A DNA stretch of 64,000 bases from Candidatus Algichlamydia australiensis (GCA_033977065.1 JAXCHI010000002.1:192001-256000); one strand, 5' to 3'. Positions 1 through 64,000 are shown, counted from the first letter of the stretch. Translations and numbers: made by a program. The notes: generated from the sequence alone by a model not told the origin.

Positions 1-49
1 CCATCCAAGTACCATTACAACACACCGCAATCAATACAAGTATTTGTGA
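1..49 (+). CDS. dabB: 3' end of probable DabB (NuoL/ND5-like membrane subunit of inorganic carbon transporter), partial
   Basis: Frame 2-49 reads HPSTITTHRNQYKYL*, ending 7 nt before dabA; resembles DabB C-termini and fits the usual dabB-dabA order. Confidence 0.55.
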   Translation, partial: HPSTITTHRNQYKYL

Positions 50-56
50 GGGACTT

Positions 57-2279
57 ATGACAGTAGTAGCCACAGCAAAAGAAAAAAATAGTAGTTGCGA
101 AACAGAAAGAAAAAAGTCATTTGCAGAGATTGTTGACCACTCATGGAGGATAATTGCTCCCTATTGGCCTCTAAAAAGCATCAATGCTGTTAATCCATTG
201 CAAGGATTTGAGCACCTTTCAATTGAAGATGCATTCAGAGAAGGAACAGCCCACTTTAGACAGAAAGTACTCCCTAGCGCTATTGAAGCAGCAAATCGCG
301 AAACGATCAAATGGTTGCAGGCCTATTTTGATGAGGGCCAAGCTACGATTAAAATGCCGTCAAAAAATAAGGGGTTGTTTGCGTCATGGAAAAGACTCGT
401 CCCTTTCGATAAGCGAATCCATCAAAACGATAAAAAGAAAATTGATTTTCTAAACTCTCTTTCCGACTCTCCTGAGCATGCGCTTACACGCTCACTTCAA
501 CTACTAAAAATCAGAGAAGAAGAGATTCTGCAGTTTTTAAAACTGGCTCTGAGCACAATGCCTGGCTGGCCTAGTTATATCAAATATCTAGCTGAGTGGT
601 CCGATGCCAAAACTAAAGAGCAGAATTCCTCTCTAAAGACAGAATATTTGGCTATGAGAGTCGTAACTATCTATCTTCTTTGGCCAGAAGCAAGAGAGTT
701 GTTAGAATGGAATAAACAGGCAATAAAAAATACCCTACTATTAGAAACTCCTTTTAAGGAAATGAATAAGATTGAAAAATCTTATCGCCATCAGCTAATA
801 AAAAAGCTGGCATCGCAAAAACTTAAATCAAGAGCTACTCCACTGGCACAGCTTGTGTTTTGTATAGATGTACGCTCAGAGCCATTTCGTCGCGCTATTG
901 AATCTGCTGGAGGATATGAAACTTTTGGCTTTGCTGGTTTTTTTGGTGTTCCAGTTCGAATCAAAGATGAGACAACAGGGGAGGCTTACTCTTCTTGTCC
1001 CGTCTTATTGTCTCCTAAGCATGAGGTTGTTGAATCTCCCTGTTGTTCAAGTGTAAAACAAGAGGATCACAAAAAAGGTCATGAACGTTTTCTATTAATT
1101 CAAAAAATTTATCAATCGATTAAGTACACTTTTTCTGCGCCATTTGCGATGGTAGAGGGGCTAGGAATTGCTAGTGGAATTTGGATAGGGTTACGTACAC
1201 TGGCACCAAGTCTTGCGTCTCGCTTAAAAAAAGCTGCGAAAAACTCGATTCAGGAGAAGGTGCAAATGCAACCCTCCTTAAAGGAGATCTCTTTTGAACA
1301 GCAGTGTGCTTATGCTGAAAATGCGTTGAGAATGATGGGGCTTACAGATCACTTTGCCCCTTTAGTAGTTTTTTGTGGACACGGATGCGCAACTGAGAAC
1401 AATGCGTACGCTTCGTCTCTTGATTGTGGTGCGTGTGGAGGAAAAGCGGGGGGGAGTAATGCAAGAGTTTTGGCGATGATGCTCAATTCTACTAAAGTAA
1501 GAGGGCATCTTGCTAATTCAGGGATAAATATTCCTGAAACCACTAAATTTATTGGGGCCGAGCATAATACGACTACAGATGAATTGGTCCTCAATTGTGA
1601 TGAGCATTCTGAGCGAACGGAAAAGTTGAAAAATGATTTGAAAAGAGCGCAGGAGATAAATAGTCTATTTAGGCTTAAAAAAATGAAGCCAGCTTCTCGT
1701 TTTTCAGCTCCTCACCGGCACACTTTGCGGCGATCACGTGACTGGGCAGAAGTACGTCCTGAATGGGGATTAGCAAAAAATGCGGCATTCATTATTGGAC
1801 CTCGTAGCTTGACGCAATCACTCGATCTTGAAGGAAGGTGCTTTTTGCATTCATACGATTATGCTCAAGATCAGAGCGGAAAGTTTCTCGAGTCGATACT
1901 AACAGCTCCTATGATTGTCACGCAATGGATCAACTCTCAATATCTCTTCTCGACGCTTGACAATGTATCATTTGGAGGGGGGAGCAAAATTACAAAAAAT
2001 ATTACTGGCAAAATTGGAATTATGCAGGGAAATGCGAGTGATTTAATGACGGGCCTGCCACTTCAATCGGTTTATTCAAGTGACAAGAGCTCTTACCATG
2101 TGCCTCAAAGATTGATGACAGTTGTTTACGCTCCAAGAGAGAGATTAGATTCCATCATTGAGTCCCATGAGGTGTTGAAAAAACTATTCGGCAATGGTTG
2201 GGTAGAGCTTGTCTCTATTTCACCTGAAACTCATGAAGCCAACTTGCTTAAGAGAGATTTCACGTGGGAAAAAGTCTGA
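57..2279 (+). CDS. dabA: DabA (DUF2309) inorganic carbon transporter subunit, beta-carbonic-anhydrase-like
   Basis: IAPYWPL/AVNPL start; Zn-ligand motifs FCIDVRSE, GHG, LDCGACGG; RPEWGLA, FLHSYD, GNASDLMTGLPLQ. Confidence 0.92.
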   Translation: MTVVATAKEKNSSCETERKKSFAEIVDHSWRIIAPYWPLKSINAVNPLQGFEHLSIEDAFREGTAHFRQKVLPSAIEAANRETIKWLQAYFDEGQATIKMPSKNKGLFASWKRLVPFDKRIHQNDKKKIDFLNSLSDSPEHALTRSLQLLKIREEEILQFLKLALSTMPGWPSYIKYLAEWSDAKTKEQNSSLKTEYLAMRVVTIYLLWPEARELLEWNKQAIKNTLLLETPFKEMNKIEKSYRHQLIKKLASQKLKSRATPLAQLVFCIDVRSEPFRRAIESAGGYETFGFAGFFGVPVRIKDETTGEAYSSCPVLLSPKHEVVESPCCSSVKQEDHKKGHERFLLIQKIYQSIKYTFSAPFAMVEGLGIASGIWIGLRTLAPSLASRLKKAAKNSIQEKVQMQPSLKEISFEQQCAYAENALRMMGLTDHFAPLVVFCGHGCATENNAYASSLDCGACGGKAGGSNARVLAMMLNSTKVRGHLANSGINIPETTKFIGAEHNTTTDELVLNCDEHSERTEKLKNDLKRAQEINSLFRLKKMKPASRFSAPHRHTLRRSRDWAEVRPEWGLAKNAAFIIGPRSLTQSLDLEGRCFLHSYDYAQDQSGKFLESILTAPMIVTQWINSQYLFSTLDNVSFGGGSKITKNITGKIGIMQGNASDLMTGLPLQSVYSSDKSSYHVPQRLMTVVYAPRERLDSIIESHEVLKKLFGNGWVELVSISPETHEANLLKRDFTWEKV

Positions 2280-2354
2280 TTTTTTCAGGCATTTTACAAT
2301 CTCAAATACATCTCGACTTATTGCTATTTTTAATATAACTTGAGTTATTAAGAA

Positions 2355-2984
2355 ATGGAAATATTTGATATCACTTTGACTCTATCTAAAACTGTTCCAG
2401 TGTGGCCAGGTAGTAAGCAACCTGAGTTTGATCAAGTTTTAAATATAAAAAATGGAGATCCTGTAAATGTGACAAATATGAGTATGTCTGTTCATACAGG
2501 CACGCACGTTGACGCTCCTTGTCACTTTGTAAAAGAAGGAGCCTCGGTAGAAGAGCTTCCTTTAGATATTTTAACAGGAGAAGCTGTTGTAATCGAGCTG
2601 CTGGACCACTCTACTCTCACAAAGAAAATATTACAAAATGCGCAAATTCCACCAAAGACATCTCGACTTTTAATAAAAACACGAAATTCTGACCATTGGA
2701 AACGAGAACCAACTGAGTTTGACCAAACATTTGTTGCGCTAAGTTTAGAAGGGGCTAAATTTTTAGTTGAGCGGGGGATTCAACTAATTGGTGTTGATTA
2801 TCTTTCTGTAGCAACTTTTAACGAACTTGCTTCTGTCCATAAACTCCTTTTTGAGGCGAGTGTAGTTGTCGTTGAGGGGTTGGATCTTTCAAAAATTGCA
2901 CCTGGTAAATATAACTTTTGCTGTTTGCCCCTTAAAATTGCAGGGGCGGATGGTGCTCCAGCACGGGCTATTTTATCTAAATAA
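2355..2984 (+). CDS. Cyclase family protein (kynurenine formamidase-like)
   Basis: HTGTHVDAP motif, GVDYLS, LPLKIAGADGAPARA. Confidence 0.9.
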   Translation: MEIFDITLTLSKTVPVWPGSKQPEFDQVLNIKNGDPVNVTNMSMSVHTGTHVDAPCHFVKEGASVEELPLDILTGEAVVIELLDHSTLTKKILQNAQIPPKTSRLLIKTRNSDHWKREPTEFDQTFVALSLEGAKFLVERGIQLIGVDYLSVATFNELASVHKLLFEASVVVVEGLDLSKIAPGKYNFCCLPLKIAGADGAPARAILSK

Positions 2985-3058
2985 TCTCTGTACCAGACAA
3001 AAATTCCCTGAAGGATGTTTAATAACTATTTAATAAAGAATGGCTTGCGCTCATATTC

Positions 3059-3087
3059 TTGACAGGGAAACGCCCCTGTTCTAAACT
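3059..3087 (+). promoter_or_regulatory. Sigma66/70-type promoter
   Basis: TTGACA (3059-3064), 17 nt, TAAACT (3082-3087), 9 nt before ATG 3097. Confidence 0.6.
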
Positions 3088-3096
3088 TTATTCCGT

Positions 3097-4281
3097 ATGA
3101 AGTTCAAAATCGTACTTTTTTTGATGTTTAGATCACTTTTTGCAGAGCAGTCTCTTCTTCTTCTAAATGATACGTCTGAGTGCTATCACTGGGGCTGTAC
3201 AGGAACATCTCAGGCAATGAGAGAGGAGATCCAAGAAATAGGATACGCGCTTGAATCCATTTCTATTCTTGATCTACGCAATTTAGAAGGGGTTCCTTCC
3301 TCTTTTTCTCTCTTTGATGAGAAAGAAAAATTTCAGCTTTTTAAGCAAAGTAATCCCTCTCTATGCGAGCGATTAAAAAAGTCAGACATAGTAGTCATTA
3401 ACGGAGAAGGTTCCATCCATATGATGCGCCCACTTCCTCGCGCTCTTCTCTACGTTGCCTACATCTCCAAAAAGTTTTTTGGTAAACATACCGAAATTAT
3501 TAACCACTCCTGCTTTCCAGAGGATTGTTTAAAAGTAGATGACGAAGAGACAAGAGATCTCTATGCAGGTGTATATAAAACTGTAGATTATGTTTGTGTG
3601 CGAGAACCTTTGAGTCGGACTGTCTTAAATTCTCTTGGTGTAGAGAAGGTTGATGAAAGTTTTGACTCGCTGCCTCTCTATATCAGAAAACACTATACAG
3701 TCCCACAAAAGGCAGCAAGCAACACGATCGTACTCGCGGGATCTGTTGATTGGAAAGAAGAGGGGATGAAGATCGTTGTCCAAGAGTTAAAAAAATTAGA
3801 AGAGCAAGGCTACAAAATTCAAGTTTTAGTAGGAGCAAAAGATCGTCCTGCCTATGACGACAAGTTGTTTGTTGAATTTTTAAGCGATGAGCTAAAAAGT
3901 GGATGGGAGCTCATCGATGCTAAATCACTTGATGAATGGCTCGGTGCAATTGCAAATGCGGATTTACTTGTCTCAGGCCGCTTTCATCACACGATCGCTG
4001 CAATCTGTTTAAAAACACCTTTTGTGGTTCTCAACTCCAATACACCAAAAATTGAAGGCATGCTCTCTATTATGCCAAATCGACATGTAGAGGTGTTGCA
4101 GTACCTAGATCCTGATCTTGAAACAAAAATTCAGAATAGTATCGATGCAGCATTTCAGATGTCAGAAGAGACTTTTCCAACCTTGGAAATCATTTGTGAA
4201 AAAGCCCAAAAAAAGTTTTCAAATTTGCAGTCTTACGAAAAATGTGGTTGGCAGAAGCAAAAGCACTTTCAGTCGGATTAG
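3097..4281 (+). CDS. Polysaccharide pyruvyl transferase family protein
   Basis: NDT..YHWGC, VVINGEGSIH, VREPLS, VSGRFHH, SNTPKIEG motifs; N-terminal signal-like segment. Confidence 0.7.
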   Translation: MKFKIVLFLMFRSLFAEQSLLLLNDTSECYHWGCTGTSQAMREEIQEIGYALESISILDLRNLEGVPSSFSLFDEKEKFQLFKQSNPSLCERLKKSDIVVINGEGSIHMMRPLPRALLYVAYISKKFFGKHTEIINHSCFPEDCLKVDDEETRDLYAGVYKTVDYVCVREPLSRTVLNSLGVEKVDESFDSLPLYIRKHYTVPQKAASNTIVLAGSVDWKEEGMKIVVQELKKLEEQGYKIQVLVGAKDRPAYDDKLFVEFLSDELKSGWELIDAKSLDEWLGAIANADLLVSGRFHHTIAAICLKTPFVVLNSNTPKIEGMLSIMPNRHVEVLQYLDPDLETKIQNSIDAAFQMSEETFPTLEIICEKAQKKFSNLQSYEKCGWQKQKHFQSD

Positions 4282-4707
4282 GAAGCAGGGGAATCTCAGT
4301 AAATACGGTAAGTTTAGGCGGGGTGTGGACAGAGAAGCTTGCAGAAAAGATGGAAAAAGAGTCGCAAGACTCTGGAGAATCTGTAGAAAAGCTGCGCGTA
4401 AATCGCGTGCAAAATATTCCTCTAAAAAAATATGCCGAGCTATCTGAAGTGGCAAGTGTTGTAGAGCAAATGTTAGGGGATTTGACAAGCCATCTTACTA
4501 GGCAAAATTTAGATAGCGTCGTCAAAAGCATACAACCATCTTATTTTTCATGTTTGGGCTCCATTTTTGTGCTCAAATGAAGCGGAATTTACAAATTCAG
4601 CTTCAATTTCCGCACAAAAATAAGCTGCAAACATGAAAAATAATCTGATTATAGCCTTTTGACGACACTATCTAGTTCTAGATGGAGGGTTTACCTCAGC
4701 TTATTAG
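4230..4707 (+). pseudogene. 3' remnant of a short-chain dehydrogenase (SDR), interrupted by the family A MITE
   Basis: LGSRGISVNTVSLG...IPLKKYA...EVA; removing 4512-4674 restores TRQNLVLDGGFTSAY*; no N-terminal Rossmann part. Confidence 0.8.
4510..4674. mobile_element. Family A palindromic MITE, copy 1 (165 bp including both TA)
   Basis: Terminal inverted repeats TAGATAGCGTCGTCAAAAG / CTTTTGACGACACTATCTA; same sequence as 52961-53125. Confidence 0.9.
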
Positions 4708-4900
4708 AGAAGACACTCTCTAAACGGCTCATCAAAATAACCTTTTCTAGAATTTTTCGACCGAGATAGCGGTGTATGAGTGATTCAGTGTTTCCATAAG
4801 AGAAATAGGGGAGTAACTTAGGTATTTGCCTCAAGTAAACTTCCTTGCAGTAAACTCTTTATTGCTACATCATTCAATTTGAATTTTGTCGGAGGTTCCC

Positions 4901-6814
4901 ATGAAAAGTTTCACCCTTTTCCTCTGTTTTAAGATCATATTTCTACAAGGAGTTGCTACAGCCGCTTGTCCTGCAGCGATTCCGCCTCTTCCACAGCTGC
5001 CTGTACCCGCTATTGTGCCTCCACCTGTTGCAACATGTCCCACACCTACACCAGCGACAGTATCCGGTTATTTGCCCATTACCTTTGTAAACAATACAGG
5101 TTTGCCTGCATCTGAAATTTTTATTGCCGTTCTTGTTAATTCTAGTACGCAGTTCCTCTCGTTTAGTGGGGCAACTCAGAAACTAGCCACAATTACAGAT
5201 TTTACCCCAACAACGTATCTCTCCTCATCGGCATACACAAGTACTTTAGATTCATTTGAGATGATCGCTGCCGATACATATACTTTCTACATTCCAAATG
5301 ATGGAAATAGCAGTGTACCGAATAGCAATGTAATGAAATCTTCTAGAATTTTAATTTCATTGAAGGAGCCCCTCACTTATTTTATAAATAATCTTGGAGT
5401 GCTGCAGCTGCCTACAGATACGGTGGCAACAAACGACAACTACTTTGTCTTGAATGATAAAGTAGAATTTGATCTGGGCAGTAACGGTTTTAATCGTTTA
5501 AATTTAAATCTTACAGGCGTCGATTTTTTTGGCCTCCCGCTGCTAGTTCAAGCAAATTATAAATTTTTGAATGGCACTACATTTACTGACGCCTGCGGTG
5601 TTACAGGGATGCCTACGGGAGTGACCTTTTCCGATGTATTTACAGAGTACTCCTCTTCTCTTGCCTCTCTTCAAACTCCCTTTGATCAATATTGGAAAGA
5701 GGTTGTAGCTACCTACAGTAATCCCCCTTCATCGGGAGGTGATCTTTGTAATCTTCGTATTTTTGCACCTGCTACTGCAATGGGCAGCACACAAACGCAA
5801 TCTAATCCTAGCAGAGTTACTTTTCCGATAAATTACTTTTTAAACTCTGTTGCAAATCCTAAGAATTGCACCTGGTTCAATGCAGTTTGGAGTGGCAAAA
5901 CAGAGTCTGGAGTTGAAGCTTTTTACGAGAGAAAAAAACCAAAACCCTATCTTGTTCTTGACGCGACTACAGAGGCGGGTTCTGCCACCGCAAAAGGGTA
6001 TGAAATTGGAGATAAAAGTTTCCGTTTTGAAATTATTGGTGGTGCAGACGCAGGGAAAACGATCACAATCCCGCTTCCCACAAGCACAAAAGCATTTTTT
6101 ACTGGTGCGGTTAGCGATTATAAACCTGCAATTATAAGTAGTGCATCTGCAGCAACAAACAATCAAGTTTTTAAAGTTTTTGCTACCTCCATTATTTCGG
6201 GGATTATTCCAATTGATTGTAAACATCCTGATCAAATTACAATCAATGGGGCCTATGTACAAGAGCAGTCGGCCGATTACTTTGAAAATAATGCAATTTT
6301 AACAAAAGCATTGAACGGCTGCGACTGTGTTGCAAATGTACCCTGGTATGATTTTTACTCGAGAACACTGCTCACAATCGGAACACCAAACATTTTTTAT
6401 ACCTCTGCTTACTCCGATTTCTTAGGGACCGATGGTACAATTGTTATCGTCAATCTTGATACAGATAATTCAGCAGCAAATATTACAATCAACCTCAATG
6501 ATTGTACAACTGGTGTGAATTTCCCCGAGCCTTTCTCTGATACGGATACGTATGATATTACAGTGGGAATTCCTGCGAATACTACCGTGCGTTTTGGCAC
6601 TTCAATATCGGGTCCTTTTGGAGCGATTCCTGCAACAGCAGACGGAGATGAGTTTTTTTTAGAGGTGACCTACAACTCAGGTGTGTATAGTGGGCAAACA
6701 TTTGTTACGCAAATTGCCCCCTTAGCACAAATATTTCATCCTGTACTCCCAGGAGAAGGAGTGGTGACAACAACAGGAACAGAGACAACAGTAACCATAG
6801 GAGCCAGTCCATGA
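4901..6814 (+). CDS. Secreted GH64 / thaumatin-like beta-1,3-glucanase-like protein
   Basis: GGAGG at 4891 before ATG 4901; signal peptide; Pro-rich linker; LPITFVNNTG, SSRILISL..PL, NDKVEF...NLTGVDFFGLPL, YTSAYSD. Confidence 0.55.
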   Translation: MKSFTLFLCFKIIFLQGVATAACPAAIPPLPQLPVPAIVPPPVATCPTPTPATVSGYLPITFVNNTGLPASEIFIAVLVNSSTQFLSFSGATQKLATITDFTPTTYLSSSAYTSTLDSFEMIAADTYTFYIPNDGNSSVPNSNVMKSSRILISLKEPLTYFINNLGVLQLPTDTVATNDNYFVLNDKVEFDLGSNGFNRLNLNLTGVDFFGLPLLVQANYKFLNGTTFTDACGVTGMPTGVTFSDVFTEYSSSLASLQTPFDQYWKEVVATYSNPPSSGGDLCNLRIFAPATAMGSTQTQSNPSRVTFPINYFLNSVANPKNCTWFNAVWSGKTESGVEAFYERKKPKPYLVLDATTEAGSATAKGYEIGDKSFRFEIIGGADAGKTITIPLPTSTKAFFTGAVSDYKPAIISSASAATNNQVFKVFATSIISGIIPIDCKHPDQITINGAYVQEQSADYFENNAILTKALNGCDCVANVPWYDFYSRTLLTIGTPNIFYTSAYSDFLGTDGTIVIVNLDTDNSAANITINLNDCTTGVNFPEPFSDTDTYDITVGIPANTTVRFGTSISGPFGAIPATADGDEFFLEVTYNSGVYSGQTFVTQIAPLAQIFHPVLPGEGVVTTTGTETTVTIGASP

Positions 6815-7866
6815 AAATCAAAACACTTATATTTCTCCTTGCGATAGCATTTGTCATGGCAGATCAACTACCAGCTACATCTTGCGATGTGGGTTGCCCC
6901 CCACCAAAATATGAACCTCCTTGCTGTGATGAACAGGGAGCTTATAAATATTTTGCTTCCGTAAGCTATCTTTACTGGCAGCCTCTTCAGGAAAATATGA
7001 TTTTAGGAGTGGTTTCTGATAACGCAAACGCTCTTGATCTTGTGAATGGAAATGAAGTCGATTTGGACTTTAAGTATAAGCCTGGATTCAAAATTTGCTT
7101 AGGGATGGATCTCGATTATGATGGCTGGGATACTTCTCTTGAGTATACCTGGTTTAGGGCAACAGCCGATGTGCAAGTCAACTTAGATCCCAATAATATT
7201 CCCAAAAAACTCTTTCCTGCATGGCAAATCCCCAGTTTTTTGAATCCCCAATACAACTTTGGATCGGAAAAGTGGACGCTGCAGATGCACCTAATTGATT
7301 GGGACTTGGCGCGCATGCATGCCATCGGACCAAGGCTCTGTTTCAAACCTTTTATTGGTTTGCGATTTGCCATCATTGATCAGGATCTTGATATTGACTA
7401 CGTCAACACCAATCCCGCAGATTTTTTTATCTTTCCCTCAACGCATATTGATCTCTCATCCGATTCTTGGGGGATCGGTCCGCGTGTTGGACTCTTTACA
7501 AATTGGGTACTTGGCAAAGGTTGGCGTTTGTATGGCAATGGGGGGTTAGATATTCTCTATACGCAATATGATTTGGAAAGCGAGCAAAACACAGAGGTGG
7601 CTGTTGCCAATCGCATTATTGTAAATCACGATAATGCCAATTACTTGAGAACGCACCTCGATCTAAACCTAGGATTTGGATGGGGCAGAGGCTTCTCCTG
7701 TGATCGCTACTATGTTGATCTCTCCGCAGACTACGGCGTTCAAGTCTTCTTTGACCAGAATATGTTGCGAACCGCTGTAAGCGCGCAATCGATCGGAAGA
7801 AGTTTTTTACCTAACGGAAATCTTTATGTCCATGGACTGATTGTTAACCTTCGCGTAGGATTTTGA
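6811..7866 (+). CDS. MOMP-like (Lpg1974-family) outer membrane beta-barrel
   Basis: Signal peptide, Cys-rich N-terminus, YLYWQP, F.YKPGF, WGIGPRVG, GNLYVHGL, C-terminal F. Confidence 0.8.
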   Translation: MKIKTLIFLLAIAFVMADQLPATSCDVGCPPPKYEPPCCDEQGAYKYFASVSYLYWQPLQENMILGVVSDNANALDLVNGNEVDLDFKYKPGFKICLGMDLDYDGWDTSLEYTWFRATADVQVNLDPNNIPKKLFPAWQIPSFLNPQYNFGSEKWTLQMHLIDWDLARMHAIGPRLCFKPFIGLRFAIIDQDLDIDYVNTNPADFFIFPSTHIDLSSDSWGIGPRVGLFTNWVLGKGWRLYGNGGLDILYTQYDLESEQNTEVAVANRIIVNHDNANYLRTHLDLNLGFGWGRGFSCDRYYVDLSADYGVQVFFDQNMLRTAVSAQSIGRSFLPNGNLYVHGLIVNLRVGF

Positions 7867-8019
7867 AGGAGAAATATGCGTAAATATCATCATTATGGAT
7901 TTCGACCACTGAGAAACGGGACGACGAAGCCCTTGTAGAGACCGAATTGGAGTAATCAAGATCCCTGATCTCATATTGCCAGGGGCAATTTTTTTCTAAG
8001 TCACTTTTGAGAGATTATT

Positions 8020-8367
8020 TCAAAAATCTTCTACTGTTGTGGCTGAAATGGAAATCTCATCACCTTTTTTGATATCGCAAAGAGCAATATTTGCTTCCTT
8101 TTCCATGTCTGAAGCAACATTTGGTTTATCTGATCGGTTCACATGTCTTTCGGGATCAGGGTAGAAAAAAATAGAACCTTCACGTTTATGGCAAAAATTT
8201 TTCTTTTCATACTCCGGAAGGGTGTTGTACTCTCTCTCTGTTAGGACCTTTAAATTCCATTTGATCACAACTTCGCCCTTTTTGAAGTTTTTGCAAGCGA
8301 ATACCCCTAAGCCGTCGTCAAATTGCCCTATTTCAGATGTTTTTACCTCAACGGTTTCAAAATACAT
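8020..8367 (-). CDS. Small SET-domain-like protein (degenerate)
   Basis: GLGVFA...KKGEVV, RHVNRSDKPN, IALCDIKKGDEISI; GAGGAGG ribosome site. Confidence 0.7.
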   Translation of the reverse strand: MYFETVEVKTSEIGQFDDGLGVFACKNFKKGEVVIKWNLKVLTEREYNTLPEYEKKNFCHKREGSIFFYPDPERHVNRSDKPNVASDMEKEANIALCDIKKGDEISISATTVEDF

Positions 8368-8457
8368 TGAGTTCCTCCTCTTTTTTTCAGAAATCTGTTA
8401 TATTTAGGAGCTTCCATACTATTTATATATTAAAGCTAAATTCAGTACGAGTAACCT

Positions 8458-10014
8458 ATGAAAATGATACCGACAAAAATCAAAAATTTTTTAATGCCAT
8501 TTGAGGGAAAATGGAATATCGACTTTTTTTGCGGTCTTACCGTTGCTCTAGCGCTGATTCCAGAGGCGATTGCGTTTGCATTAGTAGCAAATCTCGATCC
8601 TCTAGTCGGCCTCTATTCGGCATTTTTTCTATGCTTAATTGTCGCTTTGCTTGGGGGAAGACCTGGGATGATCTCTGGAGCTACGGGCGCAATGGCTGTG
8701 GTTGTTGCGACTTTAGTGATTCAACATGGGGTTGAATACCTATTTGCAACAATTGTATTAACGGGGATTTTTCAACTACTTGTGGGGCTTTTTCGACAAG
8801 GTAAGCTTATTCGAATTATGCCAAAGTCCGTCATGGTTGGTTTTGTAAATGGTTTAGCAATTGTAATTTTTATTGCTCAGTTGGAGCAGTTTAAAATAAA
8901 CATTAATGGAGTAAAGAGCTGGCTTACAGGCTACCCCTTATATTTAATGATTGGATTAGCCCTGACTGCCATGGCAATCACCCACTATTTACCAAGGTTT
9001 ACAAAAAAAATACCAGGAGCTCTTGTTGCTATTGTCTTTGTGACAGCTATCGTGCGCCTCTTTCAGTTAGATACTCGTCTTGTTATGGATATGATGGGAG
9101 GAGAAGGAGTTTCTTATGGATTCCCGAAATTTTCGTGGTTACATGTACCATTTGACTTCTCAACTCTCAAAATTATCGTTCCCTATGCTCTGGTTCTGTG
9201 CATTATTGGCTTATCTGAATCTCTAATGACCTTATCGTTAATTGATGAGATCACTCATACCAGGGGACGTGCAAATAAAGAGTGCGTAGCCCAGGGAATC
9301 GCTAACGTCATGTCTGGGTTTTTTCAAGGAATGGGTGGGTGTGCAATGCTTGGGCAGAGCATGATCAATATCAATTCAGGAGGTCGGGGTAGGTTATCAG
9401 GAATTGTTGCTGGAGTCTTTCTTCTCCTTTTTATCCTGATTTTTTGGCCTGTCATTAAAATGATTCCGCTTGCTGCCTTAGTTGGGGTAATGATGATGGT
9501 AGTGATCGAAACCTTCGAGTGGGCCACCTTTAAATTTATCCGTAAAATCCCAAAACATGATGTTTTTGTAATCGTGATTGTGACTGCTGTGACAGTGTTG
9601 ACCAATTTGGCAGTTGCAGTCATTGTAGGAGTGGTCATTGCGGCACTCGTTTTTGCTTGGGAAACAGCAAAAAATATCTACGTAAAAAAGAGCATTAATA
9701 AAAATGGAGCAAAAGAGTACCACCTCCATGGGCTCTTATTTTTTGCTTCCGTATCTCAGTTTAAAACATTGTTTGATATTGAAGATGATCCCCAAGAAAT
9801 TATCATTGATTTTATCCATGCGCGCGTGACCGATCATTCAGCAATTCACGCCATTCAATTCGTTACTGAACGCTACAAAGCACTGGGAAAAAAGTTGTGC
9901 CTGCGCCACTTAAGTCCCGATTGCAAGTTGTTGCTTAAAAAAGCAGGAGATCTGATCGAAACGAATGTACTAGAAGACCCTGATTACCTTGTAGCATCAG
10001 ATCAGCTAGGTTAA
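8458..10014 (+). CDS. SulP family anion transporter with STAS domain
   Basis: GLTVALALIPEAIAFA, GGRPGMISGATG, GGCAMLGQS, STAS GLLFFAS. Confidence 0.92.
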   Translation: MKMIPTKIKNFLMPFEGKWNIDFFCGLTVALALIPEAIAFALVANLDPLVGLYSAFFLCLIVALLGGRPGMISGATGAMAVVVATLVIQHGVEYLFATIVLTGIFQLLVGLFRQGKLIRIMPKSVMVGFVNGLAIVIFIAQLEQFKININGVKSWLTGYPLYLMIGLALTAMAITHYLPRFTKKIPGALVAIVFVTAIVRLFQLDTRLVMDMMGGEGVSYGFPKFSWLHVPFDFSTLKIIVPYALVLCIIGLSESLMTLSLIDEITHTRGRANKECVAQGIANVMSGFFQGMGGCAMLGQSMININSGGRGRLSGIVAGVFLLLFILIFWPVIKMIPLAALVGVMMMVVIETFEWATFKFIRKIPKHDVFVIVIVTAVTVLTNLAVAVIVGVVIAALVFAWETAKNIYVKKSINKNGAKEYHLHGLLFFASVSQFKTLFDIEDDPQEIIIDFIHARVTDHSAIHAIQFVTERYKALGKKLCLRHLSPDCKLLLKKAGDLIETNVLEDPDYLVASDQLG

Positions 10015-10631
10015 GTCTGACTTGTGCGGTGCTTTTTAAAGAGAAACTGAAAGGAGCCTGATGGCGCTTGCAACTGTTGTTCGAGTAGTTTTGGAAAAGC
10101 GTGCATTCGGCGGTTCAGATCTTTTTCCGTCCAAGAGTAGATTCCCTTATCAGTAAGAAATTGAACTGCAGAGAGGATAAATTCTGCGCATTCAAGAGGG
10201 GTTTCGGTCTTGAACACCCCCTCATCACACCCTTGTTGGATGATCTCTGCATAAAGTGGAGCTTGTTTAATTAACGCATGAGCAAGTAGGCGACTATGCA
10301 TGGCACTATTCGCAGGTTTGTGGAGCCCATCCAATACAGCTCTATTTTCTTCGGAAATATTTCCGGTGCTTACGAGTAGTTGGAGCTTTTGCAAGGCATT
10401 TTTTTGAGACCCCTCAATTAGAGATCTCATATGGGTCACATTTTCTCCAACAATCTCTTCGATCACGGCTTCAAATAGTGCTTCTTTGGATTCAAAATAA
10501 TGGTATATAGTTCCTTTGGCTATATCGAGCTCTTTCATGATTTTCTGCATCGTCATATTTTCGTAGCCTTTGGAATCAAAGAGGTGACGAGCTGCCTTAA
10601 TGATCTCTATTTTTCGCTCAAGTTTTGCCAT
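10011..10631 (-). CDS. TetR/AcrR family regulator
   Basis: HTH IAKGTIYHYFESKEALF; divergent from the monooxygenase. Confidence 0.9.
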   Translation of the reverse strand: MAKLERKIEIIKAARHLFDSKGYENMTMQKIMKELDIAKGTIYHYFESKEALFEAVIEEIVGENVTHMRSLIEGSQKNALQKLQLLVSTGNISEENRAVLDGLHKPANSAMHSRLLAHALIKQAPLYAEIIQQGCDEGVFKTETPLECAEFILSAVQFLTDKGIYSWTEKDLNRRMHAFPKLLEQQLQAPSGSFQFLFKKHRTSQT

Positions 10632-10670
10632 GGCCACAGTATAGCAAAATTAAATCATCTTTACCAGTTG

Positions 10671-10683
10671 ACCGACGGTCGGT
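10671..10683. promoter_or_regulatory. Probable TetR operator overlapping a -35 box
   Basis: Palindrome ACCGAC-G-GTCGGT overlapping TTGACC (10668-10673) in the divergent intergenic region. Confidence 0.6.
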
Positions 10684-10704
10684 TTGTGTGATATCCTTTT
10701 AATT

Positions 10705-11859
10705 ATGAAAATATTAATATCAGGCGCTGGGATTGCCGGCCTTACACTTGCCTATTGGCTTAAAAAGCGTGGTTTTACTCCAACAGTCGTTGAGAAACAT
10801 CCTTGTTTGAGAAAAGGAGGATATAAAGTTGATGTGCGTGGCGCAGCTATTGAGGTTGTAAAACGAATGGGAATCCATCAAAAGCTTCTCGATGCAAACG
10901 TCAACATTTTGCATTCAAAATTTGTCACATCAAACGGTAAAATATTTGAATTTGATGGTGATATTACAGGTTTGTCATCAGAAGGAGAGATTGAAGTGAA
11001 TCGCTGGGATCTTTCTCGAATCATTTCAGAAACACTAGATGGAATTGAGATGATTTTTCACGACGCAATTACAAAGATAGACGCAGAAAAGATGGTCTAT
11101 TTTGAGAAAAGCTCACCTAGAGAATTTGATCTTGTTATTGGAGCCGATGGTCTTCGCTCCAACGTGAGAAGATTAGCATTTGGGGAAGATTCAAAATTTT
11201 TAAAGGAGTATGGAATCCATTTTTGTATCTATCCAATTAAAAATATTTTTGATCTTGATCGTACGGAGCTTGTCTATTTTGACAAGGGAAAATTAGTATC
11301 AGCATACGCAGTAAATAATAATTCACTTGCTGCTCTCGCATATAAATCTGAGAAAAACAGAGCATTGTCGTGCGAAAATCCAAAAGCAGTATTTGAGGAG
11401 CAGTTTAAAGATTTAGGCTGGGAGATCCCATGGTTTTTGAATGCGATGAAAGCAAGCGATAATTGTTATTTTGACTCATTAGCGCAAGTCAGCATGCCTT
11501 GTTGGTCTAAAGGGCGAGTTGCCTTGGTAGGAGATGCTGCTTATGCAGCTTCTGGAGCCTCTGGAATGGGGACGAGCATGGCCATCGTTGGAGCATACGT
11601 TTTAGCTCGTGAAATAGAGTTAGTTAAAGGAGATTATAGAATAGCTTATGCTAACTATGAAAAGTCGATTTGGGAATATGTCGAAAAGGGACAGAAGCTT
11701 GCAGAGTCAAGTAACCGGATGATGACAAGAAAATCATCTTCAATACTTGTTAAGAGTCAGCTCTATCTAATGAAATTGATGCCAAAAAAATTCTTCCACT
11801 TCTGGGCAAAAGTAGGAAGGCGGCGCATGAGAAAAGTAGCCGATTCGATTTCGTTGTAG
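10705..11859 (+). CDS. FAD-dependent monooxygenase
   Basis: ILISGAGIAG, VIGADG..S.VR, LVGDAAY; start taken at MKILISG. Confidence 0.9.
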   Translation: MKILISGAGIAGLTLAYWLKKRGFTPTVVEKHPCLRKGGYKVDVRGAAIEVVKRMGIHQKLLDANVNILHSKFVTSNGKIFEFDGDITGLSSEGEIEVNRWDLSRIISETLDGIEMIFHDAITKIDAEKMVYFEKSSPREFDLVIGADGLRSNVRRLAFGEDSKFLKEYGIHFCIYPIKNIFDLDRTELVYFDKGKLVSAYAVNNNSLAALAYKSEKNRALSCENPKAVFEEQFKDLGWEIPWFLNAMKASDNCYFDSLAQVSMPCWSKGRVALVGDAAYAASGASGMGTSMAIVGAYVLAREIELVKGDYRIAYANYEKSIWEYVEKGQKLAESSNRMMTRKSSSILVKSQLYLMKLMPKKFFHFWAKVGRRRMRKVADSISL

Positions 11860-11962
11860 TCACATATCTGTTTGCTAACGCTCCTTACGAAACCAATAGG
11901 TTTCGTTGCGTTACGTTTACAAAAATCTAAGCAATTTTGCGGGCTTTTTGTAATGCAAAAAT
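11860..11962. repeat. Family B palindromic repeat, diverged partial copy
   Basis: cgctcctt-ACGAAACC aata GGTTTCGT-tgcg...aaaaatctaagca...tttttgtaatg aligns with 14843-14947. Confidence 0.7.
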
Positions 11963-12199
11963 ATTGCCAATAGAGTTAAGCTACATATCAGCTCTTCTTC
12001 TATTTTTGCTCCATTTGTATAACAAAAAATATTGTAAATGTTTCAATAAATCTTGTTGTAAGAGTGGCTGTGAGTAAAAATATTTATCAAGCTGTTTTTG
12101 CAGTAAGGCTCTGTGCTCGATAAAAATTTTGCCCAAAGTGAATCGCAACCAAATTGAAGCAATGCTGTTTCAAGCGATGAGTTCATAGCTCATCGGCCT

Positions 12200-12241
12200 A
12201 TGAACCTATCTCACTAAAATTGTTTTATAAGATAGGTTCAT
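12200..12241. terminator. Inverted repeat downstream of ankyrin gene (probable terminator)
   Basis: ATGAACCTATCT / AGATAGGTTCAT 12-bp perfect inverted repeat. Confidence 0.5.
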
Positions 12242-12270
12242 GTGTGAAGAGGGGAATCGAAAAGGGTTAT

Positions 12271-13563
12271 TTAATTTACAAGTTCTAGATATTTGATTCG
12301 TTTTTGGAATATTTTTTTGGTATGACTTGTTTGGCAGTAATCGACTGGTTGTTTGCCACTTTTGTCTTTTGCCGTTAGATCTTCTAAGTCACCAGTTAAA
12401 AGTAAAACTTTTTCGATATAACTTGAATTATCAGAAGGGCCTTTTTTTCGCATAGCGACATAGTGAAAAATCGATTGACCAGATTTAGTTTTAATTTTAA
12501 CAAGGCTAGTAGATTTCTTAAGAAGAGTTTCAACCAATTTCAGTGTGCAGTATTTTACAGCTAGATGTAACGCTGTTTCACCCTTGTTATTTTGGATATT
12601 TAATAGGGGATCAGTGGCTAGTAATAGTTTGCACAATGTAGTCATGCCGCCGAAGGTTGCTCTATGAAGGGGTGTATTTCCAGTTTTTGGGTCTTGACTA
12701 TTTGGGTTCGCGCCTTTTTTAAGCAAGTACTTTACCCCTTCTTGCCATCTAGCAGTTACAGCCTTTCCTAAAAGCTCGTCTAAAGTTTTTTCTTTGTGGG
12801 ATTCGTTTGTTCGTTCAATGTAGTCTTTAAGTTTTGAGATGTTTTTTTCGCTTACATTGAAAGTTTGTTTTTTTGAGGCGTAGTCAGCGGGCAGCTTGCC
12901 TGATTTGTCTCTAACAAGAACAGAGTAAGGATTCATTTTTATAATTTTTTTTACGACTGTTAGTGATCCATAAACTGCGGCAAGGTGTAGTGCTGATTTT
13001 CCTTCGAGATTTACAGGTAAAGAGAGTGATGCATTCTTCTCTATTAATAGAAAAAACATCTCTTTATACGTAGCAAATTTTGAGCAATTGATAGCTGAAG
13101 AACCTGTCTCCTTGTCAATCCAGTTAGGATCAGCTCCATTTTCTAACAATAGTTTTGCGCCTTTCTTCCAATTTTCTTTAATTGCGCTATGTAGTGCAAT
13201 TCCTAGGTAATTGCTACTCTTTGCCAATTCATTAATTTTGGTGGCTAATAGTTCGCTATCTTTAGCGCAAATAGCTCTATAAACTTCAGGAAAAGGTTCT
13301 TTTAATTTTTTCGAATATTGTGAACTGACTTTTCTAGATTTAGAGGGAGGGCGATCTTCATCTTCTGAAGGCTTAGGACAAATTAAATTTTGAATTTCAG
13401 AAGGATCAAGGCTAAAAAATGGATTATCTAAAATATCATCTGAAATTCTTTCTGAAAATGTTCTTGTTCCCAGAATAGATGGGGGTGGAAGTTCTTCTTG
13501 GAGATCGAACTCGATTGGTTTAAAAGGTTCATGTGCAATTGAACCAATGGGTGTAATATTCAT
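12271..13563 (-). CDS. Ankyrin repeat protein (candidate effector)
   Basis: GKSALHLAA, GNTPLHRA, GETALHLAV, GADPN/GANPN; low-complexity N-terminus. Confidence 0.88.
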   Translation of the reverse strand: MNITPIGSIAHEPFKPIEFDLQEELPPPSILGTRTFSERISDDILDNPFFSLDPSEIQNLICPKPSEDEDRPPSKSRKVSSQYSKKLKEPFPEVYRAICAKDSELLATKINELAKSSNYLGIALHSAIKENWKKGAKLLLENGADPNWIDKETGSSAINCSKFATYKEMFFLLIEKNASLSLPVNLEGKSALHLAAVYGSLTVVKKIIKMNPYSVLVRDKSGKLPADYASKKQTFNVSEKNISKLKDYIERTNESHKEKTLDELLGKAVTARWQEGVKYLLKKGANPNSQDPKTGNTPLHRATFGGMTTLCKLLLATDPLLNIQNNKGETALHLAVKYCTLKLVETLLKKSTSLVKIKTKSGQSIFHYVAMRKKGPSDNSSYIEKVLLLTGDLEDLTAKDKSGKQPVDYCQTSHTKKIFQKRIKYLELVN

Positions 13564-13570
13564 GTCATTT

Positions 13571-13599
13571 ATTATATAATCAAATAACAATAAAAGCAA
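13571..13599 (-). promoter_or_regulatory. Sigma66-type promoter, leaderless arrangement
   Basis: TTGCTT-17 nt-TATAAT-7 nt-ATG. Confidence 0.65.
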
Positions 13600-13660
13600 T
13601 TAAATTTTTAATTATTTAATTTTTTATAAATAAATGTAAAAATTATTTTTTGAAAAATTA

Positions 13661-13726
13661 CCACTCTCAAAATCGTTTTTTACAGACAAAAACGCCGCAG
13701 AGCCACTCATCTTTTTTTGCTTGCTC
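13661..13726. repeat. Family B repeat, left arm only
   Basis: ttacagacaaaaacgccgcagagccactcatcttttt matches 14821-14857 with one mismatch. Confidence 0.8.
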
Positions 13727-13880
13727 TAGCTCTCTCTATCAGCAAAGACAATCATTCCTTCAGACATGAAGTCGGCAAGTTTAGGATGGAAGGGATCTAG
13801 CTGCTTCCTAAATTCAGGATGTTCTCACCTATTTGAAATTTTTTAAATCTGTATTTGATGAAACAAGGCCTAGTACTCTT

Positions 13881-14558
13881 TCACCTTTGTTTCTTCGAAA
13901 CATAGTCAACGGGTAGCTTACCGTATATGTCTCTCTCAAAGAGGGACAAAGGAGCTTTTTCTATAATTTTTTTAACGACTTCATGTGAGTTAGAGGCTGC
14001 TGCAAGGTGTAGTGCTGATTGTTTTTGGCGATTTAGGGGTAAAAAGAGGGATGCATTCCACTTTAGTAATAGAAAAAACATTTCTTTATGTGTAGCAAAT
14101 TTTGAGCAATTGATAGCTGAAGAGCCTGTCTCCGGATCTCTCCAGTTAGGATCAGCTCCCTTTTTTAACAGCAGTGCTGTGCCGCTCTTCCAATTTTTTT
14201 TAATTGCAGAATGCAGTGCAACTTCTAGGTAGTTACTATTATTTACTAATTCATCAATTCCGGTGGCTAATAGTTTGACATTTTTAGTGCAAATAGCTCT
14301 ATAAACTCTAGGAGCAGGTTTTTGTAATTTTTTCCAATATTGTGAATTGGTTTTTCTAGATTTGGAGGGAGGGCTATTTTCGTCTTCTGAAAGTATAAGA
14401 TAAGTTAAATCTTCAATCTCAGAAGAATCAAAGTTAGAAAGTAGACTATCTACAGTTCTTTGTGAAAATGTTCTTGACCCTAGAATAGATTGGGGCGAGG
14501 CTCCTCCTTGGAGATCGGGCCTTATTGTTTTAAGGGAATTAGTTGGCAAAATATTCAT
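13881..14558 (-). CDS. Ankyrin repeat protein, truncated paralog of 12271-13563
   Basis: Shares PPSKSRK, VYRAIC, ALHSAIK, GADPNW, ETGSSAINCSKFAT; stops after GKLPVDY. Confidence 0.8.
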   Translation of the reverse strand: MNILPTNSLKTIRPDLQGGASPQSILGSRTFSQRTVDSLLSNFDSSEIEDLTYLILSEDENSPPSKSRKTNSQYWKKLQKPAPRVYRAICTKNVKLLATGIDELVNNSNYLEVALHSAIKKNWKSGTALLLKKGADPNWRDPETGSSAINCSKFATHKEMFFLLLKWNASLFLPLNRQKQSALHLAAASNSHEVVKKIIEKAPLSLFERDIYGKLPVDYVSKKQR

Positions 14559-14565
14559 GTCATTT

Positions 14566-14594
14566 ATTGTATCATTAAATAATAATAAAATCAA
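14566..14594 (-). promoter_or_regulatory. Sigma66-type promoter, leaderless arrangement
   Basis: TTGATT-17 nt-TACAAT-7 nt-ATG. Confidence 0.65.
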
Positions 14595-14676
14595 TCAAAT
14601 GGTGTTAATGTTTTAATTTTCGGTGTTTTTAATAAAAAAAATATTTAAAAAATTTTTTTAAAATTAAAAATTCATA

Positions 14677-14799
14677 GGGTTGCTCATTTTTTTTGACTAA
14701 TGTTCCTTGTCAAACCTCAAAAGATTTGAATTTGTCGCATTAGCAATAAAACTTAAGCATCTGTGCGGGCTTTTATTATGTAAAATAATTTTTGGAGGT
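14677..14799. repeat. Family B repeat, degenerate copy ending in a duplicate of the tmRNA 3' end
   Basis: taagcatctgtgcgggcttttattatgtaaaataatttttggaggt parallels 14912-14959. Confidence 0.7.
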
Positions 14800-14952
14800 T
14801 CCCACCCCCAAAGACAAATTTTACAGACAAAAACGCCGCACAGCCACTCATCTTTTTCCGCTCGCTCCTTGGTAAACCCTCGGGTTTACCTGCGTCGCGA
14901 TCGAAAAAATCTAAGCACCTGTGCGGCGTTTTTGTAATGTAAAATTTATCTT
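14800..14952. repeat. Family B complete palindrome abutting the tmRNA 3' end
   Basis: Arms aaattttacagacaaaaacgccgcacag / ctgtgcggcgtttttgtaatgtaaaattt; central GGTAAACC-ctcg-GGTTTACC. Confidence 0.85.
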
Positions 14953-15351
14953 TGGAGGTGGAGAGAATCGAACTCTCGTCCTCAGCTAGTTTCCTAGGTT
15001 TGACTACATGCTTATTGCCTTAAGTATTTAAGAACTCACCCTTATGTAAGACACCCCATGTAGAGCGAGCTCTATCCCATATGTGTCTTGAGAAAATGCC
15101 CTATGGAATACAAGCACTCCTCATACCAAGATAAATGACGATCGTACACGAACTCTCGGTCCGATTCTGTGTGGATCGCGCTTAGGATGTCGGGTTAGGA
15201 CGCTAAGCTATCGCTCAAGCTTAAGCAGCTAGAGCAAAATCGCAATTTTCTTCGCCAATTACAATGCTAGTCGGATGATTTAGGAGGCCAACCGACGTCC
15301 TCCGCATGCCAAAAAATAGGTAAGCTACCAAGTCGAAACCTGTTCACCCCC
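14953..15351 (-). ncRNA. ssrA: tmRNA
   Basis: 5' GGGGGTGAACAGGTTTCGAC; 3' GAGAGTTCGATTCTCTCCACCTCCA with G3-U pair; tag frame 15256-15221 GEENCDFALAA*. Confidence 0.95.
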
Positions 15352-15520
15352 ATCTGTAATTATACCAGAAAAAACCTGTACAAGCAAACTAGCAACTGGT
15401 TAACAATCAGTAAGTTAGACTGGTGTTAGTTGGTGCTTTCACGGTTTTTCTGAAATTAGTGTAGGTTTTTGGGCTTTTTTTGGGTAGGACAAAAGCCTAA
15501 TTTTTAGTAAGATAAGGGCT

Positions 15521-18500
15521 ATGTTTACGACCGAAAAAGAGAGTTTCTCAAGCCGCGAAGAGCGCATTCTTAACTTGTGGAAAGAAAAAGATATTTTTAA
15601 AAAGTCAGTGGAGAACCGGAAGGGTTCAAAACTATTTTCCTCCTATGATGGCCCCCCGTTTGCCACGGGGTTGCCCCACTATGGCCATATTTTAGCGGGT
15701 ACGATTAAAGATGTTGTTTTGCGCTACAAGACGATGCAAGGGTTTTATTTGCCAAGGCGTTTTGGTTGGGACTGTCACGGTTTGCCGGTGGAAAATGAGA
15801 TTGAGAAGGCGAAGAATTTGGGTGGAGCGCCCTCAATTGAAAAATTTGGGATTGGCAATTTCAATGAGGAGTGTCGCAGCATTGTTTTCCGCTTTGTTGA
15901 GGAGTGGAAGAAGACGGTTGATCGGATGGGGCGCTGGGTCGATTTTGATCAGACGTATAAGACGATGGATCCGACCTATATGGAGTCGGTCTGGTGGGTC
16001 TTTTCTGAACTTTGGAAAAAGGGTTTGGTCTATGAGGGGTTTAAGGTGATGCCCTTTTCAGCAAAATTGGGAACCCCACTTTCTAATTTTGAAGCGAATT
16101 TAAACTACCGCGATGTAGATGATCCTTCGTTGACGGTTGCGATGCCTCTGAAAGAGGATGAGAATACGAGCTTATTGATCTGGACAACGACCCCTTGGAC
16201 GCTGATTTCAAACTTGGCCGTGATTGCCAATCCAAAGATGCGTTATGTCAAGGTAGAGAAAGAGGGGCGTTTCTATATCTTGGCTAAGAGTCGTTTGGAG
16301 CACTATTTTGAGGGGGCAAAGGCTGTAGAAGAGTTTTCTGGAGAAGACCTTGCTGAAAAAGAGTATTTACCGCCATTTGAATATTTTTCTGATCGTGCTG
16401 GGTTTCGCGTTCTGCTGGATGAATTTGTGGGCGAGGAAGATGGCACAGGTCTTGTGCATGCTGCGCCTGCGTTTGGAGAGATGGACTTTTTTGTCTGCAA
16501 GCGTGAGGGGATTGAACCAGTCTGTCCGATTGATCAGAATGGAAAGTTTACAAGTGAGATTCCTGAGCATGAGGGCCAGTTTGTCAAAGAGGCAGATAAA
16601 GCGATTATCAAACGTTTGAAAGAGGCGGGTAGGGTTTTTGATCATGGGACGATTCGTCACAGATACCCGTTCTGTTGGCGCTCTGATAGTCCTCTGATCT
16701 ATCGCGCAGTGAGCACTTGGTTTGTCTCGGTGGAAAAAATTAAGGAGCAGTTGATCACGGCAAATGAAAAAATTCATTGGGTGCCGGGGCATTTGCAAAA
16801 GGGACGTTTTGGGAAGTGGCTTGAAAATGCGCGCGACTGGGCGATCTCTCGCAATCGCTATTGGGGTACACCGATCCCAATTTGGCGTGCAGAGGATGGA
16901 GAGTGCATTGCAATTGGGTCGAAAGAGGAGCTTGAGAAGCGTACAGGAAAGAAAATTGAAGATTTTCATCGCCACTTTATTGATGATCTGACGTTTGAAG
17001 AAAATGGCAAGACGTTTTCGCGAGTGTCGGAAGTTTTCGATTGCTGGTTTGAATCGGGATCGATGCCCTATGCGCAAAACCACTATCCCTTTGAAAATAA
17101 AGAGTTGGTTGAGGAGGGCTTCCCAGCTGAATTTATTGCGGAGGGGCTTGATCAGACTCGCGGCTGGTTTTACACGCTCAATGTACTCTCTGTAGCGCTT
17201 TTTAACAGGCCCGCTTTCAAAAATGTGATTGTCAATGGGATCTTGCTTGCCGAAGATGGCAACAAGATGTCCAAGAGCCTGAAGAACTATCCGGAGCCGG
17301 AAATTGTTTTTGAAAAATTTGGTGCCGATGCAGTAAGGCTTTATCTACTCAATAGCCCCGCAACGCATGGCGATGACTTGCGCTTTTGTGAAAAAGGCGT
17401 TGAGCAAGTGGTGCGAGGGATGCTTTTGCCTCTTTGGAATAGCTACTTTTTCCTTGCGACGTATGCAAAAATTTATGGCTGGCAGCCAGGCGCAGATCTT
17501 GAAAAGCCGGAGGCGGTCATTGATCGCTGGATTCTCTCTAAGCTGCAGACTTTGATCTCTGATGTGCAGAAAAGTATGGATGAGTACCAATTAAGCGATG
17601 CGGTTCCTCCATTTTTGCGATTCATTGATCAGGTGACTAATTGGTACATTCGCCGCTGTCGTCCGCGTTTTTGGGCGGATGAAGATTCATCTGATCGCCG
17701 AGAAGCGTTCCAAACACTCTATCAAGTTTTGCAGAGTTTAGTCCGCATTGCGGCGCCGTTCATTCCTTTTATCAGTGAGGCGATCTACCAAGGTTTGCGC
17801 AGAGAAAAGGATCCAGAGTCTGTTCACCTTACAGATTTTCCAAAAATGAATCCTAATATGCAGGATGAAAATCTTGAAAAAGAGATGGCTCTTGCGCAGA
17901 CAGCTGTGAGTCTGGGGCATGCTCTTCGCAAAGAGGAGCGTATGAAAGTGCGCCAGCCTCTACCAAAAGTCTTTTTAATTTCGTCCGACAAGCAAGTCTT
18001 GACTGCCTTAAAAAGCAGCGAAAATTTGATCCTAGATGAGCTCAATGTTAAGGAAGTTGTCTACTCTGAAAATGAGAAAGAGTTTGTGGAAATCAAAGTG
18101 AAACCCAATTTCGCAGAGTTGAAAAAGCGAGCAGGTGCCAAAATGGGCCCAATTTGTAAAGCGGTTGGCTCGCTTTCAACAGAACAGGTTAACACCCTTC
18201 TTAATGGAAAATCTGTTGAGATCGAGGAAAATTTTGCTCTGACGGAAAAAGATCTTTTGATTGAGCGCAAAGTAAAGCAAGGTCTTGTCGCAAGTTGCGA
18301 AGGCGCACTAACTGTTGCTCTAGACTTGACCCTAAGTGAAGAGCTTAAACTTGAAGGTTTGGCCCGAGAAATTGTCAACAAGCTGAATACGATGCGTCGT
18401 GAAGCGAATCTTGAGGTTACAGATCGCATTGAGGTCCAGATAGAGGGTTCTGATCGCGTGAGCCAAGCGTATGAGCTGCATAAAGATTACATTTGTGGAG

Positions 18501-18598
18501 AAGCACTCGTAACAAAGTTAGAGATGGTTTCGAACACAGGTCAGGAGTGGGATTTGAATGGAGAAATGGCTAAAATAGCTATAAAAATAACTGCTTAG
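15521..18598 (+). CDS. ileS: Isoleucine--tRNA ligase (type 2, as typical of chlamydiae)
   Basis: DGPPFATGLPHYGH, GWDCHGLP, WTTTPWTL, EGLDQTRGWFY, KMSKS. Confidence 0.98.
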   Translation: MFTTEKESFSSREERILNLWKEKDIFKKSVENRKGSKLFSSYDGPPFATGLPHYGHILAGTIKDVVLRYKTMQGFYLPRRFGWDCHGLPVENEIEKAKNLGGAPSIEKFGIGNFNEECRSIVFRFVEEWKKTVDRMGRWVDFDQTYKTMDPTYMESVWWVFSELWKKGLVYEGFKVMPFSAKLGTPLSNFEANLNYRDVDDPSLTVAMPLKEDENTSLLIWTTTPWTLISNLAVIANPKMRYVKVEKEGRFYILAKSRLEHYFEGAKAVEEFSGEDLAEKEYLPPFEYFSDRAGFRVLLDEFVGEEDGTGLVHAAPAFGEMDFFVCKREGIEPVCPIDQNGKFTSEIPEHEGQFVKEADKAIIKRLKEAGRVFDHGTIRHRYPFCWRSDSPLIYRAVSTWFVSVEKIKEQLITANEKIHWVPGHLQKGRFGKWLENARDWAISRNRYWGTPIPIWRAEDGECIAIGSKEELEKRTGKKIEDFHRHFIDDLTFEENGKTFSRVSEVFDCWFESGSMPYAQNHYPFENKELVEEGFPAEFIAEGLDQTRGWFYTLNVLSVALFNRPAFKNVIVNGILLAEDGNKMSKSLKNYPEPEIVFEKFGADAVRLYLLNSPATHGDDLRFCEKGVEQVVRGMLLPLWNSYFFLATYAKIYGWQPGADLEKPEAVIDRWILSKLQTLISDVQKSMDEYQLSDAVPPFLRFIDQVTNWYIRRCRPRFWADEDSSDRREAFQTLYQVLQSLVRIAAPFIPFISEAIYQGLRREKDPESVHLTDFPKMNPNMQDENLEKEMALAQTAVSLGHALRKEERMKVRQPLPKVFLISSDKQVLTALKSSENLILDELNVKEVVYSENEKEFVEIKVKPNFAELKKRAGAKMGPICKAVGSLSTEQVNTLLNGKSVEIEENFALTEKDLLIERKVKQGLVASCEGALTVALDLTLSEELKLEGLAREIVNKLNTMRREANLEVTDRIEVQIEGSDRVSQAYELHKDYICGEALVTKLEMVSNTGQEWDLNGEMAKIAIKITA

Positions 18599-18615
18599 TT
18601 ATTTTTCGTCTCCTT

Positions 18616-18696
18616 CTCGCTGCGCCAAATCGAATCTCAGCCGTCGTGCCGTACGCAGTACTGCCACGCCGTCAGATATCCAATTTTGCTTTGCGA
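18616..18696. repeat. Family C palindromic repeat (diverged)
   Basis: ctcgctgcgccaaat...gtgccgtac-gca-gtactgccac...gctttgcga, related to 47381-47463. Confidence 0.6.
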
Positions 18697-18800
18697 TAAG
18701 AACCCGCTGTAGCCGCTTCGCGCAGTGCGAGTTTTTTTTGCAGTCGCTTCGCGTATCAATAAATCTACTTCAAACTAAGAACCTGCTGTAGCCACTTCGC
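18697..18800. repeat. 25-bp direct repeat pair
   Basis: taagaacccgctgtagccgcttcgc (18697-18721) and taagaacctgctgtagccacttcgc (18776-18800). Confidence 0.75.
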
Positions 18801-18845
18801 TCGGTATGAGCTTATTACGATTGTTTTGCTCTTTTGTAGTTGCCT

Positions 18846-18893
18846 CCTTGATTTTTGACCAAATAAAAAAATATTTACCTTGATTTTTGACCA
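18846..18893. promoter_or_regulatory. 16-bp direct repeats upstream of an ATPase remnant (possible operator)
   Basis: CCTTGATTTTTGACCA at 18846-18861 and 18878-18893. Confidence 0.5.
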
Positions 18894-18937
18894 TGAAGGT
18901 ATTGATTTAACCTTGAAATACAACCATGGGTAGTCAT

Positions 18938-19110
18938 GTGAAGCGTTTAGTTGTTTGGATTTCGTAAAATTAAATTTTAGGATTACAAAAAAAAGTAAAA
19001 TTTACCTTTGAAAAGGGCCTCGACTCAAAACGAGTTGTTAAAGAGTTATCCTTTGCAATGAGAGAAAAAATTACTCCAACTGAAACTCTCTTTGTTTTTG
19101 ATGAAGTAGT
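18938..19110 (+). pseudogene. Remnant of an AAA_14/DUF4143-type ATPase
   Basis: KVKFTFEKGLDSKRVVKELSFAMREKITPTETLFVFDEV ends at a Walker B-like motif; no intact ORF. Confidence 0.55.
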
Positions 19111-19114
19111 GACT

Positions 19115-20947
19115 TTACTCGATCTCTTGCGGGAGTCTGTGACGCTTGCGTTGGTAGTAGTTCCAAAGAAATATGAGGATGGCGGCTATAATCCAGATGA
19201 TAAAGTGAGGGAGTGTTAGCCACGGGTAGGGCGGCTGAACTGGCTGACCAAAGCGCGAGCCTGGTGGCCAGAAGATAAAGTCGGGTGAGCCGCGAAGGTT
19301 TCCTTGCGGGACAAATCCAAAGACGCGACTATCGCCGCTCATGGCGTAGTTATCACCAAGGGCGAGGTAGTGTTTTTCTGGGATTTTTAGCCCGTATGTT
19401 TGTAGAAAGTCGCAATCGATTTCTCCTTCTGGAGTAATTGGGGGGCCATGATCGATAAAGGGGAGGTAAGGTGCTGGCTTTGCTTTCTCTTCCTCAACAA
19501 ATTGTATAAGGTTTTTTTCATCTTTGTCGATAACTTTAGCTCCCATAACGTAGAGATCTCCATTGCGAAACCAGGCGAATCGCGAAGGGCGCAGGTGTTG
19601 GCACTCTTGGTTTGAGCCAAAGCGTGTATCAAATTCAATCCCAAGATTAAAGAGTGCTTGTAGCTGTTTGTTATTGGGGTGATTTAGGGGGTAATCTTCA
19701 GGAAGTTTTTTTGAAATTCCCTGCCATTGGATCTTGTAAGCTCTACCTTCACGGATTTCAAAGGTGCCATTTTCAATTCCTCGTAGTGGAACGACATAGT
19801 AGGGGATTGACTGATCTTTCGGAATGTGTGTCCCATACCTGTAGGCGTAGCCATCTCGAACTGTAAAGCGCGCGGTATAGAGGCCGCGATGGAGATGGGT
19901 CAGCTGTTGCTGAGTGAGGGGAATGATGGAGCTCTCCGTTTTTAATGCGGGTCTTCTTCGACCATAAATATCTAGTTCGAGGCTGGCTTCTTTAAGAGAG
20001 GGATCGTGTGTAAGCTCAAGATAGAGAGCCGCACCTTTTGTAAGCTCATGATCGGTCCACGCTTCTACTTCTTCTGTTGTCAGAAGCTTGGCCATAGCGT
20101 AGTTGCGCATGCCCCAAAGCTGTCCGTAATCCTCGACACCTGGTACAAGCATTTTTCCACAGATATCTCCTCTTCCTATCTGTGTAAGTTTAGCAACAGG
20201 TTGATTCATTTGATAGAAGATTGCAGGAGAGTAGATACCTCCACGGGGGCGGTCTGGTGTGACGGTTTTGCCTCCAAATTGGAGAAAAGGGACATGGTCA
20301 ACGTAGGGGAGCTCCGGATATTGCAACTCATGTGTGATGTCATTTCCATTGCAATCTACTCCGTATAGCTTTCCTCCATAAAAATAGACGGTATCTCCAG
20401 GTTTTCCCATGAGTCGTTTAACGAGTTGTTTTTTACCTGGAAAGATATAAAAATAGCGCATCTCGCTATCAGGAATATCCATGTTTGCTGTCGTAAAGGT
20501 GAAAATACCAGAGCGCTGAACAAGGTCAGGATCAAAATAGAGGTGAGTCGGTTTGAGGGGGGTATTGATTCCAAATGTAGTTTTGCTAACAGAGAGGCGA
20601 TCTTTTTCTTGTAGGGTTGGACGCATAGAGCCCGTTGGGATTTCATAGAGTTCAAACCAGACTTGACGGATCAAGATTGCGGCGATAAGAGCAAATCCTA
20701 AACCTACTATGGAGCGAAGATGATCATAAAAATCTTTTTTGAGATAGGTCTTTGAAAACTCTGCAAGCATGTTAGTCGCTTGCGTTGCTTCGTCCCGATC
20801 GTGTTCGATAATCGCTTTTTGAGCGGTTTTAAGCTCTCGACAAATTGTATCGCGCTCTTCGCTGTTTAGCTGTTCTCTTTTACGTCTGTATTTTTTTAGA
20901 GTAGCAAAGAATATCTTCTTGCACTTGCGTAGGGATCTAAATCTCAT
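19115..20947 (-). CDS. lepB: Signal peptidase I (long chlamydial form)
   Basis: YEIPTGSMRPTL, LVKRLMGKPGD, LALGDNYAMSGDSRVFGFVP. Confidence 0.95.
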   Translation of the reverse strand: MRFRSLRKCKKIFFATLKKYRRKREQLNSEERDTICRELKTAQKAIIEHDRDEATQATNMLAEFSKTYLKKDFYDHLRSIVGLGFALIAAILIRQVWFELYEIPTGSMRPTLQEKDRLSVSKTTFGINTPLKPTHLYFDPDLVQRSGIFTFTTANMDIPDSEMRYFYIFPGKKQLVKRLMGKPGDTVYFYGGKLYGVDCNGNDITHELQYPELPYVDHVPFLQFGGKTVTPDRPRGGIYSPAIFYQMNQPVAKLTQIGRGDICGKMLVPGVEDYGQLWGMRNYAMAKLLTTEEVEAWTDHELTKGAALYLELTHDPSLKEASLELDIYGRRRPALKTESSIIPLTQQQLTHLHRGLYTARFTVRDGYAYRYGTHIPKDQSIPYYVVPLRGIENGTFEIREGRAYKIQWQGISKKLPEDYPLNHPNNKQLQALFNLGIEFDTRFGSNQECQHLRPSRFAWFRNGDLYVMGAKVIDKDEKNLIQFVEEEKAKPAPYLPFIDHGPPITPEGEIDCDFLQTYGLKIPEKHYLALGDNYAMSGDSRVFGFVPQGNLRGSPDFIFWPPGSRFGQPVQPPYPWLTLPHFIIWIIAAILIFLWNYYQRKRHRLPQEIE

Positions 20948-20953
20948 GGCTGC

Positions 20954-20982
20954 ATGTTAGAGTCTTATAAAGGTGTTGTCAA
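20954..20982 (-). promoter_or_regulatory. lepB promoter, leaderless arrangement
   Basis: TTGACA-17 nt-TAACAT-6 nt-ATG. Confidence 0.7.
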
Positions 20983-20992
20983 GTGCTTATGG

Positions 20993-21148
20993 ACATACTG
21001 AATAATTTAGACTTTTCGATAAGGGACCAAAAATTGGTCCAAATCGGTTTTTCTAACTCACTAACTCTTATGGAGTTAGCTTCGTTCTCCAAAACCAATT
21101 TGTTCTCATTTTTTCATCTTTTCTCGAAAAGAGCAGTTATTCAGATGT
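20993..21148. repeat. Family D palindromic element, full copy
   Basis: Ends acatactgaataa / ttattcagatgt; inner caaatcggtttt / aaaaccaatttg; central CTAACTC-ttatg-GAGTTAG; homologous to 58691-58825. Confidence 0.8.
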
Positions 21149-21151
21149 TTT

Positions 21152-21805
21152 TTACGCGTCTCCGCTATCTATAAGGCGAATTTTAAATGTGGCAGCACTG
21201 TTTGAGATTTCCATCCAGCAAGGGAAAGGAGATCCTTCATGAAAGTAGAGTTCCAAGTTTTTTCCTGCAAGCTCTGTTCCATCATCAGGCCAGTGCGCTT
21301 TGTAGACTTTCGTAGCTATTTTTGTCAGTTTTTTTCCATTTTGAAAGAGGGGTGGATTCCAAATTTTACGCATATCTAGACCCTCTTGAGGAGGGGCTCC
21401 GATGCGTTTTCGATCTTTTTCTCGCACAGCTTTTAAGGGAAGAGCAATCAAATCAGTAAAGAGTTGCTGCGCTGATGAATTTAAGGAGACCTCTCTTTGA
21501 GGAGAGTAAGCATTTGTACAGACTCCTCTTGCCAAGTCTATTTCGTAGAGTAGGTGCGAGGTAGCTCCTGGGGTCCCGTCGCGATACCAGCTGCGCCAAT
21601 TTATTTTTTTTGCTTTATGACTAGGAATGCTGATCTCTTCTAAAACTACACGCTTATCGGTAAGAGATTGAATACGCATGAAAGTGACCAACTTGCTCTG
21701 CTCTGTGACGATGTATTGGCCCTCATGCGCAAAACGAAGGCGTTCCTTAATCGTCATAGAAAAAAGAGGTATAGCCAAGAATAGGGGAAGGATGAGGCGT
21801 AGCAT
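21152..21805 (-). CDS. Conserved chlamydial exported protein (CT021-like by position and motifs)
   Basis: Signal-like N-terminus, G.YIVTEQ, LEEISIP, WPDDGTELAGK, FPCWMEI; next to lepB. Confidence 0.65.
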   Translation of the reverse strand: MLRLILPLFLAIPLFSMTIKERLRFAHEGQYIVTEQSKLVTFMRIQSLTDKRVVLEEISIPSHKAKKINWRSWYRDGTPGATSHLLYEIDLARGVCTNAYSPQREVSLNSSAQQLFTDLIALPLKAVREKDRKRIGAPPQEGLDMRKIWNPPLFQNGKKLTKIATKVYKAHWPDDGTELAGKNLELYFHEGSPFPCWMEISNSAATFKIRLIDSGDA

Positions 21806-21814
21806 GGCCCGATT

Positions 21815-22693
21815 TTACTCGATTGTTTCTAAAAGGTCTACTTCCAACGTGGCGTGGTATATATTATATTTTTCTTTTAACATCGCGTGTGCTCGTTTTA
21901 AGGTGGCACTGATCTCATCTGCACGAAGGTGACATGAGAGGGCATTTTGTCCTTCTGCTACGGTCCAAATGTGAAGATCAAAAACAGCACGTACCCCAGG
22001 AAGTTTAAGTAAATTTTTTTCTACTTCGTCTGGATTTATATCTTGCGGAGCTCCTTCCATCAAAATAGTAGTGGTTTTTTTGATGATTTTGGCAGATGTA
22101 AAGAGGATTATAAGAGCAAAAAGAGTAGAGATGATAGGGTCAACGATAGAGTAGTGTGTCCATAGAATAATGAGTCCAGATGCAATGACTCCGATGCTGC
22201 CAAGAAGATCCCCTATGACATGTAAAAAAGCAGCTTTTACATTGAGATTTCCTTCTTGATGCGTGTGAAGAACCTTCATCATGACGATGTTTGCAATTAA
22301 GCCGATAGTTGCAACGATAAATACGATAAGGCCTTTGACCTCTTCTGGATGGATCATGCGTGTAATGGCTTCGTAGATGATAATAAGGCAGAGTGCCCAG
22401 AGTATTACGCTGCTTGCTAGAGCTCCTAATATTTCGGCGCGTCGATAGCCAAAGCTCATTTTTGATGTTTTAGGACGCATCCCAATTTTTATTGCAACAA
22501 TGCTTAGAAGAAAGGCTCCTACGTCTGTGAACATATGAAGTGCGTCGGCGATTAGAGCAAGAGAATTTGCAAGATAGCCAAAGAGAAATTCAACAGCCAT
22601 AAAGATGACAGCTATTAAAAGAGCAATTTTAAGAGCGTGGGTCTGCTTTTTTCCTTTTTCTTCAAAATTATGTAACTCAAAGTGACAAATCAT
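21815..22693 (-). CDS. CDF family Zn/Co/Cd efflux transporter (CzcD/ZitB-like)
   Basis: SLALIADALHMFTD, FGYRRAEILGAL, AFLHVIGDLLGS, DLHIW. Confidence 0.92.
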   Translation of the reverse strand: MICHFELHNFEEKGKKQTHALKIALLIAVIFMAVEFLFGYLANSLALIADALHMFTDVGAFLLSIVAIKIGMRPKTSKMSFGYRRAEILGALASSVILWALCLIIIYEAITRMIHPEEVKGLIVFIVATIGLIANIVMMKVLHTHQEGNLNVKAAFLHVIGDLLGSIGVIASGLIILWTHYSIVDPIISTLFALIILFTSAKIIKKTTTILMEGAPQDINPDEVEKNLLKLPGVRAVFDLHIWTVAEGQNALSCHLRADEISATLKRAHAMLKEKYNIYHATLEVDLLETIE

Positions 22694-22730
22694 AATTTTG
22701 TGTTATATATTATTTTCTGGGGTGTTTACA

Positions 22731-23081
22731 ATGAAAAAAATATTATTTAGTTTGAGTCTTCTTTTAATAATGCCAGGGTGTGCGCAAGGTTCAAGCAGTA
22801 GCCCTTCGAGTGAAGTAACACGTGAAAATTGGCAGGAAAAGATCTCAATTCTTGACCAAAGCATCACGCGCAAGAAAAATTTAAGTGATCTCTATCGCGC
22901 TAAAGCAACGCGTGCAAAAAATCAGGGAGATCGCCTGCAGTTTAATCCCAATAATGTTGGGGATGCAAGACGGTACTGGAATGTTGCAGACTATTATAAC
23001 GAACAAGCAGATCTTCTTGATCAGCAGGTTGTAGTTTTGCAGCAGGAGCGTCAACGCATTTTGGAAAAATATGGAGAGTAA
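22731..23081 (+). CDS. Hypothetical lipoprotein
   Basis: MKKILFSLSLLLIMPGC lipobox-like signal; coiled-coil body. Confidence 0.65.
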   Translation: MKKILFSLSLLLIMPGCAQGSSSSPSSEVTRENWQEKISILDQSITRKKNLSDLYRAKATRAKNQGDRLQFNPNNVGDARRYWNVADYYNEQADLLDQQVVVLQQERQRILEKYGE

Positions 23082-23173
23082 GTTTTTTCTGGCCATGTGG
23101 TGTAGGATCTGTTACCATATTCCTGGAAACGCTGAAAAAAATCCTCATACATAATATAACTTAAGAATACCTT

Positions 23174-24688
23174 ATGGTGCACAATTTCTTGAACGTTCTT
23201 GCAAATAGTAGCTCTTGTTTTCCTGCTAACCTTGATGTAGGAAATGCGGGCTTCTCTCTTCAAAGTCACTCGATTAGTCCTTTTCACATTACTTGTCTCG
23301 TTATTTTTGCCTTGGCGGTAATTCACACTCTTCTTGCAAATAAGATTTCGCAAGTTTCACAAAGGATTGCAGAGCGTCACCGCAAGCGCCGAGCTCGTCC
23401 TCCTGGCTTTGATCCAACTTTTCCAGAAAATGATGAGAAGGATAAGAGCTTTGCTGCTGAAATTTTACACTTTCTCGGTGAAGTTGAAGTGATTTTTGGT
23501 ATTTGGGTGATTCCCCTTCTCTTTGCTATCTCGTTCTTTTACGATTGGGGCACTGCAGTAGAATATATAGACTCACGCAGCTATGTAGAGCCTATATTTG
23601 TTGTTGTTGTGATGTGTCTTGCTGCAACACGTCCTATTGTAAAATTATCTGAGCGCATGCTCGCCTTTATCGCAAAATTGATGGGAGGATCCCTCGCTTC
23701 GTGGTGGTTTGTTATCCTTACAGTTGGACCTCTTCTAGGCTCTTTAATTACAGAAGCAGGGGCGATGACTCTTTCTGCTCTGCTTTTGGCAAATAAATTT
23801 TACCAACATGGGCCATCAAAGCGTTTTGCCTACGCAACGATGGGCTTGCTCTTTGTCAACGTCTCTGTTGGAGGGATCCTCACAAATTTTGCTGCCCCTC
23901 CTGTACTGATTATTTCTAATTGTTGGGATTGGACAACAAGCTATATGTTTACCTACTTTGGGTGGAAAGCTGTATCGGGAATTTTAGCAGGAAACACTCT
24001 CTACTTTTTCCTTTTTAGAAGAGAATTTCGCATTCTTGAAAAGCGAAGTAAATCAGCAAAAATGAAGGGCAATGAAATAGAAGAGGCAAAGGCTCCTCTC
24101 TGGATTAGTTTAATTCATGTGCTTCTTCTCTTTTGGTGCGTATTTAACTCCCACTATCCTGCTGTATTTATCGGCACTTTTTTGCTCTTTTTGGGATTTC
24201 ATCAAGCAACCTCACCCCACCAATATCCTTTGCACTTAAAGCGTCCCATCTTAGTGGGCTTTTTCTTGGGAGCACTTGTAATTCATGGTGGATTACAGGG
24301 GTGGTGGATTACGCCCTTGCTTGGTGGGTTAAAAGAGGGACCTTTGATGCTTGTTGGAACGGTTCTTACAGCGTTTAACGACAATGCAATGGTAACTTAC
24401 CTCTCTAGTTTGATCCCGACGCTTACAGAGGGGATGAAGCAGGCGATTATGAGCGGTGTTGTTGTAGGTGGTGGTTTAACTGTTATTGCTAACGCACCCA
24501 ACCCTGCTGGACAGATGTTATTGCGTAAATATTTTAAAGATGGCGTCTCGCCCTTACGTCTTTTCATTGCTGCGCTAATTCCAACATTAATTCTCTTTGC
24601 CATTTTTTACTTTGGATTGAATCTCTCTGCAGATTCTGCTTTGACTTTTGTAACAAAAAATTTTAGTCACTCATTTACCAGGTATTAA
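23174..24688 (+). CDS. Putative Na+/H+ antiporter (DUF1504 family)
   Basis: LGEVEVIFGIW, GSLITEAGAMT, FAAPPVL, TAFNDNA, GGGLTVIANAPNPAG. Confidence 0.8.
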   Translation: MVHNFLNVLANSSSCFPANLDVGNAGFSLQSHSISPFHITCLVIFALAVIHTLLANKISQVSQRIAERHRKRRARPPGFDPTFPENDEKDKSFAAEILHFLGEVEVIFGIWVIPLLFAISFFYDWGTAVEYIDSRSYVEPIFVVVVMCLAATRPIVKLSERMLAFIAKLMGGSLASWWFVILTVGPLLGSLITEAGAMTLSALLLANKFYQHGPSKRFAYATMGLLFVNVSVGGILTNFAAPPVLIISNCWDWTTSYMFTYFGWKAVSGILAGNTLYFFLFRREFRILEKRSKSAKMKGNEIEEAKAPLWISLIHVLLLFWCVFNSHYPAVFIGTFLLFLGFHQATSPHQYPLHLKRPILVGFFLGALVIHGGLQGWWITPLLGGLKEGPLMLVGTVLTAFNDNAMVTYLSSLIPTLTEGMKQAIMSGVVVGGGLTVIANAPNPAGQMLLRKYFKDGVSPLRLFIAALIPTLILFAIFYFGLNLSADSALTFVTKNFSHSFTRY

Positions 24689-24724
24689 AACGTGTCTTTA
24701 GTACCCTGTAATAGAGTACTGAAA

Positions 24725-24753
24725 TTGCAAATTTTCTCTTCAAGGGATACAAT
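24725..24753 (+). promoter_or_regulatory. Sigma66-type promoter, leaderless arrangement
   Basis: TTGCAA-17 nt-TACAAT-8 nt-ATG 24762. Confidence 0.65.
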
Positions 24754-24761
24754 CAGTTCTT

Positions 24762-25385
24762 ATGCTGAGTGTGGAAAATCTTACTTTCAGTTTTTCTGGA
24801 AAGCAGTTACTAAACAACCTCTCTTTACAAGTCAAAAAGGGGGAGCGCATCGCTCTACTCGGCCCATCTGGAAGTGGAAAAACGACTCTTTTTAAATTAA
24901 TTGCAGGTCTCTATCCTATTCAACAAGGAAAAATTTTTATTGGGGGCAAATCCCTTGATGAGGGAAGAGATCAAATTAGTTATATGATGCAAGAAGATCT
25001 TTTACTCCCCTGGAGAACAGCAATGAAAAACGCGTTGCTGCCCTGCGAATTTGCAAAAAAAGATCAAAGAGAAGAGGCAGAGCAAATCTTTGCTCAAGTA
25101 GGTCTCACAGGTTATGAAGGGTACTATCCTCATGAGCTTTCAGTAGGGATGCGTCAGCGAGTCGCCCTGATTCGTGCTCTGCTTTTGCGTCGCCCAATTT
25201 TAATTTTAGATGAGGCTTTTTCCTCTGTTGATTACGATCGAAAAGAGGGATTAATGAAGCTTGTTGATGAGATGGTAGAGCGGTACCATTTAACTCTGCT
25301 TTTTATTACACACAATCCTGATGAAGCCAGATACTTGTCAAATAAGATATATCATTTAAAAGAAGGGGGGCTACATGCTAGCTAG
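24762..25385 (+). CDS. ABC transporter ATP-binding subunit (TauB/SsuB/ThiZ-like)
   Basis: GPSGSGKT, LLPWRT, LSVGMRQR, LDEAF. Confidence 0.9.
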   Translation: MLSVENLTFSFSGKQLLNNLSLQVKKGERIALLGPSGSGKTTLFKLIAGLYPIQQGKIFIGGKSLDEGRDQISYMMQEDLLLPWRTAMKNALLPCEFAKKDQREEAEQIFAQVGLTGYEGYYPHELSVGMRQRVALIRALLLRRPILILDEAFSSVDYDRKEGLMKLVDEMVERYHLTLLFITHNPDEARYLSNKIYHLKEGGLHAS

Positions 25386-26046
25386 TTCTCTTCTTTTGCC
25401 ATCTCCTTATGCGGTTTTTGTGCGATTGATTCAACACTTTCCGCAGTTCCTTTTCCATCTTTCAGCAACTCTTCTTGAGATGATTCTTGGTATGGGGTTA
25501 GCAGCTCTGATCGCATTTCCAATCGGGTATTTGATGGCGCGTTTTAAAACTGTAGGGATGACTCTACAACCTGTTTTTCTTTTGATAAAATGCTTGCCGA
25601 TGTTTGCTTTAGCTCCGATTATGCTCCTCTTTTTTGGTTGGTCGATGATTAGTATTGTAATTCCTACAGCCTTAATGATCATCTTCCCTCTTACTATCAA
25701 TATTTACCGCGGTCTTATGACGGCAAAAAAGAGTCATCTTGAATACTTTCAGGTACATGGTGCGAGCGCGTGGCAAACCTTTTGGAAACTCAAATTTCCT
25801 TTTGCAATGCCCTACATATTTTCGGGCCTGCGCATCTCTGCGGGCTTAGCTGCAATGGGAGCCATTGCAGGAGAGTGGGCGGGTGCCCAGAGAGGCCTTG
25901 GCATCTATCTGCAAGAGTGCCGTTTTCAATTTGATATAGAGGGGGTTTTTGCCACACTCATTGTACTTCTTATGATGAGCACGCTCTTTTATGGCGCTTT
26001 CATTCTTCTTGAAAAGCTTGTTACAAGGAGGAAGTTTGAAACGTAG
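25375..26046 (+). CDS. ABC transporter permease (SsuC/ThiX-like)
   Basis: LPSP..V, PYIFSGLRI, GEWAGAQRGLG. Confidence 0.88.
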   Translation: MLASSLLLPSPYAVFVRLIQHFPQFLFHLSATLLEMILGMGLAALIAFPIGYLMARFKTVGMTLQPVFLLIKCLPMFALAPIMLLFFGWSMISIVIPTALMIIFPLTINIYRGLMTAKKSHLEYFQVHGASAWQTFWKLKFPFAMPYIFSGLRISAGLAAMGAIAGEWAGAQRGLGIYLQECRFQFDIEGVFATLIVLLMMSTLFYGAFILLEKLVTRRKFET

Positions 26047-26959
26047 ATTTTTTCTCCTCCTCTTTCCGCTTTTTCTCTTTAGTGGGGAGCGCGTTCGACT
26101 TCTTTTAGATTGGTACCCCAATCCTGATCATGTTCCAATATATGCGGGAAAAGAAAAGGGGTTTTTTCGAGAAGAGGGGATCGATTTAGAGTTGATTAAA
26201 CTCTATGATCCTATACAGACAATGGCACTTGTTGAAATGGGGAGAGTGGATATTGCCATCCATGTCTCCATCCCTCTAATGCGAGTCGCTTGCCGCACAA
26301 AAAATTTCAAAATTATTGGCACCTATGTTGATAAGCCTTTGCAGGGAGTTACTGTACGAGCAGATAGTGGAATTTTAACGCCCAAGGATTTAGATGGGAA
26401 AGTCATTAGTGCAAAACCTGACGGCTCTGTCTCTTTAGTTCTAGGTGCTTTTGCAAAAAAAGAGGGGATCGCCTTCAAAGAAATCAAAAAGATTCCCATG
26501 GATCTTACTCCTATTCTAGCAACAGGAGCAGCAGACGGAGTTTCGGGAATCATGTGGAATGTTGATCCTGTGATGCTTGATACAGTGGGCGTTGCCACGC
26601 GCTCATTTCGCTTTGATGAATTAGGTGCACCTGTCTATCCCGAGCTGCTGCTTGTCTGCAATAAGAAGTATGCGAAACAAAATCCCCAAACAATCGCAAA
26701 GTTTTTACGCGCTCTTGAAAAAAGTAATCAATTTTCTGTTGATAACGAAGAGGAGAGCTTCTCTCTTTACGCCAAAGCACTTCCTACTAAAAGTCCAAAA
26801 ACAATTGCATGGGAGCGCAAATCTTGGGCGGTAACTGCCCCTCAAATAGCGAGAAAGGTAGCACCTGACGAAAAATCGATCCAGACCCTCTACGATTGGA
26901 TGGAAGAGGGGAACTTTTTAAAAGAGAAATTTTCACCTACTAGCCTTATTCATAAATAA
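26036..26959 (+). CDS. ABC substrate-binding protein, NMT1/THI5 family (ThiY-like)
   Basis: LDWYPNPDHVPIY..KGFFREEGID; TTG start after AGGAGG. Confidence 0.85.
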   Translation: MKRRFFLLLFPLFLFSGERVRLLLDWYPNPDHVPIYAGKEKGFFREEGIDLELIKLYDPIQTMALVEMGRVDIAIHVSIPLMRVACRTKNFKIIGTYVDKPLQGVTVRADSGILTPKDLDGKVISAKPDGSVSLVLGAFAKKEGIAFKEIKKIPMDLTPILATGAADGVSGIMWNVDPVMLDTVGVATRSFRFDELGAPVYPELLLVCNKKYAKQNPQTIAKFLRALEKSNQFSVDNEEESFSLYAKALPTKSPKTIAWERKSWAVTAPQIARKVAPDEKSIQTLYDWMEEGNFLKEKFSPTSLIHK

Positions 26960-28294
26960 CTAATAATCAATTGTTTGTTATTTTATTAACAAAAATTTAA
27001 AAATATGTTATAATTTTCTTTAGTTATGGAAGGACTAAAGGAAGTTTTCTCAAAAAAACCGCAAGACCCTTATAAGTATATGCCTTTTCAAAGGCATGAT
27101 GCTCCCTCTGGGCATCTGCTATATGGTCAAAAATCGCCTCCTGAATATGAGCATACGCCAACTAGCTATTTTGAAGTTGTATCAAATGGAGAAGTGGCGA
27201 TGGCCCCTGCAGAGGAAGGTCTTAGTAATAGAGTCTCTTCCTTTTTTCAAGATCTCTCTTCTGTACCCTCCATGACTTCAGTCATCTCTGATTTAAACGC
27301 GACAGTTATCACTACCTCTCTCGATGTGCTCAAAATATTTGATCCCGAAGATTCTAAACCCTTTTTGGCAATCGGGAATCTCTCTATACTCTCAGCAGCT
27401 ACCGCACCAATCAATCTACTGGATGGGTATCAAACCTTAAAAAAGACCAATAATATCGCTCAATACCGGCTTGCCCTTCTTGGTTTAGCAATCAGTGCAC
27501 TTCAGTTTGTCAGAGGGTTTTTGAATCTTGCTAAAGATTTTTCTATAGATATCGCAGGAGCAGCTGGAAAAACTTTTCCAAAAGCGCAAAGAGGAGTAGC
27601 TGCTCTTATTTCTACTCTTGGTCTTGTTTTTTACGGTGTAGTGATCTCTTATTATGGCTACAAGCTCTCTTATCATCTAAATTTTCAATGGAATTTTTCA
27701 AAACTTACAAGAAATCCCGATGCAAAAAAATTTCTTATAAAGGAGTACGAAAAAGATCCCTCCTTGTTAAAGCTAAAGATGGGTGATCTGGCTTTCCACA
27801 AATTAGACAAAATGATGAAAATGCGTGCAGAAAGGAATAAAGTTTTAGAAGATCTCCACACCAATAAAAGTGATTCTGAAGAAGATTTATGGAGAAGTCG
27901 CAGTGAAGTCAATGCGATTTTAGAGCAGAACGAATTTGATAGCATGATTAACAGTGTGAAGTGGGCGATGCGAGGCGAGAGTTTGGTTCGTATGGTGGGA
28001 ATTACTGCCTGCTTAGTCTCTGTAACTTCCCTCCTCACGGCATCAATTCTTTCAGGAATGCCCGCATTGATTGCCACAATTACCCTCTCCCTTTTAGGTG
28101 GGACCCTCTGGTTAATTTCAGATAGCTTTACTCTTTGGAACTCCTTGCAAACAGGAGAAAAAAACTGGAAAACGGTCTTAAGCTTAGCGCTTCTTGTCTC
28201 AGTTTCGCTACTTGCCTTGAATACGGTTCTTCTTTTTGCAGGAGGAGCTCTCTCTGCAGCGATCATCGGAGGGATGGTTCTCTTCTGGTTTGGA

Positions 28295-29961
<1,667 letters not shown>

Positions 29962-31170
29962 TCAAAAAGACCTTAATGCTTTGGCAATCGGCATTTTAGC
30001 AACACGGAAGCCGGCAAAAAATGAGGCGATCAGAGCTGCGACTACACTCATGGCCATAGTGTAGAAGACCATAGGCCATCCAAAGGTGAACGAGACGAGG
30101 AACTGTCTAGTCATGCCAGGACCAGGTGGCATCAAAATCCCCTTATCAACAAAGAGGGTTAAAATTATAGCGGATAGACCAATTCCCACGAGACTACCAA
30201 TTAGAGCTAGCATTGCACTTTCAGTAAGGAAGAGGCGCATAATAGAAAAGACAGACTCCCCATTAGCGCGCAAATTTCCAATCTCTTCCTTACGCTCTAA
30301 TACAGAAGTAGAAACGGTGTTGAAAATGCCTAAAAGAACAATAGATAAAATAATAATCTGTACAACTCTAAATTGCGCTTTAAGCCAATCTACCGAATGC
30401 TGGTAAAAGATTTTATCCAATTCAGCAAAAGAGGTTGCCTCTAAATTGGGGTAGGCCTCTTCTACCGTTTTTGCCACATGATCCCAGTCGCTCAAATCTC
30501 TTAAAGCAAGAGAGATAAGTTCAACTCGATTTGTTCTGACAAGTCTCTGTGCTCTGTTTAATTGGATACGAAATACACGGCTATCAAATTCGACAGAACC
30601 TGTATGAAAAATCCCTGTTACAACAAAATTTGCCTCATTTAAGAGGCCTTTTGCTGAAGTGGCAACAACCCTTACGCGATCACCGGGGGAAACACCCAAA
30701 GAGTTGGCAAGACCACGGCCAAGCAAAATCCCATTCGGCTCATCTGTAAGGAGCTTTCCCTCTTCAACATTCAAACTCGTAAAAAACTCTGCCTCTTTAG
30801 CTGCTTCAATTCCTTGCCCATAGCCACTTACTGTTGTATTGCCTTTTTTAAGCAGGGCAGAAAAATTGGCACGAGGAAATACCTGTTCTACGCCATCAAG
30901 CCGCAAAAGAAACTCTTCGACCTGACGACTGTTGAGAATCCAGTGACGAGTAGGGTCCTCATAAACTTTGTCGCGATACCCCTTAGTGTTTACCTGGCCA
31001 TAACCATACTGAGCGCGAATCGTATCCTCGCGATATTGCTCTAAAACGCCTGTAATAAACCCATCAAAGGAGAAAAGTGCACCTGCTCCCATAGCAATAG
31101 TAAGCAAAATGGCAAGCGTTCTGCGTACATTACGAAACAGATTGCGAAAAGCTAAGAAAAACCAGATCAT
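29962..31170 (-). CDS. ABC transporter permease, LolE/FtsX-like
   Basis: LAFRNLFRNVRRT, large periplasmic loop, SVLERKEEIGNLRANG. Confidence 0.88.
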   Translation of the reverse strand: MIWFFLAFRNLFRNVRRTLAILLTIAMGAGALFSFDGFITGVLEQYREDTIRAQYGYGQVNTKGYRDKVYEDPTRHWILNSRQVEEFLLRLDGVEQVFPRANFSALLKKGNTTVSGYGQGIEAAKEAEFFTSLNVEEGKLLTDEPNGILLGRGLANSLGVSPGDRVRVVATSAKGLLNEANFVVTGIFHTGSVEFDSRVFRIQLNRAQRLVRTNRVELISLALRDLSDWDHVAKTVEEAYPNLEATSFAELDKIFYQHSVDWLKAQFRVVQIIILSIVLLGIFNTVSTSVLERKEEIGNLRANGESVFSIMRLFLTESAMLALIGSLVGIGLSAIILTLFVDKGILMPPGPGMTRQFLVSFTFGWPMVFYTMAMSVVAALIASFFAGFRVAKMPIAKALRSF

Positions 31171-31838
31171 GCAATTCTCCCATCGACAAGGTGAAAATTC
31201 ATTTCAGAATGCTTCTCTACCATCGGGTCGTGTGTAGAAACAATAATGGAACAGCCCCTCTCGTGTACAAGCTCCTGCATCAGTTCAACAATCCCTTCTC
31301 CCGTTTTTTGATCGAGACTAGCTGTAGGCTCATCAGCAATAATGACATCGGGTTTTTTTGCAATGGCCCTAGCGATTGCAACCCGCTGTTTTTGCCCTCC
31401 ACTTAGTTCAGAAGGCCGCTTTTTGCGTTGATCTTCGATACCTACAGCCTGCAGAGACTCTGTTACCCGTCTTTCAATCTCGTCGCGCGAAATTCCTTGC
31501 GAAGATAGAAAGTACATCACATTTTCCTCAACAGTCAAAACAGGAATGAGATGAAAGTGCTGAAAAATAAAACCCAAATGATACAAGCGCAATTCATTCT
31601 TCTTTTTCTCGCTCATCGATGAAATTTCGTCGCCTAAAAAATCGACACCCCCTTCTTGCACAGGCTCAATTAAACCTAAAATATTGAGAAGAGTAGATTT
31701 TCCCGATCCAGAAGGACCAGTAAACGTGATGAAAGAACCTTTTGGAATTGAAAGAGTTAAGTCGTGTAGGGCGGGAATCTTCTGTTTTCCAGCAATATAG
31801 GAAAAGTACAAATTTTTAATTAAATAAAGGTCTTCCAT
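31167..31838 (-). CDS. ABC transporter ATP-binding subunit, LolD-like
   Basis: [31 protein letters not shown]. Confidence 0.92.
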
Positions 31839-31873
31839 AATTAACTTAGTTATATATCATTGTATAAATAAAG

Positions 31874-32611
31874 TTAATTAAAGTAGCGAGATAAATAATC
31901 AAAATAAATTTCAGGCTCAGAGTCTTGCAAGAATTCTTTCACAAAAGACGCGTTTTTCTTCTTAACTTTTTTGCTATGGTAGAGGACTTCACCATTGGAG
32001 ACAGCGCCGTAATTGAAGTGATTGGAGTAGGCATTCATAGCAGTTTCGCGATAGTAGTCATAATCTTGAAAAAATAGCTCCATCCGATCAAGCGGTTTAC
32101 CGAGAAACACCAAAATTTCTTCAAAAACTCTTTGGGGTTCTTCTATAAGATCCTCGTAATAAACCAGCAATCGATTTTTTTTATTCCATGAGTCAAAAAC
32201 TCTTAAATAATTCAAATAGTAATCAAGATTTTCTCTGTTGATTACATTGGGTTGAGCTGATTTATGGAATTTTTTTCGTGATACGAGGCTTTCCAATGGG
32301 TTGCGTACAATTAGAATCAACTTATTCTGTGTTTTACGCTGCTTTTGGACATGAGAAGAACGGTGTGTTCGCACTAAAAAAGGGGGCTTACTCTCATCGA
32401 TATCCAAACCAAAAGGGTTAGCAAAATTTGAGGAGTGATTACAGTTCTTCCCCCTTGCATAAAGAAAATCATTTGAAAAGGGCTCTAAGCAGAGGAATCC
32501 CACGCCGTAAAGAAGCCAATGAGAACCTGATCTTGGCACAGAGAGCAAAATATTCTTACTAAACAGTCCCGCGTATGCAAAAAGAACGCAGCATAATAGT
32601 AGCTTTTTCAT
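31874..32611 (-). CDS. Sulfotransferase domain protein, exported
   Basis: SVPRSGSHW (5'-PAPS loop), IVRNPLESLVS, YYEDL; signal peptide. Confidence 0.75.
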   Translation of the reverse strand: MKKLLLCCVLFAYAGLFSKNILLSVPRSGSHWLLYGVGFLCLEPFSNDFLYARGKNCNHSSNFANPFGLDIDESKPPFLVRTHRSSHVQKQRKTQNKLILIVRNPLESLVSRKKFHKSAQPNVINRENLDYYLNYLRVFDSWNKKNRLLVYYEDLIEEPQRVFEEILVFLGKPLDRMELFFQDYDYYRETAMNAYSNHFNYGAVSNGEVLYHSKKVKKKNASFVKEFLQDSEPEIYFDYLSRYFN

Positions 32612-32619
32612 AATTTTTC

Positions 32620-32648
32620 ACAGTAGAAAAAGCTACTCCAAATTGCAA
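32620..32648 (-). promoter_or_regulatory. Sigma66-type promoter, leaderless arrangement
   Basis: TTGCAA-17 nt-TACTGT-8 nt-ATG. Confidence 0.55.
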
Positions 32649-32703
32649 ATAAATTTTTGTATTCTTTCTGAATCTTTCTTTGATCGAGCTTCAAAAGTGG
32701 TTT

Positions 32704-34593
32704 TTACTGTTTGTAACAGGAGTTCCTTGCATGAGATCTAATTTTTTCAATAATTGCGTTTTTTGTATAACCAAAACGTTTTGCTAACTCATCTGGAGAA
32801 CCTGATTCGCCAAAAGTCTCTATTGAAATCGCTAGCCCATTAGATCCAATGTATTTGTGCCATCCTTGATCGATTCCCGCCTCAATACTAATCTTAATTT
32901 TTCCTTGCAAAAGGGAACGTTTGTACGATAAGGGTTGTTTTTCAAATAATTCCCATGAAGGCATTGAAACAACTCTAGTCTCTTCTCCTAATTCTTTTGC
33001 AATCTCCAGTGCAAGAGATACTTCGGAGCCTGTTGCGATAAGGAGGTGTTCAACTGAAGAGGATGATTCATGTTTTATAATGTAAGCTCCTCTTCCAAGC
33101 CCATCTGACAAGGAATGAGTAGAAAGAGCGGGGAGAGGTTGTCGTGATAAGATAATTGCACTGGGACCTTGATATCGTAGTGCTACGATCCAAGCCATTT
33201 TTACCTCGTGTGCATCTGCAGGTCGTATAACAATTAACCCCGGAATTGCACGTAGAGAAGCCAAATGTTCAATAGGTTGATGCGTGGGACCATCATGCCC
33301 TATGAAAATAGAATCATGAGTGAACTGATAAATGACTCTTAACTTCATAATGGCACTCATTCTAATGGCGCTTTTCATGTAATCGGTAAAGGCAAGAAAA
33401 GTTCCAATGAAAGGAATAATGGAGTCAGTTTTCGCCATGCCAGCTGCCATAGATGCCATAGCGAATTCTCTAACACCATATTTAATATTTCTTGCAGCAA
33501 AATGCGTGGATGTAACGAAATTTTCATCATCTAGATAAGTGCCATCAGAAGATGCTAAGTCTGCAGAGCCACCGTTTAACATGGGAAGGTGTTGTTTCAA
33601 CAGTTGAAGAATCTTATGAGAAGCCCATCTACCAGCCGTTGGAGAGGGAATCTCAAGTTGTTCTAAAAGTGCCTCTAAATTTTGAGGGATTTCTATTTTA
33701 CTAGAAGAGAAACCCTTTGCTTGACGATTTTGGAAATATGTGTAGATTTCTGGATTAACATGAAAAGGCGTTGTAGAAAGTCCTAATATTTTTTTTGTGA
33801 GAAAAGCCTCTTTTGTTCCTAGTGGGTTTCCATGTGCGAGCGGAGTTTTTGCCTTATTTGGGGATCCGTAACCAATTTGTGTATGAGCAACAATGATGGT
33901 GGGTCTCTTTTGAGATACTCTTAATGGGCTAATGACCTTACGAATTTGATCTATATCGTGACCATCGACTTCAAAGAAGTTCCAATTTTGTGATTGGAAA
34001 CGGAGAGAAATATTTTCAGAAAAGGTTTCACTCACATAACCATCAAGAGTAGTCTTATTACAGTCATAAACTAGAATTAGATTGTTGAGATTTAAGTGGC
34101 CAGCTAGAGAACAAGCTTCATAGGAGACTCCTTCCATGAGATCACCATCTCCAGCTAAAACAACAACTTTTGACTCTACCCCTATTTTTTTTAAAGCAAG
34201 GGCCTGTCCAACTGCGAAACTAATTCCTTGCCCATCTAAACCTGTTGTCGCTTCAACGCCATCAGTTTTTGTAATGTCGGGGTGACTTGGCGTATTCGAA
34301 TCAATCTGCCTATATTTTTTGAGATCACTAATGGAGATTGGGAAGCCAGCTAAATGCAGACAGCTATAAAGCCATAGGGATCCATGTCCTGCTGAAAGAA
34401 TCAAACGATCCCTTTCTGGCCAGCTAGGATGAGTAGAGTCAAAATTAAGAAATTCACCGAATAAGTAGGCTCCAATTTCGGCACATCCTAGGGGAAGACC
34501 AGGATGTCCAGAGCCTGCTTTTTCTACAGCATCAATTGTAAGAAGTCGAATCGCATCGGCAATCTTATGAAGAATTTGATTTTGGTTTTGCAT
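32704..34593 (-). CDS. tkt: Transketolase
   Basis: SGHPG, LSAGHGS, GDGDLMEG, GVREFAM, THDS..GHDGPTHQP. Confidence 0.95.
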   Translation of the reverse strand: MQNQNQILHKIADAIRLLTIDAVEKAGSGHPGLPLGCAEIGAYLFGEFLNFDSTHPSWPERDRLILSAGHGSLWLYSCLHLAGFPISISDLKKYRQIDSNTPSHPDITKTDGVEATTGLDGQGISFAVGQALALKKIGVESKVVVLAGDGDLMEGVSYEACSLAGHLNLNNLILVYDCNKTTLDGYVSETFSENISLRFQSQNWNFFEVDGHDIDQIRKVISPLRVSQKRPTIIVAHTQIGYGSPNKAKTPLAHGNPLGTKEAFLTKKILGLSTTPFHVNPEIYTYFQNRQAKGFSSSKIEIPQNLEALLEQLEIPSPTAGRWASHKILQLLKQHLPMLNGGSADLASSDGTYLDDENFVTSTHFAARNIKYGVREFAMASMAAGMAKTDSIIPFIGTFLAFTDYMKSAIRMSAIMKLRVIYQFTHDSIFIGHDGPTHQPIEHLASLRAIPGLIVIRPADAHEVKMAWIVALRYQGPSAIILSRQPLPALSTHSLSDGLGRGAYIIKHESSSSVEHLLIATGSEVSLALEIAKELGEETRVVSMPSWELFEKQPLSYKRSLLQGKIKISIEAGIDQGWHKYIGSNGLAISIETFGESGSPDELAKRFGYTKNAIIEKIRSHARNSCYKQ

Positions 34594-34606
34594 TTTTTTT
34601 GTGATA

Positions 34607-35602
34607 TCACGTTATGTCTTTGGCGTTTCTGAATGCAATGTCTACAACACCATTAGCCTCAAACATATCTATGAACTCTTTATACATCTTAGAGCGGTCT
34701 TTATTTTCAGTTGGTCGAGTGAGCAATTCTTCAGAATAGACAGCAATATCTTCAATAATTCGCTCGCAGCGATAGTACGCAAGGAGAGCCAAATCTACAT
34801 CAGTCTGACCATACCCTTGATAAAACAACAACTCCTCATAAGGTTGATTCCAAATGTTTCCTACCCCTCCGCCAATAAACATCAAGTCTCGCTCTTTCGG
34901 TGCTAAGATTGCGTCATCCCAGTCAACAATATAAAAAGTATCTTGATCACTAATCAGGACATTCCCTCCGTGAATATCTGAGTGGCAAAGCACATATTTT
35001 AGAGAGGACTTGCAAACTTTCTGGCTGAACTTTTCAGCATTGTTGATTAGCTGTAGGATCGCAGGCTTATTCTCTTGGAGAAACGTCCACAAGCTTACAC
35101 TGATAGGATCATTTTTATACACAGATTTGGTTTTGTAGAGAGACTCTACAAAATTCCTCGATTTTGGAGAAAAAGATTCTCGGGGAATACCTTTTTGAAA
35201 AAGGGGAGGAAGGGGGATTTCATGTATTTGTTTCAATGTTTTTCCAAGAGAGATCCAATGATTGTCACTTAGAGAACGACTAAAGCCGTTTTGGCCTTGA
35301 ATAAAAGGGTAGACAATCAGAGTGAAGTCGCCTGTTTGTTGGGTCAATTTACCATCAATTGTTTTAACTGGTTGAATGAGGTGCTGAACTCCATTTTTAC
35401 GTAATAGCTCAAGAATTTCAGTGCTGCCATCATGAAAAGGGCCTCTTCTCACCTTAACAAAGTAAATTTTTTGATCAGTGGATTCGATCTTAAATAGGGA
35501 TGCATGTATATCAGCCCCTACAGGAATAAAAATCAGAGAAGATACTTCAATTTGATAAAAAGATTTCAAACAGCTGATAAAAAGATGAGTCGATTTTTTC
35601 AT
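34607..35602 (-). CDS. Aminoglycoside phosphotransferase, APH(9)-Ia (spectinomycin) like
   Basis: GAD, YPFI..NGF, LCHSDIHGGNVL, DWD..LAPKERDLMFIGGGVGN.W, RI.EDIAVY. Confidence 0.75.
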   Translation of the reverse strand: MKKSTHLFISCLKSFYQIEVSSLIFIPVGADIHASLFKIESTDQKIYFVKVRRGPFHDGSTEILELLRKNGVQHLIQPVKTIDGKLTQQTGDFTLIVYPFIQGQNGFSRSLSDNHWISLGKTLKQIHEIPLPPLFQKGIPRESFSPKSRNFVESLYKTKSVYKNDPISVSLWTFLQENKPAILQLINNAEKFSQKVCKSSLKYVLCHSDIHGGNVLISDQDTFYIVDWDDAILAPKERDLMFIGGGVGNIWNQPYEELLFYQGYGQTDVDLALLAYYRCERIIEDIAVYSEELLTRPTENKDRSKMYKEFIDMFEANGVVDIAFRNAKDIT

Positions 35603-35640
35603 TACAAACCATATCAATAATTATAAAAAATACTACTTGC

Positions 35641-36468
35641 TTAATCTTCTTTTTGGGCGCTTAAAGAGCTAAGGGAGTGTTCAAAAATATCTTGAATGTG
35701 TAAAATTGTGGTATCAAAAATTGGAATTTGGAAATCTTCTTGTTTTACAAGTAATCCAAGCTCCGTGCATCCAAGTAAAATTGCTTCAGCGCCTTCGTTC
35801 CGAAGCGTATGTATTATTTCACTTATTTTTGATTTTGAGTAGGCTTCTATTTTTCCTAGGCAAAGTTCTTGATAGATGATCTCATCGATGATTTGAGAAT
35901 CCGATGGGTTTGGGGTCAGCACTTCTAAGCCAAAGTTCTCTTCTAAATTTGAGGAGTAAAACCCATCTTTCATAGTAAATTCAGTCCCAAGGAGTCCAAC
36001 TCTTTTTACTCCTCTGCTGCGCAGGGCTTTTCCTGCGCTCTCTGCTATATGAAGAAAAGGGACTGAAAGAGAGTCTGTAATCTGGGGAGCAACTTTGTGC
36101 AGCGTATTGCAGCTAAGAGCGATAAAGTCAGCTCCAGCTTCTTCAAGCGACCGAGCAGCAGTACCGAGCTGGATGCCTATCTCTTCCCAATTGTTTTCGA
36201 GCTCAAGAGAGATAATAGGATCATAATTAATGCTATATAATAGCAATTTAGCGGAGTTCAACCCACCTAATTGCTTACCAACTTTCTGGTTAATGAGCTG
36301 ATAATAGAGAGCTGTTGACTCCCAGCTAGCGCCTCCTATGAGACCGATTGTTTTTTGGGTAAAATGATTATGCATACTACTTTGTAGTTCAGGTGATGAA
36401 AATTCTTGCGTTTCAACAGCAAACATTTTCAAATTTAAGAAGATGATAAAATAAGCGAAAAACTTCAT
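35641..36468 (-). CDS. Aspartate/glutamate racemase family (YgeA/RacX-like)
   Basis: KTIGLIGG.SWEST, CNTLH, LGCTE catalytic cysteine motifs. Confidence 0.9.
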   Translation of the reverse strand: MKFFAYFIIFLNLKMFAVETQEFSSPELQSSMHNHFTQKTIGLIGGASWESTALYYQLINQKVGKQLGGLNSAKLLLYSINYDPIISLELENNWEEIGIQLGTAARSLEEAGADFIALSCNTLHKVAPQITDSLSVPFLHIAESAGKALRSRGVKRVGLLGTEFTMKDGFYSSNLEENFGLEVLTPNPSDSQIIDEIIYQELCLGKIEAYSKSKISEIIHTLRNEGAEAILLGCTELGLLVKQEDFQIPIFDTTILHIQDIFEHSLSSLSAQKED

Positions 36469-37499
36469 ATTTTTTTCTCGTGTTCAAGAAGCCATTTTTT
36501 TCGTGCTAAGCCCCCTCCATATCCTCCGAGTTGGCCATTAGTGTTAATGACCCGATGACAGGGAATAACAATAGCGATTTGATTTGCCCCATTTGCACTT
36601 CCAACTGCACGTACAGCTCGGGAGTTTCCCATTCTACAAGCAATCTCGGCATAAGAGAGAGTTTGTCCGGGAGGGATCTTTTTCAGCTCTGACCATACTC
36701 TCTTTTGAAAAGGAGTGCCAATCATTTTTATTGGCGTAAAAAATTTTTTTAGTTGGCCTTTGAAGTAGAGGTGCAATTCTTTTTCTATTGAATCGATAAT
36801 TTTTGTTCTTCCTGGAATAATTGGTGATTTTCGTAGTCTCTCAATTTCCCGTTCTAGTCCACGGCGATTCACAAACTCCAAAAGATATAAGGTCTGATCA
36901 TCTGCAATGGCAATCATGGGTCCGAGAGGAGTATCAATCCAGTCAGCTTTTAATACCTCTATCTCTTTTGATTTTGTTGGTGGGGCTCCCATAATTTTGG
37001 AAAAAGCGTCTCGAAATCCACTCCCTGAATTGTATCCCGAGTTGATTTGTGTATCAATCACACTTTTCTGCTCCTTTATCTGTTTCAGCGCCAGGCCTAG
37101 ACGACGAGCTCTAGCAAATGCTACAAAAGTCATTCCAAATCTCTTTTTGAAAAGCCGAGATGCTTGCGCGGCACTAATTGATAATTTGCGAAAATCTGAT
37201 TCCTTCCACTTTTTTTCCGGATTTTCTTCTACTGCCTCAACTAATTTTCTAACTACTTCTGGAACGGTTTCGGGATGAGATAGAGGGTGGCAGCGCTTGC
37301 AAGGGCGAAAGCCGGCTAGAAGAGCCTCTTCTGCTGATTTGTAAAACTCACAATTTTCGAGTTTTGGTTTCCGGGCAGGGCAAATCGACCTGCAAAAAAC
37401 TCCAGTGCTTTTTACACCGACATAAAAAACTCCATCAAATTCCGGATTTCGATCAATCAATGCTTTATAGTAAATTTTTTTTTGCTCAATAGATAACAT
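36465..37499 (-). CDS. ada: Bifunctional Ada transcriptional activator / O6-methylguanine DNA methyltransferase
   Basis: TGVFCRSIC and GFRPCKRC Zn site, AraC-type HTH, IPCHRV. Confidence 0.93.
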   Translation of the reverse strand: MLSIEQKKIYYKALIDRNPEFDGVFYVGVKSTGVFCRSICPARKPKLENCEFYKSAEEALLAGFRPCKRCHPLSHPETVPEVVRKLVEAVEENPEKKWKESDFRKLSISAAQASRLFKKRFGMTFVAFARARRLGLALKQIKEQKSVIDTQINSGYNSGSGFRDAFSKIMGAPPTKSKEIEVLKADWIDTPLGPMIAIADDQTLYLLEFVNRRGLEREIERLRKSPIIPGRTKIIDSIEKELHLYFKGQLKKFFTPIKMIGTPFQKRVWSELKKIPPGQTLSYAEIACRMGNSRAVRAVGSANGANQIAIVIPCHRVINTNGQLGGYGGGLARKKWLLEHEKKI

Positions 37500-37511
37500 T
37501 TTAAACCTCTC

Positions 37512-37677
37512 TAGGATAGCGTCGTCAAAAGGCTATAATCAGATTGTTTTTCATGTTTGCAGCTTATTTTTGTGCGGAAATTGAAGCTGAATTTGTAAAT
37601 TCCGCTTCATTTGAGCACAAAAATGGAGCCCAAACATGAAAAATAAGATGGTTGTATGCTTTTGACGACGCTATCTA
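37512..37677. mobile_element. Family A MITE, copy 2 (inverted)
   Basis: Reverse complement of 4510-4674 with two substitutions and one extra G at the left end. Confidence 0.9.
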
Positions 37678-38104
37678 ATACTCCCATGATAAGGGTTTTT
37701 GAAAAACCGACCGCCGAAATTTGAACATTAATTCTTCGATGTCGATATTTTTGGGGTCTTTTTTCAAATTTTCTATTAAAGTACCAGTACTCTTTAACAG
37801 AAAATTTTAGCATTATTTTTACGTCAAAGCTCTCGCATAAAATGGATCCCAAACGTGAAAAGTAAAGCGATTGTATGGAATTGAAGAAGCTGTCTAGACC
37901 TTGCAAAGTTTTCTACAAAACAAAAAAAACAGCCGCGCAAGCGACGTGAAAGAGGTCTCCTCCAGAAACGAAGTTGAGGGTGGGGAATGAATTTGTAAAC
38001 CTTCTCGTAGGGCAGCGGGGATTTGCCCAACTGTCTCTATTGGCTGTTTTTTAAATTAAACACTAAGATTTTCTGTTACAGAGTGCTAGTTATGATGTGC
38101 GGAT

Positions 38105-38680
38105 TTATGAGTTTTGAACGGCATCTTTTTTTATTTCTACAATGCGCAGGATGGCTGCCGTCAATTCTGGAAACGACTCTTTGTAATAATCTCCACCAAA
38201 ATGACCCTGGTCTGTAAACTCGTGGTATTCGCATGCAAGCATTTTATGAATATGTCTTGGGTGCTCAATCGGAACCCAGGGATCATCTTGAGAAGCAAAT
38301 AGAACGATTTTTTTCTGGTTTGCACGGATTTTTTTCCAATCCCAAGGGCTATCGAAATACCCGGACTTTTTCTCATTCTCCATTCCCAAATCTGTATGGT
38401 ATGCACCGATCAGTATTGATCCCCAAATTTGGTGGTTTTCGGCAAATTTCATTGCAGCAATAGCTCCTGATGAGTGTCCTACTAAAAGAGTGTCTTTATC
38501 GACTTTTAGCTCGTTGATCAAATGAGGAAACCAGTAGGATTCTCTTGCTAAAATAGGGTCAGGAAACTCCTTTGCAATAACTTGTATACCAGCATTTTCT
38601 AAATCTTTTTTAAGATTTGGAAACCAGTTATCAGCGGTTGTAGCTCCTCCGTTTCCCGGAACAAATACTACTTTTTTCAT
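38105..38680 (-). CDS. RBBP9/YdeN-like alpha/beta hydrolase
   Basis: PGNGG, NWFP, VGHSSGA, S.DDPWVP, GHF. Confidence 0.88.
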   Translation of the reverse strand: MKKVVFVPGNGGATTADNWFPNLKKDLENAGIQVIAKEFPDPILARESYWFPHLINELKVDKDTLLVGHSSGAIAAMKFAENHQIWGSILIGAYHTDLGMENEKKSGYFDSPWDWKKIRANQKKIVLFASQDDPWVPIEHPRHIHKMLACEYHEFTDQGHFGGDYYKESFPELTAAILRIVEIKKDAVQNS

Positions 38681-38772
38681 AAACCTACTCCTTTAGGAAA
38701 GAGGCTTAAATTTGCTTTTTTATGCTGTTCTTGTCAAGATTGTGGCATATTTTCCAACATTTGAGGAAGTTG

Positions 38773-39327
38773 ATGTACGCCAAACAAATTTATGAGTTAA
38801 TAGAGAGCATTTCTCCTCTTGATGAAATTGAAATAGCTCATAAAAAAGATGCTTTAGATTGGATTGAATCTGGTGTTGAACTCTGTCGAAAAGAAAAACC
38901 TGCAACACCTCCAAAGCACCTCGTCTCATATGCAATTTTGCTCGATTCAAAGAGACAAAAAATATTACTTGTGGACCACAAAAAAGCTCTGCTTTGGCTT
39001 CCTGTCGGAGGACATGTTGATCCGGGAGAGCATCCTACTGCTACTGCAAAGAGAGAATTGCAAGAGGAGCTCGGAGTGAGTTTGCAACTCTCAATTCAAA
39101 ATCCTCTTTTTTTAACGGTGACAGAGACAGTTGGTGTTACAGCTGGACACATTGATGTTTCGCTGTGGTACCTGTTTGAAGCAAATTCCGAAGATAGCTA
39201 CGTCTATGATGCAGGAGAATTTAATGAGATTCAGTGGTTTTCAATGAATGATCTTCCTGAAAGTAGAGTCGATCCTCATCTACGTAGATTTATGCAGAAA
39301 CTGCACTCCTGCTCCATTTTTTCTTAA
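38773..39327 (+). CDS. NUDIX hydrolase
   Basis: GGHVDPGE..TAKRELQEELG Nudix box; start after GAGG. Confidence 0.88.
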   Translation: MYAKQIYELIESISPLDEIEIAHKKDALDWIESGVELCRKEKPATPPKHLVSYAILLDSKRQKILLVDHKKALLWLPVGGHVDPGEHPTATAKRELQEELGVSLQLSIQNPLFLTVTETVGVTAGHIDVSLWYLFEANSEDSYVYDAGEFNEIQWFSMNDLPESRVDPHLRRFMQKLHSCSIFS

Positions 39328-39332
39328 AAGTT

Positions 39333-40922
39333 TCAATATAGAGACCACTCCTCAGTTGCGATTTTCTCTATAAAAGTGGCGTCATGAGAAACCGCTAAAA
39401 TTGTGCCTTCAAAATGTAAAAGGGACGTTTCAAATGCCTCCAAGGTGAGAAGATCAAGATGGTTGGTAGGCTCATCCAGTAGGAGAATGTTGGGCCTTTC
39501 TAAAATAAGGGAAAGTAGCATAAACCGCTTTCTTTGACCCGGGCTCTGAGTAGAAAATGGACGGCTTAAAAGTTCCGCACCTCCAATAGCGGCCTTATGC
39601 AACTCGCTTCTGAGCTTTTCTTCAATTAAGTTGTATCTCTCTTCAAAATACCCAAGGGGGGTCTTTTTCAACGGAAGTGCATTTGCTTCTTGATCTAAGT
39701 AGGCGACTTTTGCAGTTGGGGCATATCGAACTTGACCACTGTCAAATGGCAGTAAACCCGCAATGCATTTAAGTAAGGTTGTTTTGCCGGAGCCGTTTGG
39801 CCCTGTTAAAAGGATTCGGCTTCCTTTGCTTAGTACTTTATTTACATCAGAAAATAGAGTTTTCTCACCAAAAGTTTTTGAGACTTCTTCCAACTCTATC
39901 GCAACACGAGAGGTGAGAGGTGTCTGCTCGAATCTTAACCCTTTGATGGTTTTTGGCTTTGGATGGGGGAGTGGATTTGCTTCAATTTCAGCTAGTTGTG
40001 CTTTTAAAAAATTGAGATTGCGTTGCAACGACTTTTGATGCTTTTCACCTCTCTTATCGTAGGCCATGAAATTGCGATCTTTTGGAGGACGAGCTTTTTT
40101 CTGGGAGAAGTTCGTCGCCTTAATTTTCTGTTTTAACAAAGTCTTCTCCTCTTCCTGTTTTTCAAAAGCTTTTATTTCTCTTTCTAGTGCGCGTTTTTTT
40201 TCTTCTAAGTAAAAGTCATAGTTTCCTCCAAAAGAATTGAGGTTGCCATCTTTAATTTCGATTAAGCGATTACAAATAGCATTTAAGAATTTCCTGTCGT
40301 GTGAAACAACGATTGTGGCTCCTACTCGATTTTTTAGCATTTTTTCAAGCCAATCTAACATTTCTCTGTCTAAGTGGTTCGTGGGCTCATCAAGCAGAAG
40401 AAGGTCGGGATTGTCAATGAGCGCTTTTGCAAGTAAAATGCGAGCTTTTTGTCCACCACTAAGAGAGGAGACGGGAAGGTTGTACAAAGAAGAATCCAAT
40501 TTCAATCCACCTAGAACTTTTTCAACAGGAAGACGTGAGTAGCCGCCAAGTTGTTCATAACGCTCATGGATTTCCGACCATTCGTCTAATCGATTAGGAT
40601 CATTTAAGCAAATGGCCATTTGCTCTTCCATCTCTGCAAAAATTCCCGTTTCGATAAAAGTTCTGGCTGTAACAAGAGATTCTGGAAAATCTGCCTCTTG
40701 AGGCATCAAGCCAACTCTTAAATGAGAAGCTTTACTTAACTTTCCCTTATCTGGAGCAATAACTCCTGATAACAATTTTAACAGTGTGCTTTTCCCTGTA
40801 CCATTCTCTCCAACAAGAGCAAAAATTTCCCCTTCATGAATAGATAGAGAAATTTCTTCAAATAAGGTGATTGAATCGAAATGTATAGATATATTTATGA
40901 GCTGAGCGAGAAGTTTACGCAT
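39333..40922 (-). CDS. ABC-F ATPase, possible ribosome protection protein
   Basis: Two NBDs (GENGTGKS, GPNGSGKT; LDEPTNHLD twice), no transmembrane segments, extended inter-domain linker. Confidence 0.88.
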   Translation of the reverse strand: MRKLLAQLINISIHFDSITLFEEISLSIHEGEIFALVGENGTGKSTLLKLLSGVIAPDKGKLSKASHLRVGLMPQEADFPESLVTARTFIETGIFAEMEEQMAICLNDPNRLDEWSEIHERYEQLGGYSRLPVEKVLGGLKLDSSLYNLPVSSLSGGQKARILLAKALIDNPDLLLLDEPTNHLDREMLDWLEKMLKNRVGATIVVSHDRKFLNAICNRLIEIKDGNLNSFGGNYDFYLEEKKRALEREIKAFEKQEEEKTLLKQKIKATNFSQKKARPPKDRNFMAYDKRGEKHQKSLQRNLNFLKAQLAEIEANPLPHPKPKTIKGLRFEQTPLTSRVAIELEEVSKTFGEKTLFSDVNKVLSKGSRILLTGPNGSGKTTLLKCIAGLLPFDSGQVRYAPTAKVAYLDQEANALPLKKTPLGYFEERYNLIEEKLRSELHKAAIGGAELLSRPFSTQSPGQRKRFMLLSLILERPNILLLDEPTNHLDLLTLEAFETSLLHFEGTILAVSHDATFIEKIATEEWSLY

Positions 40923-41022
40923 AAGTTTGATCCTTGGTTTACTGCTTTTTTGATGAATTAAAAGAGGAGGGTCAAACTTATTTTTTCATTTTTTTTTAGA
41001 CTCGCTATATATTTAGCCTCAT
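40920..41022 (-). promoter_or_regulatory. Candidate translational attenuator with uORFs
   Basis: uORF ATGAAAAAATAA (40989-40978); ATAAGTTTGA pairs with TCAAACTTAT, covering the start codon next to the AAGGA site. Confidence 0.65.
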
Positions 41023-41055
41023 TTTAATATATGCATATTTTTTATTCAAAAAAAA

Positions 41056-41856
41056 CTAACACTTTGCAAATCCATACAAGACTTTTAGCTCTTCTTCTAA
41101 AGTTTTTCCTACAGTGATAGCGGCAGTTTTTTCCAGTGTGCTTTGATGACAATTTTCTAATTGATCAGCAGAGAGCTGCTCAAGCAAAGCTCGTGTCGCA
41201 TGACTCCAAAGACTATTCCACCAAGCATCAACGGTGTCATGTGTAAATATTTTATTTTCTTTTTCAATTTGGACGTTGTGAAAGCCAGCACGCTTGCAGA
41301 TTTTATGTAACTTGGATTCATTCCAGTTAGATGTTTTTACAAAGCTTGTTGTAGGTTGTATTTGATTAATTTGACTTTCTATCAAGTTATCTAATTCAGA
41401 ATTTTCCGCCCATGTAGAGAAAACTAAACTCCCTCCAGGTTTTAATACTCGTTTGAATTGTGATAGAGCTTGGGAAGGGGAGAGAAAAAAAGAAAAACAA
41501 AAACCACAAAAAACGAAATCAAAGCTGTTTTCTGGAAAACATAGATTCTCTGCGTCCATGCGCAGAAGATCTACCCGATTGACTCCCTTTTTTGCGAGTC
41601 GAACAGATGTTTCAGAGAGCATCTGCTCACTTACATCAATACCTGTAATTTTTCCTTTTGAGTTAATGATTTTTGTAAGTGGAAATAGGATTGCTCCTTT
41701 ACCTGTCCCAACGTCTAGTACGTGGTGGTAGGGTTCAACTTTTGCCTGTTCTACTAAACGTTTTCCAAAGTAGGTAAAAAACGAGGAGTCTTTTTCCCCA
41801 TATTGAGGGGCCGCTCGGTCAAAAACTTCTCTTATCCACTCGTTTTGCTTTTTCAT
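41056..41856 (-). CDS. Class I SAM-dependent methyltransferase (UbiE-like)
   Basis: VLDVGTGKG, GIDVSEQML, MDAENL, RVLKPGG. Confidence 0.9.
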   Translation of the reverse strand: MKKQNEWIREVFDRAAPQYGEKDSSFFTYFGKRLVEQAKVEPYHHVLDVGTGKGAILFPLTKIINSKGKITGIDVSEQMLSETSVRLAKKGVNRVDLLRMDAENLCFPENSFDFVFCGFCFSFFLSPSQALSQFKRVLKPGGSLVFSTWAENSELDNLIESQINQIQPTTSFVKTSNWNESKLHKICKRAGFHNVQIEKENKIFTHDTVDAWWNSLWSHATRALLEQLSADQLENCHQSTLEKTAAITVGKTLEEELKVLYGFAKC

Positions 41857-42815
41857 AAGAATTTTTCTTTAGACCAGCACTGTTCATAGGAAAAATCAAA
41901 TTCGTCTGTGAAACCCAAACCATGTTTTTCCGATAATCTAAAACGCTTTCCTTGCCTAGCTTTTTCATCAATTTCATCCATCTCCTTTTCTGAAAGAAGA
42001 AAGTCAAAAATACTCCTATTTTCTTCGATATGAGATCTGTTTTGGCTACCAGGCAATGGGATGCATTTATGTTGAGTGATCCATCTAAGAGCGACTTGAA
42101 AAGTTGTTTTTTGATACTTATTACCTAGTTCTTTTAGAAACGGATCTTGAGAAATTCGTCCTTGGTCAAGGGGGCGCCAAGCTTGCGTAGTGATGGAATG
42201 TTTTGAGCAAAATTTAAGCAGATCAAAATCGCAAAAATTCGGGTGCATCTCAACTTGTACCCACGTAACAGGAATATTATACGTTAATGCTTTTTTTACA
42301 TGATTTACAGAAACATTGCTCAATCCAATATGTCGAATTTTACCCTCTTGGAGTAGGTTGTTCATTGCTTTTAAAGTGGCATCAATAGGGATTGTGCTAT
42401 TTGGCCAGTGTAAAAGATAAGCGTCAAGATAATCTGTTTTTAGAAGCCGAAGTGTCTTGTTTATGTCATCATGTAAGTCTTTGGGATGCTGTTTGTCGTG
42501 CCAAACTTTAGAGATAATGTAAAATTTTTTACGGTCCTTTCCCTGAAGGGCTTCTGCAATAGCGGGGAAATTTTCATAATAGGTTGCAGTGTCGATAATG
42601 CGGTAACCAGCTTCTATAGCGTACTGCACAGATTTTGTACAAACTTCACCTTGTAAAGGGTAGGTTCCAAATCCAATAGCAGGCAATTCTAAATGATTAA
42701 TTTTACAAATCCCTTTTTTGAGTTCAGTCTGAACTCGGCTAGTATCTAAATTCATAGTACAAACAAAAATTACTGGGAGCTGTCTGGTAGAAAGTCTCCC
42801 ATTTGCATTTCCCAT
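41853..42815 (-). CDS. Aldo/keto reductase
   Basis: GFGTY, IDTATYYEN, YLLHWP, IGLSN; true start may be downstream. Confidence 0.9.
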   Translation of the reverse strand: MGNANGRLSTRQLPVIFVCTMNLDTSRVQTELKKGICKINHLELPAIGFGTYPLQGEVCTKSVQYAIEAGYRIIDTATYYENFPAIAEALQGKDRKKFYIISKVWHDKQHPKDLHDDINKTLRLLKTDYLDAYLLHWPNSTIPIDATLKAMNNLLQEGKIRHIGLSNVSVNHVKKALTYNIPVTWVQVEMHPNFCDFDLLKFCSKHSITTQAWRPLDQGRISQDPFLKELGNKYQKTTFQVALRWITQHKCIPLPGSQNRSHIEENRSIFDFLLSEKEMDEIDEKARQGKRFRLSEKHGLGFTDEFDFSYEQCWSKEKFL

Positions 42816-42921
42816 ATCCTAGCACATAAGTTCTCTTTAATTAAGCGCCCTTTTCGGGAGACATCGAGTGATTTTTAATAGATAAAAAGCATAATGAAAT
42901 AAAAAAGCGAGGTATTTTTAT

Positions 42922-43092
42922 ATGCTGTAATGGGCATTAGTATTTTTTATTATAGCAATAATTGCAAGTGTATTTGGATTTACAGGAATCGCTGTAGGAG
43001 CTCAAACGATTGCGGTGTGGCTATTCTGGATTTTTGTAATTGTATTCTTTATCACACTAATTATGGGGCTTTTGGATAGAAGAAAAAGGTAG
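42922..43092 (+). pseudogene. DUF1328/UPF0391 (YtjA-like) small membrane protein with stop at codon 3
   Basis: GAGGT then ML*WALVFFIIAIIASVFGFTGIAVGAQTIAVWLFWIFVIVFFITLIMGLLDRRKR*. Confidence 0.75.
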
Positions 43093-43259
43093 TTAACTGA
43101 CAGCCTCTAAAGTTGCACGATGGAAAAAACAAAAGGCCTTTTCAGTTTCAAAACTCAAGTTACCACCCTCTTCCCAGTTGCGGAAAAAATGCGGAAAATC
43201 GTGAAAGAAAAAAGAAATGTCTATAAAATCTAGGGCTTATCCTTACGAGAGAAAAGCCT

Positions 43260-43891
43260 ATGGACAATCGTGATAATAACAGTTCACTTATTCTTTATCA
43301 AACAGAAGACGGGAAGACACAAATAGAAGTTCAGCTTCTTGACGACACTGTGTGGCTTACCCAAGCACAAATGGCTGAGTTGTTTAGTAAGGATAAAAGA
43401 ACGATTTCTGAGCATATTCAAAATATCTTCAAGGAAGGAGAATTATCTGTAGATTCAACTGTCCGGAATTTCCGGATAGTTCAAAAAGAAGGGGTTCGAG
43501 AGGTTGCTCGTCAAGTAGATCACTACAACCTTGATGCTATAATCTCAGTAGGCTATCGCGTTAAGTCTCACAGGGGTACCCAATTCCGTATTTGGGCAAC
43601 GGCTCGATTAAAAGAGTTTCTAATCAAGGGCTTTACCTTGGATGACGAGCGGCTAAAAAGGCTTGGTGGGGGGGAATTATTTTGAAGAACTCCCTTGTAC
43701 GCATTCGAGATATTCGATCCTCAGAAAAAGTATTTTGGAGAAAAGTCTTAGACATCTATGCGACAAGCATTGACTATGATCCTAACACTGAAACAGCTAA
43801 AGATTTTTTACTTGGGGAAACGATTGCACTGGAAGTTTTAGATACTCTATCAGATTGGATTTTGGAAACGACTACTCGTATTTCTTCTTAA
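43260..43891 (+). pseudogene. RhuM-family protein, frameshifted and truncated
   Basis: TVWLTQAQMAELF, YNLDAIISVGYRV, TQFRIWA; extra G in a G7 run; continues NYFEELLVRIRDIRSSEK then diverges. Confidence 0.85.
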
Positions 43892-44768
43892 GGAGGTCAT
43901 CAAGAAATTTCCGGTTAAATTGGTAGAGGCGCTTACTGGTCGTATTCCAGGTTCTCCGTTTGACTAAAAAACCGATGGTTGCAATGGCTTTATTGAAACG
44001 GAGAAAAGGGGTAAGAGGCTGATAATTAGGAATTTTTCTAACACTTGCGTAGCCCGACAAAAATTCGTCTTTATGTTCCTTTAAACAACTTCCATGCTCG
44101 ATAGTGCAAAAATCCTCTTCTGCAATACTTGCTTTGGCGCTAGCCCAATCGATTACTCCTCGTAGTTTCCCCTTATCAACGATTAGATTGCCAAGTCGAA
44201 AATCACGGTGAACAACACAAGGACCATCTGCTGATGAGAGAAGGTGTAGGTGAGAGTCGTAATAATTTTGAGAGGCTTTCAAAAGATCTGAGGGGAGGTG
44301 ATCTTTGCACTCCTCTAATCCTTCTTTAAACTTAAAAGTAAAAATTTCTCTAGGGTCCTTGCTAAGATGATCTTGGGTAGGATCACCATATCCTGGTAAG
44401 CGATTGAGATGGATAAGGGCTAAGTTTTGACCGAATTCATGCGCTAAGGATGGTGTTACTTCACTTGATTTTATAAGTGATCCTGGCAAGCATTCCATTA
44501 AGATGGCTCCATAAACTCCTTTTTCCGGAGGGACTGCATTTACAACACGGGGAACGGGCAGTTTGTTTGAAAGGAGCTTTAGAAAGTAGAGTTCTTTTGA
44601 GTAATAATCTTCTTTATCAGAAATTTTCAAAATGAGCTCTTCGCCATTTGGCTGTGTAACACGATAGGCTATGGCAACAATTGCATCTTCATGATTAATT
44701 TGAGAAAACGATGCTTTTTGAAGGCCAAGTTTTTTTTGATAATACGATATGTCGATAGACTTCATCAT
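43872..44768 (-). CDS. Aminoglycoside phosphotransferase / choline kinase family protein
   Basis: LPVPRV, LMECLPG, VHRDFRLGNL, IDW. Confidence 0.82.
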   Translation of the reverse strand: MMKSIDISYYQKKLGLQKASFSQINHEDAIVAIAYRVTQPNGEELILKISDKEDYYSKELYFLKLLSNKLPVPRVVNAVPPEKGVYGAILMECLPGSLIKSSEVTPSLAHEFGQNLALIHLNRLPGYGDPTQDHLSKDPREIFTFKFKEGLEECKDHLPSDLLKASQNYYDSHLHLLSSADGPCVVHRDFRLGNLIVDKGKLRGVIDWASAKASIAEEDFCTIEHGSCLKEHKDEFLSGYASVRKIPNYQPLTPFLRFNKAIATIGFLVKRRTWNTTSKRLYQFNRKFLDDLLKKKYE

Positions 44769-44832
44769 TAAAATTTGCCCTGTAAGAAATTAACACTCAA
44801 GTTGCTACCCCTACTCTTCCTCTAGAATGGAG

Positions 44833-44992
44833 CTGCCCTAGAAGTTAGGGGGCCGCACTGGAAAATTGGACAGGAAGTGGTGGAGTTTGGCTTTAACGGA
44901 CGCAGGACAGCTCTTAAGTAGAGCTGTTCAAGGAAGGCAAAGTCAAAGGTTGCCGCTTCTTGTTCCAATTTTTCCTGCGGGAACCTAACGTA
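44833..44992. repeat. Long imperfect palindrome on the tRNA(CAU) 3' end
   Basis: ctgcccta..gttagg..ccgca..aaaattgga..caggaag / cttcttg..tccaatttt..tgcgg..cctaac..tagggcag; central ACAGCTC-ttaagta-GAGCTGT. Confidence 0.8.
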
Positions 44993-45066
<74 letters not shown>

Positions 45067-45098
45067 ATGGAAGAGTAATGATAATAGGAAAGGGATTC

Positions 45099-46061
45099 CT
45101 AATCAAGTCTTGTGATTGTGATAACAAGGGCCTCTTTTGCTTGGTAGTAGGAGCAATGGGGAGAGGGAGTAATGGGTATGAGTTTTTCTTTGTAGTCGAG
45201 GTGAGGATTTTCAATAATTGTTTTTGTGAATTTGGGGTCTTCGTATTTCGAGGTGGGGTCTTCAAGAAAACAGGAGATTTTCGAGCCTTTGTGGGTGTGA
45301 TTATCGAGAACAATTTTGAGAAAGCTGAGGAAGCGGTCATGGCTATTGCGAAAGGGGCACGCCTCTGTACGGTTTTTTTCTTCAAACTCTTTGACGGCCT
45401 CTTGTGTGATCAATTCTTGTTTAAGGAGTCTGTCAAGGACTTGTGCTTGCTGATCGGAGGTAATTTGTCCGCGCTTGTGTAGGTCTGAAAAGAATTTAAG
45501 AAAGTGGTTGGGATTGATCAGTCGGCTTTTAGACATTTTTGTGAAGAAAAAGTCGAGGTCTTCATCAGAGTAGCGCTTCGATTGCATCTCAGAGAATTGT
45601 GCGTTCACAGATGAGAGAAGTTTTTTTCCTTTAGAAAGGATGGGGATAGCGCGCTTTTTTGCCTTTTGTTGCTCCTTCACCTCTTTTTCGCTCTCTAATG
45701 GATAGTCATCAAAAAAAATGACATCAAAAGTGCCAAGATTTTTTAGAGCATTTTGCCAAGTATCATGGATCAAGTTGACGTTAGCTCGATTTTCCGCCCA
45801 TTTTTTTGCATGAGCTACAACGGTAGGGTGATACTCAATAATTGTATGGGAATCAAGAGGATAACTTTGGAATTGGGCAGCGCTATAGCCGCAACCAAAA
45901 CCAATTTCAAGGACTTTTCCCGAAGGAGTAAGCGCATCGACACACGCTTTCATGTAGGGTTTTTCCCACTCCATCATGACTTGAAATTTTCCGTCCTTAA
46001 GTAGCAGTTCTTTACCATCAAGGTCTTTTGTGAACTCGAGTGTACAAGTATTTGATTCCAT
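45099..46061 (-). CDS. GAMT/RMT2-like SAM-dependent N-methyltransferase
   Basis: VMMEWEKPYM, VLEIGFGCG, HTIIEYHP, WQ, FDVIFFDDYPL. Confidence 0.75.
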   Translation of the reverse strand: MESNTCTLEFTKDLDGKELLLKDGKFQVMMEWEKPYMKACVDALTPSGKVLEIGFGCGYSAAQFQSYPLDSHTIIEYHPTVVAHAKKWAENRANVNLIHDTWQNALKNLGTFDVIFFDDYPLESEKEVKEQQKAKKRAIPILSKGKKLLSSVNAQFSEMQSKRYSDEDLDFFFTKMSKSRLINPNHFLKFFSDLHKRGQITSDQQAQVLDRLLKQELITQEAVKEFEEKNRTEACPFRNSHDRFLSFLKIVLDNHTHKGSKISCFLEDPTSKYEDPKFTKTIIENPHLDYKEKLIPITPSPHCSYYQAKEALVITITRLD

Positions 46062-46162
46062 GTACTTTACTATATTTGTTTTCTGAATTTAATTCTATAG
46101 AAAATCTTTTGCATAAAAAATAAATTAACAGTATATGAAAAACAGAGATATAATTTTATTAA

Positions 46163-47365
46163 ATGAGACGTTTTAGTTTTATATTATTACTAACCGCTGC
46201 TGTTTCTTTATCAGCATCGCTTCCTATCATCAACTTAAAAGAGGGTGAGGTGATCTCTCTTGTTAATGGGAGGAATGGCTCTTTTTCACGCACAGATAGT
46301 ATTCCCCAAGAGCACCTTGATGAGCAGAGTGACGCTTATCTAGAAGGATACATTCAAGCGATGATTGATGCGACCTACTACGAAATGCATGTACTTGTCT
46401 ACGTGAAAGATCGCAGTGTAATTCTCTATAATCTACCTGATAATATTATGTTAAAAAATAGTATTATGAGTTTTGTGGAAGAGATTCCTGAGGTGGAGTC
46501 TGTTGAGGCTGCTGAGGTCCTTCCAAAAGATGTAGCACTGGAGATTGAAGAGACGACTGTACGTCCTCAGCTGCACGGTGTCTGGTTCCCACAAAATACG
46601 GTTTTATTTCAGCCAATACTAGGAGATCCATGGGAGCCGATGTACTCTGTTTCCTATCGTTGGGGCGACTTACTAGGGGCAAAAGCAGTCGCTGTTTCCT
46701 ACGGTGATGATTTTCCCATCTTTCGCTGGTTCGATGTTTGGAAATGGCATGGCGATTTACAATTTGGGATTACTGCAGGTGTCTGGTCGGTTTTTAAAAT
46801 GAATGCACAAACAGGAGACGCATTTTCTGAGCTTGTCAATACCGATTACTTGATTGGTCCAACTCTCTCTTATGCTGTAGATAAATGGGCGTTTCGTTTT
46901 CGTCTCTATCATATTTCCTCCCATCTCGGCGATGAGTTTATGTTCAACCACCCCAATTTTGACCGCGTCAATCCCAGCATGGAAGCGATCGACTTTTTCT
47001 CTTCCTGCCAATTGACGGAGGCCGTCCGCTTTTACTTCGGTCCGGGTTGGGTTTTCCACAGCGATAACTCTTTCCCTATCGATCCTTTCTATGTAGAGTA
47101 CGGATCGGAGATACGCTTTTTTGGTCACAAATATTTTTACCACCAGCTCTACGGCAATATGCTCTTCTTCGTCAACTTTCGTAACTGGCAAGAGAACGAC
47201 TGGGAGTTCGATAGTACGGTCTTCTTCGGTTACGAATTCTCAAAAATGCAGGGTGTCGGCCGCAAAATCCGTATCGGTGCGCTCTACCATAATGGGTACT
47301 CTGAGGGGCAGTTTTTTAAACAGCGCACGGGCTACATAGCTTTGAAGCTCTCCTGGGGCTTCTAA
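46163..47365 (+). CDS. DUF1207 domain protein (CT389-like)
   Basis: YLEGYIQA, WFPQNTVLFQP, RLYHISSHLGDEF, GYSEGQF, terminal F. Confidence 0.8.
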   Translation: MRRFSFILLLTAAVSLSASLPIINLKEGEVISLVNGRNGSFSRTDSIPQEHLDEQSDAYLEGYIQAMIDATYYEMHVLVYVKDRSVILYNLPDNIMLKNSIMSFVEEIPEVESVEAAEVLPKDVALEIEETTVRPQLHGVWFPQNTVLFQPILGDPWEPMYSVSYRWGDLLGAKAVAVSYGDDFPIFRWFDVWKWHGDLQFGITAGVWSVFKMNAQTGDAFSELVNTDYLIGPTLSYAVDKWAFRFRLYHISSHLGDEFMFNHPNFDRVNPSMEAIDFFSSCQLTEAVRFYFGPGWVFHSDNSFPIDPFYVEYGSEIRFFGHKYFYHQLYGNMLFFVNFRNWQENDWEFDSTVFFGYEFSKMQGVGRKIRIGALYHNGYSEGQFFKQRTGYIALKLSWGF

Positions 47366-47380
47366 TTATTTGAGCTCCGC

Positions 47381-47492
47381 CTCGCTTCGCCAAATGCGAA
47401 AAGAGCCTCTGTGCCGTGTTATTCACACTGTCACAGAGGCTCTTTTCGCATTTGGCTTTGCGACGAAACCTGGTTTTCTGCGGAAAACCAGG
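47381..47492. repeat. Family C palindrome plus second hairpin between convergent genes
   Basis: 25-bp perfect stem 47389-47413 / 47432-47456; CCTGGTTTTC-tgcg-GAAAACCAGG. Confidence 0.8.
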
Positions 47493-47706
47493 CGAAGCTC
47501 TCGGCTACTGTACTAGCGCATTTTGTATAGAATCCCTCAAATCCAGAAATCCGGGAAACTACTCTTTTCGCTGTTACGGATTACTGTGCGAAACTTTCGA
47601 CTACGGCACCAGTTTGTTTTTTTTAAACCTGAGATGGTATCTTCAAATTGGCTGTTTTTTTTAATTAACTATTAAAAATTAATGTTACAGATTGCTGCTC
47701 TTTAAT

Positions 47707-49821
47707 TTAAAGGTTTTTGGCAATGGCAAAGCCGTGCGGATAGCTCGGACCTTCTGGGCCAATTGGCAGCTGTCCCGAGAAATACTTTTGGTAGACGTGC
47801 AGGCCTTCTATGGCATTTTCTATGCAGTAAAAACAGTTTGAGATCCACTCCGATCCTTTAATCGTTCCGCTCGTAAGATTTTGATTGAAGCGCGAGGTAA
47901 TTTTATTTTTCCAGTAGTTGGGCTCTCCAAAGAGAAGGATAGGGGTGGGATCACAGACGCCTGTCTTGCGGCGCGCTTCTTCTAGGGCGAGTTCAAAGTC
48001 AGAGCCGATGCCTCCTTCAAGAATAATGGGCAGGTCGAGATGGAATTCTGCTTGTCTTTCAACAAGGCGATCGAGGCGGTAGGTCATTTTTGCTTCAATG
48101 TACGGGTTTTGCTCTTGTTCAGCGAGGCCGGCTGGTGTTCCTTTTGAAAAATCTACGATGTTTGCACAAGAGAGGATCCCTGCTTGTTTTGCGACGCGGT
48201 TTCCTATTTTCATAGCACCAGGGCCGCCTCCTGTAACAAGAGCAAGGGGAGTTTTAGGGTTGAGAAGGGGGTGAGTAAACTCTTTTCTCATCGCTTTTAG
48301 CCCTTTGAGGAGTGTATAGAGTTCAGTAGAAAATTCTTCATCCGCAAAGATGGAGCCGTAGATGCCAACGAGGGTAGCATTGACAAAGTAGGGAATACGG
48401 TTTAGCGGGACAAATAGCCCAGAGTCTTTTCCCGGTTTTGGCGTATATTGCAGGATTTTTTTTGCGCTCTTATCGATCCAATAGACAGGGATACCAAACT
48501 TAGAGAGGTCGAAGAGAAAGGCGCGGTCTTCATGAGAAAAGAACTCTCCGTTGGTAAGGGAGGGGATTTCAAAGTAGAGACCTTTGAGCATACGCTGCAC
48601 TTTTTCGCTCAAGAACATGCGTTTCATCACAGGCGAGGGAAAATGGCGCGTAAGAAGGATGCCTTCTGAGGTAATCAAGCCGTTTTGAATCGCTTTGAGG
48701 AAGGGGTAGGAGGGCTGTTGTTGTATGTAACGGTCTACAAGCTCACGCTGGAGGTGAAGATCAGAGAGTCCAGGAAAATCTTTTCGTTCAGCATCAATAG
48801 AGATCCATGATGTCGCGTCTAAATTTTTGAGTTGCTCGTTTTTTACAACAAAAGTGGCAGCGCGATGGTGAGAGGGTTTTGGAGAGGTGCTAATGGCTGT
48901 AAAGAGGTGCTCTTGATTTTCGATCGCCTCTTGCAGTTGATCGCGATCAGAGAAAAAAACGTGCTCTTTGTAGGGTTCGAGAGTGTAAAACTCTAGAGGG
49001 ATTGAGGTGAGTTCTTCGCTGCTTTCACCAGAAAATTCGTAGATATCTCCAGACGCTTCAGTATTGGGTTGTAAGATAGAACTTGAGAGATGAGAAAAAC
49101 CCTTAGGGAGGTTGTCGGAGACTCGCGCAAAAACGGTTCGGATGTGGAGGGGTTCTGTGCGGACAATCAAGCAGCGATTTTTTTCAACGCTGCGTTTTTG
49201 ATTCGGTGTTTGGACTTGGTGAAAGCGGAGAAGTTCTCTGAGAGAGAGTTGCGGGTTTTTTAGGGCTTTAGCAACTGTTGGTAAAAGGCCAAAGATTTCC
49301 TCTTTGTAAGTATAGGAGTGAGGGAGGAGGGGGAGATGAGCAATGATACGGGTACTCTCTTTTTCAAATTGCAAATTTTCTGGATGGCCAAATGCTAAAA
49401 GCGGATCTCCTTTCTCATCGGATCGTCCAAACATTCGTGTTAAGTAGTCAGGGTTTTTTACGATGCGACGCTCATCTTTTGCAAACAGTTTCCCGATAAA
49501 GCTGCCTTTTTCAATAAGCTCGAGAAAGGATTTGCCAAGAGGATCGATGGCAACCAATTGTACGCTACAATGGGCTCTACGCCTATTTTCATCGAGTTCA
49601 AAGTCTTGCAAAAAAGCGTCTATGCCAAGTTGTCCAAGAGTGCTCTTGAGATTGAAAATGATATCTTGCTTATCGAGAGAGAATCCCACAAAAAAAGAGG
49701 GGATATTTTCAATAAGGATTTCGCAGTTGCGAAAAGTTTGTTCTATTGGGGAAATTTTTGTTATTTTCCCATCCGGTGTTGTGAGATCAAAAGCTTTTAA
49801 ATGAAGTTTTTCTAATAGCAT
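47707..49821 (-). CDS. Conserved chlamydial protein with LOG-like C-terminal domain (CT387-like)
   Basis: VTGGGPGAM, LVERQAEF, GGIGSDFE; position next to MYG1. Confidence 0.75.
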   Translation of the reverse strand: MLLEKLHLKAFDLTTPDGKITKISPIEQTFRNCEILIENIPSFFVGFSLDKQDIIFNLKSTLGQLGIDAFLQDFELDENRRRAHCSVQLVAIDPLGKSFLELIEKGSFIGKLFAKDERRIVKNPDYLTRMFGRSDEKGDPLLAFGHPENLQFEKESTRIIAHLPLLPHSYTYKEEIFGLLPTVAKALKNPQLSLRELLRFHQVQTPNQKRSVEKNRCLIVRTEPLHIRTVFARVSDNLPKGFSHLSSSILQPNTEASGDIYEFSGESSEELTSIPLEFYTLEPYKEHVFFSDRDQLQEAIENQEHLFTAISTSPKPSHHRAATFVVKNEQLKNLDATSWISIDAERKDFPGLSDLHLQRELVDRYIQQQPSYPFLKAIQNGLITSEGILLTRHFPSPVMKRMFLSEKVQRMLKGLYFEIPSLTNGEFFSHEDRAFLFDLSKFGIPVYWIDKSAKKILQYTPKPGKDSGLFVPLNRIPYFVNATLVGIYGSIFADEEFSTELYTLLKGLKAMRKEFTHPLLNPKTPLALVTGGGPGAMKIGNRVAKQAGILSCANIVDFSKGTPAGLAEQEQNPYIEAKMTYRLDRLVERQAEFHLDLPIILEGGIGSDFELALEEARRKTGVCDPTPILLFGEPNYWKNKITSRFNQNLTSGTIKGSEWISNCFYCIENAIEGLHVYQKYFSGQLPIGPEGPSYPHGFAIAKNL

Positions 49822-50021
49822 TTTAAATTGTGGAAAATTTGTTTAAGAGTATTGATAAAGAGGGGGTTCCGGCCTTATTTAAAGAAAATGTAAAGATTTG
49901 TAAAATGCTGTAAGTCAACGTCTTATGATCTTGGTTTTTCTTTGTCACCAAACTAGGTAATCCTTTGTTCATATCTTCCCTACTTGTTACATAACGAATT
50001 CTCTGATAAAATTCCTCAACT

Positions 50022-50891
50022 ATGGCGAAAAGAAGTTGCGCCGTCCATGACGGCACCTTTCATGCGGACGAAGTAACAGCTTGTGCTTTGCTCGTTATTT
50101 TCGATCAAATCGATCGAAACTCTATCTATCGGACACGCGATCCAAAAATTTTAAGTAGCTGCGAATACGTTTGCGATGTAGGAGGAGTCTATGATTCTAC
50201 AAAGCGGCGCTTTGACCATCATCAGGTTGAGTATTCTGGCCCTTTGAGTAGCGCGGGAATGGTTTTACTCCATCTGCTCAATCAAAAAATCATCACGCAA
50301 AAGCTTTATGATTATCTCAATCGCTCCTTGATTATGGGAATTGATGCGCTTGATAACGGTCTTGTGACGCCTCAAGTAGGACACTGCTCTTTCTCAGCTG
50401 TCATTTCAAACTTTGTGCCTGTTCATCACGACGTCGATGTAAAAACAATGGAGAAGGCGTTTTTTCAAGCGATGGATTTTGTCCACAGTCACTTGCAGAG
50501 GTTGCTCGAGCGCTTCGAATATATTTTTTCTTGTAAAGGAGAAGTAGAAAAGGCGATGCAGGAGGGGAGAGACTGCCTCTTTTTTGAGAAATCGATTCCG
50601 TGGATGGACGCTTTTTTTGAGCTTGGTGGAGAGGATCATCCTGCTCTATTTGTTGTTATGCCAACAGGCGATCACTGGAAGCTGCGCGGCATTCCTCCCT
50701 CGATGCGAAAAAGGATGCAAGTGCGCCAACCTCTGCCAAAAAGATGGGCAGGACTATTAGAGAATGAATTAAAAAAAGTCTCTGGTATACCTGGGGCCAT
50801 CTTTTGTCATAAGGGCCGCTTTATCTCAGTGTGGGAGACAAAAGAAGATGTGATGAAAGCGTTGGAGTATGTATTAAAAAAAGGGAAATGA
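50022..50891 (+). CDS. MYG1 family protein
   Basis: HDGTFHADE, CDVGG.YD...RFDHHQ, LSSAG, FCHKGRFI. Confidence 0.92.
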   Translation: MAKRSCAVHDGTFHADEVTACALLVIFDQIDRNSIYRTRDPKILSSCEYVCDVGGVYDSTKRRFDHHQVEYSGPLSSAGMVLLHLLNQKIITQKLYDYLNRSLIMGIDALDNGLVTPQVGHCSFSAVISNFVPVHHDVDVKTMEKAFFQAMDFVHSHLQRLLERFEYIFSCKGEVEKAMQEGRDCLFFEKSIPWMDAFFELGGEDHPALFVVMPTGDHWKLRGIPPSMRKRMQVRQPLPKRWAGLLENELKKVSGIPGAIFCHKGRFISVWETKEDVMKALEYVLKKGK

Positions 50892-51223
50892 GTACAATTT
50901 TTGGAAAAATTATTGCAGGAGAGTTGCCTGCAGAAAAAGTTTTTGAAAACGAGCGTTTCATCGCAATTAAAGATATTGCACCAAAGGCGCCTGTTCATCT
51001 CCTTATTATCCCGAAAAAAGAGGTAGCAAATTTTCAAGAGATTGAGAAAACAGATCTCCAATTTCTCTCTGAAGCGGCAGAGATTGCGCAGAAATTGGCG
51101 GAGGAATTTGGGGTAGAGAAGGGATACCGCTTTTTAACAAATATAGGCTCAGATGCAGGCCAGACAGTCTTTCATCTCCATTTTCACCTCATTGGAGGAA
51201 AGACTTTAGGAGATATCGCCTAA
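50888..51223 (+). CDS. HIT family nucleotide hydrolase
   Basis: TIFGKII, DIAPKAPVHLLIIPK, GQTVFHLHFHLIGG. Confidence 0.93.
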   Translation: MSTIFGKIIAGELPAEKVFENERFIAIKDIAPKAPVHLLIIPKKEVANFQEIEKTDLQFLSEAAEIAQKLAEEFGVEKGYRFLTNIGSDAGQTVFHLHFHLIGGKTLGDIA

Positions 51224-52963
51224 GTGATAAGGGTGCTTCTTTTTTTAGTACCCGCAATGCTCCTTGCTAAACACTCGATTCTTCTTCCTACTGAGGAGGA
51301 ACTTGCCCACAAAATAGAAGATCACTTTATTCTTGAAGATTATGCAAGAGCAGAAGAGTTACTCAAATGGGGGTATGCGCACTATTCTGATTCTCTTATT
51401 TTAAAAAAGTTAGAACTTAAGCAACTCTCTCGTACAGGAAGGCAGAGAGAGGCGTTAGAAATTTGGAAGAAGATGCCTCTTCTTCCCGATAAAGAGCGGC
51501 GTCATCTACTTGAAGAGCTTGCTTGGGGGACCCTTGTAAAGGGGGAGGATTCGCAACAGTTTCCCTCGCGCTACTTTGCGCTTTTGGGAGCCTTTTTTAC
51601 AAGAGATGCGCGCGCCACATTTTATCTGCAAAGAGCTCTACGCTCTTCAAACGCAGCCCTACGCTCAATTGCAGTTCAGATGGTAGCAGATTACCGCGAT
51701 CCAGTTCTCATTGATGAGATCATTGAGATGATCGAATCGGAGAGAAATCAAAATGTGCGTTATGCATTGATGCAGACGGTTGGTCGTTTAAAGATCTACT
51801 CGGTTTCTCAGAAGCTTGAGCAACTACTCGATGGAGCAAGAGAGGATCTGCGCATGCGTGGATTCATTACTGAAGCGCTTGTCCACCTCTATGAAGATTT
51901 ATCTCAAGAGAGACTTTACGCTCTTCTCAATTCCCCTCGAACTGCAATGCGCTATCTAGGAGCACGCCTTATTGCCTATCTTGATCGCAGTGAAGAGATA
52001 CCTAAGCTAATCGATCTTCTAGATGATCCTTCTATTGACATACGTGTTATCGCGCTCTGCTCTCTGGGCGAGTTTTCTAATAAAACCTTACAAGACCAAA
52101 AACAACTTCGCGATAAACTTCTTCTCTTTAGTGTCGATACAAACCCGCACCTTGCATTAACCGCATCTTGGTTACTTCTGCGTACGGATCCTGTTGCAGC
52201 GCAAGCTCCTTTACACAAACTCCTCTATGAGTCTCATCAAAAGATTCGCCTTCTTGCTACAAGCGCCATTACAATTGCAGGAGAAGCGGGCTTACCACTT
52301 CTTCGTGAAGCGCTCTATAATAGTCCCGATGAATATGTGCGACTTAACAGCGCAAACGGGCTTCTCTCGCTTCGTGAAGAGACAAAAACAGCAAAAGATG
52401 AAATTAGCCATTTTCTCCATAAACAGACCGATCAAATCATGATCGATCGCTACAGCCACCCGATCTTTTCGCCTATCGCCCCATCGCTTGTGCGCCACTC
52501 TGTACAAGTCGCACGGCGTCCAGAGATGGTCGATCATCAGACACGCCTCTCTCTTATCTCTCTCCTTGCTATCGTCAACGATCCTCGTGCCGAATCTCTC
52601 ATCAAAGAATTTCTTCTCTCGCAAAACCTCAATATTGGCATGACTGCAACTGTAACGCTGATGAAAGAGGGGAGCAACGAAGGGCTAGAGCTTATCCGTA
52701 ACTTTCTTCACGACTCCAACCCAAAGCTTCGGCTGCAAGCAGCTCTCGCTCTTGCCTTCCTCTGGCAAGATCCAGCAGCCCTTTCTGTACTCACCAGCCT
52801 TTATGAAAAAGTTCCTTACGAAACCAAACTTGTCATCCTCGAGGCAGTCGCCGGAATCGGCGGCATGGCCCAAATCCCTTTTCTCCTCGAGCGACTTGAA
52901 GAACCTTTCCTCGTTCTACGTATCGCAGCAAGTTCTGCTCTCATCCAAGCGCTCCACCATTAG
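51224..52963 (+). CDS. HEAT repeat protein (CT384-like)
   Basis: Repeated helical units such as LLDDPSIDIRVIAL and LHDSNPKLRLQAALAL; conserved position after HIT. Confidence 0.75.
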   Translation: MIRVLLFLVPAMLLAKHSILLPTEEELAHKIEDHFILEDYARAEELLKWGYAHYSDSLILKKLELKQLSRTGRQREALEIWKKMPLLPDKERRHLLEELAWGTLVKGEDSQQFPSRYFALLGAFFTRDARATFYLQRALRSSNAALRSIAVQMVADYRDPVLIDEIIEMIESERNQNVRYALMQTVGRLKIYSVSQKLEQLLDGAREDLRMRGFITEALVHLYEDLSQERLYALLNSPRTAMRYLGARLIAYLDRSEEIPKLIDLLDDPSIDIRVIALCSLGEFSNKTLQDQKQLRDKLLLFSVDTNPHLALTASWLLLRTDPVAAQAPLHKLLYESHQKIRLLATSAITIAGEAGLPLLREALYNSPDEYVRLNSANGLLSLREETKTAKDEISHFLHKQTDQIMIDRYSHPIFSPIAPSLVRHSVQVARRPEMVDHQTRLSLISLLAIVNDPRAESLIKEFLLSQNLNIGMTATVTLMKEGSNEGLELIRNFLHDSNPKLRLQAALALAFLWQDPAALSVLTSLYEKVPYETKLVILEAVAGIGGMAQIPFLLERLEEPFLVLRIAASSALIQALHH

Positions 52964-53125
52964 ATAGCGTCGTCAAAAGCATACAACCATCTTATTTTTC
53001 ATGTTTGGGCTCCATTTTTGTGCTCAAATGAAGCGGAATTTACAAATTCAGCTTCAATTTCCGCACAAAAATAAGCTGCAAACATGAAAAATAATCTGAT
53101 TATAGCCTTTTGACGACACTATCTA
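52961..53125. mobile_element. Family A MITE, copy 3, inserted in a stop codon
   Basis: Same sequence as 4510-4674; its first TAG is the stop of the HEAT gene. Confidence 0.9.
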
Positions 53126-53203
53126 AAATAAAGGTTGTAATTTTATCAAATCTTAATATTTGCTATGCTGAAGCAATCTTTAAAATAGTATTGGTGAATT
53201 TCA

Positions 53204-56173
53204 ATGAAAGCTGCAAAAGTAACGCAAGAAATCCAAAAGGCATCGTGGCCCCTACCTAAAAATTTAACTGCTGTACAGAAATTTTTTAACACATCGATTG
53301 CCTATAGCAAGGAAAATCCTTATCTAGCTTTGGGTCTACTTGCAGGGGGTGTAACCGTTATTGGTGGAGCCTATTTTGCTAATAAACGCTGGGGAGCTCT
53401 CTCTTGCGTAAAACATTTATTGGGTTATGGCAATGCGGTCGCAAAAACCCCAGAAAAACCAGAAAGCAAGCTCCTTACCAAAGCCGAGTCGGACCGAGTT
53501 TACAATAAAATAAAAACAGATTTTGAAGCTTTTGAGAAAGCTCTTGAAAAGTGGGTCGAAGAACCAAACAAACTCGTTCCCGAAAAGAGCAAGAGGGAAA
53601 AAATAGCAAAAGATTTAATAAAAGAGCCTTTTTCCTTTCATGCAGAGGTTTATGTTGAATTAGGGAAATATGACGGACCAATGCCAACTTTGGGTGCTGG
53701 ACTTTATGTTTGGGTATCTGAAGCAAATAGTCAAAAAGAAAAGAGTGAAAGACTTACAGCTGCAGATAAGATTTTGAAGTGGAGAAGCGGTGAATTAGAC
53801 TTGTCTAATTTGAATTTAACGGAATTCCCAATTGCAATATTAGATCTTAAAAATGTCACTAGCTTGAATTGTTCAGGAAATAAGTTAAGTCAGGATAGCG
53901 CTTTCATAAATAGTTTTTTTAAAGCTGTAGATATTGAAAGTAAGGAAGAAGAATCTCAGAAGCTTAACAAAAAGTTTCGAGCTAAAGTTGCGTTAATTAA
54001 ACAATTAGATCTATCAGATAATCGAATTTCTGATCTAAATGATAATCCAATAATTAAAAATATTACTCACCTTAACCTTTCTAATAATACAATTGAAGAT
54101 CTTGATTTTTTTCAAAACTTAGAAAAGTTAGAAGAGTTGAACTTAAGCGGGAATCAGGAACTGAAAGAAAATGAGATCCCTAATCTTAAAAGGCTGCCAA
54201 AAGGGTGTAAAATAGACTTGTCCAATACTCCATATGAAGGGTGGAGTGAGCTACAAGAATACAAAGAAAAAAAATTAAAAGCACAATCAGATACTTTTAC
54301 TAAAGATTTTCCTAAATGGATAGATGGCAAGGAAGGAGTCCGGCTCCTAAAAGATATTTCGTCCGATGGAGGGAACTTTAAAGAGTGGATGGAAGATTTA
54401 GAAAAGGGAAGGTTGCCTAGTTTCTTTTTCAAAAATTTAGACAAATGCCCTTTGCCGCCTTTTACCCTTGAGCACTGTTTATACAAGTGGGTAGAACAAA
54501 ACAATGGCTCTTTAGACGAATTGCACAGAGTAGCAGCTGTAAAAAGAATCTTAGAAAGAAAAGGGGAAGAAGTAGATCTATCAGGATTGAGTTTAGATGA
54601 ACTACCGTACGCATTGCTAATTGTAAAAGGTGTTTCAAAGCTCAATTTATCAGACAATGCATTTGGCTCTGAAGGGGGGAAAGTAGTTAAAGGTCTGCGT
54701 GGATACAACTCTTCCAGCGAAATAAGCCCACTCTTAAAACAGTTTATGGAACCAGTAGAAGAAGTGGATTTCTCAAACTGTGGAATTAAGGCTTTTAAGC
54801 TTTCAGATGAATATCAAAGATTAAAAGCTCTTGACCTTTCCCAAAACGAATTAGAGCACTTTCAGTGTGAAGCTTCTGAAAATGCACTAACAGCGTTAAA
54901 TTTAGAGGGGAATACAAAAATTTCTTCATCAGAAACCTCTTTTTTGCTTTCAGGTCCAGAGTTCGCATCATGTAGCTTGAACGTGAAAGGTACAAGCTTT
55001 GATACCGAAATTGAGATTGCTCGTGGGAGCAAGTTTTCTCTTGGTTGGAAAGATGTTTCTCTTCATCCAAATTTTTATCGCTTAAATACCTCTAAATTGA
55101 TTATTGATGGAGCTTCTACCCTTGAGAAACTAGAGCAAGTAAATCAATTCTCAAATCTAGAAACAATAGTTTTCAAGAATATCACGATTCAAAAAAAAGA
55201 CTGGGAAAGAATTAACTCTTTAAAAGGGTTAAAGAAGATAGAATTTGAGGATTGCACTCTTTCTGACATGACGGCCCTAGAACTTCCAAAAGTTGAAGAA
55301 CTCACTTTTGCAGGAGAAAGTTTCGCAGACTTTCCATCTGGATTTTTTCGAAAGCTTCCTGCTTTAGAGATGTTGAAGCTAGAAGATAACTATAAACTTG
55401 AGAGTTTTCCACTCTCAGTGATAGAACTTCCAAAGACAGCGTTAGTAAAATTAAAAAATACAGCTTTTTCAAAAGAAAAAGTCATCAGAGATATCGACGC
55501 TAGAATTGTCCAAGGACCTAAAAGAGCACCAACAATTGAAGTTTTGGATCCAATTTCTGAAGTTCGTTGTAGAACTTTGAAAGCATTTGACGAGGGGACG
55601 TTTAGGCAGAGTCGAGGATATGCTACTCAAAAAGCAACAATCAAGAAGTTTGAAAGAAAAAGGTGTGGCAATGATTCTTTTAGAAAAGAATATCAGAAAT
55701 ACGAGGAAAAACTATCTCTTCTAGAGATAGAAAAAGATGATGCACTTTATTTGGATACAGGAAGTTATCCTAATCTTAAGCGTATCACTCTTACAGGGCC
55801 CGACGCTAAATGCAGTGATTTTGGCACGCTAAGCATGTTTCCAAAATTAGAAGAGCTCAATCTAATGAATTCTGGTCTTGGTTATATTGGATACTCAGTA
55901 TTTTCTACTTTAAAAAAACTGTCTTTAAATGGGGGAAAGCTTATAGAAGCACCAAACAATATGTCTAAGAACTTTAAAAGACTAGAAGTTGTAGAAATTT
56001 TTGGTAATTGTACTAAAGACGACTTAATGGAATTTGTTAAAAAATTGCCAGAAGGTGTTGAAATTCACTTGATTAATGCAAATCTTAAAAAAGAAGATCT
56101 CAGAGACAAGTTTAATCTTGGCGGTGACCAAAAAGAGGGACATAAGATCATATTTGTTAAAAAGATGCTATAA
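53204..56173 (+). CDS. Large leucine-rich repeat protein (candidate effector)
   Basis: LDLSNLNL, LDLSDNRI, LNLSNNTI, LNLSGN, LDLSQNEL; one N-terminal hydrophobic segment. Confidence 0.85.
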   Translation: MKAAKVTQEIQKASWPLPKNLTAVQKFFNTSIAYSKENPYLALGLLAGGVTVIGGAYFANKRWGALSCVKHLLGYGNAVAKTPEKPESKLLTKAESDRVYNKIKTDFEAFEKALEKWVEEPNKLVPEKSKREKIAKDLIKEPFSFHAEVYVELGKYDGPMPTLGAGLYVWVSEANSQKEKSERLTAADKILKWRSGELDLSNLNLTEFPIAILDLKNVTSLNCSGNKLSQDSAFINSFFKAVDIESKEEESQKLNKKFRAKVALIKQLDLSDNRISDLNDNPIIKNITHLNLSNNTIEDLDFFQNLEKLEELNLSGNQELKENEIPNLKRLPKGCKIDLSNTPYEGWSELQEYKEKKLKAQSDTFTKDFPKWIDGKEGVRLLKDISSDGGNFKEWMEDLEKGRLPSFFFKNLDKCPLPPFTLEHCLYKWVEQNNGSLDELHRVAAVKRILERKGEEVDLSGLSLDELPYALLIVKGVSKLNLSDNAFGSEGGKVVKGLRGYNSSSEISPLLKQFMEPVEEVDFSNCGIKAFKLSDEYQRLKALDLSQNELEHFQCEASENALTALNLEGNTKISSSETSFLLSGPEFASCSLNVKGTSFDTEIEIARGSKFSLGWKDVSLHPNFYRLNTSKLIIDGASTLEKLEQVNQFSNLETIVFKNITIQKKDWERINSLKGLKKIEFEDCTLSDMTALELPKVEELTFAGESFADFPSGFFRKLPALEMLKLEDNYKLESFPLSVIELPKTALVKLKNTAFSKEKVIRDIDARIVQGPKRAPTIEVLDPISEVRCRTLKAFDEGTFRQSRGYATQKATIKKFERKRCGNDSFRKEYQKYEEKLSLLEIEKDDALYLDTGSYPNLKRITLTGPDAKCSDFGTLSMFPKLEELNLMNSGLGYIGYSVFSTLKKLSLNGGKLIEAPNNMSKNFKRLEVVEIFGNCTKDDLMEFVKKLPEGVEIHLINANLKKEDLRDKFNLGGDQKEGHKIIFVKKML

Positions 56174-56174
56174 A

Positions 56175-56576
56175 TTAAGTTGTAAGTAAACGAAGAGCCT
56201 CTTGCTGCATTTTTAAATAGAGGCTCTTTAATCCGTTTGAACGGGTGGGGCTTAAGAGAGAAAGCAAGCCTAATTCTTCCAAAAACTTTGGCTGTTCCTT
56301 AATGACTATCTCGGGCTCTAGGCCGCTGTAAGCACTTTTTAATAGGGAGCCAAGGCCGGCGGAGATCAGAGCATCTGACCAGACTTCAAAAAATACCTTT
56401 CCGTCTCGAAATTTGGTTGTAAGAAACATTTGGCTCTGGCATCCATGTACAAGATTTTCTTTACACATCAATTTCTCATCCAATTTCGGCAGATTTCTCC
56501 CTAGTGCAATGATTTTTTCATACTTCTCTTGCGGGCTCTTACAGCTAGCAAAAGTTTTTTTAATTTCTTCAAACAT
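56175..56576 (-). CDS. sufE: SufE family sulfur acceptor
   Basis: VHGCQSQ, SDALISAGL, LSPTRSNGL. Confidence 0.9.
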   Translation of the reverse strand: MFEEIKKTFASCKSPQEKYEKIIALGRNLPKLDEKLMCKENLVHGCQSQMFLTTKFRDGKVFFEVWSDALISAGLGSLLKSAYSGLEPEIVIKEQPKFLEELGLLSLLSPTRSNGLKSLYLKMQQEALRLLTT

Positions 56577-56609
56577 GACAATATGTTACCAAAAACAAAT
56601 CAAATATTC

Positions 56610-56790
56610 TAGCCGTGCTCGCTTGCGAGCACTCGATGGACTTCGCTTGGCAACGAAAAATCGTGGTGCAAGAGGAAGGAGCAGTGCTCCGCACGGCCTT
56701 CCGATGAAACGCGATTTGGCGTGGCAATGGAAGTCTCAAGGGGGCCAGCAGGGGGTGTGCCTGCGGTCACACTCCCGACATGAAGTAAAG
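56610..56790. repeat. GC-rich hairpin cluster containing a family C-like core
   Basis: GTGCTCGC-tt-GCGAGCAC; reverse strand cgccaaatcg...gccgtgc-gga-gcactgc; GGGGGTGTG/CACACTCCC. Confidence 0.5.
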
Positions 56791-56922
56791 TGGCAGAAAA
56801 CTAAATTTATTATTTTATGTTTTCAAACCTGTATAGCAAAAAGAAATTTTTTTTCAAGAAGTTCTTGGAGGAAAATACAGGGTCGGATATGATAGATTAA
56901 GTTCCCTGAGTGGTTTACACCT

Positions 56923-57144
56923 ATGTCAAAAAAAGAAGATGTGATCAAATTAGATGGAAAAGTTGAAGAACTTCTCCCCAACATGACTTTTCGAGTTGCC
57001 CTCGAAAATGGAATGAAAGTTTTGGCCCATCTCTGTGGCAAAATGCGCATGAGAAATATCCGAGTCCTAGTAGGCGATACCGTTACGGTTGAAATATCTC
57101 CTTACGACTTGAGCAAAGCGCGTATTGTCTACAGAAAAAGATAG
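56923..57144 (+). CDS. infA: Translation initiation factor IF-1
   Basis: [28 protein letters not shown]. Confidence 0.98.
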
Positions 57145-57151
57145 GATATAC

Positions 57152-57180
57152 TTGCGAATTTTCGCATGCTCAGCTACAAT
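57152..57180 (+). promoter_or_regulatory. Promoter of tRNA-Thr/tuf
   Basis: TTGCGA-17 nt-TACAAT. Confidence 0.65.
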
Positions 57181-57220
57181 TTGAGGCGTTTAGTGCCCAG
57201 GTAGGAACAAAGTTTAAGGC

Positions 57221-57292
<72 letters not shown>

Positions 57293-57359
57293 GAGATTGA
57301 AATAATGACAGAAATGTCAGCTAAAGATTTAAATATCGTTATTCGGAGGAATAGATCAA

Positions 57360-58544
57360 ATGGCAAAAGAAGCCTTTCAACGAAATAAGCCCCACGTCAA
57401 CATTGGGACAATTGGCCACGTCGACCACGGAAAAACTACTCTAACTGCTGCTATCACTCAGTGTTTGGCAAAAAAAGGCGGCGCAAAGATGCGTGACTAC
57501 GCTTCTATCGATAATGCTCCTGAAGAGAAAGAGCGTGGAATCACCATTAACTCAAGTCACGTTGAGTACGAAACAGATGCACGTCACTACGCTCACGTAG
57601 ACTGCCCCGGACACGCCGACTATGTGAAAAACATGGTAACAGGTGCTGCGCAAATGGATGGCGGTATTCTTGTTGTAGCTGCTACTGACGGTCCCATGCC
57701 ACAAACAAAAGAACACATTCTTCTTGCTCGTCAGGTTGGAGTGCCTTCTATTGTTGTCTTCATCAACAAAATGGACCAAATCGGTGCAGGTGATGAAGAA
57801 CTCGTTGACCTTGTTGAGATGGAAGTTTCTGAACTTCTCGAAGCAAACGGTTTCAAAGATTGCGCAATCGTTCGTGGTTCAGCTCTAAAAGCCCTAGAGG
57901 GTGATGCAGAGTATGAAGCTAAGATTGAAGAGCTGATGAAAACTGTCGATGAAAAAATCCCAACGCCTAAGCGTGAAGTTGAGAAGCCTTTCTTGATGCC
58001 AATCGAGGACGTGTTCTCTATCTCCGGTCGCGGAACTGTTGTAACAGGTCGCGTTGAGAAGGGAATCATCAAGGTTAACGATAAGATCGAAATTGTTGGG
58101 ATTAGAGAGACTCGTGAGTCTGTAGCAACTGGTCTTGAAATGTTTAACAAACTTCTTGATGAAGCGCGTGCTGGTGAGAACGTTGGTGTTCTTCTACGCG
58201 GTATCGATAAGAAAGATGTAGAGCGCGGAATGGTATTGGCTGCTCCAGGTTCTATCACTCCTCACACAAAATTCAAAGGAAGTGTTTACGTTCTAAAGAA
58301 AGACGAAGGTGGTCGTCACAAGCCTTTCTTCACAGGCTATCGCCCGCAGTTCTTCTTCGGTACTACCGACGTAACTGGAACAGTAAAACTCCCAGAAGGA
58401 ACTGAGATGGTCATGCCTGGTGACAACGTTGAGCTTGAAGGAGAACTTCTTGCACCTGTCGCTATGGAAGATGGTCAGCGTTTTGCGATCCGTGAAGGTG
58501 GCAGAACAATTGGTGCAGGAACTGTATCGAAAATCATCGAGTAA
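57360..58544 (+). CDS. tuf: Elongation factor Tu
   Basis: [22 protein letters not shown]. Confidence 0.99.
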
Positions 58545-58561
58545 AACGGGTAGTGCATAGT

Positions 58562-58601
58562 GCTAAAGACACCCTCTAAAAATAGAGGGTGTCTTTGGCT
58601 T
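58562..58601 (+). terminator. Strong hairpin after tuf
   Basis: AAAGACACCCTCTA-aaaa-TAGAGGGTGTCTTT. Confidence 0.7.
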
Positions 58602-58612
58602 ATAAAAATTAT

Positions 58613-58685
58613 GGGTGTGTAGCTCAGCTGGTAGAGCAGCGGTCTCCAAAGCCGCAGGTCGGGGGTTCGATCCCCTCCGCACTCG
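58613..58685 (+). tRNA. tRNA-Trp(CCA)
   Basis: Cloverleaf with anticodon arm GCGGT-CTCCAAA-GCCGC; between tuf and secE. Confidence 0.95.
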
Positions 58686-58690
58686 CAATA

Positions 58691-58825
58691 GGAAGGGCTG
58701 ACCAATTGCTCTTTTCAAGAAGGTTTTGAAAAACAAAGTTAACTCCAAAAGTTAGCGAGTTTAAAAAAACAATTTGGGCCGATTTTTGGGTCCATATTGA
58801 AAAGTCTGAATTGTTCAGAGGTTCC
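58691..58825. repeat. Family D element, inverted and internally deleted, flanked by a GCAATA duplication
   Basis: Reverse complement aligns with 20998-21144; ends GGAA..CTGA / TCAG..TTCC; GCAATA at 58685-58690 and 58826-58831. Confidence 0.8.
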
Positions 58826-58845
58826 GCAATAGAGGTTAAGAGGAT

Positions 58846-59094
58846 ATGAGCGTGGCGCTAAAAAGTAAACGTCTTGCTGAAGCAAAGAAAAGAGCTGCCA
58901 AAGGGGGCTTTTTAGCTGGTATTAAGGAAGAGCTAAAAAAGGTAAGCTGGACGACCAAAGAGGAGCTGCGCGCCTCAAGTAAAATTGTAATTAGTGCAAC
59001 TTTTATTTTCGGAATTGGCATCTATGTTGCCGATCTAGCTATGAAAGGCACTCTTGATGGGATCGCCCATCTTGTACGGATCATAACAGGATAG
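58846..59094 (+). CDS. secE: Preprotein translocase SecE
   Basis: EELKKVSWTTKEEL plus one TM; position before nusG. Confidence 0.93.
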   Translation: MSVALKSKRLAEAKKRAAKGGFLAGIKEELKKVSWTTKEELRASSKIVISATFIFGIGIYVADLAMKGTLDGIAHLVRIITG

Positions 59095-59104
59095 GCGAAA
59101 ACTC

Positions 59105-59644
59105 ATGAATCAGTGGTACGTCGTCCAGGTAATGTCTGGACATGAAAAAAAAGTAAAACGCGCTCTCGAAGAAAATCGAGAGCAGTCTGGTATGCTCGAT
59201 CTCATTGAAGAGGTCTTGTTGCCAATAGAAAATGTTGCAGAGGTAAAAGGTGGGCAGCAGACGGTTGTGGAAAAGCGTCTTTGGCCTGGCTACTTGCTGT
59301 TAAGAATGAATCTTACTGACGATGTCTGGCTCTACATCAAAAACACGAATGGAGTCATTGGCTTTTTAGGGGGAGGGAAACCCACTCCTCTTTCTCAAGT
59401 TGAGGTGGATAACATCTTAGAAGAGCTGAAGAGCAGAAAAGACGAAGTCGTACAGAAACATAAATTAGAAGTAGGTGATGTTGTCAAGATTACAGATGGA
59501 GTCTTTGTCAACTTTACTGGTGAGGTACTAGAAGTTCATCCCGATAAGGGCCGTGTGAGTGTTCTCGTTTCAATTTTCGGTAGAGAGACTCGTGTGGATG
59601 ACTTGGAATTTTGGCAAGTCGAACTGAATACTGAAAATAAATAG
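59105..59644 (+). CDS. nusG: Transcription factor NusG
   Basis: WYVVQVMSGHEKKV, PGYL, KOW domain, VSIFGRET. Confidence 0.97.
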   Translation: MNQWYVVQVMSGHEKKVKRALEENREQSGMLDLIEEVLLPIENVAEVKGGQQTVVEKRLWPGYLLLRMNLTDDVWLYIKNTNGVIGFLGGGKPTPLSQVEVDNILEELKSRKDEVVQKHKLEVGDVVKITDGVFVNFTGEVLEVHPDKGRVSVLVSIFGRETRVDDLEFWQVELNTENK

Positions 59645-59692
59645 ATGTAAGAATTATTGCTACGCAATTACCGAATATAAGGATAGCAAAAA

Positions 59693-60124
59693 ATGGCTAA
59701 GAAAAAGCTCGTAAAACAAATCAAGTTGCAGATCCCTGCGGGGAAAGCAAATCCAGCCCCGCCGATCGGTCCAGCCCTCGGTGCAGCTGGTGTCAATATT
59801 ATGGGATTCTGCAAGGAATTCAATGCCAAAACACAAAAGCAGGCAGGCGATGTCCTCCCTGTTGTGATCAGTGTCTATGCAGACCGCTCTTTTGATTTTA
59901 TCACAAAGCAGCCTCCGATAGCAAAAATGATTTTGAAAAAGCTCGGAATTGAAAAAGGTTCCGGTGTACCTAACCGCGACAAAGTTGGAAAACTTACTCT
60001 ATCTCAGGTTAAGGAAATTGCTGAAAAGAAGATGGAAGACTTGCGTGTATTTAGCATTGAAGCTGCCATGCTCGTTGTTGCTGGAACTGCCCGTTCTATG
60101 GGTGTAGATGTGGTGGAGGGTTAA
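59693..60124 (+). CDS. rplK: 50S ribosomal protein L11
   Basis: [29 protein letters not shown]. Confidence 0.98.
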
Positions 60125-60128
60125 GATC

Positions 60129-60824
60129 ATGGCTAAATTAAGTAAGAGATTTAAAGAGATTGTGAAGTCCTTTGAAGAGGACAAAGAGTACACAGTCGAT
60201 GAAGCTATTGCGATTTTGCAGAAGACTAAAGCTCCCAAATTTGACGAGTCTGTTGAAGTCGCTCTGCGAATGGGTGCTGATCCCAAAAAAGCTGATCAGC
60301 AAGTACGTGGTACAGTCTCCCTTCCGCACGGTACAGGAAAGTCTGTAAAGCTTGTTGTCTTTGCTAAAGGTGATAAGTTAAAAGAGGCGATGGACGCTGG
60401 AGCTGATTTAGCGGGTGACGCTGAGCTCATGGAGAAGATCCAGGGCGGTTGGCTTGATTTCAATGCTGTTATCGCAACACCCGATATGATGCGAGAAATT
60501 GGAAGATTGGCAAAGGTATTAGGTCCAAGAGGCATGATGCCAACTCCTAAAGCAGGAACTGTCACTACAGATGTTGCAAAAGCTGTTAAAGAGATCAAGG
60601 CTGGTAAGATTGAATATCGCTTAGATAAGAATGGCTGTATCAACAATTCAGTTGGTAAGCGCTCCTTTTCTAAAGAGCAGCTTGTTGCCAACATCCTTTC
60701 GTACATTGATGCGATCCAAAAAGCAAAGCCAGTAAGTACAAAGGGCACTTACATGATGAAGTGTGTTCTTTCTACAACTATGGGTCCTGGTCTAAAAATC
60801 AAACTGAGTTCATTGGGAGGCTAA
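60129..60824 (+). CDS. rplA: 50S ribosomal protein L1
   Basis: KFDESVE, VRGTVSLPHGTG, LGPRGMMP, STTMGPG; ATG 60129 after GGAGG. Confidence 0.98.
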   Translation: MAKLSKRFKEIVKSFEEDKEYTVDEAIAILQKTKAPKFDESVEVALRMGADPKKADQQVRGTVSLPHGTGKSVKLVVFAKGDKLKEAMDAGADLAGDAELMEKIQGGWLDFNAVIATPDMMREIGRLAKVLGPRGMMPTPKAGTVTTDVAKAVKEIKAGKIEYRLDKNGCINNSVGKRSFSKEQLVANILSYIDAIQKAKPVSTKGTYMMKCVLSTTMGPGLKIKLSSLGG

Positions 60825-60827
60825 GAA

Positions 60828-61346
60828 ATGCGTAAAGAAAAACAATTACTGCTCGATGAAATCGTTGAGAACTTAGACAAGGCTTCAAGTATTGTCTTGA
60901 TGCGTTATCAAAATTTAGATGCTGATCTAAACTTCTCTTTTCGTTCCAAACTAAGCAAGAGTGGTGGAAAAATTTACGCTTTTAAAAAGCGTGTATTTCT
61001 AAAGGCAATTGCTGAAAAAACAATGGAGTTCTCCAAGGATGAACTTCCTGGGCATGTTGCTGCTGTTTTAGGTGGTGATGATCCAATTGCTGCAGCAAAA
61101 GTGGTTTGCGATTTTAAAAAAGAGTTTAATCAAGACAGTCTCGAAATTCTTGGTGGATTTTTTGAAGGTGCGCAGATCTCTAAGGGTGATGTGCTAGAAA
61201 TTGCAAAACTTCCTGGAAAGGACGAGATGCGTGCACAGCTACTTGGCCTCTTCGAAGCGCCAATGGCTCTATCTCTTGGTGCAATGGATGCTGTGATGAG
61301 CAGTGTGCCTAGTTGCTTAATGCAAAAGAGTGAGAAAGAAGAATAA
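60828..61346 (+). CDS. rplJ: 50S ribosomal protein L10
   Basis: MRKEKQLLL, IAKLPGKDEMRAQLLG; operon position. Confidence 0.95.
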   Translation: MRKEKQLLLDEIVENLDKASSIVLMRYQNLDADLNFSFRSKLSKSGGKIYAFKKRVFLKAIAEKTMEFSKDELPGHVAAVLGGDDPIAAAKVVCDFKKEFNQDSLEILGGFFEGAQISKGDVLEIAKLPGKDEMRAQLLGLFEAPMALSLGAMDAVMSSVPSCLMQKSEKEE

Positions 61347-61500
61347 ATTTAAAGGAATCGCTTGTTGTCTCCAGTAAAGATGCAGCTACTGGATGGCCTC
61401 TCAAAACGAGCAAAACAGCTGTGATGGCTGACAGTTTTTCCTAAGGGAAGAAAAGTCATCACAGGTAAGAGTTAAAAGAGAAAATATTGAGGTAAATAAA

Positions 61501-61899
61501 GTGAGTGAAGAAAAACTAAACCAACTAGTCGAAGAGTTAAGCGCCCTCTCTGTTCTCGACATGTCCAAGCTGAAAAAGATGCTGGAAGAGAAGTGGGACG
61601 TTAAGGCAGCAGCAGGCGGAGGTGTTATGATGGCCGCTCCTGCAGCTGGTGGCGACGGCGGAGATGCTGCAGCTGAAGCAACCGATTTCCAAGTCGTGTT
61701 GACTGAAGTGCCAGCAGACAAAAAAATCGCTGTGATTAAACTTGTGCGTGAAGCAACAGGTCTTGGCTTAAAAGAAGCAAAGGAACTTGTTGAGTCAGCA
61801 CCAAAGCCGGTAAAAGATAGTGCACCAAAAGCAGAAGCAGAAGAACTTAAGAAGAAGTTCGCTGATACAGGTGCTAAAGTGGATCTTAAGCCTGTTTAA
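61501..61899 (+). CDS. rplL: 50S ribosomal protein L7/L12
   Basis: [25 protein letters not shown]. Confidence 0.98.
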
Positions 61900-61920
61900 A
61901 GTTAATCATTTAAGGTTTTT

Positions 61921-61967
61921 GCAGACAGAGACGTCAAATAGGGTGGCGCCTCTGTCTGCGTATTTTT
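61921..61967 (+). terminator. Intrinsic terminator/attenuator between rplL and rpoB
   Basis: GCAGACAGAG / CTCTGTCTGC stem followed by gtattttt. Confidence 0.7.
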
Positions 61968-61998
61968 AATTTTTCATCTCCCAATTGGAGGCATGTCA

Positions 61999-64000
61999 AT
62001 GCTAAAGCGCCCACCTGAACGGGTCAGTTTTCTAAAGAAAGAAGAGATTCTTGACCTTCCGAACTTAATCGAAGTACAGATTAAGTCTTACAAAGAATTT
62101 CTGCAAGCGGATAAACTCCCGCATGAAAGAGATAATCTAGGACTTGAGGAAGTCTTCCGAGAAATCTTCCCAATTAAGTCTTATGATGAAAAAACTATTA
62201 TAGAGTATCTCTCTTACTCTCTCGGTGTGCCAAAATATACTCCCGAAGAGTGTATCCGCCGAGGTATCACGTACAATGTTACGTTAAAGGTAAAATTTCG
62301 TCTAACAGATGAGACAGGCATTAAGGAAGAAGAGGTCTACATGGGCACTCTTCCTGTGATGACACACAAGGGAACCTTTATTATCAATGGTGCCGAGCGT
62401 GTAATCGTCTCTCAACTCCACCGCTCCCCAGGGATCTCTTTTGAAGGAGAGAAACACGCGAAGGGTAACATGCTCTACTCTTTCCGTGTGATTCCTTACC
62501 GCGGTAGCTGGCTTGAGGCAGCTTTTGACAGCAACGACATGATCTATGTCTACATAGATCGCAAAAAGCGTCGCCGAAAAGTATTGGCAACATCTTTTGT
62601 TCGTACTCTTGGTTTCTCAACTGATAGTGATATCATTGAAGAGTTCTTTGATACACATAAAGTGAAAATTCGCTCAGAGAAGGATTTTACAAAGCTTGTT
62701 GGAAAAATTCTCGCTGAAGATGTCGTTGATGAGCAGAGTGGTGTCGTTTATGGCAAAGCTTCTGAAAAAATTACGACTGCCATGCTCAAGCGCATGCACG
62801 ATGCCGGCATTGGGGCGATCCGTATTGCTGAAGATGCGGATGAGACAAGCCCAGTTATTAAGATGCTTGCGAAGGATCCAACGGATTCTTATGAGTCAGC
62901 TTTAAAGGATTTCTATCGCAAAGTTCGTCCGGGTGAACCCGCAACTCTTGCAAATGCGCGCTCCGCTATTATGCGTCTTTTCTTCGATCCTAAACGTTAC
63001 AATTTGGGACGTGTTGGTCGCTACAAGCTCAACCGTAAATTGGGCGTGGAGACAAATGCAGAGGATTTAGAAAAAGTAACCCTTCGTCGTGAAGATATTG
63101 TTCGCGCGTTCAAATATCTAATTGATTTACGCCAAGGACATGAAGATGCTCAAGTTGATGACATTGATCACTTGGCTAACCGTCGTGTGCGTTCTGTAGG
63201 CGAGCTTGTTCAGAATCAGTGCAGAATTGGTCTGTCACGCATGGAGAAAATTATCAAAGAGCGCATGAATCTCTTTGATTTCTCATCTGATACTCTCACA
63301 CCTGGAAAGTTGATCTCAGCAAAAGGTCTGGCTGGTGTTCTAAAGGATTTCTTTGGTCGCTCGCAGCTTTCACAGTTTATGGATCAGACAAACCCGATCT
63401 CTGAACTTACACACAAAAGACGTCTCTCTTCTCTTGGACCTGGTGGTCTAAATAGAGAGCGTGCAGGTTTTGAAGTTCGCGACGTTCACTCAAGTCACTA
63501 TGGTCGTGTCTGTCCAATTGAGACTCCTGAAGGACCAAACATCGGTTTGATTACTTCACTCTCATCTTTTGCAAAAATTAATGAGTTTGGTTTCATTGAA
63601 ACCCCTTACAGAATTGTGAAAGATGGTGTTGTAACAGAAGAGATTGAGTACATGACAGCTGACCAAGAAGAGAAGTGTGTCATTGCGCAGGCCTCTTCTG
63701 TGCTGGATGAATTCAAAATGTTTGAAGAGAAATTCGTTTGGGCACGCCACCGTGGAGATTCGGATAAAATTGAGTCTGCAAAAGTGACCCATATGGATGT
63801 CTCTCCGAAGCAGCTAGTCTCGATTGTTACTGGACTGATTCCCTTTTTGGAGCATGATGATGCGAACCGCGCTTTGATGGGTTCAAACATGCAACGCCAA
63901 GCCGTACCACTTCTCAAACCAGAAGCGCCATATGTAGGAACAGGTCTTGAAAATCGCTGTGCACGCGACTCTGGTGCTGTGATTATCGCAGAAGAAGATG
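61999..64000 (+). CDS. rpoB: RNA polymerase beta subunit (partial, runs off the window; absent from the ORF track)
   Basis: GGAGG then [11 protein letters not shown]...[61 protein letters not shown]. Confidence 0.98.

Follow-up and report, generated by a model that had tools for sequence, protein, structure and literature searches.

Two unrelated kinds of element lie beside the tRNA-like genes of a 64,000-nt stretch of the Candidatus Algichlamydia australiensis genome (GCA_033977065.1 JAXCHI010000002.1:192001-256000, hereafter the window). The elements that follow the tmRNA and tRNA(CAU) genes belong to a single family of about 160-nt hairpin modules, and the palindrome that follows tRNA-Trp is an ordinary MITE insertion. 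A first-pass annotation had combined the three into one system; its sequence observations were partly confirmed and stand, with the exception of the one made at tRNA-Thr, but the tRNA-Trp element proved to be an unrelated dispersed MITE.

Hairpin modules at the tmRNA and tRNA-Met genes

The tmRNA gene (14953-15351, minus strand; tag GEENCDFALAA) was detected by ARAGORN and by Rfam model RF00023 (137.5 bits), and the gene calls gave tRNA-Met with anticodon CAU, i.e. tRNA(CAU) (44992-45067, minus strand), tRNA-Thr (57221-57292, plus strand) and tRNA-Trp (58613-58686, plus strand). CCA is not encoded at the tmRNA 3' end, which reads CACCTCC-A followed by AAG. Palindromes had been noticed after three of these four genes, and folding supported this for tmRNA (z -13.5) and tRNA-Met (z -6.1), with a weak signal at tRNA-Trp (z -3.1, 2/200 shuffles as stable).

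The hairpin docked on tmRNA (unit 1, 160 nt, 14802-14961, minus strand) has an MFE of -107.2 kcal/mol, with none of 200 shuffles as stable. Its base is formed by the last 9 nt of the gene, CCACCTCCA (14953-14961), which pair with an inverted copy, TGGGGGTGG (14802-14810), and the sense strand is more stable than the antisense strand (-105.2 vs -77.9 kcal/mol). A conserved core module lies between unpaired AGAT/AGAT (14834-14928, minus strand; R1 87.1 bits; R2 83.4 bits), and a pattern search located in it the strict motif GACGCAGG-hairpin-CCAAGGA (14866-14896, minus strand). Beyond the unit, on the same strand, there is a spacer G (14801) and then AACCTCCA (14793-14800), in which the tmRNA 3' end is repeated directly (CCTCCA, 14793-14798). 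Positions 14793-14801 and 14802-14810 together form a small hairpin, which was flagged by a terminator-like scan.

A second, degenerate tandem unit follows (14670-14770, minus strand; R1 25.4 bits; R2 34.3 bits, E 1.3e-5; direct repeats D1-D3), the left part of which (14748-14799) matches the tmRNA end together with the unit 1 left arm at 81-88% identity. The order of the locus is A-core-A'-A-core2, in which the left arm X, the inverted X' and the direct X2 are 79-92% alike. A third copy, composed of left arm and core, is found 3 kb downstream of tmRNA (11850-11944, minus strand; R1 71.1 bits; R2 67.7 bits), separated from it by two paralogous ORFs (12271-13599 and 13881-14594, both on the minus strand) that look ankyrin-like by sequence. 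A 39-nt copy of the unit 1 distal arm (13678-13716, minus strand; 97% identical by blastn) came along when the ankyrin-like gene and the region upstream of it were duplicated in tandem. The RNA contigs at this locus span the tmRNA body only, and contigs cannot show RNA ends.

The hairpin docked on tRNA-Met is about 168 nt long (44833-45000, minus strand; 0/200 shuffles as stable), and its base pairs the 3' end, CTGCCCTA (44993-45000), with TAGGGCAG (44833-44840). The complementarity of the distal arm to the acceptor 3' strand, originally described at tmRNA and tRNA(CAU), is therefore present at both genes. Here the core module is on the strand opposite the tRNA (44867-44966, plus strand; strict motif 44899-44934; R1 59.6 bits; R2 49.4 bits), which is also the better-folding strand (-96.2 vs -74.6 kcal/mol). 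Since the downstream gene has the same direction, no convergent transcript is evident. The direct copy of the gene end is absent at this site but present in the congener G001, where the element is conserved as two tandem units, and where the tRNA end differs between the two species, the distal arm differs to match.

The core family in the genome

The family is built on an asymmetric core composed of GACGCAGG, a covarying hairpin and YCAAGGAG. The strict pattern GACGCAGG-N8-30-YCAAGGA has exactly two matches in the 1.8-Mb genome, both beside a tRNA-like gene, namely tmRNA and tRNA(CAU), for which a common core had been proposed. The covariance model R2 recovered seven copies at E<0.05: the two tandem tmRNA units, the one 3 kb downstream, and copies at tRNA-Met, tRNA-Tyr, tRNA-Phe and 5S rRNA (match C3). 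Six of the seven, at five independent loci, are no more than about 110 nt from the 3' end of a stable-RNA gene. Three more R2 matches (E 0.4-10) were noise-like. At tRNA-Leu(UAA) the model match is weak (12.5 bits), yet the family architecture and strand bias are present. The association is broader than the tRNA-like genes to which it had been ascribed, as the module also follows 5S rRNA and occurs in IS5-family elements and MITEs of other genomes.

The last 9-13 nt of the gene form the hairpin base at tmRNA, tRNA-Tyr and tRNA-Leu(UAA), and the order at these three genes is gene end, hairpin, inverted copy and short direct copy; at tRNA-Tyr it reads CAGCCGCCCCCAT ... ATGGGGGCGGCTG, then GCCGCCCCATTTC. 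Past the module at 5S rRNA, the 5S end and its terminator recur as a direct copy. Arrays were also noticed after the two tRNA-Ser genes.

In the centre of the module there is a stem with a conserved 6x5 internal loop (GACGCA / AAGGA) and a covarying apical hairpin, and further outward the unpaired conserved AGAT/AGAT and a GC-rich stem between an A-run and a T-run. The outer arms evolve fast, with complementarity always kept. The core is in sense at tmRNA and 5S rRNA, and the better-folding strand is antisense at four tRNA genes. Core directions are opposite at tmRNA and tRNA-Met, although these genes are on the same strand and 30 kb apart, so polarity is set by the core and not by the gene.

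Conservation across the order

The strict architecture was found at the same position after tmRNA in 27 of 401 genomes of the order, with 0 matches for a reversed control pattern, and unit length was 158-164 nt. In 12 of the best 30 loci the core model begins 24-26 nt past the tmRNA 3' end, on the same strand. The consensus of the tmRNA units has 55 pairs, of which 40 show changes in both partners, and 93.9% of cells are paired, compared with 69.8% in shuffles (0/500 as high) and 38-52% with slid partners. The sense strand is more stable in 26/27 units (mean -100.7 vs -81.3 kcal/mol), G.U pairs number 139 in sense vs 38 in antisense, and the sense strand also folds better in 20/20 dispersed copies. 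AGAT is kept on the two sides in 26/27 and 25/27 units, the A-run in 21/27 and the T-run in 20/27.

The junction beyond the unit is identical in kind at all listed tmRNA loci, and in roughly half of 11 loci inspected by eye homology to the left arm is seen past the direct copy. Tandem tmRNA units each terminate in AACCTCCA; G044 has six R1 matches after tmRNA, about 179 nt apart, and G062 has two complete units with different arms at one site. The congener G001 retains elements at tmRNA, tRNA-Met (the two units mentioned above), tRNA-Tyr, tRNA-Leu and tRNA-Phe, with arms that are diverged yet complementary. No Rfam family matched the module and a literature search found no description of it.

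Association with mobile elements

In other genomes the core is carried by IS5-family elements and MITEs located away from RNA genes. These MITEs have inverted termini in common and 3-4-nt target duplications, and in another genome an IS5-family (DDE_Tnp_1) transposase adjoins the hairpin. The core-family copies of this genome are without the inverted termini of the IS5-type MITEs. Sixteen R1 matches were found in G036, and the four copies inspected each have a hairpin after them, three with a clear T-run, on the core-sense strand. In the distant relatives G009, G013 and G014, a stable-RNA gene within 1.5 kb is lacking at 10 of the 12 matches examined; the remaining two are upstream of tRNA genes.

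The genome (93.4% complete) encodes only two tyrosine recombinases, neither on the contig of the window, and in the same assembly no Y1 HUH transposase, IS110-type transposase, reverse transcriptase or serine recombinase was detected. A dedicated recombinase or enzyme for site-specific docking was not found in it either, which extends genome-wide the earlier remark that the window has no responsible enzyme. No empty/filled polymorphism was seen in the core family.

The tRNA-Trp element, the tRNA-Thr leader and palindromes in general

The element after tRNA-Trp (58692-58824) is a copy of a dispersed MITE family, F6, according to blastn, clustering and its termini; the family has eight palindromic copies. 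The duplication said to begin at the gene end is present as an 8-nt direct repeat, CGCAATAG (58684-58691 and 58825-58832), the first copy of which includes the last acceptor base and the discriminator of tRNA-Trp. The orthologous site in G001 is empty. With no R1 or R2 match and with dispersed F6 copies, this element was ruled out as a member of the core family.

The leader of tRNA-Thr contains a short direct copy (9/10) of the tRNA 5' end (57194-57204, plus strand). The anti-3'-end sequence reported there is a 7-nt match (57194-57200 vs 57286-57292) within this copy, at chance level and without R1 or R2 match, and was discarded. None of the 37 tRNA-like genes of the genome has its last 9 nt inverted, one mismatch allowed, in the upstream 250 nt, compared with 25/1332 controls consisting of mismatched gene pairs. 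Downstream the values were 3/37 vs 38/1332, and the three genes, tmRNA, tRNA-Met and tRNA-Tyr, all carry the core.

Palindromes of 100 nt or more number 132 in the genome and belong mostly to MITE families located elsewhere; they fall into 10 clusters (36, 19, 15, 12, 11, 8, 4, 4, 3 and 2 members) and 18 singletons. F7-like, F4-like and F1 copies were observed near tRNA-Lys, tRNA-Leu(CAA) and tRNA-Gly. An MFE of -65 kcal/mol or lower was found at 4/37 tRNA-like ends vs 15/399 ORF ends, and long-range pairing at 10/37 vs 107/399. Taken as a class, palindromes show no clear enrichment at tRNA ends (Mann-Whitney p = 0.05), and the complementarity to the acceptor strand recurs in the core family. 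The idea of elements placed at tRNA ends is supported for this one family, and not for the tRNA-Trp element, the tRNA-Thr sequence or palindromes in general.

Discussion

Our working interpretation, held at slightly less than even confidence, is that the core-family module is a mobile terminator or processing hairpin recognised as a single strand, the F6 MITE at tRNA-Trp being a separate matter. Three other explanations were weighed. The abundance and clustering of palindromes, the F6 insertion, the MITE copies near three other tRNA genes and the weak enrichment in the general fold test would all be expected if MITE-type palindromes fill intergenic DNA and some fall by chance beside tRNA genes. 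This holds for the tRNA-Trp element; for the core family it is very improbable and was rejected given the R2 matches and the tmRNA position repeated in 27 genomes, with no control match. With near-stable-RNA-end DNA making up about 5% of the 159 kb outside long ORFs, the probability that five independent loci (the seventh match being the one 3 kb downstream of tmRNA) would all land in it by chance is about 3e-7, as a rough estimate. A local replication error without targeting is also quite unlikely. A hairpin terminator after a heavily transcribed stable-RNA gene would seed fold-back template switching, the upstream flank and the last bases of the gene would be copied inverted and then direct, and quasi-palindrome correction would later keep the palindrome perfect. 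This would require no recombinase and agrees with the order and arm identities of the tmRNA locus, with the copied 5S end and terminator, and with the left-arm homology past the direct copy at about half of the inspected tmRNA loci. However, it leaves unexplained the same core at several unrelated loci and in IS5-family elements and MITEs elsewhere, and the correction should remove mismatches, whereas the unpaired AGAT/AGAT and the 6x5 loop have been conserved and G.U pairs show a strong one-strand bias.

The module could instead be a selfish, site-specific mini-element with no host role, whose arm complementary to the gene 3' end is a guide or half of a dyad-symmetric recombination site, with the enzyme supplied in trans by Xer-type recombinases of the host or by an as yet unrecognised nuclease. 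An inverted and then a direct copy (5-13 nt) after gene end and element, as seen at four genes, is expected if a small circle or hairpin with [inverted end][gene end] integrates, and insertion exactly at the gene end would regenerate the target and therefore produce tandem arrays, such as units each ending in AACCTCCA, the array of six in G044 and the differing units of G062. The patchy spread in the order and an architecture relative to the gene that is unchanged by core direction also favour this explanation, and the strand polarity is compatible with recognition of a folded single DNA strand. Against it, the genome is without the candidate enzymes listed above other than two tyrosine recombinases, the elements are stably kept in both species of the genus, and no empty/filled polymorphism was seen. 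Moreover, the terminal arm of each element fits the gene it adjoins, and one transposing element would therefore need new ends with each transposition. On balance this origin is considered unlikely, though not strongly so.

The closest known systems share single features with the module. Downstream of E. coli tyrT there are 178-bp repeats, each with the tRNA-Tyr 3' end, that lack both palindromic form and a conserved hairpin core; the arrays after two tRNA-Ser genes and the tandem tmRNA units, each closing with a gene 3' end, resemble them, but the modules are palindromic and have such a core. Correia copies, which occur at many genes, share constant terminal inverted repeats and a TA duplication, whereas the module has arms that vary by copy, a centre that alone is conserved and an outermost stem taken from the neighbouring gene's own 3' end, with all copies in this genus at stable-RNA genes. 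The Correia or NEMIS elements of Neisseria are described as MITEs of about 155 bp that form long hairpins when co-transcribed with neighbouring genes, the RNA hairpins being proposed RNase III substrates that affect neighbouring transcripts (PMC2229807); the module is of similar size, non-coding and predicted to form hairpin RNA. Rickettsia palindromic elements, reported as fusions with the genes of tmRNA and RNase P RNA (PMC2229807, citing Ogata et al. 2002), are likewise palindromic elements of obligate intracellular bacteria associated with RNA genes. They differ in being inserted within genes, also in frame in proteins, while the module abuts the gene end and leaves the mature RNA unchanged. 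As in integrase-borne islands at the 3' ends of tRNA and tmRNA genes (attL/attR), of which ssrA-targeted islands are an example (PMC3146451), the far boundary is a direct repeat of the gene 3' end, the gene is intact and tandems occur, but the module has about 160 nt, no integrase and a repeat of just 5-13 nt after an inverted copy, in a host with only two tyrosine recombinases, both off the contig of the window. REP super-families carry a conserved tetranucleotide tag (PMC3733652). The module resembles REP and BIME sequences with RAYT (Y1 HUH), and IS200/IS605-derived palindromes, in being structure-recognised, strand-specific hairpin DNA; REPs are 20-40 bp and numerous, whereas the modules are few and about 160 nt long, in a genome where no Y1 transposase was found.

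Covariation alone is not proof of selection, because template switching can keep the arms of a DNA palindrome complementary. The T-run is inside the right arm, and if transcription ended there RNA-level selection could not keep the outer stem, yet the outer stem covaries; the direct copy of the gene end is unexplained by any RNA function. As a mobile terminator or processing hairpin, the module would work as a folded single strand, most likely RNA, with the core-sense strand read and its inner roughly 110 nt acting as a two-way intrinsic terminator or processing hairpin. It probably is, or was, mobile DNA, corresponding to the subterminal hairpin of IS5-family insertion sequences and MITEs in other chlamydiae, and in this genus may have been seeded at stable-RNA gene ends in either orientation. 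Docking would duplicate the last 5-13 nt of the gene, giving the direct copy, and extension of the palindrome into the gene end would give the inverted copy and leave the gene intact, with repeated docking events producing tandem units. Because four tRNA genes have the better-folding strand in antisense, the module cannot be their own trailer in the preferred polarity. At tmRNA and 5S rRNA it is in sense and is therefore proposed to be the 3' trailer of those transcripts, where it would close a long duplex onto the mature 3' end.

Hairpins at the ends of tmRNA and tRNA(CAU)

Four tRNA-like genes were found concordantly by ARAGORN and Rfam in the window, which covers C2:192001-256000 of a 1.80 Mb genome in 7 contigs (93.4% complete): tmRNA (14953-15351, minus strand), tRNA-Met(CAU), here tRNA(CAU) (44992-45067, minus strand), tRNA-Thr (57221-57292, plus strand) and tRNA-Trp (58613-58686, plus strand). 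A 160-nt hairpin lies 3' of tmRNA (14802-14961), with a folding energy of -107.2 kcal/mol and a z-score of -13.5, and none of 200 shuffled sequences folded as well. The first-pass annotation had claimed that the distal palindrome arm at tmRNA and tRNA(CAU) is complementary to the acceptor 3' strand, which was borne out at both genes. The last nine tmRNA bases, CCACCTCCA, pair with TGGGGGTGG at the hairpin base, and at tRNA(CAU), whose hairpin spans 44833-45000 (z-score -6.1), CTGCCCTA pairs with TAGGGCAG. Past TGGGGGTGG, the tmRNA locus continues with G, AA and a direct copy of CCTCCA, ending at 14793. The locus as a whole reads as arm, core, inverted arm, arm and degenerate core. The core said to be shared by the two elements was also recovered: the genome has exactly two occurrences of the pattern GACGCAGG-N8-30-YCAAGGA, one at tmRNA and the other at tRNA(CAU). 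The arms differ among all core copies of this genome and the centre alone is conserved; no second full copy of the core-bearing hairpins was found in it by blastn.

At tRNA-Thr, the proposed anti-3'-end sequence in the leader did not hold up, being a 7-nt match within a 9/10 copy of the tRNA's own 5' end. Upstream inverted copies of the last 9 nt of a gene (at most one mismatch) were found at none of the 37 tRNA-like genes of the genome, versus 25 of 1332 control pairs.

A simple terminator scan of the tmRNA trailer flagged only the small terminal hairpin at 14791-14812. The Logan contigs of RNA runs that matched here span portions of the tmRNA body (14944-15350) and leave the trailer uncovered; such contigs cannot show RNA ends. 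Against Rfam 15, only the tmRNA and the tRNAs of the window reach the gathering score, and permissive thresholds gave just weak microRNA-hairpin look-alikes for the module.

The core module at other stable-RNA genes

A covariance model of the core module built from 70 aligned matches (R2), broader than the model used for the order-wide search (R1), gave seven matches in this genome at E<0.05. They correspond to two units at tmRNA, a third copy further downstream (3 kb from tmRNA, at 11850-11944), tRNA(CAU), a site ~110 nt past the 5S rRNA gene and on its strand, and sites past tRNA-Tyr and 6 nt past tRNA-Phe, both on the strand opposite to the tRNA. Three further matches, with E of 0.4-10, look like noise. 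The element at tRNA-Leu(UAA) scored only 12.5 bits, yet it has the same architecture and strand bias.

The architecture is complete at tRNA-Tyr: the pairing of CAGCCGCCCCCAT with ATGGGGGCGGCTG spans ~164 nt, and the direct copy GCCGCCCCATTTC comes next. This gene was the one exact inverted match in the genome-wide gene-end test and, since it bears the core too, the core is present at each of the three genes whose own end recurs in inverted form. The distal boundary is marked by a direct repeat of the gene 3' end past the units at tmRNA (AACCTCCA), tRNA-Tyr (GCCGCCCCATTTC) and tRNA-Leu (GCTCCGAGTAAT), and by CCCCA past the tRNA-Met units of the congener (G001). These direct copies are 5-13 nt long and come after an inverted copy; at 5S rRNA, ~65 nt are duplicated. 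About 159 kb of the genome lie outside long ORFs, and the 200 nt past its ~40 stable-RNA genes make up ~5% of this space; a rough estimate puts at about 3e-7 the chance that all five independent loci would lie there.

The congener retains elements at tmRNA, tRNA(CAU) (two tandem units), tRNA-Tyr, tRNA-Leu(UAA) and tRNA-Phe, with arms that have diverged from those of this genome and complementarity that has been kept. The distal arm at tRNA(CAU) tracks the differences between the tRNA ends of the two species, CTGCCCTA/TAGGGCAG here versus TTGCCCCA/TGGGGCAA in the congener. No elements were detected at tmRNA, tRNA(CAU), tRNA-Tyr or tRNA-Leu in a genome of the sister genus (G002), which has only plain hairpins past tmRNA. 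A module past 5S rRNA, again on the strand of the 5S gene, was found in a further genome of the order (G058).

Other repeats and genes were noted around these loci. Two paralogous ORFs, ankyrin-like by sequence appearance and with similar upstream regions, are arranged in tandem downstream of tmRNA (12271-13599 and 13881-14594, both minus strand), between copies of the hairpin module; the region has the look of a local duplication or of a small island in decay. Between these genes and the third hairpin copy, inspection by eye revealed MITE fragments at 12100-12250 (minus strand), a half copy of family F5 and two termini only of F3; it also showed, immediately 3' of the tRNA(CAU) hairpin, an isolated right end of family F4 (GGGGTAGCAACTTGAGTGTT; 44792-44811, minus strand). 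Tandem arrays are located downstream of tRNA-Ser(UGA) (C2:358889-359900) and tRNA-Ser(GCU) (C3:249611-250700), with ~155-185-nt units, each of which has the final 17 nt of the tRNA repeated at its end (AATCCCTCYYTTCCGA-type). They gave no core-model match and only sub-threshold Rfam matches, and were not assigned to the core family; they resemble the E. coli tyrT repeats. In the congener, another contig carries a copy of the distal arm region at 95% identity (C7:812-876) and 25 nt that match the 3' end of tmRNA exactly (C7:1994-2018), which may be the distal limit of an element inserted at tmRNA.

Conservation across the order

The tmRNA element is 87% identical in the congener, and in a genome of another family (G003) two tandem units were found with different arms and the same centre. 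Searched against 150 genomes of the order, the covariance model R1, built from 14 cores, had matches at E <= 1e-3 in 40. Of the 30 best loci, 12 have a same-strand match that starts 24-26 nt past the 3' end of tmRNA, and arrays of 2-6 tandem units are frequent among them. A strict pattern, CCACCTCCA-N125-155-GGTGR-N0-5-CCTCCA, was present in 27 of 401 genomes belonging to many families, and the reversed control pattern had no match among the 401.

The 27 tmRNA units span 158-164 nt. RNAalifold, applied to an alignment of 25 of them (two near-identical rows omitted), gave a consensus of 55 pairs, 40 of which have compensatory changes on both sides. Paired cells amounted to 93.9%, versus 69.8% in shuffled alignments (none of 500 reaching the observed value) and 38-52% with the partners slid. 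The covariation score was 0.671, versus 0.193 shuffled (again 0/500) and 0.10-0.16 slid, although the arms of a DNA palindrome can covary in this way without selection at the RNA level. Compared in 11 genomes to gauge vertical or horizontal descent, pairwise identities of the tmRNA gene and of the element showed no correlation without the congener (Mantel r = -0.21), both being saturated at this depth.

In G044 (C1:357331-359932) hairpin units are repeated in tandem past tmRNA with a period of 179 nt, comprising six R1 matches in a row, with a seventh and a second strict-pattern copy ~2.4 kb beyond, and the left arm is replaced from the second unit onward. The tmRNA trailers of G353 (C38) and G319 (C85), from different families, are identical in length, fold values and listed sequence, which points either to recent transfer or to a single contig having been binned in both metagenome assemblies.

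Strand polarity and conserved mismatches

The tmRNA-sense strand folds better than its complement in 26 of the 27 units (mean -100.7 versus -81.3 kcal/mol), with 139 G.U pairs on the sense strand versus 38 on the other. Among dispersed copies from other genomes, the core-sense strand was the better folder in all 20 examined. At tRNA(CAU) the core is opposite to the tRNA strand, and this opposite strand folds better in both species. Mutation bias of the replication strand was considered as the cause of this polarity and rejected: tmRNA and tRNA(CAU) are on the same strand, 30 kb apart, with opposed cores, indicating that the polarity belongs to the module.

Within the covarying hairpin some positions are conserved as non-pairs, namely AGAT on each side (26/27 and 25/27) and an internal loop GACGCA/AAGGA. 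The right arm has a T-run of at least 4 in 20 of the 27 units, and a mirrored A-run occurs in 21. The conserved mismatches, and the excess of G.U pairs on one strand, favour a folded single strand, either RNA or DNA, as the form that is recognised.

The tRNA-Trp element and the palindromic MITEs

The first-pass annotation had treated the palindromes at tmRNA, tRNA(CAU) and tRNA-Trp as one system. This holds for the first two, which share the core, but the tRNA-Trp element belongs to a separate MITE family, F6, with 8 clustered palindromic copies, additional partial blastn matches and common terminal inverted repeats (GGARAYACTGAAYAAC). Its fold is weak (z-score -3.1). The duplication described at this gene is real, CGCAATAG flanking the element at both 58684-58691 and 58825-58832; its 8 nt exceed the usual length, other F6 copies having only 3-4-nt TTAA/TAAA-like repeats. 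The comparison of orthologous loci revealed an empty site: in the congener the tRNA-Trp gene is 99% identical and the 133-nt body is absent. The insertion at tRNA-Trp is that of an ordinary MITE, and its duplication takes in the last bases of the tRNA by coincidence.

A gapless scan of the genome, which did not pick up the gapped elements at tRNA-Met, tRNA-Trp and tRNA-Lys, gave 252 centres that were merged into 132 palindromes of at least 100 nt. These form clusters of 36, 19, 15, 12, 11, 8, 4, 4, 3 and 2 copies plus 18 singletons, mostly spanning 160-175 nt and with family-specific terminal inverted repeats. At least eight MITE-like families (36, 19, 15, 12, 11, 8, 4 and 4 palindromic copies) can be distinguished by their own terminal repeats, and all are of near-equal length (~160-175 bp). 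In the window, copies of F1 are located at 4510-4674, 37515-37675 and 52960-53126, and a cluster of F2 at 37789-38084. Family F5, whose centre is similar by eye, was considered as a diverged member of the core family and discarded for want of an R2 match. Ordinary MITEs also land near tRNA ends, as seen for an F7-type MITE that begins ~6 nt past tRNA-Lys (C3:158794-158921) and a mini F4-like element, consisting of termini only, that begins right at the end of tRNA-Leu(CAA) (C3:712660-712724).

As to whether palindromes are commoner at tRNA ends, 190 nt at 37 tRNA-like gene ends and at 399 long-ORF ends were compared. Folding energies of -65 kcal/mol or lower were reached at 4/37 versus 15/399 ends, and 8 or more long-range pairs tied to the end of the gene occurred at 10/37 versus 107/399 (Mann-Whitney p = 0.05). 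Enrichment of palindromes as a class at tRNA ends is at most weak.

Core copies in MITEs and IS5-family elements

In other genomes of the order the core also occurs within mobile elements. Exact core matches numbered 19 in G174 and 6 in G150, within ~170-bp MITEs with shared termini and 3-4-nt duplications, and similar MITEs with the core were found in G062 and G073. The core copies of G174, G062, G073 and G087 have shared termini, unlike those of the genome studied here. In G086 and G087 a longer repeat has the hairpin immediately inward of one of its terminal repeats and encodes an IS5-family DDE_Tnp_1 transposase (PF01609, PF13612) reading towards the hairpin. The genome studied here has four DDE_Tnp_1 matches, and no intact IS5-family element with the core hairpin was seen in it.

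Dispersed copies were found in other genomes as well. G036 has 16 R1 matches; all 4 inspected copies are followed by a hairpin on the core-sense strand, with a clear T-run in 3 of the 4, and in sequence they look like small transcription units. In G009, G013 and G014, 10 of the 12 examined matches are >1.5 kb from any stable-RNA gene, and the other 2 are upstream of tRNA genes.

Discussion

The core hairpins share features with several known classes of elements and differ from each. Integrase islands carry an integrase within or beside them, whereas these are ~160-nt elements without an ORF and without an integrase nearby; the likeness is the direct repeat of the gene 3' end at the distal boundary. 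MITEs have shared terminal inverted repeats, which the core hairpins of this genome lack, and REP/RAYT and IS200/IS605 single-strand elements need a Y1 HUH transposase, which is absent from this genome. The search for tyrosine recombinases or HUH/RAYT nucleases associated with the motifs was negative. Only two tyrosine recombinases (PF00589) are encoded, on C6 and C3, neither near a hairpin locus, and their size of ~300 aa suggests XerC/XerD. No Y1 HUH transposase (PF01797) match was obtained in the 93.4% complete genome, with control genomes giving matches, and neither an IS110-type DEDD transposase (PF01548), a reverse transcriptase nor a serine recombinase was found in the genome.

Other resemblances were considered and rejected. 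A reverse-transcription primer-binding site does not agree with an inverted copy that lacks the complement of CCA, nor with a genome without reverse transcriptase. An alanine-minihelix mimic (GGGGG...CCUCCA, G3.U70) is contradicted by the A3-U70 pair read in the sequences of most genomes. For an integron attC-like site, and for a kink-turn in the internal loop, the features do not seem to fit.

We tentatively regard the family as a mobile hairpin module recognised as a single strand, a reading with slightly less than even odds, because the module is antisense at four tRNA genes and the transcript data consist of contigs. By its appearance, the inner part of the module could be a processing hairpin or a terminator working in both directions. 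Where the module is in sense, namely at tmRNA and 5S rRNA, it would form a 3' trailer with a long duplex closed onto the mature RNA end. Since no CCA is encoded in the tmRNA gene, the end there must be cut and CCA added.

The weakest step of this interpretation is the origin of the docking architecture, with its gene end, inverted copy and direct copy, for which three routes can be proposed. A small circle or hairpin with an inverted and a direct gene end could integrate, the distal arm could pair with its target in a guide-like manner, or fold-back template switching could occur at the hairpin. Template switching fits the order of arm, core, inverted arm, arm and degenerate core at the tmRNA locus, but leaves unexplained the spread of one conserved core to several loci. 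A more specific version of the mobile module, which we consider unlikely, is a new self-targeting element: a guide arm complementary to the acceptor 3' strand would direct insertion exactly past the discriminator base and recreate the target at the far end, which would explain the tandem arrays; an enzyme acting in trans (Xer-type recombinases of the host or an unrecognised nuclease) would engage the core, the tmRNA copy would be the ancestral home, and the module would later have been captured by IS5-family elements.

The closest described elements are Correia/NEMIS, Rickettsia palindromic elements and integrase-borne islands at tmRNA. RNA hairpins of Correia/NEMIS are proposed RNase III substrates, and Rickettsia palindromic elements are reported as fusions with the tmRNA and RNase P RNA genes (PMC2229807). 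None of the three combines an asymmetric conserved centre, variable arms that take in the end of the neighbouring gene and restriction to stable-RNA ends. Searches of literature outside subscription journals turned up neither a hairpin trailer on chlamydial tmRNA nor palindromes abutting tRNA ends, and the main text of the genome paper (PMC11317633) contains no occurrence of tmRNA, tRNA or palindrom*.

If transcribed, the module would be an undescribed, strongly covarying RNA structure on tmRNA in many chlamydial lineages, and a new handle on the termination and trimming of CCA-less tmRNA, tRNA and 5S rRNA precursors in intracellular bacteria. If it is mainly mobile DNA, tRNA-like ends would be reached without an integrase, by a palindrome incorporating its target's own end, and insertion sequences could pick up and spread such a module. 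On either reading, the module family explains part of the symbiont genome's unusual repeat load and offers a testable case of an old puzzle, the attraction of foreign DNA to stable-RNA gene ends.
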